DNA of 64,000 nt from Blepharisma stoltei ATCC 30299 (GCA_965603825.1 CBFDEM010000002.1:372001-436000), one strand, 5' to 3'. Shown: positions 1 through 64,000, numbered from the stretch's first letter. Numbers and translations: made by a program. Notes: a model not told the origin generated them from the letters alone.

Positions 1-1
1 A

Positions 2-448
2 ATTTATGCTTGCGAAACTGAAGAGCTTAGTGATTCTAACTGTGAAGCTGAATGTGAGTTTAATAAAATCGCATATTCTGAGTATTTAGGGTATTATGAT
101 GGTCTTAACGAAAATTATATAGAAACTTTTGCTGAACTTTCAGGGTTTAAAACACTATCAGAGACTTCACAGTTATTTGCTATTTATTCAGCATCATCAG
201 TTGTGCCTTTAAATGAAACTGGAATCGGGCCTTCAGACATTGAATTTACAGTTAAATATTCAGCTTATAGCATACTTGAAACGCAATTAGTCAATCTTAC
301 TGTTAATATCAAGTTTGATTTTTATAATGAAGATAGGAGCAATTTGCACATGTTCAATATCATCAAAAATTCAATTATAGATAATAGTGGAGGAACACTT
401 AGTGAAGAATTAAAGGAGTATACACCTATGGAGGTTGCAGCAAATTAA
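2..448 (+). CDS. 3' end of a gene starting upstream of the window (unknown product)
   Basis: Frame open from base 2 (IYACETEELSDSNCEAECEFNKI...) to TAA at 446-448; the track's GTG start at 203 is internal. Confidence 0.6.
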   Translation: MYACETEELSDSNCEAECEFNKIAYSEYLGYYDGLNENYIETFAELSGFKTLSETSQLFAIYSASSVVPLNETGIGPSDIEFTVKYSAYSILETQLVNLTVNIKFDFYNEDRSNLHMFNIIKNSIIDNSGGTLSEELKEYTPMEVAAN

Positions 449-812
449 TATTTTCTTAAGGTAGAAATTTAAATATTGCAAATTTACTAATTTTTCGTGT
501 AAAATAGATTATGAGTTATAACAACTCACCTTTGTTTTTTTCTAAATGAGTATATAATTATAAGCAGAAAAAAATTAATTAATAGAATATAAACCTAAGC
601 AATGTGTGAATTAATCTTATATTTAGCAAATTAAAAACTTGTAGGCAGTTTGAAATAGATAAAAATGTTAAAATGGTACGATGAAACGATATTTTCTATA
701 AAGTTCTTTAAAATATTAAATTTAATGAAAACAGCAGCAGAAGATTGATTTAAATAATGCAAAGATGTTAATAGGTATCTAAAAATTAAAGCCACTAATA
801 ATTCACAATTAT

Positions 813-1857
813 TTATGCTTTACCTCTGGGCAATATAAACGGCGAAGAGGCGCCGGAGTCTGATTTCACGTATTGCATCGAATTTAGATCTTGTGAGTAT
901 TCTACAGAGGAGTTTAAAGATGAGGATTTTACTATATTTGAGATATTTAGAGGGCTTTCAAAATACGGACTCCCAGAAGCCTCTTGATTATGATCTGAGT
1001 TTGAATTTGCTTTGAGTTCAAAAGGTGCCTTAGGACGAGCTCATGTAATTCCGTCTCCAATTGGTTTACCAGTTTCCAAATAAACAGGTAAAAACCAAAG
1101 CCAAGGATTTTTTCCGAAAACTTGTCTTCAGTTTCATAATGGGCTTATGCTATAATTTTCAGCTTCTTTATCTAGCATTTCAACAGTAGTCGAGTTTTTG
1201 AGGACTAATTTTATATGAAAATACGTAAACCTTGACAAAATAATCATGAGAATAAGTAAGAAAAAATATACTGCAATGTAGTACAAGTGAGGAATTAATG
1301 ATACTTGAATACTATCACTAAGGATAAGCTCTAATGAGCTATAAACTTGTCCAGTCAGTTTGAATAATATAAAAAATCCATTAATAAGTGAATATAGTAA
1401 TAGCAAAATAAAAATTTTCCTATTGAAAAAACCTACACAGTTGTTGATTCAAGCTGATTTACATATTACGACAATGATGGTCCATGCCTAAAATACAAGT
1501 ATCGCAAGTTGAGCAGTGATGGCAACGCTCTGGTTTGAATGAATGACATACCAGACAATATCGCTTCTTTTTAGTGTCAGAGTCGCTCTGATAAAATCCC
1601 TGCTTGGAGAATACTCAATTTCTTGGAGAATTTCCAGGCTTGCAAATGACAGCTTGAATAAAGCTCCATAACAGAAGAAATAAAAGGATATGGAAAATGA
1701 AGAATGACAGAAAAGATTCTTGATGACCTGATTCAAATTTACTTTGTGTTTTAGGGTAGAAAAATACGATAGCAAAAATATAATACACAAATCCTATCAA
1801 ACCTATTGGGAGCATTAGCAAAAAGTCACCAATTAGTCTTCTGAAATTCATCTTCAT
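813..1857 (-). CDS. DHHC (zf-DHHC) protein S-palmitoyltransferase, 2 exons
   Basis: With TGA=Trp and removal of intron 1454-1469 it reads ...[48 protein letters not shown]...NSTTVE...[16 protein letters not shown]...; ends TAA at 813-815. Confidence 0.93.
1454..1469 (-). other. 16-nt spliceosomal intron (GTAATATGTAAATCAG)
   Basis: GT...AG ends; removal exactly restores the invariant DHHC-P-W motif (CAT CAT TGT C|CT TGA). Size matches the 15-16 nt introns of heterotrich ciliates. Confidence 0.92.
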
Positions 1858-2245
1858 ATTTTAATTTTTGAGCTGAAAATGATTAAAAATCAACGATCAT
1901 TACTAAAGTAATAACAATCTAAACAATTAAAGAAAAATTTCTCATAAATACAGACTCTTTTAAGAATTTAAAATAATTCATTTTAAAAGTTTACGAAAGT
2001 GACGAATAGCTCTACAGAATAAATATGAATAAAATTCAAACAGAAAAGAGCAAGCTACACTTTCAAAACCAACGATTTTCTTATCTAAATAAATTTTTAA
2101 ACCATACAAATGGCGTTCCAGTCAACATTTAATCTAAGATCTTAAAATTCAAAAGCCCCTAACTTTCTAATTTCCCTATAACTTTTATGTTTAAAAACCA
2201 TCAAAGTCTTTTTTATTCCTTTCAAAAACTTGAAATAATTTATAA

Positions 2246-3238
2246 ATGGTCACAGCTGGAACTCCAGATTTAAACATTGATAACATAATCGACAAGCTTC
2301 TAGAAGTCCGTGGAAGCCGCCCAGGCCGTCAAGTAAATCTTACCGAACAAGAAGTCCGTGGTCTCTGCATTCGAGCACGTGAAATCCTCATTTCTCAACC
2401 AGTCTTGCTTGAGCTTGAAGCTCCTTTAAAAATCTGTGGAGATGTCCACGGTCAATACTATGACCTTCTCCGGCTCTTTGAATACGGTGGCTTTCCTCCT
2501 GAAGCCAATTATCTGTTCCTCGGTGACTATGTCGACCGTGGGAAACAGAGTTTAGAAACAATCTGCCTGTTACTGGCTTATAAAATCAAATACCCTGAAA
2601 ACTTTTTCCTGCTCAGAGGTAACCATGAGTGCGCTTCAATTAACAGAATTTACGGCTTCTACGATGAGTGTAAGCGAAGATATAATATCAAGCTATGAAA
2701 AACCTTTACAGATTGCTTCAATTGTTTACCGATAGCTTCTATTATTGATGATAAAATATTTTGCATGCATGGCGGGCTTAGTCCTGAACTAAGCAACATG
2801 GAACAAATCAGAAGAATCATGAGACCAAGCGACGTCCCTGATACAGGGCTAATATGCGACTTGCTGTGGAGTGACCCTGATAAAGATGTGCAAGGATGGG
2901 GAGAAAATGACAGAGGTGTCAGCTTTACGTTTGGACCTGAAATTGTGGCGAATTTCTTAAGAAAACATGATTTGGATTTAATTTGTAGAGCGCATCAGGT
3001 GGTGGAAGATGGATATGAGTTCTTTGCGAAGAGGCAGCTAGTCACACTCTTTTCAGCACCGAATTATTGCGGAGAGTTTGATAATGCAGGAGCCCTGATG
3101 AGTGTAGATGAAACGCTTATGTGCAGCTTCCAGATATTGAAGCCTGCTGACAAGAAAATGGGAGGAGCTGTAGGGGTGGGAGCAAATAGGCCTTATACGC
3201 CTCCAAGAACTAAAGCTCCACAAAAGAGCTTTACTTAA
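2246..3238 (+). CDS. PP1: Serine/threonine protein phosphatase PP1 catalytic subunit
   Basis: GDVHGQ, GDYVDRG, RGNHE and SAPNYC motifs; the two track ORFs join through TGA 2696-2698 = conserved Trp of KLWKTF. Confidence 0.97.
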
Positions 3239-3270
3239 ATAATAGAATAATTTCTTTAATTTGTTATTCC

Positions 3271-3792
3271 TTACATTTGCTTAGCATTTAAGCATCCATC
3301 GCATCTGCAAGAACTATTGCATGATTTTCCATTGGCATAGCATTCACAATATTTTTTCAAGCATCCTGATCTACGACAGTTGCAGCCAACTATTGGGACT
3401 TGGACTTCGCTTCTTCGAAAGGCTTCTGGGTTCCTATCAAGTACAAAGGTTTTTGCTTCTCGTCTTTCGTTTTCGAATTCAGGGAGATTTTTGCACTCCA
3501 TACACCCGCAGCCTCCACAGTATTCACCTCTTGCAAAACAGTCACAGTACAGCTTTAAACAAAAAGTCTTTCGGCATTTGCATACACAAGTTTTAGCTGG
3601 GATAGCTTGAGAATTGTCAAAAAGCTGCAAGAATGGCTGGGCGTGATTTTGCTGAGAAACAAAAGGAGAGTCTAAGTCCATAGCTTGAGAAGGGGATTGT
3701 AAACTTTGTTGCAAAGGAGATAAAGAATTCAAGCAAAATTGGCTAAATGGTGAATATTTATTTGGGAAACTTCCTCCTGGTGTTCGATCCAT
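3271..3792 (-). CDS. Tesmin/TSO1-like CXC (LIN54-type) domain protein
   Basis: Two CXC domains (CKCRKTFCLKLYCDCF; CNCRRSGCLKKYCECY) with an RNPEAF linker. Confidence 0.9.
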   Translation of the reverse strand: MDRTPGGSFPNKYSPFSQFCLNSLSPLQQSLQSPSQAMDLDSPFVSQQNHAQPFLQLFDNSQAIPAKTCVCKCRKTFCLKLYCDCFARGEYCGGCGCMECKNLPEFENERREAKTFVLDRNPEAFRRSEVQVPIVGCNCRRSGCLKKYCECYANGKSCNSSCRCDGCLNAKQM

Positions 3793-4115
3793 AACTTGTA
3801 AATAAAAATATTTATTTCTTAAATTTTATTGATGAGCTGAAAGAAAATATTGCCTAAAATGTTTTAAATAGGAATTTTCATCCATCGCTTCAAAACATAA
3901 AACTAGCGAAGCTTAAGATTTAGCAAACAAATTTGTTTTATATTGAAATTTATGCCTCTAAATTAATATTTTCTTATTTATTTCTACCTAATTCTATTAA
4001 AAATTAAGTCAAAATGATCCGATTTTAATAAAAAAAATTATTCATTAAGCTCATCTGAGCAAATTTCTTTTTATTCATATAATTTTGATTAAGATTATTA
4101 CAAAAATATAGAAAG

Positions 4116-6980
<2,865 letters not shown>

Positions 6981-7092
6981 ATTATCTCATATATTAATAA
7001 AATTTTAAATTATTTAATGCAATTTATACTTTATAATTAGCAATATAAATTTTCCAAAAATTTCTTTAAAAAATTTTTGGGGCCTCAAGATA

Positions 7093-8277
7093 ATGGAAGA
7101 TAAGATTTCATGCGTTTGCCAAGAGCACTATGACAATTTTCTCTCTTGTCAAAAATGCTTTCAAAGGTTCTATAAAGCCCAAATGCTAAAAGCTGAAAAC
7201 AAAAAATTAATTGAAGAAATCGAGCAACGAACAAATTATCTTAAAAAAGTCCTTGGAAGAATTACGGCAATTGAAGCAAGGATGAAGATGATGTCTGAGC
7301 ACCCACATCCTAAGCAGCAGTCAACAAATATAAAGCAGCAAGCACAGGGCTCAGAAGTTGACTTCATGGCAAAAGAACTTCCTCAATGCTTTTTCTCAAT
7401 CTGCAAAGACCCAGAGCTTGCTATGGCATTTTTACTCAAATGTGGAGCAATCCCAAAAAGCAGAAAATGTGATAAATGTATGACAGAATATGGAGCTCCC
7501 GAAATGAGAATTGAAAACTATGGCTGCTTAGGCTACAGTTTCCACTGTACCAACTGTAATTCCAGATCAAATATAAAAGAAAATACTTTTTGGGCAAAAT
7601 GCCAATTGAATTTAGACAAGATTCTATTATTTATGTTTTTATGAGCATTAGGTATGAAGGATTCTGAGATTGCGAATCTTCTTGACTGTTCTCCAACCCA
7701 CATAATTCACCTCAGTCGTCGTATAAGAAAGCTTGCCTGCAAAGAATTTATTAAAAATTTACCAAAATTTAACGGAGTCGTAGAAATTGACGAGCAGAAT
7801 TTCATTCAAAGGAAAATCGAAATTGGGAAAGGGAAAGCTCCTCAGAAATGGGTGCTACTTATGTATGAAAGAGACACAAAACTAGCTTACTTAGAGCCGC
7901 TAGAAAAAAGGTCGTTTGAGTATATTCTACCAATAATACAAAAGCGCTGCGAAATTGGAACAGTTATTTTGACTAGTAGAAATGGGGCCTATGGCAGATT
8001 AGAAGATTATGGCTACCCTCATTTCACTTTAGAAAAATTTAAAGGCTTCGAAAATGCTGACAATAAAGAAGTCCACATAAGAGGAACAATTACACTATGG
8101 CTGTGAGCTAAACATAATATAAAAGCCAAAAACCGTAGCGCTATCCACCTTGAAGAGCATCTCCAAGAATTCTTATGAAGACGCCAGATCAGACAAAGAT
8201 GCCGCTACAAAAAGTTGTTAGAAAGTGCTGAGGTGTTAAGAAACGTGCTTGACTTAATTTCGAAAGAAAACCAATAA
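7093..8277 (+). CDS. Transposase-derived protein of the IS1595/ISXO2/Merlin DDE family with Zn ribbon; probably domesticated
   Basis: Single ORF with TGA=Trp; CxxC...CxxC ribbon, GVVEIDE, KWVLLMYERDT, ILPIIQKRCEIGTVILT, HLQEFLWRR. No flanking TIR/TSD seen; tightly packed between host genes. Confidence 0.82.
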
Positions 8278-8315
8278 GATAATTTGAATAAATAACCATT
8301 GATATGATTTTAGCC

Positions 8316-8969
8316 TTAAGAGTCATACATATGCGCATGACCGAAATCTTCCAACTGTCTCATATGCTCGCCAGCTGCTTTTAGTTCGCTTGATATAGAA
8401 TCCCTTAAATAAACTTCATCCATTTCATAAACATTCTTAATAAACTGAACTGGGTTGCCTCCCCACACTTGCTTTGAGGGTATAAGTCTTCCAGGTGGAA
8501 TCACACTATTAGGAAGCACTATTGCATACTTCTCCACTCTCGCTCCTTCCAAAATAACTGTCCCTGCACCAATTTGGCAAAAGTCTTCTAAAATGCAGGA
8601 ATATAAAACACAGTTAGGCCCTACATAGGCACTGATGCCAACAATGAGTTCTGCTTGAGCTCCTGTAGGTAAACTTGCTGCGGTATGAAGCACAGAGTTT
8701 TCGCCTACATAGCAATGGTTCATAATGGTCACTTTATTGATGTCGCCTCTTACTACAGTACCGTACATCACTGCTGAATCTCTTCCAATGAAGACTTCGC
8801 CAATAAGACTAGCATTTGGGGCGACGAAAGAGTGCTGGTGGATTGGGTAAAGGTCGTAAAGAGGCAAAATTTGCCTGTGCTTGGTAAGTTTTTCAAAATA
8901 AGGGGTGCCTGTTGGAGGTTGGGCTGCTTTTCTGGCTTGTCTCAACTTGCCAAATAGAGATTTGAGCAT
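8316..8969 (-). CDS. Gamma carbonic anhydrase-like protein (hexapeptide repeats; mitochondrial complex I type)
   Basis: FVAPNASLIGEVFIG, VVRGDINKV and IPSKQVWGGNPVQF; basic N-terminal presequence. Confidence 0.88.
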   Translation of the reverse strand: MLKSLFGKLRQARKAAQPPTGTPYFEKLTKHRQILPLYDLYPIHQHSFVAPNASLIGEVFIGRDSAVMYGTVVRGDINKVTIMNHCYVGENSVLHTAASLPTGAQAELIVGISAYVGPNCVLYSCILEDFCQIGAGTVILEGARVEKYAIVLPNSVIPPGRLIPSKQVWGGNPVQFIKNVYEMDEVYLRDSISSELKAAGEHMRQLEDFGHAHMYDS

Positions 8970-9023
8970 AAATGGAATATAAATAAATCTATAGGATTAT
9001 TAATAGAGATGATGCCTTAAGGT

Positions 9024-9713
9024 TTAATTAGTAGCTTCCTCTGCAGGAGTGTTAAGTTTTCTTGCGAAACCGAATAATGGCTGATGAATCTCGTTGATTT
9101 GAGGGTTGCTTTCTAGTTCCTCAAACCATCTCTTAACAGCTGGGTATGGTGTAAAGTCGTAGTTCGCTAATTTCAATTGAGCAAGCTCACAGAAGCATTG
9201 GAGATCGGCTAAGCTTGCTTGAGAAGTTCTTGCTATGTAGTGGTGGGCTTCTAATGTTTGATTAATACCAGCCATGAAAGTGTCAACGTTAGCTTTTAAT
9301 TCAGCCTCTTTTTCAGGAGCAATGGGTGGGAGTCCCATAAATACAGGCTGGGTAACTTTATGGAAAACATAGCCATAGACATGCTTGCGTGAGTTTGTAT
9401 GATGCCAATGCAAGTATGAATTAATCTGGGCTCTTTGGTGGATGTCTGCTGGATACCATTGGTTTTCGACGTGGAAAGCTTCTGCTAAGTAGATAAGGAT
9501 GGCTCCACTTTCTGAGAGTGTGAAATCTCCATGGGTAATAACAGGAATTAGTCCTTGTGGGTTTATTGCGAGGAATTCTGGGGATCTGTGATCTCCTTTG
9601 CCGAAGTCTATGGGATGGAGTTCATAGTCTATATGGTTCAATGCTAAGAAGCATCGAACAGCACGGCATGGTTGAGAAAATGGATTGGAGTATAGCGTTA
9701 ATGCAGCAGCCAT
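9024..9713 (-). CDS. Glutathione S-transferase, theta class
   Basis: SQPCRAV, INPQGLIP, LSESGAILIYL, YLHWHHTN and SLADL motifs. Confidence 0.92.
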   Translation of the reverse strand: MAAALTLYSNPFSQPCRAVRCFLALNHIDYELHPIDFGKGDHRSPEFLAINPQGLIPVITHGDFTLSESGAILIYLAEAFHVENQWYPADIHQRAQINSYLHWHHTNSRKHVYGYVFHKVTQPVFMGLPPIAPEKEAELKANVDTFMAGINQTLEAHHYIARTSQASLADLQCFCELAQLKLANYDFTPYPAVKRWFEELESNPQINEIHQPLFGFARKLNTPAEEATN

Positions 9714-10062
9714 TATTTTTGTCGCTTTATTAGAATTGAAAATGGAAAATCACTTAGAAAATAATCATAAAATAATTGTTAAAATATTTTAATAAAAATT
9801 TCGTTGCATCATCATTTTTTTGATTTTAATTATTTTAACTGAGAAGCGTGTGTAATTTTCTATTATCCTTATTTATTCACATTATAAAAATTAAAATATT
9901 ATAGGAATTATTCATCATATTCAATTTTTCTCCTTTATTTAATTAAAATTAAATTTATTGATTCCCATTATATAATTCTTTTTAAATTTCTGTCCACCTT
10001 TAATAGAGATTCCAACACTTCAATGTTATAATGGAGGAAAATCTTATCACAAAAAAATATAA

Positions 10063-12012
10063 ATGGAAGAATTGCCAATAAAACTACTCAAATTTATCCT
10101 TCCAATTGTAGGCCCTTTCAATCAAGTAATTAAACTAGCCCAAGTTTGTAAAACATGAAAAATTATTATAGAAGAGTCGGAGCATTATTTTTCACTACAA
10201 GGAACAGGGACTTATAAGCTCCAGCCAGGATGTTTTGACCCTTCATGCGACTTATTCCAAATATTTTGCAAATTCTCATGCAAATTATCACTTGCAGAAT
10301 ATAAATTATTATCTTTAGATCTTCGAAATATAAATATCACAACTAAAAGACTGTGCCTAGTGCTTATTTCCCAGCCAAGTCTTCTGAAATTAAACCTCGC
10401 TAATACAAAGATACCATTAGAAGAGCTTTGAGATCGATTAAATTATATAAAGCAAGCATCATTATCTAAGAATCCTCCAGAGACTATCGATTTGCCTCTT
10501 GAAGTGCTAAAATTTTCAAACAACAAAAGCAGTTCATTGGGATATGAGTCTTTAGTTTCACTATTTCCGAATTTGAAGAAGCTTTATGCAGGGAATACTT
10601 CAACAACATTAGAAAATTTTAAAGAAATTGTAAAAAACTTAAAAAATCTTGAATTACTTGATCTAACCTATTGCCCTAAGATTGAAAATCTCAATATAGA
10701 TCATAATGAATTACAAGAAATGTTGCATGGATCTAAATTGAAGAGGCTTTTTATAAAAGATATCGACTCAATAACATCAAAATGTTTGGAATCTCATGGA
10801 ATTGATATAAATAGCACTAGTGTTGGGGATATTCTGTATAAAATTAAGGAAAATGCTGATCTCAAAAAATTAGAAAGGTTTCTTAGTGATGGAGGAGATG
10901 CTGATCTTATGTCTGATAGCTCTCTTTGCATTTGAAACTATCCACAAATGCAATTCATTCATAAGAATCACAAAACTGAGGCTATACTCGTGAACACTTT
11001 TAAAATAATGATTCGGCATGGTCTTGATCTTAGTTACCATACAACTGAATATAAAAACAGTTTTGTAAACACTGCAATATTTTGTTCGCATCTAAAATTA
11101 CTAAAATTATTATTAAGCTGCGGGGCCGACACATGGCCCATATCTGACTCAGATTTTGAATTAGAAATTCCTTCAATATCTCTTGCAGCATCAAAAGGAA
11201 ACCTCTCAATTTTAAAATTATTCCGTAAAAAAAAGCTTCATCTAAAAAACCATTTTAATGAGCAATTCTGCAACCCTATTTGCATTTCAGCTGAAAATGA
11301 CAGCAATGATCTTTTTAAACTTTTGCTTGAAAATTCATTCCCAATTTTTCCTTGCCATAAGCACCCTAATATATTGATAATTTCCCAAGATATATGCAAA
11401 AATTTTGCAACTGTTGAACATTATAAACTTCTTAATTCAATTCCTAAAGAAATTATTCATGAAGCTATACAGTATTATATAATCAAGCATAAAGAAAAAA
11501 TTGGTATTGCACTTATAGAATATTTAGGAATTTCTTGAATTAAAAAAGAAGAAGCAAAAATTGTTAAAAATAAGGAGAACTCTCTTGTGCCTGAAATAGG
11601 AACGGATTCTCATAAACCGTTAATAATATTAGCAGCAGAAAATTATTGCGTAAAAATACTTAAATTTTTAGTGAAAAATGGATGTGATGTAGAGGCTGAA
11701 GATAATTTTGGATGGACAGCTTTAATAGCTTCAGCTGCTTCTAATTATGCAGATTTGATAGCGTACTTATATAAAAATGGAGCTGATATAAATAGAAGGG
11801 ATAAAGCAGGGAGAACTGCCTTACATCAAGCTGCACAAGGTGGCCATAAAGCGGTAGTTGAAGAATTAATTCGCTTAAAGGCAATGCTGTCACCAATTTG
11901 TGCAGAAGGCTATTCACCTTTGGACTTAGCTCAAATTAATAATAGAACCGAAGTATGCGCAATTTTGAAACATTTTGGAGCTAATGCAAGTAAACACTGC
12001 GAGCTGTTCTAA
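10063..12012 (+). CDS. F-box + LRR + ankyrin repeat protein (~649 aa)
   Basis: Three track ORFs share one frame and are joined by TGA. N-terminal F-box (MEELPIKLLKFILP...LAQVCKTWKII), LRR (LKNLELLDLTYCPKI), C-terminal ankyrins (GWTALIAS, GRTALHQAA). Confidence 0.85.
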
Positions 12013-12252
12013 TAGTACAGTATTTATATCATTTATTTATCATTTTATATATTAATCTTTAGCTCATCTACCTTTTTAATCTGATCATCGTTGTTTAATT
12101 TATTTTTCTAAATTGCCTAATTCCTTTCATATAATTTAATACTTTTTAAGATATACCAGGCTACTTTGTTCGTTTGATAAATTGCTCCAGTTTCAATTAT
12201 GTGGAATTTATATGAAATTAAAACGCAAGCATTGAGATTATTGGGATTAAAT

Positions 12253-13599
12253 TTATTCGAAATCTGAATCCGATTTTCCTCCTGCAGGTCCTTCAGAGTC
12301 TGATTCAAGCTGAAGAACTTTTGACTCCGATCCTGCCGACTCTTCATCTGACTCTTGCTTTTTCTTCTTTCTACCTGACTGCTTTTTTGGTGTATCCTTT
12401 TTAACAGGTGTTTTCCTCGGCTTTGGCTCTTTCTTTTCTTCAGTCGATTTTCCTTCTGCTGCTTTTGGAGGTCGCCCTTTTCTTGGCTTCTTTTCTGAAG
12501 GCTGTGCTGGTGTAGCTTCAGATTTTCCTTCCTCAGCAGGCTTGGCTTCTTCTGAAATGCTATTCTTTTTTGGTGTTTTTTCTTTAGGAGCATCTGCAGG
12601 TTTAGCTTCCTCAGAAACGCTGTTCTTTTTAGCAGGCTTTTCTTTGGCTGAATCTACTGATTCTTCAACCTTAGTTACTTCTTCTACTTTCGAAACTTCT
12701 ACTTTGGTTTCTTCTGTCTTTTTGGTTTCTTCTGGCTTTTTATCAGTCTTTTTTGCAAATTTCATTGGAGGTGGCTGCACGAACCCAGAGATATATTGGG
12801 CTTCACTGCTTTCAAACTGTTTCCATAGCTTATTGAATTCTTCAGTATAAAGCTTGCAAAGTGGAGCATCATCAATAACTGTCAAATTTTCGCAATTTTT
12901 ATTCACAGCTTGTTTTGTCCAGTTAAAGCTCCCAGTTAGCAATAAATAGTCGTCAATGACCACAAACTTGTTGTGCATGTGAGCGTGGGAATCTAAGTCT
13001 ACTCTGCAAGGGATTCCTTCATCGAATAGAAGTTTCACATCAGATCCCAGCATTTTCATGCACTCATCATCAGAAATGATTCTAACGTCAACTCCTCTTT
13101 TGACTGCATCTCTAATGGCGTCAGCCAAATTGTTGTTAGTAATTGTAAATACACATACCAGCATTGTCTTCACTGCTTTGTTGAGATAGCAGACGAGCTT
13201 TAGTTCTGACTCGGCGCTTGGGAAAAAAAACGCATCCTTGATTCTATTTTTTGGCTCCAAAACTTCAGTTGAGATGGTTTCGATGGCGGCTTTTCCCCAT
13301 GAGAGCTGCTTAGGGTCTTCAGTGATTAGGTCAAATATTGTCGAAATCAGCTCACTTATATTGTTTCGTGTGCATGGGGAGGCTAAAAGCAATTGACGAA
13401 GTTCAATGAATGCATCCTTTTCGCCAACATTTTTCTTCAGAAACTCAATTACTTGTTCATTGGAGACTGTTAAGGATTGGTCTTGCATTGCTTTCTCTTG
13501 CTCAGCTATCAACTCATCATAAGTAGGCTTACGAGGTTTTTCCTTTTTCGGTTTTGGCGCTTTGGGCTCGCCTTCTTTTCCACCTCTTCCTCGCTTCAT
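12253..13599 (-). CDS. PLD6/Zucchini/Nuc-type single-HKD phospholipase D family protein with a Lys/Glu/Pro-rich tail containing an AT-hook-like motif
   Basis: HMHNKFVVIDD...TGSFNWT...NCEN and RGVDVRIISD motifs; basic N-terminus; C-terminal KKPRKGRPPK. Confidence 0.88.
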   Translation of the reverse strand: MKRGRGGKEGEPKAPKPKKEKPRKPTYDELIAEQEKAMQDQSLTVSNEQVIEFLKKNVGEKDAFIELRQLLLASPCTRNNISELISTIFDLITEDPKQLSWGKAAIETISTEVLEPKNRIKDAFFFPSAESELKLVCYLNKAVKTMLVCVFTITNNNLADAIRDAVKRGVDVRIISDDECMKMLGSDVKLLFDEGIPCRVDLDSHAHMHNKFVVIDDYLLLTGSFNWTKQAVNKNCENLTVIDDAPLCKLYTEEFNKLWKQFESSEAQYISGFVQPPPMKFAKKTDKKPEETKKTEETKVEVSKVEEVTKVEESVDSAKEKPAKKNSVSEEAKPADAPKEKTPKKNSISEEAKPAEEGKSEATPAQPSEKKPRKGRPPKAAEGKSTEEKKEPKPRKTPVKKDTPKKQSGRKKKKQESDEESAGSESKVLQLESDSEGPAGGKSDSDFE

Positions 13600-13819
13600 T
13601 TATAACTAATGAGCTGTCAGTTGTTGGCCACGATTTTTTTATTTAGCCTTAGATACTAAAGGCAGTGAAAATGAATTAAAATAAGCACCTAAGTATCGTG
13701 TTTTTGTATTACTGGTAAAGTTTTAAGATTATTTGCTATTTATTAGTTCTAATCGATTAATGTTTTAAATTAAAATAAATTCCCCCGTTTTAGATCAGAT
13801 TTGAATTCCAAATTTAAAA

Positions 13820-14236
13820 ATGGAAAAAAGGAAATCGGCTCGTTTATTGATGTGCTGCCTCTGCTTCAAATTATTTAAATCAAGGTCTTATTTGGCCCGT
13901 CACAAAATTTCTCATAGCCAAAAACGACAGTTTTTCTGCAAAATTTGTGGGAATTCCTACAAATATAAGCATGGCTTAACTAGACATGAAAAGAGGCTTC
14001 ATTATAACGAGTGGCTAGCTTCGCTATGACTTCTCGCTCTCAAAGATGATGAAAAAACTGAAGAAAAAACAGAAAATAAAGAAGCTGTTGAGGATAGTTT
14101 TGATGTAGGCTATTATTTAAACTTAGAAGACTCTGATAAAGAAAATAAAGGAACAAAAAATAAGCAAAAGAAAAAGATAAATTTTGGTAGCAGCGTAATT
14201 GAAACATCACCTTTTCCAAAGGTTGAAAGTAATTAA
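13820..14236 (+). CDS. C2H2 zinc finger protein
   Basis: Two C2H2 fingers; reads through TGA 14027-14029 to TAA 14234-14236. Confidence 0.8.
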
Positions 14237-14285
14237 GGTAATTTTATTTATTGAATTTTTTGCTAATGCTTAATCAAATATAAAA

Positions 14286-14597
14286 ATGGGAGTAACTCGA
14301 CGCGTTAGAATTCAAAAGTGCTTGATATGCGAATCTACTTTTAAAAGTAGAAAATTTTTAAAGCAGCATGTTTTTTCACATTTTGTGCTAAATGACTTTA
14401 AGCTTAGAACTTATAAGGACTTAAAGAAGCATGATACCACATTTTTCAGAAAACCTACAAAGAGCGTTGAAGCTGAGCTACACAAATTTGCAATTAAGAA
14501 CTCCAAGAATTTGGATGAAGCAATTTTTAACAAAGAAAATATTGATATGGATTCAATCTGTTTTGGTATTAAAAGAAGTGAAGAGAGTATTGATTAG
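14286..14597 (+). CDS. Small C2H2 zinc finger protein
   Basis: CLICESTFKSRKFLKQHVFSH; AAAAATG start context; TAG stop. Confidence 0.65.
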   Translation: MGVTRRVRIQKCLICESTFKSRKFLKQHVFSHFVLNDFKLRTYKDLKKHDTTFFRKPTKSVEAELHKFAIKNSKNLDEAIFNKENIDMDSICFGIKRSEESID

Positions 14598-14990
14598 TAT
14601 AATAAATTTTTCAAATTATAATTGAAGTTAATAATAGAGAAATCTCTCATAATTAACTGCTTATAAATCGTAAAAATTATTATTTTCCTTATTGACTCTT
14701 TGGTTTTCAATAAGATATGCACATATTTTAATTTATTTTAAAAATGAATAAGAGCCTTATATCGCTTGGAAGTATAATATTTTGCAGCTGCTCTCTCTTA
14801 TAAGTTTTTATCTATTCTTTATATCTCATAGCTTTTGTTTGAAAGCTAATATTTATTTTTGGAGGGAGATACTATTATTCCCAAAATTATCAAAGCACTA
14901 AATGATATTAGTTTAGAATGTTACAAGTTTTAATCGCAAAGTCATAAAAATAGAAAGCTAGTTATTAATGAGAATTAAACTAATCATTAT

Positions 14991-15488
14991 TTAGTTGTAA
15001 AGAGTTTGCTCAGTCACTCTTGTTAATTCACCTTGTAAATGCAAGTTTTCTTGACCTCCAAAAACAGTCAAGTAAAGCTGATATTTCAAAGTGTCACCTT
15101 CGAGCCAATATCTTCTTCTGACTTTATCGATTTTTATATTTGTATTTGTCGGAGTTCTTATAAAATTTGTACTTTCAAGCAAAATTTCAGAACCTATAGC
15201 TTGGCCACAGTCAACTTCGCACAATCCAAATGGATGAGTAAGCATTAGTTCGACTGCAAAATTGCCAGCTTCAAGGTTCCTTAGTTTCATCATCCCAATC
15301 TCTGTGTGCATTGGGCGAGTTTGATAGTCACTTCCTGCAATCCAAGTCTTTGATGAAAAATTATAAATAATGCCTTTTGGTGTTCCAAATGGGGTAATTG
15401 AAATTTCCTCACCATAGTTGACATTGATAGGAGGAAGTACATATCCTGAGCCAGACCATTTGCCAATAAATCTCAAAAACTCTCCCAT
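14991..15488 (-). CDS. Nitrobindin/THAP4-like (DUF1794, FABP-like beta barrel) protein
   Basis: FIGKWSGSG, YGEEI, RPMHTEIG, HPFGLCEV, VRRRY and HLQGEL motifs; ATG at 15486-15488. Confidence 0.82.
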   Translation of the reverse strand: MGEFLRFIGKWSGSGYVLPPINVNYGEEISITPFGTPKGIIYNFSSKTWIAGSDYQTRPMHTEIGMMKLRNLEAGNFAVELMLTHPFGLCEVDCGQAIGSEILLESTNFIRTPTNTNIKIDKVRRRYWLEGDTLKYQLYLTVFGGQENLHLQGELTRVTEQTLYN

Positions 15489-15987
15489 ATTTAGCTTGAA
15501 AGTGCAAAAAATCAAAATTTATATGATATATTATGACTTGATCTTAAAGAACTTATAATGCTTATGAATTAGCATCATATCTCTTGGATAATTAATTATA
15601 ATCATTTCTCAAAATAATATATTTTAGTTTGGAAAAACAAAAAAAATAACTTGGGATTTTGAGAAAGCACAAATCATTTAACGTTTTAGCAAAGTTTACT
15701 CAATATAACGATACAGATGCATGTGCGTAGTTAGAGGGTCATCTATGCTGAATAATTTGTGATTATTTTTAAAAAAATTCACCTAAAAATGATTATAAAT
15801 TTTTAAATTGATAATCTTAGTAAAAAAGTTAAGAAAATGGCTAATTTATTATTGTGATTGATCAATCAGCCTTGATGATTTCAACCCAATCTCAAATAAA
15901 ATAAAGGCTCTATATCATTTAGATTGTGCTTAAGTAGATCTGTATTAATCATGTATTTTTAATAGCCACTGGAGATGATCCTATAAA

Positions 15988-16812
15988 ATGGAACCAATCG
16001 ATGATTTTAATAGCGCAAACTCCCTAATCGACTATTTTACCTTTCTTCGTACTCCAAGAAAATCTGGACGACGACCGAGCTACGATACTTGGGTACTCAG
16101 CCTCTTTAACCGTGGAAAGAAAAGCTTGCACCCGAAAAAAGAATATTTAAGATGTCAGCTCATCAGAGGCCACAAAAGAATCAATAGAAACATAATGAAA
16201 CTTAAATTCCCCAAAAAAACTTTAAATAAACTCAATGAGCTAAACGATGCATCAGTGGCTGCATTTGATTTACTTAAAAAATGCTTTGAGAAACACAGAG
16301 AAGAATTATCAAAGATAAGTAGAACAGAGGAAGGCCCAGAAACTGACGGTAAAGCAAAAAGATATGAAATCAAGCAAAAGTCAAATAGAAGTTTTAATCA
16401 TTTATTCTGCAAAACGTATTTTGAGAAATTTTCAGTACGGGAATCATACCATTATTACGTCAGTTACTTATTCTCAGACTTTAATTTAGATTCCCTTTGT
16501 AAAAAATTCGGATTTCGGTGCTGCTTAATGGAATCAGAACATACACCATACTGCTACCAAAAATGGGGAATTCTTCACAATTACGCAGCATATGAAATGC
16601 TGAAGGAAATAGAAATCCAGCCTTTTGTAGACCCTCAAAGTATTATTATGACCAGAGCTGGAAACTGTACAGAAGAGCTTGCTCAGATTATGGGGTTCAT
16701 GAACTTTTTTAAAAATGATTTTCCTCAAGAAATTAAAAATCAAATAGACGAATTTGTAAATTCCAACGAAAGAAATAGTAGCCCAGAGTTTGCTAGTTTT
16801 GCTAACAAGTAG
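15988..16812 (+). CDS. Hypothetical basic Cys/His-containing protein
   Basis: 274-aa ORF with AAAATG start and TAG stop; no family recognised with certainty. Confidence 0.75.
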   Translation: MEPIDDFNSANSLIDYFTFLRTPRKSGRRPSYDTWVLSLFNRGKKSLHPKKEYLRCQLIRGHKRINRNIMKLKFPKKTLNKLNELNDASVAAFDLLKKCFEKHREELSKISRTEEGPETDGKAKRYEIKQKSNRSFNHLFCKTYFEKFSVRESYHYYVSYLFSDFNLDSLCKKFGFRCCLMESEHTPYCYQKWGILHNYAAYEMLKEIEIQPFVDPQSIIMTRAGNCTEELAQIMGFMNFFKNDFPQEIKNQIDEFVNSNERNSSPEFASFANK

Positions 16813-17040
16813 CTATAGATAAGTAAATATTGTTTATTTTATTTCTTCTAATGGATTGATTAATTTTATAATAAATCAATATTATTTTATTAGAGTTTTT
16901 GAAAAGATTTCCGTTTAAAAAATTTCGATGAAGCGTTTGATTAATAAATTGGACGACTGATTGTATTAAACTCCTTTAGCTTTGAGTGCATATGGATTTT
17001 ATCAATCAGAAAAATAATTATCCATTTAAAAAATTTTTAA

Positions 17041-18471
17041 TTAATACTTATCAACTTCTTGTGTGAAAGCCAAGCATGTAAAAATAGCTGACTCCAAATG
17101 GGCTCTGCTTTCATTGTATGCATCCTCGAGCTTGTCAAACCCAGAACGATATCCTAAGACTAATAAATCTCTATAAGCACTATGCAATATAGATTCACTA
17201 GCTTCTTCAGAATAACTAAAGTTAGCCATATTTTCTTGTCCAGAAAGTGCTAATTCGAGGTTGACTCTTTCACAATTAAGTCAGTTTTGAAATAATGAGC
17301 TATCATTTCGTCCGAGAGAATTTTCATCTACGATATTTAAAAACTCTTGACTTCTAAAAGCCATATCAAAATCAACTGGAGCCAAAATATGCTCAGATCC
17401 AGATGGCAATATAATGAAGTTATTAGGATGGGAATTGCAATGAGGCTCAAAAGGATTGTGGTCTATAAAGTAACCTCATGATATATCATGATCTTCCAAT
17501 ATTCTTTTAATCTGCCCTGCTTCTCTTCCAATTTTCCAGAAAATTTTTGCAAGATCTCTAGCTATGCATTTTGCGTTAACTATTCTTCCATTCCCTAAAT
17601 CAAGATCAAAGTTTTCAAAAATTTCAAAATCAGGGTCTTTGACTAGGATATTTAATAATGCAGAATTATCTTTATAAACCCCTTGAGAAGTCCATATGTG
17701 CAAATCTTCATGAAATAAAGGTCCAGTGTTTTTTATTTGTTTTTGAGTGCTTTCAATTTTATTTCCAATTTTACGAGAATTTGGAAATATAAAGCTTAAC
17801 TTTTCATGATCACAATATATTTCGATCTCATTTAATAATTTATCAGCACCTCCCAATAAGTGAGTAGCTAATCTTCGATCCCCGAAAGTTTGGAAGATTC
17901 CACAAAATTTTTTAATTTGGCTTAAATTGTCATTCTGATATTCTCAAAGCCCATATGGTAAATTCCCAGTTTTAAATCCATAGTTTGATAATACTTCATT
18001 TATGTGTCAAGTCATGAATTGTTCTCTGGGACCTGTGTTTTCAAAGCAGCAACCTCTTATTTCTTTACCCTCTGGTGGATATGGCATAGGTTCTACGTTA
18101 AATCCATAATTAAGATTTCCACAGCCTTTTAATCTGATGAGTTGATTTTCATGATTAAAAATTGCGGATCTTTTTCCTGAAAGAAATAGCTGAATTCCGT
18201 CCTCATCTTTTGTCCAAGGACCAAATGGCGATTGCTCTTCTTCAGAAATCAGAACTAAATCATGGCAGGGTAAAGCAGGCAAATATATATTTTGATATTC
18301 TTGCCCAAGGTCGTTCAATGGCTTTAATCGACTAAGAGCTTTTTCAGATGAAAGCTGAGAGAAATCTTGATGGAATTTTTCAGCAGAAAAACTATAATAC
18401 TTAGCATTTTTTGGTTTGGCATTACCAATTGCGACTCTAATTATTAAGTCAAATTGATTCGTTTCTGTCAT
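17041..18471 (-). CDS. Atypical kinase-fold protein (SelO/YdiU-like motif order), ~476 aa
   Basis: Three track ORFs share one frame and are joined by TGA=Trp; motifs SGKRS, IRLKGCG, PRE, HCNSHPNNF and APVDFD. Confidence 0.7.
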
Positions 18472-18522
18472 TTTTATAACTGATAATTACTATTATAATT
18501 TTTAAACAATTACAAATATTTT

Positions 18523-19203
18523 CTAAATAATTTTTCTAGATGTAGCATGCCTAGGCTCATAAAATTCTTGATTTCTTGAAGTAGAAAATGCTGATCTACA
18601 TCTTTGAGTCAATACTTTACTACCTTTTTCTTGAACAGGCCTTTTTTTAATTGAATAGCAGCTACGTAGAGAGCCTGGTTTATTATTAGCATTGCTAGGA
18701 GGTGTAGGAACGCCATCCAATAAAGCTAAACTTTGAAGCATTGAATAGCAATACTGTCTATATGCAGGCAACGGATTTCCTTCTAAAAATAATGACTGTA
18801 GTTTCGCATTTAAACTTAAAGGTCTAATAGACGCAAAAACATCATTCAATTGATTGTGCGACACATCTAAATATTTCAGCTCTTTCATCCCTTCTAATCC
18901 TTCGATTCCCCTTAAAAAATTTCCTCTCAATAGCAGTGTATGCACTTTAATACAGCTTCGAAGTCCAAAAGTACTCGCTAAGCAGTTATGTGACATATCG
19001 ATAATTTCCAATTGGCTCAAATATCCCCAACCCTCAATCTGTCTTATCAAGTTATAAGAAAAATCAACTTCTCTTAAATTCACCATCAAATGGATCCCCC
19101 AGGTTGACGCTATTAAGTTATTTGATGCGTTTAAATAAGCTGCGTCTTCATCTTCTAGCTCTAATTCTTTTAAATTTTGCCTCGAAAAATTTAAAATTGA
19201 CAT
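18523..19203 (-). CDS. SDS22-like leucine-rich repeat protein
   Basis: LxxLxLxxNxI repeats with an LRR-cap (LEGNPLPAYRQY...LALLDG). Confidence 0.85.
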   Translation of the reverse strand: MSILNFSRQNLKELELEDEDAAYLNASNNLIASTWGIHLMVNLREVDFSYNLIRQIEGWGYLSQLEIIDMSHNCLASTFGLRSCIKVHTLLLRGNFLRGIEGLEGMKELKYLDVSHNQLNDVFASIRPLSLNAKLQSLFLEGNPLPAYRQYCYSMLQSLALLDGVPTPPSNANNKPGSLRSCYSIKKRPVQEKGSKVLTQRCRSAFSTSRNQEFYEPRHATSRKII

Positions 19204-19218
19204 TAATTAGCTTATAAA

Positions 19219-20883
19219 ATGGAAAACAACGAAGACACAACTCCTAATATAAGGCATATGTATAATTTTACACATGAGAAAGCAGGAATGCAAGGACTTG
19301 ATCGAGAGCAGATTGATAAAATAATTTATGAGACCTCAAAAAACTCAGAACATTATAAGCATGAACAGCAAAAAACTGAACAGATTTTGAAGAAAACACA
19401 TCAAATGAAAATTGAAATAGAGAAATATAAAGAAATGGGACATGAGTTTTTAGCTAGAGCAGAAGCTAATGTAAATCATTTGGTGGAAAGTATTGAAAAA
19501 AGCAGGGTTATGACTGAAACTTGGCTTCATATTGATATGGATATGTTTTATGCATCGGTTGAAATTAGAGATAACCCTGAACTAGCTGACAAGCCGATTG
19601 CAGTTGGAGGACTTTCTATGATTTCTACAGCTAATTATATAGCTAGAAGGTTTGGGGTGCGCAGCGCTATGCCTGGATTCATCGGGCAAAAATTGTGCCC
19701 AGACCTGATTTTTGTTAAGCACAATTTTGGCAAATATCAAACTGAAGGACAAAAAATCAGAGAAATTTTTAAAGATTACGACCCTGAATTTGAAAGCATG
19801 GGATTAGATGAAGCCTATTTATGAATAACTCCTATTCTTGATGCTAGAGGCATTAATAATGATGAAGGCCGCCAAGTAATAGCATCTGAAATAAGGGCAA
19901 AAATTTATGAAAAAACTCAACTAACTGCGTCAGCTGGTATTGCCTGTAATAAAATGCTAGCGAAAATCGCAAGTGACGCCAATAAGCCTAACGGGCAATT
20001 TTATCTCCCCCCAGATAGAGACACAATAATAAACTATCTCCAGAACCAAAACATCAGAAAAATCCCCGGCATTGGTAAAGTCCAAGAAAAGATACTCAAT
20101 GAATTGGGCGTAAAAACTTGCGCTGACATTTTAAGACTAAAGCTGGAGCTGAGTTTTGTTTATAATGAATCTTTAAATTTCTTTATTAGAGCAGCACTTG
20201 GAATAGGATCAGTGCACCATTCAGATGTATACGAAGACCAAAAAAGTATAAGTATTTCCAGGACTTTTAAAGCCACTAATGATATGTCGTTTATTGATTC
20301 AAAATTAAGGGATTTTTGTGAATCAATTTCAGAAGAATTAATTGAAAAAGATGCAGAATGTAAAACAGTTTCTGTGTTTGTGAAAACATATAAGTTTGAA
20401 AATACAAATAAATCTGAGACTTCAAAAAGGTTTATTCACAAAATAGATGACATTTATAATATTGCTGCAAGACTTCTCGCAACAATAAAACCATTTGAGC
20501 CGATCCGGTTGCTTGGACTCCGGGCTTCTAATTTAGAATTCAGCCGAAGCAAACGAAAATCCATTGACAGCTACTGAAAAATCCAAGAATTTACCGCCCC
20601 AGAAATCTCCCCAGTCTCCACAAGTGAAAAGGAAGAGCCAAAAACGGACGAATCAAAAGAAGAATTTAAAGAAATAATGAAAGGAATTAAATTAATCCGC
20701 CAACAATGCCCTAAATGCCAAGAATGGTTCACCATGAGTGAATACCGCATGGAAATCCACATAGGCGAATGCTCTCCAGAGAATTTCTCATTAAAGCGAA
20801 AAATCCCAGTCCAGCAGACAACAAAGAAAAAACTGAAAACAAACAATGGTGTAACTCTTGATAAATTTTTTAGTAAGACTTAG
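19219..20883 (+). CDS. POLK: DNA polymerase kappa (Y family, DinB)
   Basis: KAGMQGLD, HIDMDMFYASVE, STANYIARRFGVRSAMPGF, GLDEAY and IRLLGLR motifs; C-terminal UBZ-like finger and PIP-like TLDKFF; joined through two TGA. Confidence 0.94.
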
Positions 20884-20894
20884 TTAATAAATTC

Positions 20895-21233
20895 TTACTT
20901 GGCCTTTTTTTGCTGTTGCATTTTCTTCTTGATGACCTTGACTTCTTCTGTAAGAAAAGCTCGAATAATTCTATCTTTGACGGTTTTATGGGACAATACT
21001 CCACCGTAGGCTCTGGAGACTGTTCTGTCTTTTTTGTTGATTCTTGAGTATTCTTTAGGTCTTAAGGCTGGGATACCTGCTAAGCGCTCTCCTGTTTCTT
21101 TGCAGTGTGGGCCTTTAGCGATTTTTTTAACGTAGTGAACAAGAAGACGGCCACCTGGTGTTTTGACTTGTCTGATCTTGTGGGACTTAGTGTGATATGG
21201 GCATCTTTTCCTAAGAATCACTCGTTTGACCAT
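20895..21233 (-). CDS. RPL34: 60S ribosomal protein L34 (eL34)
   Basis: VKTPGGRL, RTVSRAYGG and RIIRAFLTEE motifs. Confidence 0.97.
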   Translation of the reverse strand: MVKRVILRKRCPYHTKSHKIRQVKTPGGRLLVHYVKKIAKGPHCKETGERLAGIPALRPKEYSRINKKDRTVSRAYGGVLSHKTVKDRIIRAFLTEEVKVIKKKMQQQKKAK

Positions 21234-21674
21234 TTTATTAAGAAGATTATGTGATACAAGTATAGCTTTATTTCTTCAATTAATTTAAACATATATGAAG
21301 ATAAATATAAGCATTTTATATGCTTTTCGCCAAAAGTTTATAGATGCTAGTTAATAAGTTTATATTCAGTGCCTTTATACCGTGAATTATTTTAATTTTC
21401 AATCATGACTCATTCAAATACTTTTATACGTTCATGATTGCAATAGTCTCTTTAATATCTTTCAAAAATATAAAATAAAGTCAGCAAAATACCATTTTCT
21501 GCACATATTTCAATTCTCCACAATATAAAAGTTCTATTCAAATATCACCAATCTTTAAAAAATCTAAATTATATGCATTTCATTTTTCAATTGACCCTTC
21601 TAAAACCATCTGCACTTAATTAGTCCTAATAAGTAGCCCTTATTATTGGATTCATAATTTTTTGATAAACAGTT

Positions 21675-24600
21675 ATGGCACAACTCCTCGAAACTTGGTT
21701 GAACAGTGAAGTTGAACTTTCGAAAAAAGTAACCAACTTCGAAGAAGATTTTTCAAATGGCTACCTTCTCGGTGAGCTCCTCTACAAGTTCAATCAGCAG
21801 CCTGATTTTGATTGCTTTAAAGACAGGCACACACGAAACTATGTATTAAGCAATTTCACTCATATGATAGATGTCTTCAAGTCTCTTGGGGTGAAATTCG
21901 ACACCAACATCATCAATGGCATCATCAAAAAAGAAAACGGGGCAGCCATCAAGCTACTCTATCAGCTGAAGATGGCCTTAGAAAAGACCTCCCCTCCAAC
22001 AGATGTAACTTTACTAAAAAAAGGAAAACTAAACGAACAGCCTCCAGTCAAGAGTATAAGACCAGAACGTCCTCAATTTGACGAGATGGAAAAGAAAAAC
22101 ACAGTGACAAGGCTTCAAAAAATGAATAGAGCTCAAAAAGAAGTCGATCTCGATAAAAAGATGGATAGATTCGCTCAATTTCAAATAAAAAGCGAAAAAA
22201 GAGCCCAGCAAGATAAAATCAATGAAGCTGCAAGAGAAATAAAATTAAAGGACGAAAAAAGAAAAGCTTTGATCAATAAATTACAAAGAAATGCAGGGTT
22301 TATGGAGGACTGGGAGCAAAAAGGGGTTCAAGATTGGAATTATAACATGGAAATCAAGAAAAACAGAGAGAACATGGAGTTGACATATAAATTAAAGCAG
22401 TTTCAGCATGCTAAAGACGTTGCAGATACAATGTATACCAAAGAAGTTAACGAAGAAATTAATGGGATCAACGAATTTGAAGCAAAAACTATGAAGGAGC
22501 ATGGGATTTCAACGAAGCCTTATAAGGCAACACAAACGATGGCCCAAACTGTGTCCTATTTTAGGGGCTCAACGCCAGCTACAATAACAACACAAGAAAG
22601 AGATATTAAACGCAGGACGATGGCAGCCAGGCTAAACCAGCTTGAAGTATCAGAGGAAGTTAATTACCGTCAAGACTTAGCTTTAAAAAAGCTAGACATT
22701 CTTTCTAATATAGAAGAAGATATAGCTAATGAAATATGAAAAGTTACTCATTATACAGAGCTTATGGTTGCTCATAGGAAACTAAGAGAAACCAGATATG
22801 AAAGAAGACGTGAATACGACTCAGAAATTGCCCAGCTAAAAGAAAGAAAGATGCTAGAGAGATGAATTGATAATATGTGGATTGAAGTAGAGCTAGAAGA
22901 AGCCAGAGCTCATCGGCTAGAGATTGATTTACAAGTTGAGCAGAGAAATGAGAAAGGAAAAGACATGGAAAACATGATTGAGCTGCTGCTTGGGATAACA
23001 GAAGAAGTCTATGCGTTCCAGCAAAATAAAAACTCAGAAGAACTTGACAAAAGATACTGGAATGAATGGGTTCATCTATTTAAAGATGGCTCAAATGTAA
23101 TTGTTGGAAACAATGAAGCACTCAATATAAGAGAGCTTGATGATTATATTCTAGGAAAAGGACAATGGAATTATAACATCTCAGTTTTTAATTATAAATT
23201 TTCTGATGCTTTATTGAAACTGATTGACTGGAAATTTGACTCAGAGGTTGACAATAAAGGCAGCCTTTTGCCATGCCCTCCAATCAAACTAGCTATGATA
23301 GGGTATCCTTATAGTGGGAAAAGCACTCATGCAGGCCGACTAAGAACAAGATATAATATAGACATCATAGAAGTAAAAGACATAATTGCAAAAGCCAGTA
23401 TTGATATTTTGCTTGAAGGCAAGACCTTAAGGGATGAAGACATTGTGAATTTAATTGTTGAAAAAATCATGATCTCTAATGAAGCTGGATGGATTTTAGT
23501 AGATTTTCCAACAAATTCAAGTCAGGCAAAGCTATTAGAAGAAGCTTTAACTAACTTTAAAGATCCTATTGAAAAAGAAAAATCCCAAAAAGAAATAAAT
23601 ATTGAAAAAGTTTTAAAAATTGCTCCATTGGAATGCAAGCCTCCAGAAAATAAAGATTTGTATAAATCAGGACTGGACTATTTGATATGGCTTTGGGCTG
23701 ATAAAAGAGAGTGCTTAAGACGGTCATTTGGTAGGAGAATTGACCCTAAGACCAATCTTCTTTATCATATTGAAGATGATGTCCCTACATTAAACGAATC
23801 TCCATTAGTAGAAAACTTACAGCCTGATGATAAAATAAACGAGCATAGAGGTGCGATTGTAGACCGAATGATTGCATTAGATAGGCATACACATGAATTG
23901 ACAGAGTGGCTTTGGCAATTTGGGAAAGACCAAAAATCGATTTTAGTAAACATTGATACGAATAAGCCAATAATGGAAAGCGGCGTAGAAATTGAAGAGC
24001 TTGTCGAAGAACTTATTCAAAAAAGGAGAGAATTAGATGAAAAGTTACAAAGAGAAGAAGAGGAAAGGAAGAAACAAGAAGATGCAGTGGCACTTGAAGC
24101 ACAGGAAGCCTTAGATAGAAAAAGGGAAAGTGCAGAAATGCTTAAAGAAGACCAAAGGGAGACTGCTCTATTTGAAGAGCCTTATCAAGATAAAACTTTC
24201 CCGGTTGTCCAAGAAAAGCCTGATGGCCTATGGGAATTTTGGGAAGTAATGCAAGACATTTATGTAGCAGCCCTGCTACAAGTTTTTGAACTTGAAAGGT
24301 ATCAGCGAACGGACTCCACTCAGCATTTAAAGCAAATTCAAGAAGAATTTCTCGAATTTTTATATAGACCTTGTGAAAAGCAAGATTTACTAAACAAATT
24401 CCAAATGGACTTCAATCAGTTTTCAGATGAAAATCCGGATATGAGAGAAGACCAAGCCACAATAGCTGAGCTCCATCAAAGAACTGAAGATTTATGCAAC
24501 CAAATCTGGGACATCATTGAAAAGAGACAACTGGAAGCTGAAGAAGAACTGAAAGACATAAAAAATTGTGGCTGGCTTGAAGGTCAGTCTGATTTAATTA

Positions 24601-25610
24601 TGAGACAAGTCCAAGCAATTCTTCAATCTGAATACCAGCGATATGGAGCTTCCATACAAGTTTTGACTGATTATTACGCAACTCTAGAAAAAAGAAAACT
24701 GCCGAAATGTGAAATTCCTCAGATTGATTTGGTATTGGAAGGGCTAAATCCAAGTGAAACTATTGATAAATTATGTGATAGAATTGCACAAACTCCACCA
24801 TATGTGCCAGCTGCTGAAGAGGAAAAAGAGGTTAAAGATCCAAAGGCGAAAAAACCAGCACCTAAAGGGAAGAAGGAAGAAGAAAAGATCGAAAAAACTG
24901 AAATCCAGCTGGAAATGGAAGCAACGATTAAGAAAGAGCATGAAATTTTGCTATATAGAGTTGATCGAGCCAAAAATTGGGGTAAATCAAGGATAAAAGA
25001 ATTAGAACAGGAAACGACCAAAATTTACCAAAGAATGGAAAAATGGATATATTCCGCTATTTTAGCAGAAAACAAAGCAGTAGACGAAATTTCTAACATA
25101 ATCAGAAATTCTATAGAAAAACAGATAAAAATCCAGCCGCTTTTAGAGTTAAAGACTCTAGATGCAATAATCCACGAAAATATAATAACCTTTGAAACAG
25201 TCCCTCCTCCGATTATACCTCCAAAAGAGCCAATTTCTCCCACAAAAATTTCAATGCCCCAGCTTCGATCTATAGTTGAAGAATTTTTACAGTATCCTTT
25301 ACTTATTAACGTAAATGTATTGGCAAATATAATTTTCAGAAGGAAGAAGCTAAGTGCTTTACTAGACAACGTGGACAGTCTTCCTGAAAAGTGGAGATTA
25401 AGGTCGTATGGAGAAATAATCGGATTAGTTAATACTTATGATAATGAACAAAGAGGGTTCTTAAAGTGGACTTCATTTTTATCATATTTAATGCAAGAAG
25501 CACAAAATTCTCAAATAGAAGAAATAAGCCAATTAATCAAACAGAAAGCAAGCAATGATATTTTGGAAGCATGGGAAAAAGAACTGACATCAAAAAAACA
25601 ATTATCATAA
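21675..25610 (+). CDS. SPEF2: Sperm flagellar protein 2-like (CH domain + adenylate kinase-like domain), ciliary central apparatus
   Basis: N-terminal FEEDFSNGYLLGELL CH domain, P-loop GYPYSGKST, GWILVDFP and DMREDQATIAELHQR; both track ORFs in one frame via TGA. Confidence 0.85.
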
Positions 25611-25985
25611 ATAGTCATAATATTTTATTTTAAAATAAAAAATAAAATTTTTATAATGTTTATTATAAAACCGATATTATTTTTTAACTTGTTAAGCTAG
25701 AATGCAAAATTCCAAGTAAAACACAAAATTATTAATTTTATTCAGTGTAAATGGATAAGAAATCTTCGATTTTCTCAATAATTTATATAGCAGTTTAAAA
25801 TTTTTATAACATTTAGATTTTATAATTCTTAAATAAGCATTTCATAATATCATCTTTACATAAAGAAGGAAATCTTATTCTAAGTTTTCTGCAATGCGGA
25901 GTAATTTTTTAAATTTCCCTTTTTTATCAGTATGTATGAATATGACAGAAAAAAATGAAAAATTTTACTTACAATAATTTAAAAA

Positions 25986-26432
25986 ATGGAAGAAGATATC
26001 AAATATACCTGCTATTACTCCTGGTGTAGTCGTCAATTCAAGAACAAGTACAATTTAAAACGTCATATAAATACAAGACATCTATTTTTAAGATCTTTTA
26101 CTTGCAATATCTGCCATAAACAGCTTGTTAGCAAGCAAAATCTTATTGAGCATAGGTTTATTCATTCAGGAGAAAGGCCTTACGTTTGTAAAGTCCCTGG
26201 ATGTGGCAAGAAATACAGGCAGCTGTCTCAGTTGTCTTTGCATAGACGAATTCATAATCAGCTGCCTTTTACTATAGAAAATGGATGCATACAGCTAGAG
26301 CCTATAGATTTTAACGTAAGCCAAGAGAAAAATCACTTTTCTTGTGGAGAAAACTGAATGTTTGAGCTGCCCTACATTTCAGAAGAAAGAAAAAATGAAC
26401 AAAATAACGCTCAGCTTAGTTTCTGTTGTTAA
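25986..26432 (+). CDS. C2H2 zinc finger protein (3 fingers)
   Basis: Three fingers with an HSGERPY linker; reads through TGA 26355-26357 to TAA 26430-26432. Confidence 0.88.
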
Positions 26433-27143
26433 AAGAAGAGAAAAAATCAATTTTAATATATATAAAACAATTTATCTGTTTAAAAATTTTGTTTAAATTA
26501 GTCCAGCTTAACTATAAAAAGTGGTAAGTGCTTATTTTCACTGATTAACAGAACAGATTGCATATTTAAAAAAAGGGCAGCATTTATTGCATATATTAAA
26601 AATCTAAGTAAAAAATTATTTATGTCATTATAATAAAGAGATATTTTATTTCTTTAATCATAAAGCTTGAAGTTCTGCAGGAAAAGGCGTGAAAAAAACG
26701 AAAAGACAAATTTTTTTTTAATTTAATAAAAATGAAGATTTACATAAAAGCGCTTTAAGAGTTTTAAAAAACCCTAAAAATCTATCTTTCTAAATAAATT
26801 CAGCATGTCATCTACATTTTTTCAATAAGTCTATTTCCATTTTCCATTTTACACAAAGTCGTTACAGCATGCTTTAAAAAGGGATTTGGATCTTTAAATT
26901 TTACAAAGAACCAAGTACACCACATGAATATAAAGAAAAATCTTGCATTTATAGAAATTAGCTTTAAAAGTTATTTATTTCTTTTTACAAAAAAAACTGA
27001 TACACTTTTTCCCCAGTTTTCAATTTTGCTTGCTTTATGTTTTTTAGCTTCAAACTAATCAGAAATATATTTTTAGGCATCATCCTTCTTTTGTTTTTCT
27101 AAGTCTTGATATTTTTTCTGGATCTACTAAGTTGATATAGCTT

Positions 27144-28995
27144 AATTGCTTTATTTAGATTGCAAATGTGAAAAATCTCTTTTGGAATTTGTTGGCGATT
27201 TATTTGCTCATAATCTTATAAGATTTCCATCCTAAAACTTCAGACTTTCAATTTCTCATTAAAAATCTGTGCTTCCTCTTTTCGAATATTTGAGCAGAGC
27301 ATTAATTGAGCAATAATCTATCTACCCATTATACTCAATGTACTCCATGTGAATTCATTAAGATTTATTAAAATAATCTATAGAAGTAGGAATTAGAATC
27401 CAGCCTTAGATATGTTTAATCGTTCTTGAGAGCTTAATATAATAAATTATTACTTCAAAGTAGCCGATAGAAAAGTATGTTTGTGACTTGATGAATATTG
27501 AAGCTCAGCTCCCTCATAGAGTAATCAGAAAAGCTATATCATTTATAATTCAAATTCATATACTAATATACAACTCTGTAACATATAGGAACACTTCTTT
27601 TTATAAATTCAATGAATTCCCTTTGCGACAGATTAGCTTTTTCCAAAACTAGTAGCACAAATTTCGAATGGAGCTTTGCTACTATAAATTTTATGTTTTT
27701 CAGAAAACGAATAAAATAATTTCAAAAGAGTCAAGTCAACTCTATGATAAATAGTTTTACCTCAAGACTTTGAATTATATGACTCAGGTTAAATTTTTAA
27801 AGCAGTAATTTTTAGGATCAACTTATCATCTGAACTATTTCTATTATAAATTAACATTTATAATAAATATAATTGTGCAATGATAATTTCAGGACTTTTT
27901 TTATTTCTTACGATAGCCAACTTCTTTATTTTGAAAAAATATTTTAAAAAAGTGAAAATTCGGCAAAGCTCCTATCAATTTTTAATCATGTTTTTAACGA
28001 ATTACTTTTCCTTACTATATTTTGCAACCATTGATGAATGACTGACTAGCTCTTTTAAAGCCTGTGGCATGGAAGAATTAATTCCAAGTATACTTATTTC
28101 AATTACAAGCTGATTTACTTCAGCAAACCCTTCTTTCAGCAGCCAAAGTTTTTCACATCCCTATTATATCCTCTTTATTGCATATAACTTTGGCTTTTCA
28201 CTCGCTGTCTATGCAACGAAAAAGCTTGGCAATCACAATTTGGCAATTTTATTATGACTTTCACTGTGCGTCATAAGCCTTCTTGCAGATTTATCTTGCA
28301 TTACTGACTCATTATTGATATCTAATTCTTTATTTTGGCTTATTTTTGCATTTTTAAAATACATTGTAGCTTCATTAGCCATCCAGTTCTTTCATTTTTA
28401 TAATTTTACAATTATGTATCAATGGCATGAATTTGGGAAAAATTTTGATGTAAAATCAAAAACTAGCAAAAATGCTGAAATAAACTTTCTTAAACTAATT
28501 GAAATTTTAATTGTCTTGCTATCTTTCTTTATTGCAACTAGCTGGACACTTGAAACTGTAGAAACTATGTGACCAAATATTTGGATTTTCAGAGAGGGCT
28601 ATTATTTTTTAGTATCAAGAAGTATAGCGAGGCTCCTCAAAGATTTTGACGGCAAAATATGAGACCGAAGAGAATGTTGGCTCTCATTTTGCAATCAAAT
28701 AGGTATATATACATACCTAAAGATTTTATGCTTGATTTATACTTTGAAGATTAATTAAATTAGTCTCTAAATATTAATTATTATTAAATCTTTTAATGTC
28801 TTCAGTCCAAAAGCCCCCAAAAATAGCTTCCATCTATAACTAGATGCTCGAAAAATTTATACCTAATTGAGCAAGGCTAACATAGCAATTAATGGAACTT
28901 TAAAGCAACGGGAAAAAATATATCTAATTGAATTGCTAACAATAACGAATTTGAACTGTATTAATATATTGAAATAATGAATTTTTTAAGATTTA
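27144..28995 (+). repeat. Segmental duplication A, copy 1
   Basis: Near-identical to 29401-31254 over about 1.85 kb, including non-coding DNA. Confidence 0.93.
27880..28758 (+). CDS. Multipass membrane protein, array member 1 (292 aa)
   Basis: Intact with TGA=Trp; hydrophobic N-terminus, FLTNYFSL and WIFREGLLF motifs. Confidence 0.78.
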
Positions 28996-29400
28996 GTCCC
29001 CTCTTCATAATTCTTGAAATTAAATTTTCAATACTTGAAAATAATTCTTAAATATTAAATAGTTAAAATTAATCAATATAATTAATAACTCTTTCATTAA
29101 ATTTATAAATAAAATTACATTATTCTTTCAAATATTCAGATTTTTAAATTTTTTATATGTAATTTTGCTATATTTTGCTGTTAAACAGGCGCTTATACCT
29201 ATATAAAGGTTTTAAGATGTGCGTATGCTTTATTTATTCTTCCATAATTTCTAATAGATAATAATCGTGCCATAAAATATAATCATACGAGAGCAAGCAG
29301 GATGATTATTACAATTTTTGTAGTTTATGTTGCGATTTTAACCAATCGCTTTTTCAATTTGCATATCATTGACACATCATAATAAAATGGCTACGCACAG
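28992..29400 (+). pseudogene. Duplicated upstream region and truncated 5' end of the member-4 type gene
   Basis: Similar to 32977-33390; reads MIITIFVVYVAILTNRFFNLHIIDTS-stop. Confidence 0.7.
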
Positions 29401-31254
29401 AATTGCGTTTATTTAGATTGCAAATGTGAGAAATCTCTTTTGGAGCTTGTTGGTATTTTATATGCTCATAATCTTATAAGATTTCCATCCTAAAACTTCA
29501 GACTTTCAATTTCTCATTAAAAATCTGTGCTTCCTCTTTTCAAATATTTGAGCAGAGCATTAATTGAGCAATAATCTATCTACCCATTATACTCAATATA
29601 CTCCATGTAAATTCATTAAGATTTATTAAAATAATCTATAGAAGTAGGAATTAGAATCCAGCCTTAGATCTGTTTAATGCTCTTGACAGGCTTAATATAA
29701 TAAATTATTACTTCAAAGTAGCCGATAGAAAAGTATGTTTGTGACTTGATGAATATTGAAGCTCAGCTCTCTCATAGAGTAATCAGAAAAGTTATTTTTT
29801 TTATAATTCAAATTCATACACTAATATACAACTCTGTAATATATAGGAAAACTTCTTTTTATAAATTCAATGAATTCCCTTTGCGACAGATTAGCTTTTT
29901 CCAAAACTAGTAGCACAAATTTCGAATGGAGCTTTGCTACTATAAATTTTATGTTTTTCAGAAAACGAATAAAATAATTTCAAAAGAGTCAAGTCAACTC
30001 TATGATAAATAGTTTTACCTCAAGACTTTGAATTATAATGACTCAGGTTAAATTTTTAAAGCAGTAATTTTTAAAATCAAATCATCATCTGAACTATTTC
30101 TATTATAAATTAACATTTATAATAAATATAATTGTGCAATGATAATTTCAGGACTTTTTTTGCTTCTTACGATAGCCAACTTCTTTATTTTGAAAACATA
30201 TTTTGAAAAAGTGAAAATTCGGCAAAGCTCCTATCAACTTTTAATCATGTTTTTAACAAATTACTTTTCCTTACTATATTTTGCAACCATTGATGAATGA
30301 CTGACTAGCTCTTTTAAAGCCTGTGGCATAGAAGAATTAATTCCAAGTATACTTATTTCAATTACAAGCTGATTTACTTCAGCAAACCCTTCTTTCAGCA
30401 GCCAACGCTTTTCACATCCCTATTATATCCTCTTTATTGCATACAACTTTTGCTCACCACTCGTTGCCTATGCAACGAAAAAACTTGGCAATCCCAATTT
30501 GGCAATTTTATTATGATTTTTACTATGCGTCATAAGCCTTCTTGCAGATTTATCATGCATTATTGACTCATTATTGATATATAATTTTTTATTTTTGCTT
30601 ATTTTTGCACTTTTAAAATACATTGTAGCTTCATTAGCCATCAAGTTCTTTCATATTTATAATTTTACAATTATGTATCAATGGCATGGATTTGGGAAAA
30701 ATTTTGATGCAAAATCAAAAACTAGCAAAAATGCTGAAATAAACTTTCTTAAACTAATTGAAATTTTAATTGTCTTGCTATCTTTCTTTATTGCAACTAG
30801 CTGGACACTTGAAACTGTAGAAACTATGTGACCAAATATTTGGATTTTCAGAGAGGGCTATTATTTTTTAGTATCAAGAAGTATAGCGAGGCTCCTCAAA
30901 GATTTTGACGGCAAAATATGAGACCGAAGAGAATGTTGGCTCTCATTTTGCAATCAAATAGGTGTATATACATACCTAAAGATTTTATGCTTGATTTATA
31001 CTTTGAAGATTAATTAAATTAGTCTCTAAATATTAATTATTATTAAATCTTTTAATATCTTCAGTGCAAAAGCCCCCAAAAATAGCTTCCATCTATAACT
31101 AGATGCTCGCAAAATTTATACCTTATTGAGCTAGGCTAACATAGCAATTAATGGAACTTTAAAGCAACGGGAAAAAATATATCTAATTGAATTGCTAACA
31201 ATAACGAATTTGAACTGCATTAATATATTGAAATAATGAATTTTTTAAGATTTA
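29401..31254 (+). repeat. Segmental duplication A, copy 2
   Basis: Near-identical to 27144-28995 (offset about 2258). Confidence 0.93.
30139..31017 (+). CDS. Multipass membrane protein, array member 2 (recent duplicate of member 1)
   Basis: Same length and frame integrity as member 1. Confidence 0.78.
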
Positions 31255-31338
31255 CTCTATTGGTTTAAAATCAAGCTATTTTATTCAAAATAACTAACAT
31301 AAAATTCAATATATGCATTTACTAATAAATAAAGATCC

Positions 31339-32352
31339 ATGATAATTATTGCTCTAATCGTAGTTCTGCTTATTTTTATAGACAGATATTTACTTCGAAA
31401 ATACGTAACAGGACAACCTATAAACTCTACTTGAGTTTTCGCTATCTTATTCCCTATTAATTATTTGCCTATATCAACTTCCAAGATTCTTGATGACTAC
31501 TTGTCAGAAATGATAATTGCACTTCTTGAGTTCTTAAGTGATATTTTTTTCCCAGAAGAATGAAGCAAAGGTTTGAAAAGCATAAACTACTGGCTAGTTT
31601 TTGGATTATTGGTTTTATTCTCTTTTTTAGCTCTACAGCTGCACACCATTTGATTCAATAAAGGAAGCACATATATAACTCAATCTGCCTCACGAGGAAT
31701 TTGCTGCAATTTAATTTGTTTACTACTCAATGATTATATTGGATATATTTATAAATTTTATTTGCTTCTACTTTTATTATGCCAAATTATCCAGCATTTC
31801 TTTAGGTTTAGAGATCCAATTCATTATTTGCAAACTTCATCTTTTTATCTACTTATAACAGCAGTTTATTCAACCATATGCCTGCTATCATTTTTTGAAA
31901 GGGACTTTCAAATTTCCAGTTTTATGATTTATATACTATTTTTAGCTATAAGATTAGGAGCGATGTTTTTCACTTTAATTTATTTTTTGTGCTTTTTTAT
32001 AACAAATATTGAACACCTTGTAGATTATTATAAGTGATTTGAAAATTATCGTTCTATTGGAATATGCTCAATAGAAGAAATTTTAATGAAGTTATTACCT
32101 CCATATGGCTATGTATTAATTTTTATTGCTGCTTTCTATCTTGCATTAGAATTTTTTAATTCCAGTTATCAGCAAATTTGGCTATTTTACGAATGCTTGT
32201 TTTTAGTGGGAGTTGGCCATTTTTCAGTTATTATAAATTTGCCATATCCCAATGATGAAGTTGATAGAGTATTTTTTTCAGACTTAGCAGGATGCTATAT
32301 CCAATTTTTAGCAATAAGATATTTATTAAACTATTTTCAATATCCATTTTAA
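31339..32352 (+). CDS. Multipass membrane protein, array member 3 (337 aa)
   Basis: Track ORFs 31762 and 32086 are in frame with ATG 31339; FPINYLP and SDLAGCYIQFLAIR motifs. Confidence 0.78.
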
Positions 32353-32529
32353 TCTGGATTTATAATTTAAAGCAATCCTTGCAAGCTACTTTAAGATTAT
32401 TATTATTATTATTATCTGAGTTTTTTTATTTTAAATCTAATTTATGAGTAAATTAACAGCATGCAATTTGCTTAAAAGATATCGTCTATTAATAGGTATT
32501 GTCTAAAGTGAAGGGAAAAAAAATTATGA

Positions 32530-32920
32530 AGAGCCTATTGCTGTCGTGCTATCTATCTTAAGATTATCTTGCTTTTTATTGAAGAAAATGATAGAGAAAT
32601 ACATTCTTAAATCACTTATCAAGGTTCCTTATATTTATTACTCATTAATTATCAAAATCTTTAAATTACCTAAAGATAAATCTTTTAAAATGGCATTCCT
32701 GAAGTTTGGTAGATTATTGGAAGCTCTTTAAATAGGATTTCTTATACCTGTGATACTAAAATGGATAATTAACTGAGTTGAATACTTTAAATTGCAGAAA
32801 CATGACCAAGAATTGGGATGCTGAGAGAAGGCTATTATTTTTTACTATTAAATTCCTTAGTAAACATTTAAGAAATATTGACTGCAATATGGATGATTCC
32901 TCTTTAATCTATTATTAAAT
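32530..32920 (+). pseudogene. Decayed remnant of a member-1 type gene
   Basis: tgaccaagaattgggatgctgagagaaggctattattt resembles member 1 tgaccaaatatttggattttcagagagggctattattt; contains stops and frameshifts. Confidence 0.5.
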
Positions 32921-33297
32921 TTTACATAAATTGTATTCGTAAACATAAATTTATAATTTAAATTGTTAAAAAGACTTAGTCCCTCTTCATAATTCTTGAA
33001 ATTAAATCTTTAATAATTTAAAATAATTCTTAAATAATAAATAGTTCAAATTAATCAATATAATTGCTAAATATTCAATAATTCTTTCATTAAATTTATA
33101 AATTAAATTAGGTTCATCTTTTCAAATATTTGGATTTTTAAATCCGAAAGAATTTGCTATGTAATTTTGATATACTTTGCAGTAAACATGCGCTTATACC
33201 TATATAAAGGTTTTAAGACGTGCGTATGCTTTATTTATTTTTCCATAATTTCTAATAGATATAATCGTGACATAAAATATAATCATACGAGACAAAG

Positions 33298-34251
33298 ATG
33301 ATTATTACAGTTCTGATAATTTGTGTTACGATTTCAACCCATTACTTTTTGAATTTGAATATCATTGACCCTACCAAATATAGAAAGACTAAAATGATTC
33401 TCACTTTATGATATTTCGCATCTTATTTTAGGGCTTCTTATGCCCAAAAGCTGAATCAAATAATATTAGATATCAGAGACAATTTTATTGATAATTTAGA
33501 TAAAGCAGTATTTACTTTTAGCTGCTTTGATGATTACTTTTTATGTGACTTTCAACACTATTACTTATCTAATTGCTTTTGCTTTACACTATTTTGAATT
33601 AACTATTTTTATAATCCACGCCAATATCCAAATCTCTCATTTTCATTAGGAATGATTAATATATTTATATCAATTTATGCAAGAAATTCTTTATCATTTT
33701 ATCAATCAGCCTTTGTTTTTCTTAGCGTTTCTTTCTTCTCATTCTGCACAATCTGGAGAAGTTCAGTTTCGGGACAATCTTTTATTTATATTTGCATATT
33801 TCTCTTAGATATTATGGCAGAAGCTATTGCTTTTAGTTCTAATGAGTTGAATAGAGTAAAATTACTTATCAATACTATTAGCTTTATTATGGATCTTTGG
33901 GGAATTTCTGTGATATTAATTTTCGTTTTAATTTGCTTTTGTATGCACTTGGATAGCTTTGATGAATATATTAGACTTTTAGATAAGAAAAAAGACAATG
34001 AGTTTTATTTTAAGGTAGCTGAAGTATATACTTTTCTACTTGCTTTAAATTTAGAAGCTATTTTGGTTGCAAATTTATGATCTAACTCCTGACTAATAAA
34101 AAATTTAGTGTTAATTTTTATTTCAGCTAGTCTAGGCTCTTTACTTGTTTTTCCAGACGATGATAATAGAAAATTTATGATATTTGCCTCAAATGTTATT
34201 GCGACATATTTTCAAGTATATTCTATCAAGACTTTATGGAATTTAATATAA
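33298..34251 (+). CDS. Multipass membrane protein, array member 4 (317 aa)
   Basis: Open with TGA=Trp; C-terminal LGSLLVFPDD...SNVIATYFQVYSIK motif. Confidence 0.75.
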
Positions 34252-34336
34252 TTTACGAACACATTGCTGTGATAATAAGGCATAAAGTATATTAACTATG
34301 GCTTTAATATAATAAATAATTTCTGTTTTGGAAATC

Positions 34337-35340
34337 ATGATATTTATTATCCTTATTGCCTTTTTACTCTTTTGCTTTAACTTTCACTTTATTGAAAGAT
34401 ATTTTGACCAAAAACCTTCAAAGTGTACTTGAATGCTTGCAACTCTATTTCCTATTAACTATTTTCCTATATCTATTTCAAAGATAATAGATAACTACCT
34501 TTCAGAAATTATTATAGCTGCTCTTGAGTCAAAAATTGAAATATTTTTTCCACAAGAATGAATAATAACTCTGAAGAGCTTAAATTATTGGCTAATTTTT
34601 GGATTATTGTGCTTATGCATTGCAACTTACAAGCATTTTCGAACTATATGAAGCACAGATGGCATTTATCATACATATAGATCTGCTCTAATAGGAATAT
34701 GCTGTAATTTTGTTTGCCTTGCCTTTGCAGACTATATTAAAGATGATTGCTATTTCTTTATTGCCTTTCTATCACTATACCTTGTAAGCCAGCATTTCTA
34801 TAGCTTTCGAAATCTTATTTACCAATATAAGATTTCATCTTCTCTATACCTATTAGTAGCTATTACAAATTTAATTGTGGTTGTGTTATTGCTTTTTGGG
34901 CTAAAATTTCACATATCAGAGCTTATGATTGATTTATTTTTTTTTCTTTTCAAATTATTAATGCTGGTGGTAACTGTAGTTTATTTTATAATGTTTTTTA
35001 TATCTAACATTGATCACATTTTTGATTGCTCTTTATGATTTCAAAGTTATAAAATAACAACTAAATTTGATATTGGAGAAGTTTTGGCAAAAATATCAGT
35101 ACCATATGGATATATAGCCATCTACACTATTGCATTCTTCTCTATTTTAGATTTTTTTAACTCATGCTATTTGAAATATTGACTGTTTAATGAAGTTTTA
35201 TATTTTATAGCTATATTTCAGTTCTTTTGAATGCACCAGAAACTAAAGATAGAGGAGATAGAGTATTTTTCTCAGATTTAGCAGGCTGCTATACTCAATT
35301 TATAATATGCAGAGCGATAATAATTTCGATTTCTATATAG
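34337..35340 (+). pseudogene. Array member 5 (paralog of member 3) with a frameshift near 35210
   Basis: Open to about 35210; the conserved DRVFFSDLAGCYTQF end lies in a shifted frame, consistent with a ~7-nt deletion relative to paralogs. Confidence 0.68.
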
Positions 35341-35588
35341 CAGCTTAAAGTCTATTAATTATTCATGTTTTTAATACGATAGATATGTATTTTTAAAAAA
35401 AAATCGTATTTATTATTCTTTATCAGATTTTAATAATTTTCTTCACTCATTATATTAGAAATATTGGTATCATATTATATTCATTTTTAACGCCAAAAAT
35501 GTTCTTTTGTCTAAAAATAATTATTAAAAATTTTTGAGTAAAAATTTTGGAGAAATCTCACCCTCATAATACCCAAATTTATTAAATT

Positions 35589-35890
35589 GTGCTATTTAAT
35601 CATAATTCATATTCAATTAAGTATAAAATTGATGAAACAAATACAAGATTTCTACTGCCGTATGGATATCCCTTAGTTTGCATTGTTGCTTCTTACTCAA
35701 ATTTAGATTTATTTAATAAAAGATATCAATACAATATACTATTTAATGAAATTTTATATTTAATAGAAGTTGGCTATATTTCTGAACTTTTAAACTATCA
35801 AGAAACAAAAAGGGCATAAAATATTTTTTTCTAATCCACAGAATGTTATATTCAGTTTGGGTAATAAGATACTTAATTATCTAGACTAAG
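35589..35890 (+). pseudogene. 3' remnant of a member-3/5 type gene
   Basis: LLPYGYPL and LFNEILYLIEVGYIS match members 3 and 5; no 5' half. Confidence 0.6.
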
Positions 35891-36052
35891 TAGCTAATAT
35901 ATAAATATATATATATTTATTGACCTCAGAATTACCATTACTCTTAAAATAAAAAAAATTGTCAGAAAACGCATAATAAATGACATCTTTAATGGTTCCT
36001 GTTTAATTCACAAACAGATATGCAAGTAAAATTACTAGTGATGTAAAAAAAT

Positions 36053-36943
36053 ATGAGTAAGCTTCTAATTCTGATAATCATTTCCGTGGCAACACTTGCG
36101 ATTCTACCCGGAATGACATCTCCATATAATCGTGTGGCACAGCCTCAATTGAAAGAAAATGGTAATGGATGTTGGAATGAAAATAGGTTGGGTGTGAGAG
36201 ATGAATTATATAACAGAAAATATTATAGAAACTGAATTGATGAGAATTGCGAATATGATGAAGAAGATAAGTGTGATAAATATGATGAAAGTGATGAGTA
36301 TGACGAAAGAAGTGAGTGCGATGAAAGAAATGAATGCGGAGATGAGATAAACGAATGTGGAGATGAGAAATACGAATGTGATGATAAGAGAAATGAATGC
36401 AGAGATGAGAGAAACGAATGCGGAGATGAGAGAAACGAATGTGATGATAAAAGAAACGAATGTGATGATAAAAGAAACGAATGCGGAGATGAAATAAACA
36501 AATGCGGAGATGAGAGAAACGAATGCGGAGATGAGAGAAACGAATATGATGATAAGCGAAACGAATGTGATGATAAAAGAAACGAATATGATGATAAGAG
36601 AAACGAATGCGGAGACGATTGAAGCGAATGTGGAGATGAGAAAAACGAATATGATGATAAGAGAAACGAATGCGGATATGAGAGAAACGAATGTGATGAT
36701 AAGAGAAACGAATGCGGAGATGAGAGAAGTGAGTGTGGAGATGAGAGAAACGAATATGATGATAAGAGAAACGGATATGATGATAAGAGAAATGAATGTG
36801 GAGATGAGAGAAACGAATATGATGATAAGAGAAACGGATGCGGAGATGGGAGAAACGAATATGATGATAAGAGAAACGAATGCGGAGATGAGAGAAGCGA
36901 TGAGCATACAATCATTTTCAAATCCATAAAATCTAATAAATAA
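36053..36943 (+). CDS. Secreted Cys/Asp/Glu/Arg-rich heptad-repeat protein (296 aa)
   Basis: Signal peptide MSKLLILIIISVATLA; reads through TGA 36233-36235 into roughly 28 repeats of NE(C/Y)(G/D)D(E/K)R; TAA at 36941-36943. Confidence 0.8.
36300..36900 (+). repeat. Coding 21-nt minisatellite (gaaacgaatgcggagatgaga / gaaacgaatatgatgataaga)
   Basis: Directly visible tandem 21-mers in two main variants. Confidence 0.93.
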
Positions 36944-37564
36944 ACATATTTTCAAGTTGAACTCATTATTATAATATTAATTTAATACTTTCTTTAAAAA
37001 TTTATCTAGCTTTTAATAAGATTTTTTATTAATATTAAATATTAATGCTTGTGATTAATGAGCCAAGTATGAATTTAAGTGATAATTTTATTTTGGCTCG
37101 GTGTGCGTTTGCAATTTGTCTTTCAGGGAATTTAAAGAATTCAATTATATAAGAACTAAAAAATCTAAAGTCAGTAAATGTTTAAAAAATTGACAAAGAA
37201 TAACCAAAATCATAATTTTAGCAATTTCATGGAAATTTTTTAAAAAAATCCAAGCTCTTGAGTTCGATTTATAGACAAGTTTAATAATAAATGCTGCAAG
37301 CATGTGTATCTATTCAAATCTTCTAATTACCTTTTATTAATTTTTAAAAATTTATAGTTTTTAATGGAAAAAAATTAGAAGATAATAAAAACCAAATAAT
37401 AAATTATCGAGGAGGCCACATCAAAAGTTCAAACCAGAAGTAGTAAAGATTATTAAAAAACAAATTTTGCATATACTAATGCTAATTTAATAAAAATAAG
37501 CTTGCATAAGTCCCGTTTCTTGCCCTCAACTTGAACTGACAGCCCTGAGTAACGTTATATATAA

Positions 37565-37594
37565 TTTAAGATTAAGTTTAAGATTAAGATTAAG
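37565..37594. repeat. Short (WTTAAG)5 microsatellite
   Basis: tttaag attaag tttaag attaag attaag. Confidence 0.7.
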
Positions 37595-38017
37595 CTTTGG
37601 CTCATTTCCGTAACTACATTTATTAAATATTTAGTTGATAACTTATAATATTTAAGTTTTTTATAAACTTCTAAATTTGTTCCATTAAAATTTTTAAAGA
37701 TTTTCATATTAGAATTAGAATCTTATCTTATCAAGTTTATTATGATTTGATTCTTTTTTGGCATTTTCTGACTTTAGTTTTTGAAGTTCTTCTGTTGAAT
37801 TCTTAAATTACCTTTAAGACAAATTGCAAACTCAAACCAGCTGATAATTTTTGTAGAATAGCATTGAAGAGTAATTTAATTTAAATGAATCATCCATAGT
37901 TATCTCTACCATTATTACCGATTTATGCATATTTTGAAATTTAATTAACTTTATTTGAATGAATTTTAATTAAGGTAATTAATAATCATTATAACTCACT
38001 TTATTTCCTGTAAAAAT

Positions 38018-40216
38018 ATGTCACATAATTATAACTCGTCCAGCAGGAAAAGACTTCTGCAAAATCAATTTGAATGAACAGAAGGATACTTCATTGAAAG
38101 TTTAATTTCATATTTACAAGAAGGTTGCTCGATAGACAAAACTGAATTAAATTCTGCTTATCAAAAAATTTTGGAATCAGCCAACAATCCAAGAGATGTG
38201 CATAAACTCTATAATTCCTACATAAATTCTATTCAAAATTACACAGTTACATGCTTAAAATCTGAACTTTTGGATTTATCTGGAGAAGCTCTTTTATCAT
38301 CTCTTACCAAGAGACTAAATTTTCATGATAAGCTTACCGACTTAACCAGAAAAATTTTTAACCACCCTCAGGAGTATGACAATGAAAAATGACTTTTCAG
38401 CTTCTGTCAGAAAGCACTAAATTTTCTGCCATATAAACTCGGAAAAGCTCTTATTCAGCATTTAAAATATGAAAGAGAAGGTTCAGTTATTGACCAAAAT
38501 ATTACGAAGCAATATTTTGATTTTTTATGAAAATTACTTATTGGAATGGGTGATGATGTAAATGGAAAATTTTGATGAAAAGAAAAGCAAGCTTTAAAAT
38601 ATTACGAATTTTGTTTCGAAAATGATTTTTTAAAAGAATCTCAACAGTTCTATGCGTCAAAAATAATTGAACTGATTAAAAATTTGCCATATTATGATTA
38701 TTTGATAGCTATTGGAGAGTTTCTTAACGAAGAGGTAGAAAGGGCTGATAATTATTTAAAGCCTACCACAAAAAATAAACTTTTGAGTAGTTTTTTTAGA
38801 GAATTTCAGTTTTGAAATCCTCAGCAGCTTTCTGATATGGAAAAAAACTTATATGAAGATATGCTTAATGTCTCAAAAATTGAATCTTTTAAAGCAATAT
38901 TCAATATTTTAAAGTATTCAGAACCTGATATTAGAAATCTGACAAAAATGCTTTACGACTATATAGAAAACAAAGGAAATTTAATTTTAAATAATGAGCA
39001 GCTTAAGCTTGACTGGATTGAGTACATAAAAGCTTCAATTTTATTTAAATGTGAAATTGATTTATTAATTAAAGCTACGTTTGACTGTTTTCTGCCATAC
39101 AAGAAATGATGGGATAGCTTTTTCAGAAAGTTTATTAATGGAGTCTCGAATTCTGCAGCTTATTGTGCATGCTACTGTGACTGGCAAATGAGGATTGGTC
39201 TTAGACCCACTTCTGAAGTTGAAACTGATCAAATTTTGGACACTATAGTAAATATAATTTCTTTTTTGGATGACTGTGATGTTTTCATACACCATTATAC
39301 ATGATATTTGTCTAAAAGATTGTTAGAGGAGACAAGCTCAAGCGAATATGCCGAAAAATCGATGATTTATAAATTCAAGGAGAGATTTGGAGAAAAGTAT
39401 GCCAATAAAATGCTGATAATGTATAATGATATTTCTATATCTGAAAAACTTATGGAGGATTTTAAAGAGTCAGGAAGAGGTAGCATGAGAGGGATTGAAA
39501 TGGAAGTTAAGATTTTAAAAAATGGATGCTGGCCGGAAAATCCTCCTGAATTCTGCTCAATTCCTAGAGAATTAATATCTTGCACTGAATTATTCGAAAG
39601 TTTTTATCTAGAAAAATATCATAAGCGAAAACTCACTTGGACAATGGCATCAGGGACTATAGATTTGTCAACAATTTTTACACCGAATAATTATATTTGC
39701 ATTGTAAATCCTTATCAAGCTAGCTTATTATTAATGTTTAACCATAAAAATTCCTTCACAGTTAAAGAAATCATTGAAAATTCCAAGCTACGAGAGTCAA
39801 CTTTAAAAGCCAATTTAATAAAATTTTTTAATCCAAAATGCCAACTTTTAAAGAAAGAAAGCAAAGGGAAAAAACTGAATAACGATGAGAAAATAGAAAT
39901 TAACGAGGATTTTCAGTCAAAAAATATGAAAATAAACTATCTTCCAAAGATGATTTCTAGGAGTGAATCAATTCAAAAGAAAGAAGAAACTGCGATTTTA
40001 AATGAAAGAAGAAACATTATTGATTCAATTTTAATTAAAATAGCAAAAAAATCGAAAATAATAAAGCATCAAGATATGATAGAAGAAGTGCTACAAGAAA
40101 TGCAAAATTTTAAGCCAAGAGTGCCAATGATAAATGATCAAATAGAAAGTCTAATCAACAGAGAGTTCTTAATGAGAAGTGAAAATGATAATACAGTTTA
40201 TCATTACATTCCTTAA
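38018..40216 (+). CDS. Divergent cullin (~732 aa)
   Basis: Single frame with TGA=Trp; YLSKRLL, KMLIMYNDI, FESFYLEKYHKRKLTW, neddylation region DSILIKIAKKSK, IESLINREFLMR and VYHYIP. Confidence 0.9.
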
Positions 40217-40457
40217 TTAATCTTATTTGAGATAATTAAGTGTCAAAAATTTTCAGAGAATAATATAATGGCAATAAGATAAAATTTAAGAAATTTAATT
40301 AATCTTAAAGTGCAGATTTCAAATATTTGTCATATAATCTATTTATTGCCAATACAAAATATTAATAATATAATATTCAAAGTTTTCATTTATGTTTTTT
40401 AAATTAGCCATTAGTATATCAAACTCTTTCTTTAATCATGCAAAAAGCTATAAAAAT

Positions 40458-41489
40458 ATGATAACTCTTTGGGTGATAATTTTCTCTTTATTTGTTTTTG
40501 ACTGCTACATTTTCGAGAAACATCTAAAATTTTCATTAAGAGAAAAGCTACCAACTATGTTATTTCTCTTATTTGCTGCAAACTACATTCCTTTATTGTT
40601 GTCACAAATAATTAGTAAGTGAATTTCTGCTCTTACAAATGAAATTGATGCAGATTTTATACTTACACCTATTGTTTGATTAAATCCGATATGAAATTTA
40701 ACTTTCGAAACGTTTCATTATTTATTTGATTTTATTTGAAGCTTATTTTGGATTTTTGGTATAATGTCTCTGTTAGGAACTTATAGTTCATCAAAATCTA
40801 CTGATAATCTTATATCATGCTTTTTGGCAATGGCAAATGCGATGTGCTTCTTAATCTACTATATCTTCTCAAGTGATGAAAATGTTTTGATCCTTTATCT
40901 TACATTTTTTACAATATTTAGTATGACTTGGATAAATATTTGCAAGTCAAAAATATACTCAAATCAGCTGGACTTGGCCATGGCCTGATACAATTTATTA
41001 TTTTTAATTAATACACTTTGAACGATAAAAATACTTTGCTTACCAAATACAAGTACATTTGACATTCTTAAATTTATTTTTTATCTTGTATCATATCTTT
41101 GAATAACATTTTTTATTTTATTTTTGTTCCTAATATGCTATGTATCTCTTTTTGAATATTTGCAAACTTTATTCAATGAATTTATAGAACGATTCAAACG
41201 AGTTCATGATTTCGAGCGAAATTATCTAAATATTATAAAAGTTTATGCGGTTTTTATGGGTTTTATAATTGAGATGATTTTTGCCAATAATTTAATTAGC
41301 TGAATAGTTGGAGAAGAGATATGAGTTGTAAAAGAAGGTCTACTTTTAATTGGGGTTGGAGCATATGGACATATTTTAATTTTTCCAGATGAAGATCAAC
41401 AACAAATGGGTCCAAATTTCTCAAACATAGTTGGGGCTTGATTTCAAGCTTGGATAGTAAAAAGAATACTTATGATTCTAATAACTTAA
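40458..41489 (+). CDS. Multipass membrane protein, array member 6 (343 aa)
   Basis: FAANYIPL, VKEGLLLIGVGAYGHILIFPDED and SNIVGAWFQAW motifs; an alternative in-frame ATG lies at 40392. Confidence 0.8.
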
Positions 41490-42092
41490 ACATAATTTAT
41501 TAGAATTTTCTTAATTATTAGTGAAAAAAATCATAATTATCAAATAAATACAAGCACTTATTTTTAAATGCATTTCATTAGTAGAGTAATATTGCTTAAG
41601 GAGATATTAGTTCTTAATCAAGATGCCTTATCTACCAAAAGATGCTAGGTTTTTGAATATATTCAGATATATTATAACATAGTAATGATATAAAATGAGT
41701 TTACAATTTTAAATTTTTAAAATGCTATTAAATCTACTTAAATATAAGAGGAGGTCAAATAATATTTATAAATAGGTGATAAAATGGCTCTATGACTTAT
41801 TCACTAAAATTATATTTGGGGCATGATTATAAAAAGCAAATAATATCGATGAATGATTAACGATATCATTGAGAATTTTTTAAAGAAAGAGCATAATGAT
41901 TTATGGAATAAACCAATAAAGCATGGGAGCATAAGATGGTACAATTGAAGATGGCTAATCGATTAAGAAAAAAGCTCATCAGAGCTGCGTCAGGCTAGGC
42001 CTAATAAAGGTAGATAAGTAAGAATAAATTTATCATTGCCATTTGGCCAGCCGATCTAAAGTGGTATAACAAGAATAACTATCATTAATAAA

Positions 42093-43148
42093 TTGAGACT
42101 TATTCTTTTATGCTTGGCCATTATCAACATAATTTTGACATTATACTACATAGATCCAATAAAAAGTCGAGAGAAATTCGCAGTAGCCTTATTTTGGTTA
42201 TTCTTCATCAATTACATCCCACTAATTCTTTTTGAAGCTTATCATAATGAAATTTCTCTCTATTTGAATTCTATAGGCTTAGAAAGCATAAACTTTACAG
42301 ATTATTTGCGATATTTGTGAGATTGATTTCTTAGTCTTCTCCAACAATCAAGCTGAGTTTATTCATATGGCTTTTGAGCTTCAAGTTTAGTATCTCTGGC
42401 TATAATATATAAAAATTCTCATATAACAAAGGCATATTGGTCTTGTTTTTTTGGAATTATTAATTCTCTGTTCTTTTTGCTTTACAATAATCCTGAAAGA
42501 GAAAATGAGCACTCTGTTATGTATGGTGCATCAATTACAATATTTGCATTCGCATGAGTAGATTTTATGAATCACAATTGATATACTAATGATATTCATG
42601 ATATTATGGGTAAATACGTTTTTATTATTATTATTGCTACTGCTTTTTGGCTAAAGCAATTAATTTTCCCTAAATTTGACATTTTTGATATTTCTTTCTT
42701 ATTATTTTCTATCTTTTTATCAATTGGAGTTTTCTATTTACTTACTTCTTATTTTGTAAATGCTTTCTTGACAGTTTATGATTTTTTTATAACAGCATGA
42801 GCACATTTCAAAGAGCAGTACAGAAAAAGCATCGAAATAGAAGAAAGCATGTGAAAAATATGCAAAATCTATTGCTTAAATTTATTTTTTATATATGCTA
42901 TGCATCTTGCATATAATTTAGTATCTGCTTTATGAGGAGAAATTTGATACTTAAAAGAAATGATGTTTTTGATATCATCATGCACTGTAGGAAATCTTCT
43001 AATTTACCCAGAAGATGGAAATTATAGCGACAATTTCCAAGGGCTATCAAACTCCTTCTCAGTTTATTTCCAGGTTTGGGCTGCAAGGATAATTTTGAGA
43101 AATATATATCAGCTTATTTATTCCGGAGGTCTTAACGATTTGCATTAA
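42093..43148 (+). pseudogene. Array member 7: intact reading frame but no ATG found
   Basis: FFINYIPLILFE and GNLLIYPED...SNSFSVYFQ motifs; the expected ATG position reads attaataaattg and there is an in-frame TAA at 42057-42059. Confidence 0.62.
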
Positions 43149-43205
43149 TGCATAGAGAAAATCCAAACTTTCTTTCATTTTTTTCTAAATTAATAAAATA
43201 GCTGA

Positions 43206-44243
43206 ATGATTATTTGACTTGTTCTTTTGTCTTTAATCTTTCTTGACTTATTTTACACCTTAAGATACTTAAAGCCATACAAAAACCAAGAGAATATTGC
43301 CTATGCCTGATTTTTATTATTTTTTTTAAACTATATTCCTTTGGTACTTTTTGAAGCTTATCAAACTGAAATATCTCTTTATTTGAAATCTTTAGGGTTC
43401 GAATTCGTTGATAATGCAAACACTGTAAGCTTTTTACGATCACTATGAAGCTGATTTATCAATTTTCTTCAGTGATCAAGCTTATTTTATAGGTATAGCT
43501 TTTGGACATCAGGCTTTATATCTCTAGCGATAATATATGACTGTTCTCACGATTTATGGGCATACTTTTCTTGCTTGATAGGTATGACTAATCCTTTTTT
43601 CTTTTTGCTTTCCAATGTTTCAGTGTCAAATAATGATGAATATTTTATATTATATGGAATTAATATTGGAATATTTATTTTAACGTTTTTGAAACTCAAT
43701 TATAGTAGCATAAGAACAAAAGGGACATCTCGAATTATGGATAAATATCTTTATCTTATTATAGTAACTACAATGTTTGCTCTCAAAAGAATTTTCTTTT
43801 ATGACATTGATATTTTTGATATTTCTTATTATTTATTTGTTTTTTATTTTTCTTTTGGACTTTTGTATTTACTTATGGCTTATTACTCTATTTCATATGG
43901 AACTACGCTATTTTATTTTTCAATTCTTTGAGCAAGACTTCAAGAAAATCGCCAGAGGCATTTTAATATTGGAGAAAATGCATGAAAAATATTTAGCGCA
44001 TATGCTTTAATTGCATTTTTTACATATTCTATGTTTCTTACTTATAAGCTAGTTGAAAACCTATGAGGAGAGTTTTGATCGTTGAAAGAAATAATGTTTA
44101 TTATTGCAGCTGGAGGCATAGGATATGTCCTGGTTTACCCAAAAGATGAAAATAATGATAATCTTACTCAAGGTCTGTCAAATTCAATCTCAATATATTG
44201 CCAAATTTGCGTATTGAGAGGAATTTTTAGTTTGGTTAATTAG
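43206..44243 (+). CDS. Multipass membrane protein, array member 8 (345 aa)
   Basis: Open with about ten TGA=Trp; FLNYIPLVLFE and GYVLVYPKD motifs; TAG stop. Confidence 0.8.
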
Positions 44244-44608
44244 TCCTAGCTGAGTATTGAGCTTGGGGAATTATTAATTTTAATTAATCAGTAGGATTAT
44301 TATGGGAAGTATTCTTTAGACCGCAAATGCATTCAAAAACTATAAAAATAAAATCATTTTTAAACATTTTGACTACTTGATTAAGAAATATTAGGTTAGA
44401 ATTCGATTTTAATATAAAACTTCAAACGCGCATATATATAGCATAAACTATAAATAAGTCAATATAGGTCTTAAATTATAAATAGTAGACTATATTAAAT
44501 AAAAATAAAAAATCGAAACTTTAAAATCGCTTTTGCAATCAGATAATGATGCCTTTTTGGCTCCTTTTAATCTCATTTCATTAATTTAATAAAAATAAAA
44601 AGCCAAAA

Positions 44609-45625
44609 ATGATTATCTGACTTATTCTTTTATGCCTACTCATTTTTGACTTAATTTATGCTACAAAATCCATATCACCGAGCAGAGCTCAAGAAAAAGT
44701 TGCAAACTCCTGCATATTTTTATTTTTTATCAACTATTCAACTTTAACACTTTTTGAAGCATATAAAAATGAAATTTCGAATTATATAGAATTTTCATTC
44801 CTCAATCCTGTGGACTCTTTAAAATTTTTATGAATATGATTTCTTAATTTTCTTCAATATTCCAGCGTCATTTATTGATATGGCTTTTTCACGTCAGGAT
44901 TTATTTCTCTGATTATAGTATACAAACATTCTCAAGATACATTGGCGTATTGATGCTGCTTATTTGGAATGATAAATCCGATTTTTTTCTTGTTTTACAA
45001 TGTTTCAGCAACCGTTACTGAATATTATATTTTGTATGCAATAAGTATCGGAATATTTATAATAACAGTAGCTAAGTTGATCTATTTTGATGTGCAAACA
45101 TTTCATACCTCTGACACTATGGGAAAATATGTTTTTCTTATGATAGCTGAAACGGGATTCTTTTTAAAATGGATTTTTTACTATAATCTCGATATTTTTG
45201 ATATTTCTTATTTCTTACTTGTTTTTTATTTTTCAATTGGAATAATATACTTGTTGAGCTTTTATTTTCTTATTTCGTATATAAGCACTTATGATTTTCT
45301 TAAATCAACATTAACAGAACTTAAAGAGAAGAGCAAAAAATATTTTCATATAGAAGAAAGCTTATGAAAAATATGCAAAATATATGCTTTAATTGTGTTT
45401 TTTACATTTGCCATTGCTCTGTCTTATAATCTAATTGAAACTTTATGAGGAGAATTTTTAACTTTAAAAGAACTTATGTTTATGATAGTTGCTGGTGGGA
45501 TCGGAGAAAGTTTAATATATCCTGAAGATGGAGATTCTTCTGAGTCCGTTCAACGCACGTTAAATTTTTTTCCAATCTATGCTCAAATATGGATAATCAG
45601 AGGAATTTTCAGAGTGATAATTTAA
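44609..45625 (+). CDS. Multipass membrane protein, array member 9 (338 aa)
   Basis: MIIWLILLCL start; FINYSTLTLFE and GESLIYPED motifs. Confidence 0.8.
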
Positions 45626-46064
45626 GGGATATTAAAGATAAAATTATGAGCTTTATTTTAGAATTAATTTATTTATATAACTGCTTGAGTATTCCAAACA
45701 TCCAAACAGATATTAGAGGGGATTTCATATTGTTGAAATTTCAGATCATCGATATTTATTTTAATTGGAATAATCACGGCACATATTTAGCATATATCAA
45801 TTTTACCTTTTGATACAACATCAATATCTCTTCTAGGCTAGAAATATTTGATATGATTTCAAATTTTGGGCAATAAGAATAATTTTTGGTGGTATTTATT
45901 AATATCAATAAATAATGATTAAAGAATATCATAAATTAAACTAACCTATATTTCCTTCTTTGATGCTTTGCCAAGAAATTTAAGAGCATTTTCTTTTCAG
46001 CATGCTTAGGTAAGCTTCTTATCAGCGGCATAATCTATAGTTTGAATTTTATAAATAATAGTAA

Positions 46065-47099
46065 ATGTTAATTTGGCCTATTCTTATAGGTTTTATCATT
46101 GTTGATATAATTTTTGCTGCTAAATGAGTAGAAAAAAGAGAAAATCAAGATAGAACTCCATATATGCTCGCCTTCTTATTTATTGGGAATTACATTCCTT
46201 TAGCACTTTTTGAAGTTTATCAAAATGATATTTATCTCTGTTTGAATTCTCTAGGATTTACATTTTTAGGAAATATCAATTTTTTATATTTTTTGCGGTC
46301 TTCTTGAAGCTTTTTTCTCAACTTTCTTCAATATTCAAGCTCCTTCTATTGGTATTGCTTTTGAATTTCTGGCTTTGTATCTCTAACTATAGAATATGAT
46401 TACTCTAAACTTGATAAAGCATGCTGATCTTGCTTCTTCGGGATGATTAATCCTCTATTCTTTTTACTGTATAGCGTTTCAGCTGAAGATGCAGAGAATT
46501 TTATTTTATTTTTAACTATGATGAGTTTATTTATTATCACATGAACCAAGATCTATTATTGTCATGATTTTAGCTGATATATGGTTGGTGATGTTGTTGA
46601 AAAATATAATTATTTAATTATTATTTCTGCAATTTTCTTAATCAAGCGACATTTCTTCTCTGAATTGGATATTTTTGATGTTTCTTTTTATTTTCTCTCC
46701 ACTTACTTCACTTTTGGAATTGCATTTTTAGTAGCATACTATTTTACTATTTCTTATGTAATGACTTATGATTATCTTAATGCAGTTTGGAAAGAGCTTC
46801 AAGAAAAGAAGCAAAGATCTTTTCATATAGAAGATACTATATGGAAAATATGCAAAATATATGCTTTGATTGCATTTTTTACGTATGCTATGATTCTTTT
46901 CTGCGATTTGGCTGGCAATTTATTAGGAAAAAGTATAATTTTGAAAGAAGCTTTATTTATGGTTGGAGCTGCAGCATTTGGAAGCATTTTAATTTATCCA
47001 GAAGATGGAGATTTCGATATTTTTTCTCATAATATATCAAACTCATTTGCAGTTTATTTTGAGGTTTGTATAGCAAGAATGATTTTGCATATGCTTTAA
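46065..47099 (+). CDS. Multipass membrane protein, array member 10 (344 aa)
   Basis: MLIWPILIG start; IGNYIPLALFE and ILKEALFMVGAAAFGSILIYPED motifs. Confidence 0.8.
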
Positions 47100-47375
47100 C
47101 TAAATTAACAGTTTCAGTTGATAAGAAACCATATGAACCAACTATATGAATTAGATTAAATGTTTATTTGTCTCATGAATTAAAAAAATTCTGAATTATT
47201 ATAATTTTTAATTGAAAAATTAAAATATGAGCTATGAATTTATAGGCTTTCTAATACTAATATTATTCAAAAATAAGCAAAATTTTTATTATTGAGAAAT
47301 AAGTTATATATTAAAATATCCGATACTATTCATGAATTTTTATAGGTATTAATCTATAAAAATTATTATGGTATT

Positions 47376-48740
47376 ATGGAAATTCGACTATTAGTGTTGT
47401 ATTTAGCCCTTTTAAACTTTCTTTAGCTCGAAATGCTTTATACGCAGAAAGATATGATAATTAGATTATTAAGATGGTATAAAGATGCTGTCTTTACTGA
47501 TAAAATAGTTTAATTTGTATTTTTTGGGATCAGGCTGGATGCTATTCTACTCAAATTATCGAGGTCTTCACTAAAGTGGGCACCGAATCCAGGAAAGAGT
47601 TGCTTGAACTCATGGGGAAAACCCAAACTAGCTCAATTCAGTGTGAGGATCGTAATTATAAAAACTAGCGTCTCTTCCTTCTTCAGATAGGCTTTCCCTG
47701 CTGAGTAATACATCAGGCGATACAATGCCAGGCCTGATCAGCATATTCTTTAATTAGACATCTTCTCTTCTGGGAAATATCTGTCTTCCCTAGATTAGAT
47801 TAATAATAGAATGCATGAAGAGCAAGCTAAATTATCTTGGGTTTTAATATTTTTTATGATTTATGCTCCTCTAGCCCTTTTTGAAGCTTATAGGTTTGAA
47901 ATCTCTCACTGTTTGGACTCTTTAGGATTTTCATCTATTCTGAATATCGAATTTATCTCTTTTTTATGGTATCCATGAAACTGAATTCTCAACTTTCTTC
48001 AATATTCAAGCATCTTATATTGATTTAGCTATTGAATAACAGGCTTTATATCTCTTTTTCAATTATCTGATTATCCTTATATAAATGCATATCATCTTTT
48101 GCTGTCTGGAATCGCTAATTCTTTTTTCTTTATACTTTACAATATTTCTGCAAGAGATTTTGAATATTTTATTTTATACACTATAATGATTGGAGTATTT
48201 ATATTAATATGAGTTAAGCTGCAAAACGTCTATGCTATTGAAAAATATAAGCTGCTAATTGTCATTTCAACAGCTCTTATGTTAAAAAGGATTTTTTATT
48301 ATGAGAACGATATTAGTGACATCTTTTATTTCTGTCTTTCCTATTTTTTTTACGCTGCAATTATATATTTTCTTACCTTTTATTTTTCTGTCTCATATAA
48401 AATCTTATATGATTATTTTGAAAATGCCAGGCAAGAGCTTCAAGAAAAAAGTAAAAAAACAGTTAGAATCGAAGAGAATATATGAAAAATGTGCAAGATA
48501 TATATATTTGTTGCGCTTATTGCTTATGCTATGTATCTCACTCATTCTTTAATAACTTCTTTATGAGGTGAAGTTAGAATTTTAAAAGAACTATTCTTTA
48601 TGATTTTTTCAGGAGCAGCAGGGAATATTTTAGTCTGCTCTGAAGACAGCAATTATATTTTACGCGAAGGGATCTTAAATTCTTTTTCATTTTATTGCCA
48701 AATATTTATATCAAGAAGAATTATTATATTGATTTTTTAA
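47376..48740 (+). pseudogene. Array member 11, interrupted near its 5' end by a 15-nt and a 345-bp insertion; remainder intact
   Basis: MEIRLLVLYLALLNFL-TAG; frame 47811-48740 is uninterrupted with family motifs (MIYAPLALFE, ILKELFF, GNILV). Confidence 0.7.
47462..47806. mobile_element. 345-bp IES/MITE-like insertion
   Basis: Flanked by a TAGA direct repeat, with inverted ATTATTAA (47465-47472) / TTAATAAT (47800-47807). Removal restores the frame (KDMIIRMHEEQ). More GC-rich than the host gene. Confidence 0.55.
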
Positions 48741-49164
48741 CATTAATAATCAAAATAAGCGTCGTTTGTAATATCTATCTTAGAGCAGAAAGTATTTCTT
48801 TTACCAATTTTGAATATGAGGTGTGGCTCATCAATAAATTTGCAGGAAAGTAAGGGTAAATATAAAGCAGCATGAGACTCCTGCCATTAGATAAATGGAT
48901 TTTTTAGAAGTGCGCCACCAAGGGGCTGGGATCTTTATAGTATCTTGCAGACTCGATTTGGCGCTCTCAAGGGCTGGGAATAACAACTTTAGAGATCCGA
49001 ATCTCTGAATTAGATGAATCATTTATATTTATGTAAGAGTATCCAGACTATGGTGGCTTAAATTTCCAAATGTAAAGACAGTATGGAAATGTATTTGATG
49101 CTTAATGGAGACAATAGTTACTAATTAAGCATATGATGTCTTCAGATTAAATTAAATCAAATGA

Positions 49165-51969
49165 TTAACTACCTTTAATAATATTAAGACCGTTTTGTTC
49201 TAAATATCCTATAATATTTTGTCGATCTAAAGTAGAATTGAAGCTCTGGGGCACTAAAATTGGCTTAATATTTACCTTTCTTATATTTTCTTTATGCATC
49301 TCGAATTCTCCTTTCAGCTTTTTATCTCTATATAATGTGACAGATTTTGAAACTGGCCAAATTGCTATTTCTGAACTGGGAATGTAGAAGGGCACCCAAA
49401 CATTGTTTACAAACTCAGATTCTCTATATTTGATTTTATGCTTCTCTAATAGAGATTTATAAAAATCCATAAGCGGTCTTTGTAACCCAAAATGTTCGAA
49501 ATAATCAAACTCATTGCTTGCATTAGACAGTTTGAATATTTTATCTTTATTATAGTAACTAGCTAGTAAAATTTTTTTGAAGAAAATATCATTTGTTTTC
49601 AAAACTCCATAGTTTTCAGCAAATCTTAGCATCGATTCTAATGGCTTTTTTAGCCTTATTAACGCATAAATTCAGTTAATTGTCCTATATTCATCATCAA
49701 AAGCTATAAGTTCCTTCTCCACAATATCAATCATTTGTTCAGCATACTCTTGTGCCCATTTTTCAGTTTCAAACCTTAAATCCGCCATTGAAGTTACGAC
49801 TTCATATGTGTATCTTTCAGAGATTTTTTGTTTTTTATTGCAAAAAGTCATCATTATTTTTTCGTCAGAAATCCCAGTTTCGGCCAACTTGCTTATAAAA
49901 GCATCTCTGTATTTCGTGGTATAAAGTGGGCAGTTTTCAAGATTTTTTCTGATTAAAGGGAGGATGTCATAGCATGATGGGATTTTAGATAGATTTGCAA
50001 AATTAATCATATCATTCATTCTTAGCTTGGAAAGGTATTTTTCTATTGGCTTTTCTGAAGCTGCATAAATAGAGCTTAACAATTGCTGGTGCTTCGTATT
50101 ATCAAGCTTTGATAAATGAGTAATCATAGATATCAATAAGTAAATATCAGTAATTTGTATCTTCGATATCCTTTCCAAAGCTGCATTTATCGCAATGCTA
50201 TCATAATCTTCAGGCCATTGCCAATACTTTTCTAAAGTTGTTGCAAATGAATTAAATGGTATGTCTCTCTCAAAAATTTTGGTTAAATAGCTTTCTTTGT
50301 CAAAAAATTTTGATGTCCGTAAACCAATTATCAAAGGAGCTCTCATGACAGAAAAATCATTTGGGTTAAGAATCGTAGCAAATCTATCAGCAAGCGAAGG
50401 TGTTATGCAATTAGCATGAGCTAGCAATATGCCAACCTTTTGAGAGCTTTCAGAAAGAAGAGCCGCATTTGAGAGCTTTTCCAAAGAGCTGCCGACTCTA
50501 GTTAATAAATCAGAAATTAATGATAAATTTGATTTTTCAAGAATCATTCAAAAGATTTGAAATGGTAAATAAGATTCTGGGGACTTTGAAAACTCTGCAG
50601 GATCAAGCCTGTTTAGGATTGATAAATAATCATTCAAGTCATTTATTGTGAAATCAGCTTGGGCTAGGTAAATTGCATAATATTCAACAAGCTTTGGGTT
50701 TAAATTCTCAAGATTTGATAATAAAATACTTAAGGGTTTGAACGGGCATCTGCAGCATTTTATTGCATTTTCAATTTCACTCGGGGTAAAATCACTTAAA
50801 TATTTATTGAAAAAATTATTCCAAACTTTAGGATCAGCATCATAAAATATCATGGACCATATAACTCTATTTATCCCACCTTCTTTGGCTTTCGGCCTTT
50901 CTAGATACTCGTAAATTTTTCCTTGTATTGATTTAAAGTGCTTCATTAATGTAGGATACAGATTTATTTCATTGCCTTTAAGAAACCTGACAACATAGCC
51001 TTCTTTTGAAAAATTTTTATCAAGCATTTCTAAAATTTCATCAAATAAGCTTTGAATGCTTTGTGGGTAATCTGTGGAAGAAATGCTATACAATATATCG
51101 AACAATTGATTAGGGGCTAGGCTTTCTAGATCTTTGATTGTAATTTTCATAAATTTTTTGAGCGACAAAAGATTTGTCATATTAATTACTTGGCCGCTTC
51201 CTATTACCTTGAGAGGAACTAGCTTCTTCGCTATTTGAAATATTTGTATAGGGCTAAAATTGGTCAACTCTAGTTGCTGTTTCAGCTTATCAGCTTTGGA
51301 TTTTTCGATGGATATCTCAAGTGAGCTTACAAAATTTACTAAACTTTCATCGTCAAAATCTTCGAGATCGAGATTTTCCAATCTCTTATTGCAAATATCA
51401 ATAAGATTTTTTGATTTTTCTGTCATTTTATATTTCAATCCCTTAATGAGAAGAGAAATTTCTTTTGGATTTAGTTTTGTGCTAAAATCTTCAATGATTT
51501 TTGTGACATATTCTTCTAATTCATAGATGTAATAGCCGTGCGAGTGAAGAGAATTATAAAGATAGCAAACTTGCTCAAGACTTAAAGCGTCCTCTAAAAC
51601 AAACTCAGTAACTTTTGTGTCTAAACGCATAATGCTTTCCATAGGTAGAGCTGCATTTGTGCGGTTTAGTCAATAGCAATAATCAACAACTCCTTGAGGA
51701 GTTAAATTTGCAATAGAATCTTGTATTTTTTCTGATAAGCTTGTGAATTCCTTTTTATCTTCTGCTGACAAATTATCCCACTTCACTTTATCAGAAATTA
51801 CGCGAAGACTTTGTGCTATCTGTGATACTGGAGCATTTTTTGCCTTTGCGAGCTTGATAGCATCTTGAGGTGAATTTATATTTGACCAGTCTAGAATTGT
51901 CTTCGGCCTGATATAATATTTTTGTGAAAAGTTCCTGTTTAGGCGAAAAACGAAGCTTTTCAATCACAT
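49165..51969 (-). CDS. Mitochondrial-targeted helical-repeat protein with a C-terminal RAP-like domain (FASTK-like), ~934 aa
   Basis: Four track ORFs share one frame via TGA; presequence-like MWLKSFVFRLNRNFSQK; C-terminal VWVPFYIPSSEIAIWPV...MHKENIRKVNIKPILVP resembles a degenerate RAP domain. Confidence 0.7.
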
Positions 51970-52027
51970 ATTAAATTTATTAATAAAATCATTAATTTTG
52001 GATTTCGATTTATATAATAAATAAAAT

Positions 52028-55000
52028 ATGAAGATTTTATGATGGCTTCATCTATTACAAATCATTCCGAGCTATTATGCTTTAAGAAAATGTACTGATG
52101 GTCATTTCTGTAGAGACAGAAAAATGCCTTACATTTTGTTATTATTATTTTTAGCGGATTACATCCCGCTTCTATTTTCTGAAGCGTTTTATGATGGTTT
52201 TTTTCGATTAGTCACTTTTGGATGAGATTATGAGTATTTTTCCAAAGAATTTTTATGACTAAGCGCATCTATCCTTACCTTTACAAGGCAACACATATCT
52301 GTATATAGCTCATACAGTTTCTGAATATTTGGAGTTATATCAATTCTACTATCATCCAATCTCACAAATAATTTGAATTATAATTGACTATCCTTACCAG
52401 GGTTATTTAATTCATTATCCTTACTCTTTTATTATTCTATTTCAGGCTCTTTAGAATATTTCTTATATTATTTTATTTGCTTCTCAATTTTTATTATTTG
52501 AGGATTTAAAATTAGATATTGAATCACAGAATTAAACCCACTCTTTTATTTTTACAATATTTCGATGTTTGCTGGAATTTTGCTTGCTATAAAAAATGCA
52601 TTAATCCCTGATATTGATTTAGCGACCTGTATTGCGTGATAAGTATAAAATAGTCAGTTAGCGACCCATTCTCCAGTGATGGGGCTCTTGTAATCGTTAA
52701 GATAAAATCCTAAAAGAATTAATCTTTAGTGTGCTTTTATTCATTGCAATTAATTCTAATTTTTTGTTTTCGTGCTTTTAAGTAAGTAAATGAAAGAATG
52801 TAATTTTTATATCAATAAGCTTTTCAAGGGTTGAATCAGCCTGAAGTGACTTTTTATTTTTGCAGATGTGGAGCAAAAAGCAGAAGCAAACTAGTCTCAG
52901 AGCCGCGAAGGATGAGGAACTCCAAGTCCTGGATTTTGGCAGAGACGGTTACTGCTACGGCTTTGGAGCTCCCGTCAACGTATTACCAAAAATTGAAGAC
53001 ACAGGCTGTCATGGGAAAACATTGAAATTTTATTTATCAAAATTTGTGCTAAGAAGAGGAGAAGAAGCGAAGAGAAGTTTATACAGCTCCTTTATCATTG
53101 CTTTAGAGGCAAACACGGGAGATGGAGAGGTCTTGAGAATCCTCAAATTGCTGTCAGGAGATGCAGTGGTCACCTTCGGGGAAGACATGGCGTGAAAGGA
53201 CCTGAAGGACAGAGGGAAAATAGTAATACAGCATGAAGGCAGAAAGCAAACAATTCCAGTAGGACCAGTCTTTGAAGGAGGAGAGATCAACTATGTGAGG
53301 TATAAAATGCAGGTAACTATTCCTACGAGAATTGAGCTAGGGTAAATATTGGAAGAGCTGGGCAAGGTGTGCAAGGTTGTGGAGATAGTTGCGGACAACG
53401 TAATCGCATCAGAGGGAGAGATCTACAGTGTTCACTTCAGCACCAACTCAAGGTACGCCATATAAGGGGAATTCGGGTGACTGGACAGAGCACTCGATCT
53501 AGGTGATGAAATTACTCTAAGAGGGAAAAGAATATGGATCAACCATGCTGCCTCGCTATATTGCGGGATATGTCAGCAACTGGGCCACAGCGATCGGGGT
53601 TCATGAGAGAATTGCAGCCAAAAGGGAAGAAAGTACTAAGAGGGGCAAACTGGTAAAGGAGAAGAGAGAAGAAGAGAGAAGAAGAGGTATGCTGGCGAAG
53701 GCAGAAATCAAGAAAAATCGAATGCAGACAGAGGACACTGATAAGCTAAGTAGTTTAGCCTACGTAGGACTAAATGGAGGTTCGGAAGGCAAAGAGCTGA
53801 GTGGAACGAGCGGGGGCGGAGAAAGTAAGGAAGCTGGAGACCCTACCACGAAGAGTAACTCGACAATTGTTCCATGCAAAAACTCAGGAGCGCAAAAAGA
53901 AGAACAAGAAGAACTAAAGAGAAAACCTGAAGTGGGAGAAAGAAATTACCAGCCCAGAGTGAAAAGGATAAAAGAAAAAGCACAAAAGAGACTAAACCCA
54001 TAGCTCATATTAACATTAACGGGGTCAGGAAAAAGAGACAGCAAATAGACAAATTTTTGGAAGAAATAGCACCAGAAAGAATTCAAGGCCGAATTGAAAA
54101 GAATAAAGCTTAGAGTGTGGAAGGAAAGAAGGGTAGAGCAAGCCATTGTGAGTGCGAGGGATATGTGAGAAATAGCTAGGAGAATAAAACGATCCATGAG
54201 GAATAAGCCTGCAAGATTCACAAGAAATGAAGAAACTGCAGTAGTAGACTGATGGAGACGGCAATATGACGATAAAGGACAAACCTGGAAAGCAGAAACT
54301 GAGCCGAAGCCTCCTACGCTAGAGGAAACTATAGGAGCAATCAGATCCCTAAGCCTCTTGGCTAGATGGGGTTCAATCGGAGCTGGTCAAATATGGAGGA
54401 GAGGTGCTAGAACAGAAGCTGTGGGAGATGGCCTCAAAAATATGAATGGAAAGACACATACCAAAAAATATGAAGAGCGCGATAGTAGTGTTAATCCCAA
54501 AAAAATTAGGATCTAAGTCACCTGAAGACTACAGACCGAAAAACTGCTAAATACAGCTTACAAAATATTGGATAAAATTATAGCTAATAGACTAACCAGA
54601 GAAATATCTGAGAAAAAGATAATGCATCCAGCGCAAGCCGGATTCATGGCTCAAATGGGGACAGCTGACCAAATTTATAGGATAGAAACCGTCATAGAGC
54701 ACTGCATGCTTGAAAAGAAAGGAGTAGTGTGTGCCTTCCTTGATATAAGCAGGCTTTCGACACAGTGAAGCATTCAGATCTGAACGAAGTATTGTCTGGG
54801 AGGGGAATAAGTGCAGATACTACCGCTGTACTGGAGCAATGTATGAGAACTGTGAAAGCAATATAATAATTAATGACAGGTTATCGGAACCGATCAAAAT
54901 AAGGAAAGGTGTTGGAAGGGAATATATTTTAGCCTGATACCGAACGAATTAGCATGGGCAATAAGCAATATGAATCTTGGCGTCACACTGAAGCCTGAGG

Positions 55001-57159
55001 CTGAGAAACTTGGTATACTATATACGCAGATGACATAGTACTCATAGCACATACTGGCACACAGTTGCAGCAGCTAGTTGGCATCTGTAGCAGCTGAGCT
55101 AACAGGTACTCCCTCAGAATTAATCAACAGAAATCATAGTGGTGGACTACTCACTGAAGCCCACCAGACTACAAGTAGTGACAGATGCAATGCAGCTGAA
55201 GCAAGCGACACACTTTAAATATCTGGGCAAGGTGATAGGAACATCAAGAAGTAAAACCGCTGGCACTAAGGCTACACTTGAACATGTTAAGTCGGCTAGC
55301 AGAGCAGTTAAAACACTATTAAAAGGATTGAATTGTCTTCCAGTAATAAAAAATCAGTTGCTGCTGAAGCATGTGTAACCACTGTTGCAACATATGTTGG
55401 AGAATGTTCACAACGGGCATGGGATGGTGCAGCATTGATATGCGCTAAAAATGAGAGGATGAGGCTGGCTAGACTACTACTGCATGCACCTGCAGGCACT
55501 GCAAGGGAAACGTCCCTGCTAGACATAGGATGGGTTACACTTGTCAACCAATTGAGGACACGACTGCTCAGATACAGAAAAAGAATTTATGACATGAATG
55601 ACCACCTGACAGTCCTTATGAGGGAACTGAACTCTCGCGAGCTATTGCCATGAGAGATGAGATGCTGGGAGACACTTGCACTAGTAGGCATGAGTAAATA
55701 CCAGGGAGAAGGCAAGCTGCAGGAGGTAGACAAAGTAGAGTGGAAGCAAAAGATCAAGGATGCTGTGAGACTGCTGAACTGAAGGGAATCGATGCATAGG
55801 CTGAAAGCTGAAACTGAAAAATCTACACGAATGTACAGGTCTCTCATGGTATGGATGGAATCTACAGATGTATCAACATTTGTCAAGATTAATTCATATA
55901 ATGGAGCTGCAATAGGAATGGTACATAGAATGAGAGCAGGCTTCAACTTCTGTAACGCTAATGCTAAATTAAGGCACTTGACACATGATGAAATGTGCAA
56001 TGAATGTAAGGTACCTGAAACTGAAGAGCATGTACTTACAGAATGCACAAGGTACGGCAGGTATAGACTTGAACTGCAGGAGCAACTTGATAATACAGGT
56101 ATAGCATGATCAGCACTTGGACTCATTCAGGTAATGCTTTATGGAGCAAAGTAAGAAGCTTATGTGAAGAAGCTATAGCTGGATGGAAGAGACGACATAA
56201 TACACATAGTGGATACTGCGGTGAAATGGTTTCACTTGAAGGTCCTTCAAGATGTGGGTGAAGAGTTCAAGCTGAAACTGTAGGCAAATTACAGGTGCAG
56301 CATGGTAGACAGTTAAGAATAACAGATTGATTAATTAAAAGCCCTTAAGGGCTGCAACGATGCATCTACCTAGGTGTGCTTGGTAGCCCTGCTTTCTATT
56401 GTGAAAGCTTTTAAGTTTTTTTTGGGATGACTCGTCAAATATCTTAAGGATACGAAGTGTCTCAAGCAAAGGGTCCCAAATGAAGTGATATCTAATTGAG
56501 CTAATTAATTTTAGGCCTAAGCTGAAAATTGAGGATCCGCCAAAGTCTATATGACCCGGACTATTTGGAATGTTTAACAACAAAAAGGGTTTTAGGCCAG
56601 AGCTCAAGTTGCCTTAATAAAGTACTCCTCACAGTGAACGCCACATAAAGCATGGTGTATATAATGCGGGGCTATAAATGCACATCACTAATCTTATCTA
56701 ATCTAAATCTAATCTACCTGCATTGTATGGATTTTATGTGCAGGAATAGCAATGGCAGTCCCAGCCATGATTTTCATTTATTTTTGCATAAGTTTCGGTT
56801 CAGTTTTTGAACTACTACGTTCTTTCGATCAAGAATTCTGTAGCAACAATGAAAATGATAATAATTATTTGCATAACCCTGAGTATGTTTTTTGTATTTT
56901 CCAGAGTTATTTTCACATTTTTTTCTTTGCATTTGCAATGATATTGACTGCAAGCATATTTGAAGAAATACTTGGGAGTTGAAATAGAATGCTTGTAGAA
57001 TTGCTTTATGTAACAGCTGCTGCTATTGTAGGCAATGCATTGTTAAGCCCAAGTTTAAGCTATGACAGCTTCAATATACAGATGAATATTTTAGGAATAT
57101 ATGCCCAATTTTGGTTTTTAAGAATCCTTGCAAATTTTTTAAATAGCATTTTAACCTAG
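52028..57159 (+). pseudogene. Array member 12, split by a non-LTR retrotransposon (coding parts 52028-52639 and 56716-57159)
   Basis: Both halves align with the intact paralog 58387-59439 across the DLATCIVWIL junction. Confidence 0.85.
52640..56715 (+). mobile_element. Degenerate non-LTR retrotransposon (LINE): gag-like ORF1, RT ORF2, 3' (TAATC)n-like tail
   Basis: ORF1 knuckle CGICQQLGHSDRG. RT motifs VVLIPKK..DYRP, YKILDKIIANRL, QAGF, AFLDI, YADDIVL and FKYLG; C-terminal CNECKVPETEEHVLTEC. Many frameshifts and higher GC. Imperfect 15-bp TSD at 52625-52639 / 56716-56730. Confidence 0.92.
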
Positions 57160-57397
57160 GGAATATAATGATAAAAAGAATTATTAATTGGTACTCATAG
57201 ATTTTGTTTACTAAAAGCTAAAGATATAAATATAGGCTATGATTCATATGAGAATATAAGCATTTTAAATTTCACAGTTAACTTCTTTGATCTAGTGAAA
57301 TTGTAGGAAGTTAACTAATAAATAATGCATTTACAAGACTATTACGGTATGTTAATGATGCATAATAATAAATTGTCTTGTTTGAATCTGTTGTCTC

Positions 57398-58323
57398 AAG
57401 GGTTTGAACGGGCATCTGCAGCATTTTATTGCATTTTCAATTTCACTCAGGGTAAATCACTTAAAAATTTATGGAAAAAATTATTCCAAACTTTAGGATC
57501 AGCATCATAAAATATTATGGACCATATAACTCTATTTATCCCACCTTCATTGGCTTTCGGCCTTGCTAGGTACTCGTAAATTTTTCCTTGTATTGATTTT
57601 AAGTGCTTCATTAATGTTGGATACAGACTTATTTCATTGCTTTTGAGAAATCTTACAACATAGCCTTCTTTTGAAAAATTTTTATCAAGCATTTCTAAAA
57701 TTTCATCAAATAAGCTTTGAATGCTTTGTGGGTAATCTGTTGTAGAAATGTTAAGTGAGCCTTCATCGTCAAAATCTTCGATATCTAAATTTTCCAATAA
57801 AGTCAATAATTCAATCCCTTAATGAGAAGAGAAATTTCTTTTGGATTTAGTTTTGTGCTAAAATCTTCAATGATTTTTGTGACATATTCTTCTAATTCAT
57901 AGATGCAGTAGCCGTGTGAGTGAAGAGAATTATAAAGATAGCAAACTTGCTCAAGACTTAAAGCGTCCTCTAAAACAAACTCAGTAACTTTTGTGTCTAA
58001 ACGCATAATGCTTTCCATAGGTAGAGCTGCATTTGTGCGGTTTAGTCAATAGAAATAATCAACAACTCCTTGAGGAGTTAAATTTGCAACAGCATCTTGT
58101 ATTTTTTCTGATAAGCTTGTGAATTCCTTTTTATCTTCTGCTGATAAATTATCCCACTTCACTTTATCAGAAATTACGCGAAGACTTTGTGCTATCTGTG
58201 ATGCTGAAGAATTTTTTGCCTTTGTGAATTTATATTTGGCCAGTCTAGAATTGTCTTCGGCCTGATATAATATTTTTGTGAAAAGTTCCTGCTTAGGCGA
58301 AAAACGAAGCTTTTCAATCACAT
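57398..58323 (-). pseudogene. Truncated, internally deleted duplicate of the RAP-like gene 5' part
   Basis: Matches 50732-51969 with deletions and frameshifts. Confidence 0.88.
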
Positions 58324-58386
58324 ATTGAATTTATAAATAAATCATTAATTTTGGATTTCGATTTATATATCTATAATAAATAAAAT

Positions 58387-59439
58387 ATGAAGATTTTATG
58401 ATGGCTTCATCTATTACAAATCATTCCGAGTTATTATGCTACAAAGAAATGCTTTGATTGTTCCTTTGGAGACAGAAAAATACCTTGCATTTTATCATTA
58501 GTATTTTTAGCAGATTACATCCCGCTTCTATTTTCTGAAGCTTTGTATGATGGCTTTTATTGGTTAGTCACTTTTAGACAAGATTGTGAGTATTTTTCCA
58601 AAGAAGATTTATGACTAAGCGCATCTATCCTTACCTTTATAAGGCAGCACGTATCTGTATATAGCTCATACAGTTTTTGAATATTTGGAATTGTATCAAT
58701 TCTACTATCATCCAATCTTATAAATAATTTGAACTATTATTCACTATACTTGCCAGGGCTATTTAATTCGTTATTTTTGCTCTTTTATTATTCTGTTTCA
58801 GGCACTTTAGAATATATCTTATATTATTTTATTTGTTTCTCAATTTTTATTATTTGAGGATTTAAAATTAGATATTGAAATACAGAATTAAACCCACCCT
58901 TTTATTTTTACAATACTTCGATGCTTGCTGGAACTTTGCTTGCTATAAAAAATGCATTAATCCCTGATATCGATTTAGCTACCTGCATTGTATGGATTTT
59001 AAGTGCAGGAATAGCAATAACAGTCCCAGCTATAATTTTCATTTATTTTTGCATAAGTTTCGGTTCAGCTTTTGAGATAATACGCTCTTCCAATCAAGAA
59101 TTCTGTAACAACAATGAAAACGATAATAATTATTTGCATAATCATAAGTATGTGCTTTGAATTTTTCAGAGTTATTTTCAAATTTTTTTCTTTGCAATTG
59201 CAATGATATTGACTGCAACTATATTTGAAGAAATATTTGGTAGTTGAAATAGAATGCTTATAGAATTATTTTATTTAACAGCTGCTGCTACTATAGGTAA
59301 TGCATTGCTATACCCGAATTTAAATTCAAATCGATACGACGATGAAAGCTTCAGTGTGCCGATAAATATTTCAGGAATATATGCCCAGTTTTGGTTTTTA
59401 AGAATCCTTGCAAATTTTTTTAATAGCCTTTGAACCTAG
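58387..59439 (+). CDS. Multipass membrane protein, array member 13 (350 aa), intact paralog of member 12
   Basis: Open with TGA=Trp; FLADYIPLLFSE, IGNALLYP and GIYAQFWFLR motifs. Confidence 0.8.
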
Positions 59440-60583
59440 GAAATACAATGATTAGAAGAATTATTAATTAATACTCATAGATAATATATACTAATAAGCT
59501 AAAGATATGCAAAATTGGCTATGATTTATATGAGAATATAGACATCTTAAATTTCACAGCTTAACTTCTTTGATCTAATGAAATTGTAGAAGTTTAGCTA
59601 ATAAATAATGCATTCAAAAGACTATTGAAGTAGGTTAATAATGTATAATAATAAATTGTTTCATTCGAGTATGTCATCTCAGAGAACTTTCCCTCCATTG
59701 ACAATTTTATTATTATGGGTTCGATTTTTTTAGTGCATCTAACTCAGCACCACATCAGCAAATAGACTAGAGAGCCTGATCCTTGAGCTTTTTGGAGTTA
59801 TAGGGGTTTACTGATTGATACTCCTGAGCAGTGAACCCCTTAGGATGAGCACATGCAGGAGCCTTGCATAGGACAAGGAAATGCGGTCAGCGAGAATTCC
59901 TGGCCAACTGTAGCGCTTAAAAGTTCCAAATGACTCCACTAGATAAAGATGCTGGCATAGGAATGTCCTCGAGATCACGAACTTTAGTTGAAATGGTAGG
60001 TTAGGTCTATTCACTCTGCAGAGGATATGGCACTTTAAATTAAGAGTAATGTATGCAATATAGGTTTATAATATAATTCAATTTGCATTATAGCAATATT
60101 TATTATTGAAATTATGAGGTAAAATAATAAATGCGGATATCTGAATGTCTCACATTTTCTTGCACTACTCTTTTATTATTCTCATTTTTATTATCTCGCT
60201 GGGATGCTTTTTTAATTTGAACAAAATCACTAGAATTTTATTATGCAAGGCAACAACAGATCTTAAATATGTTCATCTCTAAGTTTATTTGGTAAAATGC
60301 AACAGCAATGCTAAAATATTAATGATACAAAAGATGAATCAATAGTTTATTGATTGGCTTGAGGAGAAAATTTCCACAAGAATAACTTTAGAAAAATTGC
60401 CTTAAAATGCAAAATATAACTCCCTATCTTAGATATGATAGGTGAGTCGCTCTGATTACTGAGCTAGGGTTCATGCTATATAAACTTTCAAAAGTAATAA
60501 TTATAATCAAGATTTCTTTTCAAAGGGAATTGACAATATAGAGTTTTTATTAATTATATGTTAAAATTAACGCTAATAATTAA

Positions 60584-61579
60584 ATGCTGTACTTATGGAT
60601 TATTCATCATTATATTACCTTTGTTCCTTTCCTTTACAGCATGATAAATAAAATTCCAAAGCCTAGAAATAACCGCATACAGCTATATTTTACAATTTTG
60701 TTTTACTTAATTAGTTATTGCTTGGAATATTTTTCTCACAAACTGGATAAAATATTTCCCAGCATTACAATCACAAATTGCTTTGTTTTAAAAGATTGCT
60801 CACAGTGGAATGTCCCTACATATATGTTCTGGATATTATATTTTCTTAAAGTTTGCCATCCTTTAATTGATTTTTGTAAGAAGATTCATGGACCTCTCCC
60901 AATTAATCGGCAAACTTTGATCTTATCTTTGGCGATAGTGCTAATAGACTCATCACTATTTATTTGCTATATATTGTCAGAAAATAAATTGAACTGCACC
61001 TTAATTTTTCTGATAACTACTTTATCTTGAAGCTTATTGATTTTTAAGATATATAAATATATGTGAAACAAGCCAGGTGAAATTTCATGAGAGATTACTT
61101 ATGCTTTACTCTATATTTTAGGCTCTTTAATGCTGATTAGCTCATTCGCATTTGAAATTTTGACACAATTATTTTTAATTGAACTAAAGCTATCATTTTT
61201 GTGATGCCTCTTTGTATTTGCTTCTGTAGCAGATACCATTTTGTTTTTTAGACTCAGAAAAGTTAAGGAAAAGTGAGATCAACGATTTATCAAACGTTTT
61301 AGTCTACACCAAAGATTTCTTCGCTTGGCTGAAGTATATTTCTTTTCCATTTTTTCTATTTGTGGATTGTGAGCTTCTAACTGACTTTATATAGAATTGT
61401 TTGAATCAGAAATGTGGATATTTAATGAAGGAGTTTATTTCGGAATTTCGATGACCATAGCAATTTTGCTTGATTTTCAGTATTATCATATTAATACAAT
61501 ACATGCTATTGGAATTTATATTTTGATACGTTTTGGATATTGCAGGCTAATTCATTTTATAATAACTATTTGTAGCTAA
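60584..61579 (+). CDS. Multipass membrane protein, array member 14 (331 aa, divergent)
   Basis: Track ORFs 60584 and 61397 share a frame; WIFNEGVYF and AIGIYILIR motifs. Confidence 0.72.
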
Positions 61580-62100
61580 GATATTTATATGTCCTCTGAG
61601 ACAAGCTCAAAGGAGAATTAACTATGAAAGATTTCTTTATTTTTAATTCATAAGAGATTGTTTAGAGAACTTTTTAAATCTGTTAATTCCTCTAATCGAA
61701 AGAATTAAGTAAGGCAATATTTTGTCGAAAATATAAAATCCTCAAGTAGGTAAGACATAGTTTAAAATTAGCTTTTATATGTAAATTATATAATTAGATA
61801 TATGCTTAAAATTAATTCTGAATAATTCTGGAATTTAGAAATTAAAATTTGATGTGTGATTCTATTTTTTTTCAATACCCTTTACTAAAGAGGAAACAGA
61901 GAAATGATTAAGTAGAATGCCCTTTAGTGAAGAGGGCAACAAACCATAATAGATATTAAATTTCCATATTAGATATATCAATAGTATTGAAATAGGATAA
62001 GATAATTTGAATTGGAAACAATTTTTGGTAAAACTGTAATACAAATTTACGTCATTAAATTAATTATTAAAATGAGCATCTATTAGTTTTAAAAAAGTAA

Positions 62101-63295
62101 ATGATAATTATATGGATAGCGCACATCTTCTTGTATTTTCTTTACTATTGCTACTTTCACACTTTATATGACTTTATACCAAATTACTGAAATATTTCTT
62201 GCATCTGAATCCTTTTTCTTTTCGGCTATTTGTGGTTATACCTTTCCAAAATTTTATCTCAAAGCCTCTTAAGCATTAATTTCAGTTTGATCTCTTTACT
62301 GCCCTTCTCCTCCGTCAGAAAAGACATTTTTTGATCGCTTATCAAAGGAGTTAAATCTTTTCTATATTAAAAATTATACTATAAATCAGAATATTTTTGT
62401 TATAAAATTTTATAATATTTTACTCGCTAATTTTCTCAAATTTTATTAATGATTTTGCTTAATTTGGAGGTAGTTTGCAACTTCAATAAAAGGTATTCAA
62501 TCAAGCGATTATTTATTTTTTTATATTCAACCTTGATTTTCTTTATCAAATATTCTATTAATTTGCTTTTGCTTAACTATGTATTTATCGTGATATAAAG
62601 CAAACCACAGGCTATCAGGGAAAATGATTGCAAGATTTTTTATAGTTGGAATTCTAAATATATGCATATTTTTCTGATATAAATCTATCTCAGTAGAGTA
62701 TTGTGTTTGAATGTGGATGGCTTCAACTATTATTTATCTAATGAATTTTTTAAGATTAATTTATTTTTCAGGATCAATGCATGATATCATGTTTTTAATC
62801 GTTCTATCTTATACGATATTATTTATCATTGGGACTTTAGCATTTTTAGGGCAAATTTTCAATTGATCCTTTTTAAGCTCTTTGATAAGCTTGCTTGTGT
62901 TTGAAATGAAAGTGTCGCTGTCGATAGTATTTTTATTATTCTCTAGTGAAGTGACAACAAGTATTAGATCAATGTCCTATAATATATTCAAATCTTGGAA
63001 AGCAAGGCAAGATAATGGCCCTAAATATATCGAAAAAGCTCTTTTATTCCTGTGACTATATGCAATAGCAATATTGAACATTTACTTATTGTGGAAAATG
63101 AATCAGTTGTTTCTCGAACTGTTTGAGGAAAAAACTTGAATACTTAAGGAAGGGTTTTATTTAGAACTTGCTACGACTTTTGAAATATGACTTTGTTATC
63201 CTGAGACAATTGAAGAGAGTAATTATAATAGTGTATTTGGAATTTATACTTTTATGAGGCTTGGTGCTCTGCTTATTAGTCAAAGTCCTTTTTAA
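62101..63295 (+). pseudogene. Array member 15, frameshifted with in-frame stops in its 5' third
   Basis: MIIIWIAHIF start; frameshift near 62280 and stops at 62447 and 62471; open 62474-63295 ending WILKEGFYL...FGIYTFMRLG. Confidence 0.62.
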
Positions 63296-64000
63296 ATCCC
63301 TGAAAATTACTAATAGAGAAATATTTTAGTCATTATAGCTCATAAAGTAAATGATTAATTATATGCTAAGTCCTATTTTTTCCCTTTTAATTGTTTAATT
63401 ACACCCAAAAAAATATATCTCACATCGTTTAGATTACTATCTCTTCGAAAAACGATAATATCAAGCAAAGTAATTTCGATTTAGTTTAGTCAACTTATCG
63501 CATTATACGAAGCAAATACTTTAGCTTCTTGCTTAAACATAAATTGCTCTTATTTTCCCAATTTTTTGGCATTAACTCAAAGTCAACTAAAAGGTTTTGA
63601 GTAATTATTTTTTCATTATTTGTCCCTTTAAAAAATCTTTTAAGTCATTTTATCATTTTATCCGCATACACAAAATGGAAAGAGCTCAACGAAAAGATAG
63701 GAAAAAATCATAATTTTCCTTTACTTGAATCCCAAATTATTTATCAAGATCCTCATAAAAGCTCAGTTGTTTTTCTTTTATCCAAGGAGCCAAAGAGCAA
63801 GTTATAATTAATTATTATCTAATAATTATATGTTTCTAAATATTCTTTAATTTTATTTTGAAATTCATCAATGCCTACATATATTTTACCTTCAATAGAA
63901 AAAGGGTCAAGTTTTGTATTTTTATTTAAGCCTTCACTAGGTATAGTTTCTTTTAATATTTCAATTACCTTTATCGCAGAATCTATCAAAGAAATATTTT

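Follow-up and report, generated by a model that had tools for sequence, protein, structure and literature searches.

A tandem array of orphan multipass membrane-protein genes in the ciliate Blepharisma stoltei

A 35-kb array of paralogous genes read with UGA as tryptophan

In the 64,000-nucleotide stretch of Blepharisma stoltei DNA analysed here (the window), positions 27880-63295 hold a plus-strand array of ~35 kb that, when UGA is read as Trp, contains 15 loci and one remnant of a single paralogous family. This array is probably the main locus of a small orphan family of intronless, polytopic membrane proteins with 10-11 predicted helices, born by duplication. The preliminary description, made from the sequence alone, had proposed both the array and its reading with UGA=Trp, and the host is indeed a heterotrich ciliate using that code, as the database matches carry the species name Blepharisma stoltei. 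Family members are 290-365 aa long and 24-92% identical to each other. About ten of the loci are intact and five are damaged: one is frameshifted, one has lost its ATG, one is truncated at the N-terminus, one is interrupted by a decayed LINE and one is a short divergent copy.

The family genes are real coding sequences. With TGA taken as stop, 18 ORFs of at least 200 aa are found (16.8 kb), and with TGA as sense the number rises to 36 (41.7 kb), most of which are plus-strand. Within 27880-63295, 17 plus-strand ORFs reach at least 250 codons, a length attained in none of 200 shuffles (longest shuffled ORF: 216 codons). In 12 genes, 63 of the 84 in-frame TGA codons align to a Trp of a paralog, and 46 to a TGG codon. 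Ten database proteins are letter-for-letter equal to ORFs translated with table 4, and the public annotation is therefore likewise intronless, as first described; in that annotation the family members are called as unnamed proteins.

All 15 loci are connected by BLASTP, tblastn and HMM searches. Scores for the core loci range from E 1e-89 to 1e-137, the pair at 27880 and 30139 joins the family at E about 1e-11, and two weak links (62474 at E 4e-4 and 60584 at E 0.014) share a C-terminal W-I-x-x-E-G-x-Y...Y. Every landmark previously listed for the family was recovered in the alignments, namely the hydrophobic start, N-Y-x-P, the charged loop, W-x-L-K-E, L-x-Y-P-x-D and S-N...Y-x-Q...R. We define the family signature as N-Y-x-P in helix 2, W-x-[LIF]-[KR]-E, L-x-[YF]-P-x-D and a C-terminal [SN]-N-x4-Y-x-Q-x4-[RK], motifs that core members carry and divergent ones carry in part.

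Organization of the array

All family loci lie on the plus strand. The first is an intact gene of 292 aa from a divergent short subfamily (27880-28758, HMM E 8.5e-12), the older unit of a 2,259-bp tandem duplication whose flanks from 27150 are also 96-97% identical; its intact twin, again 292 aa, follows at 30139-31017 (BLASTP, HMM). Two intact genes with identical database proteins come next, one of 337 aa (P0009; 31339-32352, HMM E 3e-106) and one of 317 aa on a long tree branch (P0008; 33298-34251, HMM). In the copy at 34337-35301, three-frame translation located a 1-nt frameshift near 35225, after which the conserved C-terminal helix resumes in another frame, and the tblastn match extends beyond the stop codon; judged from these reading frames, the copy is probably a pseudogene, or else an assembly error. 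A dead remnant at 35604-35771 resembles residues 236-293 of this copy (tblastn E 1.5e-6, 41% identity).

The central part of the array contains intact genes of 365 aa (P0007; 40392-41489), 345 aa (43206-44243, HMM E 1.6e-134, also 345 aa in the public annotation), 338 aa (P0002; 44609-45625) and 344 aa (P0001, the protein modelled below; 46065-47099), of which P0007, P0002 and P0001 were each found by HMM and have identical database proteins. Among them, the copy at 42099-43148 is homologous over its full length (profile positions 4-343 matched) and has no ATG at the family start or upstream; the annotated protein begins with an internal Met at 42519 and has 209 aa (P0003). At 47811-48740, translation gives a 309-aa copy (P0004) without the first helix, preceded by stop codons, in which the profile match begins at position 17-21 and one TAG is included.

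The LINE-split gene is represented by a 5' half (residues 1-203; 52028-52642) and a 3' half (residues 198-350; 56713-57159), which share 82% and 74% aa identity, respectively, with the intact 350-aa paralog at 58387-59439 (HMM, tblastn); at the nucleotide level the 3' half is 90% identical to the paralog (repeat family D8). Between the halves, also on the plus strand, lies a decayed non-LTR retrotransposon (52643-56712) with a GC content of about 0.40, an imperfect target-site duplication of ~14 nt and a TAATC-like 3' tail. Its RVT_1 matches, at window positions 54544-55148 in a whole-genome RVT_1 search, are interrupted by many stop codons, and related copies are present on other contigs. A junction comparison showed that the empty site of the insertion is preserved in the paralog at 58387.

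The array ends with two divergent probable members. One is an intact ORF of 331 aa at 60584-61579, which is 27-33% identical by BLASTP to the loci at 27880, 30139 and 62579 and carries the shared W-I-F-N-E-G-x-Y and C-terminal Tyr. The other is N-terminally short (62474-63295; 238 aa counted from the first Met at 62579) and groups with the former in the tree at 95/89 support.

Three genes in the array are not members of the family. A plus-strand gene at 36047-36943 encodes a protein that is rich in Cys, Asp and Glu, starts hydrophobic at its N-terminus and is made up of ~25 repeats of 21 nt, and a cullin gene lies at 37979-40216 on the same strand (Pfam Cullin, Cullin_AB and Cullin_Nedd8 on the annotated product). 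On the minus strand, translation of 49165-52071 gives a 968-aa ORF of no assigned function, fragments of which are duplicated at 57429-58330, also on the minus strand, in copies 95-98% identical in nucleotides (repeat families D4 and D7).

Birth, death and constraint of family copies

We searched the B. stoltei somatic genome (41.46 Mb in 64 contigs) and found about 25 family loci, so that the array is the main home of the family; the loci elsewhere lie on contigs C32 (two), C57, C60, C45, C47 (three), C50 and C18. Clades of the tree match physical blocks, with the C32 and C57 copies nested within window clades, and this agreement with physical order implies local tandem and segmental duplication. 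On these sequence relationships, the family arose by repeated duplication of both kinds, and a few copies were transferred to other contigs. The birth-and-death evolution proposed at the outset is borne out by a recent 2.26-kb tandem duplicate, one segmental duplicate (recent duplications being 96-97% identical in nucleotides), and five damaged copies and a remnant; the dead copies of the first description are thus real, as are its near-identical ones, the pair at 27880 and 30139 sharing 92% aa and 96-97% nt identity. The germline copy of the 40392 gene carries three IESs, and since IES positions compared among paralogs are not homologous, the duplications cannot be dated from them. If the family is functional, its dated duplicates, its frameshifted copy and the LINE-split copy, whose empty site survives in a paralog, make the array well suited to following gene birth and death in a genome that every sexual generation rebuilds from a germline laden with IESs.

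Most copies are under moderate purifying selection, and others are being lost by frameshift, start-codon loss, truncation or LINE insertion. Alternatively, the array could consist largely of DNA that has no function and is decaying, in which duplicates of one gene drift and their hydrophobicity simply follows from AT-rich Phe, Ile and Leu codons. Five damaged loci out of 15 and one remnant are what such decay would leave, and the poor ESM Atlas models of two members point the same way, as does a dN/dS of 0.85 in the youngest pair (27880/30139), a value that rests on only 32 differences, too few to tell relaxed constraint from chance. However, a dN/dS near 1 throughout, which the preliminary description had named, together with absent transcripts, as the mark of junk, is not what we see: old pairs give 0.3-0.5 (0.31-0.46 listed), those with dS near 1 are still at 0.3-0.46, and the LINE-split copy against its paralog gives 0.37-0.51. 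Moreover, ten loci stay open for 290-365 codons, far past the shuffled maximum, identical polar residues are retained across members that are just 20-30% identical, and a deeper alignment raised the structural model to pLDDT 80 (see below), which together leave wholesale decay barely credible.

Transcription bears on the same question. Four runs, taken to be RNA by guess only, provide low-depth Logan contigs that cover 57% of the genic bases in 42001-48000, 22% of the intergenic ones and nearly the full length of the 44609 gene; these contigs weakly suggest that the array is transcribed, although coverage from the candidate runs is low, as the decay alternative would have it.

The family is unmatched in sequence and domain databases

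A profile of the C-terminal half, searched against 1.84 billion representative proteins, returned only nine matches, all from B. stoltei, and a set of 5.8 billion proteins added none from outside this species. Nothing was found with P0001 in metagenome contigs, nor with a 173-aa TGA-free piece aimed at transcriptome fragments of other species, and a search with the relative on C47 retrieved only itself. Pfam returned no family at E up to 1 for eight full-length members or at E up to 10 for the 33 alignment rows, and nothing for 10 + 10 pieces cut at TGA codons, while a profile search of PDB sequences yielded just two chance matches at E about 0.1. We found no description of the family in the literature. 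The family thus deserves its earlier label of unrecognised, being without a Pfam match, a PDB sequence match or a fold match above noise, and the lack of all these and of relatives makes it a genuine orphan. On present sequence data it appears to be known only from B. stoltei, which should be read as unmatched in these databases because other Blepharisma and heterotrichs may be poorly represented in them.

Uncharacterised lineage-specific families are common in ciliates, and as it stands this is one of them, without a tie to a specific open question. If functional, it would be a compact, domain-free addition to the clustered membrane-protein expansions of the Blepharisma somatic genome. The supplement of the genome paper already describes clusters of duplicated transmembrane-protein genes, with pseudogenes in the course of erosion, in orthogroups with ANF_receptor (OG0000085, OG0000014), PAS (OG0000018, OG0000052) and malectin/LamG (OG0000019) domains (PMC9942806). 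Like the present array, these consist of co-oriented duplicates of moderate to high divergence with shortened, eroding copies and a few copies on other contigs; unlike it, they encode large proteins in which extracellular or sensor domains are set on a 7-9-helix domain, and have 80-140 members, against proteins of about 340 aa, all membrane and with no Pfam domain, at ~25 loci. Membership in these orthogroups was rejected, as a length of 290-365 aa leaves no room for the named domains and none of them is matched in Pfam. That supplement does not describe the present family, but the novelty is smaller than first assumed, as clustered, eroding transmembrane duplications were already known in this genome (PMC9942806).

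Predicted structure and candidate functions

The AlphaFold model of P0001, built from 33 alignment rows of a single genome, many of them fragments, reached pLDDT 80 and pTM 0.55 with 11 helices, about ten of them hydrophobic; an earlier model from nine rows had pLDDT 65 and no fold matches. The topology prediction and the AlphaFold and Foldseek comparison proposed at the outset thus give 10-11 helices and no known fold above helical-bundle noise, although with a pTM of only 0.55 a known fold could be hidden. Querying the ESM Atlas by the features of P0001 produced no usable match. The positive-inside pattern suggests that the N-terminus is outside and the odd-numbered loops are cytoplasmic. 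Loop 2, which is long and acidic, would then face outwards and loop 7, which is conserved and highly charged, inwards; acidic loop 9 fits a simple ten-helix topology of this kind poorly. Conservation is highest in the C-terminal third and in the presumably cytoplasmic loop 7, and loops 1, 3 and 5 are the most variable.

This distribution, together with the tandem array and its turnover, would suit diversified surface receptors (chemosensory, pheromone-sensing or self/non-self), in which each paralog takes its own ligand through exposed loops and signals through conserved cytoplasmic parts; other clustered membrane-protein families of this genome do carry ligand-binding domains according to the genome paper's supplement (PMC9942806). 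For P0010, weak language-model feature leads (0.82-0.87) pointed to the 7TM families THH1/TOM1/TOM3, GPR137 and PRRT3, and structure leads (TM 0.41-0.45), obtained with the Atlas model of this protein, to TMEM87/GOST and bacterial 7TM sensor domains. However, feature scores in this range are obtained in a third of cases with shuffled proteins, the helices of the P0001 model number ten to eleven rather than seven, GPCR, GOST and insect chemoreceptor structures never rise above noise, and only about 25 loci exist. No region or loop reached a dN/dS above 1, and the long outer loop 2 is fairly conserved in the main clade (49% identity, dN/dS 0.31). We therefore regard such receptors as unlikely, and a combination of a novel fold, absent from solved and well-predicted structures, with diversified sensors for environmental or mating signals as highly improbable.

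Individual receptor classes were also considered. The THH1/TOM1/TOM3-GPR137-GOST proteins are alike in size, all-helical, eukaryotic and free of soluble domains, and are the nearest named clusters for P0010, but the better model of P0001 does not retrieve their folds and the P0010 scores are in the chance range (at most TM 0.45); membership was rejected given 11 model helices, no Pfam match on any member and no match to PF06454 in the whole genome. Solved GPCRs matched the model only at Foldseek E 2-4 and TM 0.14-0.16 and are missing from the VIA-align top lists. Animal chemoreceptor arrays (insect OR/GR, nematode and vertebrate) are tandem, turn over by birth and death with pseudogenes among intact genes, and conserve their C-terminal helices best, all of which the present family shares; yet its motif is S-N-x4-Y-x-Q-x4-R rather than the T-Y-x5-Q-F of GR-type proteins, and it shows no sequence or fold similarity to them and no sign of diversifying selection. 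Insect OR/GR-type 7TM channels were rejected on the lack of a Pfam match and their absence among the best 50 of 48,161 structure representatives and the best Foldseek matches, although at a model pTM of 0.55 a very distant relation may exist.

About ten helices, with conserved charged and polar residues inside them, would also be expected of a secondary transporter from one of the known ten-helix classes, for example a 5+5 carrier of the DMT/EamA type whose sequence has diverged past recognition, and EamA clusters are among the weak structural neighbours (TM 0.29-0.31) of the low-confidence Atlas models. Yet hhalign of the N- against the C-terminal half detected no internal repeat (probability 0.1%), and neither EamA nor any other transporter family was matched in Pfam even at E up to 10; DMT/EamA carriers were rejected on these grounds, and we consider a known class of this kind quite improbable.

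From its sequence, then, the family appears to fit no known receptor or transporter class. As a weak best guess, its proteins may serve in a surface or organelle membrane as carriers of small solutes, as channels or as sensors, with a buried polar cluster that would bind an ion or small polar ligand or let it pass. The conserved, buried Glu, Arg, Asn and Gln make this orphan protein of ten helices reasonable to pursue by structural and localisation studies. Conservation is strongest at polar residues in or beside the last helices: Glu295 (of W-x-L-K-E), Pro312 (of Y-P-x-D), Asn326, Tyr331, Gln333 and Arg338. Among 17 aligned members, E295 and Y331 are each retained in 16 and L309 in all 17, and further conserved residues are Asn129, Tyr43, Tyr181 and Tyr266.

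An array of paralogous membrane-protein genes under UGA = Trp

The published somatic (MAC) genome of Blepharisma stoltei reads UGA as tryptophan (PMC9942806), and once TGA was counted as sense, the window had 36 open reading frames (ORFs) of at least 200 aa instead of 18, and together these spanned 41.7 kb instead of 16.8 kb, with the gain mostly on the plus strand. Between 27880 and 63295, 17 plus-strand ORFs then reach 250 codons or more, a length that was attained in 0 of 200 shuffles (longest shuffled ORF: 216 codons). Across 12 aligned genes, 63 of the 84 in-frame TGA codons stand opposite a Trp of a paralog and 46 opposite a TGG codon. The public annotation holds the same intronless models, since ten B. 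stoltei database proteins (P0001–P0010) are exact table-4 ORFs; database entries identical to a window ORF, or to a paralog on another contig, are titled “unnamed protein product [Blepharisma stoltei]”.

A preliminary description of the sequence had proposed a tandem array of about 15 co-oriented genes, which our analysis confirmed as 15 plus-strand loci and one remnant, with all of the motifs listed there found in the family alignments. Intact plus-strand ORFs start at 27880, 30139, 31339, 33298, 40392, 43206, 44609, 46065, 58387, and 60584. Pairwise identity among members ranges from 24 to 92%. The core HMM scores core members at E 1e-89 to 1e-137 and the near-identical 27880/30139 pair at about 1e-11. 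Due to the weak core-HMM values for 60584 (E 0.014) and for the short, divergent plus-strand locus at 62474 (E 4e-4), these two are graded as probable, not proven, members on sequence grounds; both have W-I-x-x-E-G-x-Y and a C-terminal Tyr, as do the 27880 pair and a contig-47 relative.

The array is interrupted by non-members, namely a Cys-rich gene of 21-nt repeats (36047–36943, plus strand), a cullin gene (37979–40216), a 968-aa ORF that Pfam does not recognise (49165–52071, minus strand), and a decayed LINE (52643–56712). The protein encoded at 36047–36943 is hydrophobic at its N-terminus and continues as about 25 tandem repeats of 7 aa (21 nt), in which Cys, Asp, Glu, Arg, and Asn are abundant, and the long opposite-strand ORFs at this position are by-products of the 21-nt repeat. 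The array begins abruptly after 27150; upstream, positions 1–27000 contain ordinary eukaryotic genes in the same code, which by N-terminal sequence include a PP1-type phosphatase, an HSP70 fragment, GST-like proteins, and C2H2 zinc-finger proteins, as well as a gene for a 1,313-aa protein.

Duplication, decay, and constraint

The birth-and-death evolution envisaged in the preliminary description was borne out by a recent tandem duplicate, damaged copies, and a remnant. The tandem duplication, of 2,259 bp, spans 27150–31017 with 96–97% nucleotide identity that extends into the flanks. A second duplication (50789–52404 vs. 57454–58760, 88–98% identity) copied a family gene and, with it, the 5′ part of the adjoining 968-aa gene; two fragments of the 968-aa ORF recur at 57429–58330 (minus strand), 6.4–6.7 kb away and at 95–98% nucleotide identity, and this second copy is broken. 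Profile searches of the genome (41.46 Mb, 64 contigs) placed about 25 family loci genome-wide, 15 in the window and the others on contigs 32 (two), 57, 60, 45 (dead), 47 (three), 50 (dead), and 18. In a maximum-likelihood tree, in which many deeper forks are weak and long-branch attraction is possible, the family clades track physical blocks: 42099–47811, with both contig-32 copies nested within; 52028/58387 plus one contig-57 copy; 27880–34337; and 60584/62579 (62579 being the first Met of the 62474 locus) plus one contig-60 copy. Three divergent relatives form a second mini-array on contig 47 (37361–42572), where the intact one, P0010, has 346 aa and only one TGA, and the dead contig-50 copy lies at 138307–138897; the relatives on these two contigs have the motif form W-V-I-R-E-G-Y-Y, like the 27880, 60584, and 62474 copies.

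Damage takes several forms within the plus-strand loci. In the 34337 copy the frame shifts by 1 nt near 35225 and the conserved last helix resumes in another frame, while the 168-nt remnant at 35604–35771 belongs to the same subfamily. The 42099 copy shows homology from profile position 4 on without an ATG at the family start, and the public annotation starts it at an internal Met (209 aa). The 47811 copy is without its first helix and is preceded by stop codons. The sequences at 52028 and 56713 are two halves of a single family gene, between which lies a 4.07-kb element with a higher GC content, the LINE at 52643–56712. This element has an RVT_1 remnant with eight stop codons (54544–55148); its 3′ tail is TAATC-like, its target-site duplication (about 14 nt) is imperfect, and its empty site is visible in the paralog 58387. 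Relatives of this LINE occur on other contigs, the closest fragment being on contig 60 (292810–293544, 93–96% identity), and the genome paper notes an APE-type non-LTR family, with more than 30 copies, that it matches (PMC9942806).

Estimates of dN/dS (Nei-Gojobori, table 4) were 0.31–0.46 for old pairs, whose dS, at about 1, is saturated, 0.37–0.51 for the LINE-split copy against its paralog, and 0.85 for the youngest pair, which has 7.5 synonymous differences and 24.5 non-synonymous ones. Split by region, the main clade gave 0.23–0.82, with short loops 1 and 3 least constrained, loop 5 least conserved (13% identity), and no region above 1. These sequence comparisons indicate that the family is under real but relaxed constraint, and regional dN/dS in the main clade, a crude method, gave no evidence of diversifying selection.

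Clustered, duplicated genes of this kind are already known in B. stoltei, which reduces the novelty of the locus: the genome paper describes large clustered orthogroups with ANF_receptor, PAS, or malectin/LamG domains, including shortened, eroding copies, and suggests that many other genes may share such an origin (PMC9942806). In contrast to the orthogroups named in that account, the window family is small and domain-free, and it is not itself among them.

Search for relatives

That the family was unrecognised, as first described, held in Pfam, PDB sequence, Foldseek, and large protein-set searches, none of which gave a characterised match. A profile of the C-terminal half retrieved nine matches from 1.84 billion representative proteins, all from B. 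stoltei, and a word-indexed set of 5.8 billion proteins yielded nothing further with the full alignment, the contig-47 relative, or a 173-aa TGA-free piece as query. Metagenome contigs held no close relative, Pfam gave no match for pieces, full-length proteins, or all 33 alignment rows, and PDB sequences gave two chance matches only. Foldseek of the structural model against the PDB returned nothing below E 0.9, and the best TM among shapes in the ESM Atlas was 0.35. With P0010 as query, a feature search offered THH1/TOM1/TOM3, GPR137, PRRT3, and GOST-type 7TM proteins as weak leads at scores of 0.82–0.87, which shuffled proteins also attain a third of the time; with scores in the shuffled range and no match to PF06454 in the B. 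stoltei genome, a THH1/TOM1/TOM3-type 7TM identity is not supported. By every search made, the family is a true orphan.

Protein architecture

Hydropathy indicates about ten hydrophobic segments, and an AlphaFold model of P0001, the product of the 46065 gene, built from 33 rows (ten full-length proteins and, for the other paralogs, TGA-free pieces), has 11 helices (mean pLDDT 80, pTM 0.55), two of them long (203–251 and 255–287). Lys and Arg cluster in loops 1, 3, 5, and 7 and are scarce in even-numbered loops, a pattern that suggests an outside N-terminus and a cytoplasmic location for loop 7, which is charged and conserved; of the acidic loops 2 and 9, loop 9 fits this scheme poorly. No homology was detectable between the N and C halves. 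Residues conserved at 20–30% identity are Y43, N129, Y181, Y266, W291, E295, L309, P312, N326, Y331, Q333, and R338. Many membrane enzymes have conserved His or Asp pairs, and no pair of this kind was seen among the conserved family residues. We tentatively prefer to read the family, from the polar cluster of the last helices, as a membrane protein that may handle or sense small solutes or ions. The preliminary description had offered a receptor/recognition or transporter role, and its receptor reading is less likely and found no positive support.

Library coverage and a probable germline-inclusive copy

Parts of 42001–48000 are present as Logan contigs in four runs of one study, whose RNA nature is only a guess. 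In this interval about 57% of the bases within genes and 22% of those between genes lie under 26 short contigs (depth 3–8), as does nearly all of the 44609 gene, which is compatible with low-level transcription or with DNA in the libraries. One run differs from the other three by eight single letters at 44956–45575, within the 44609 gene; differences between alleles or strains, a paralog, or errors at depth 4–7 could each explain them.

The counterpart of 38917–53519 in assembly GCA_914767885.1 (CAJZBQ010000002.1:562296–583736), the public record with P0001, exceeds this part of the window in length. Owing to its 22 extra segments of 66–869 nt, with 2–14-nt overlaps at the junctions, this looks from sequence comparison like a germline-inclusive (MAC+IES) assembly. 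Presumed IESs occur at an overall density of about one per 0.66 kb, and 11 of them lie within family coding sequences, at sites that are non-homologous between paralogs.
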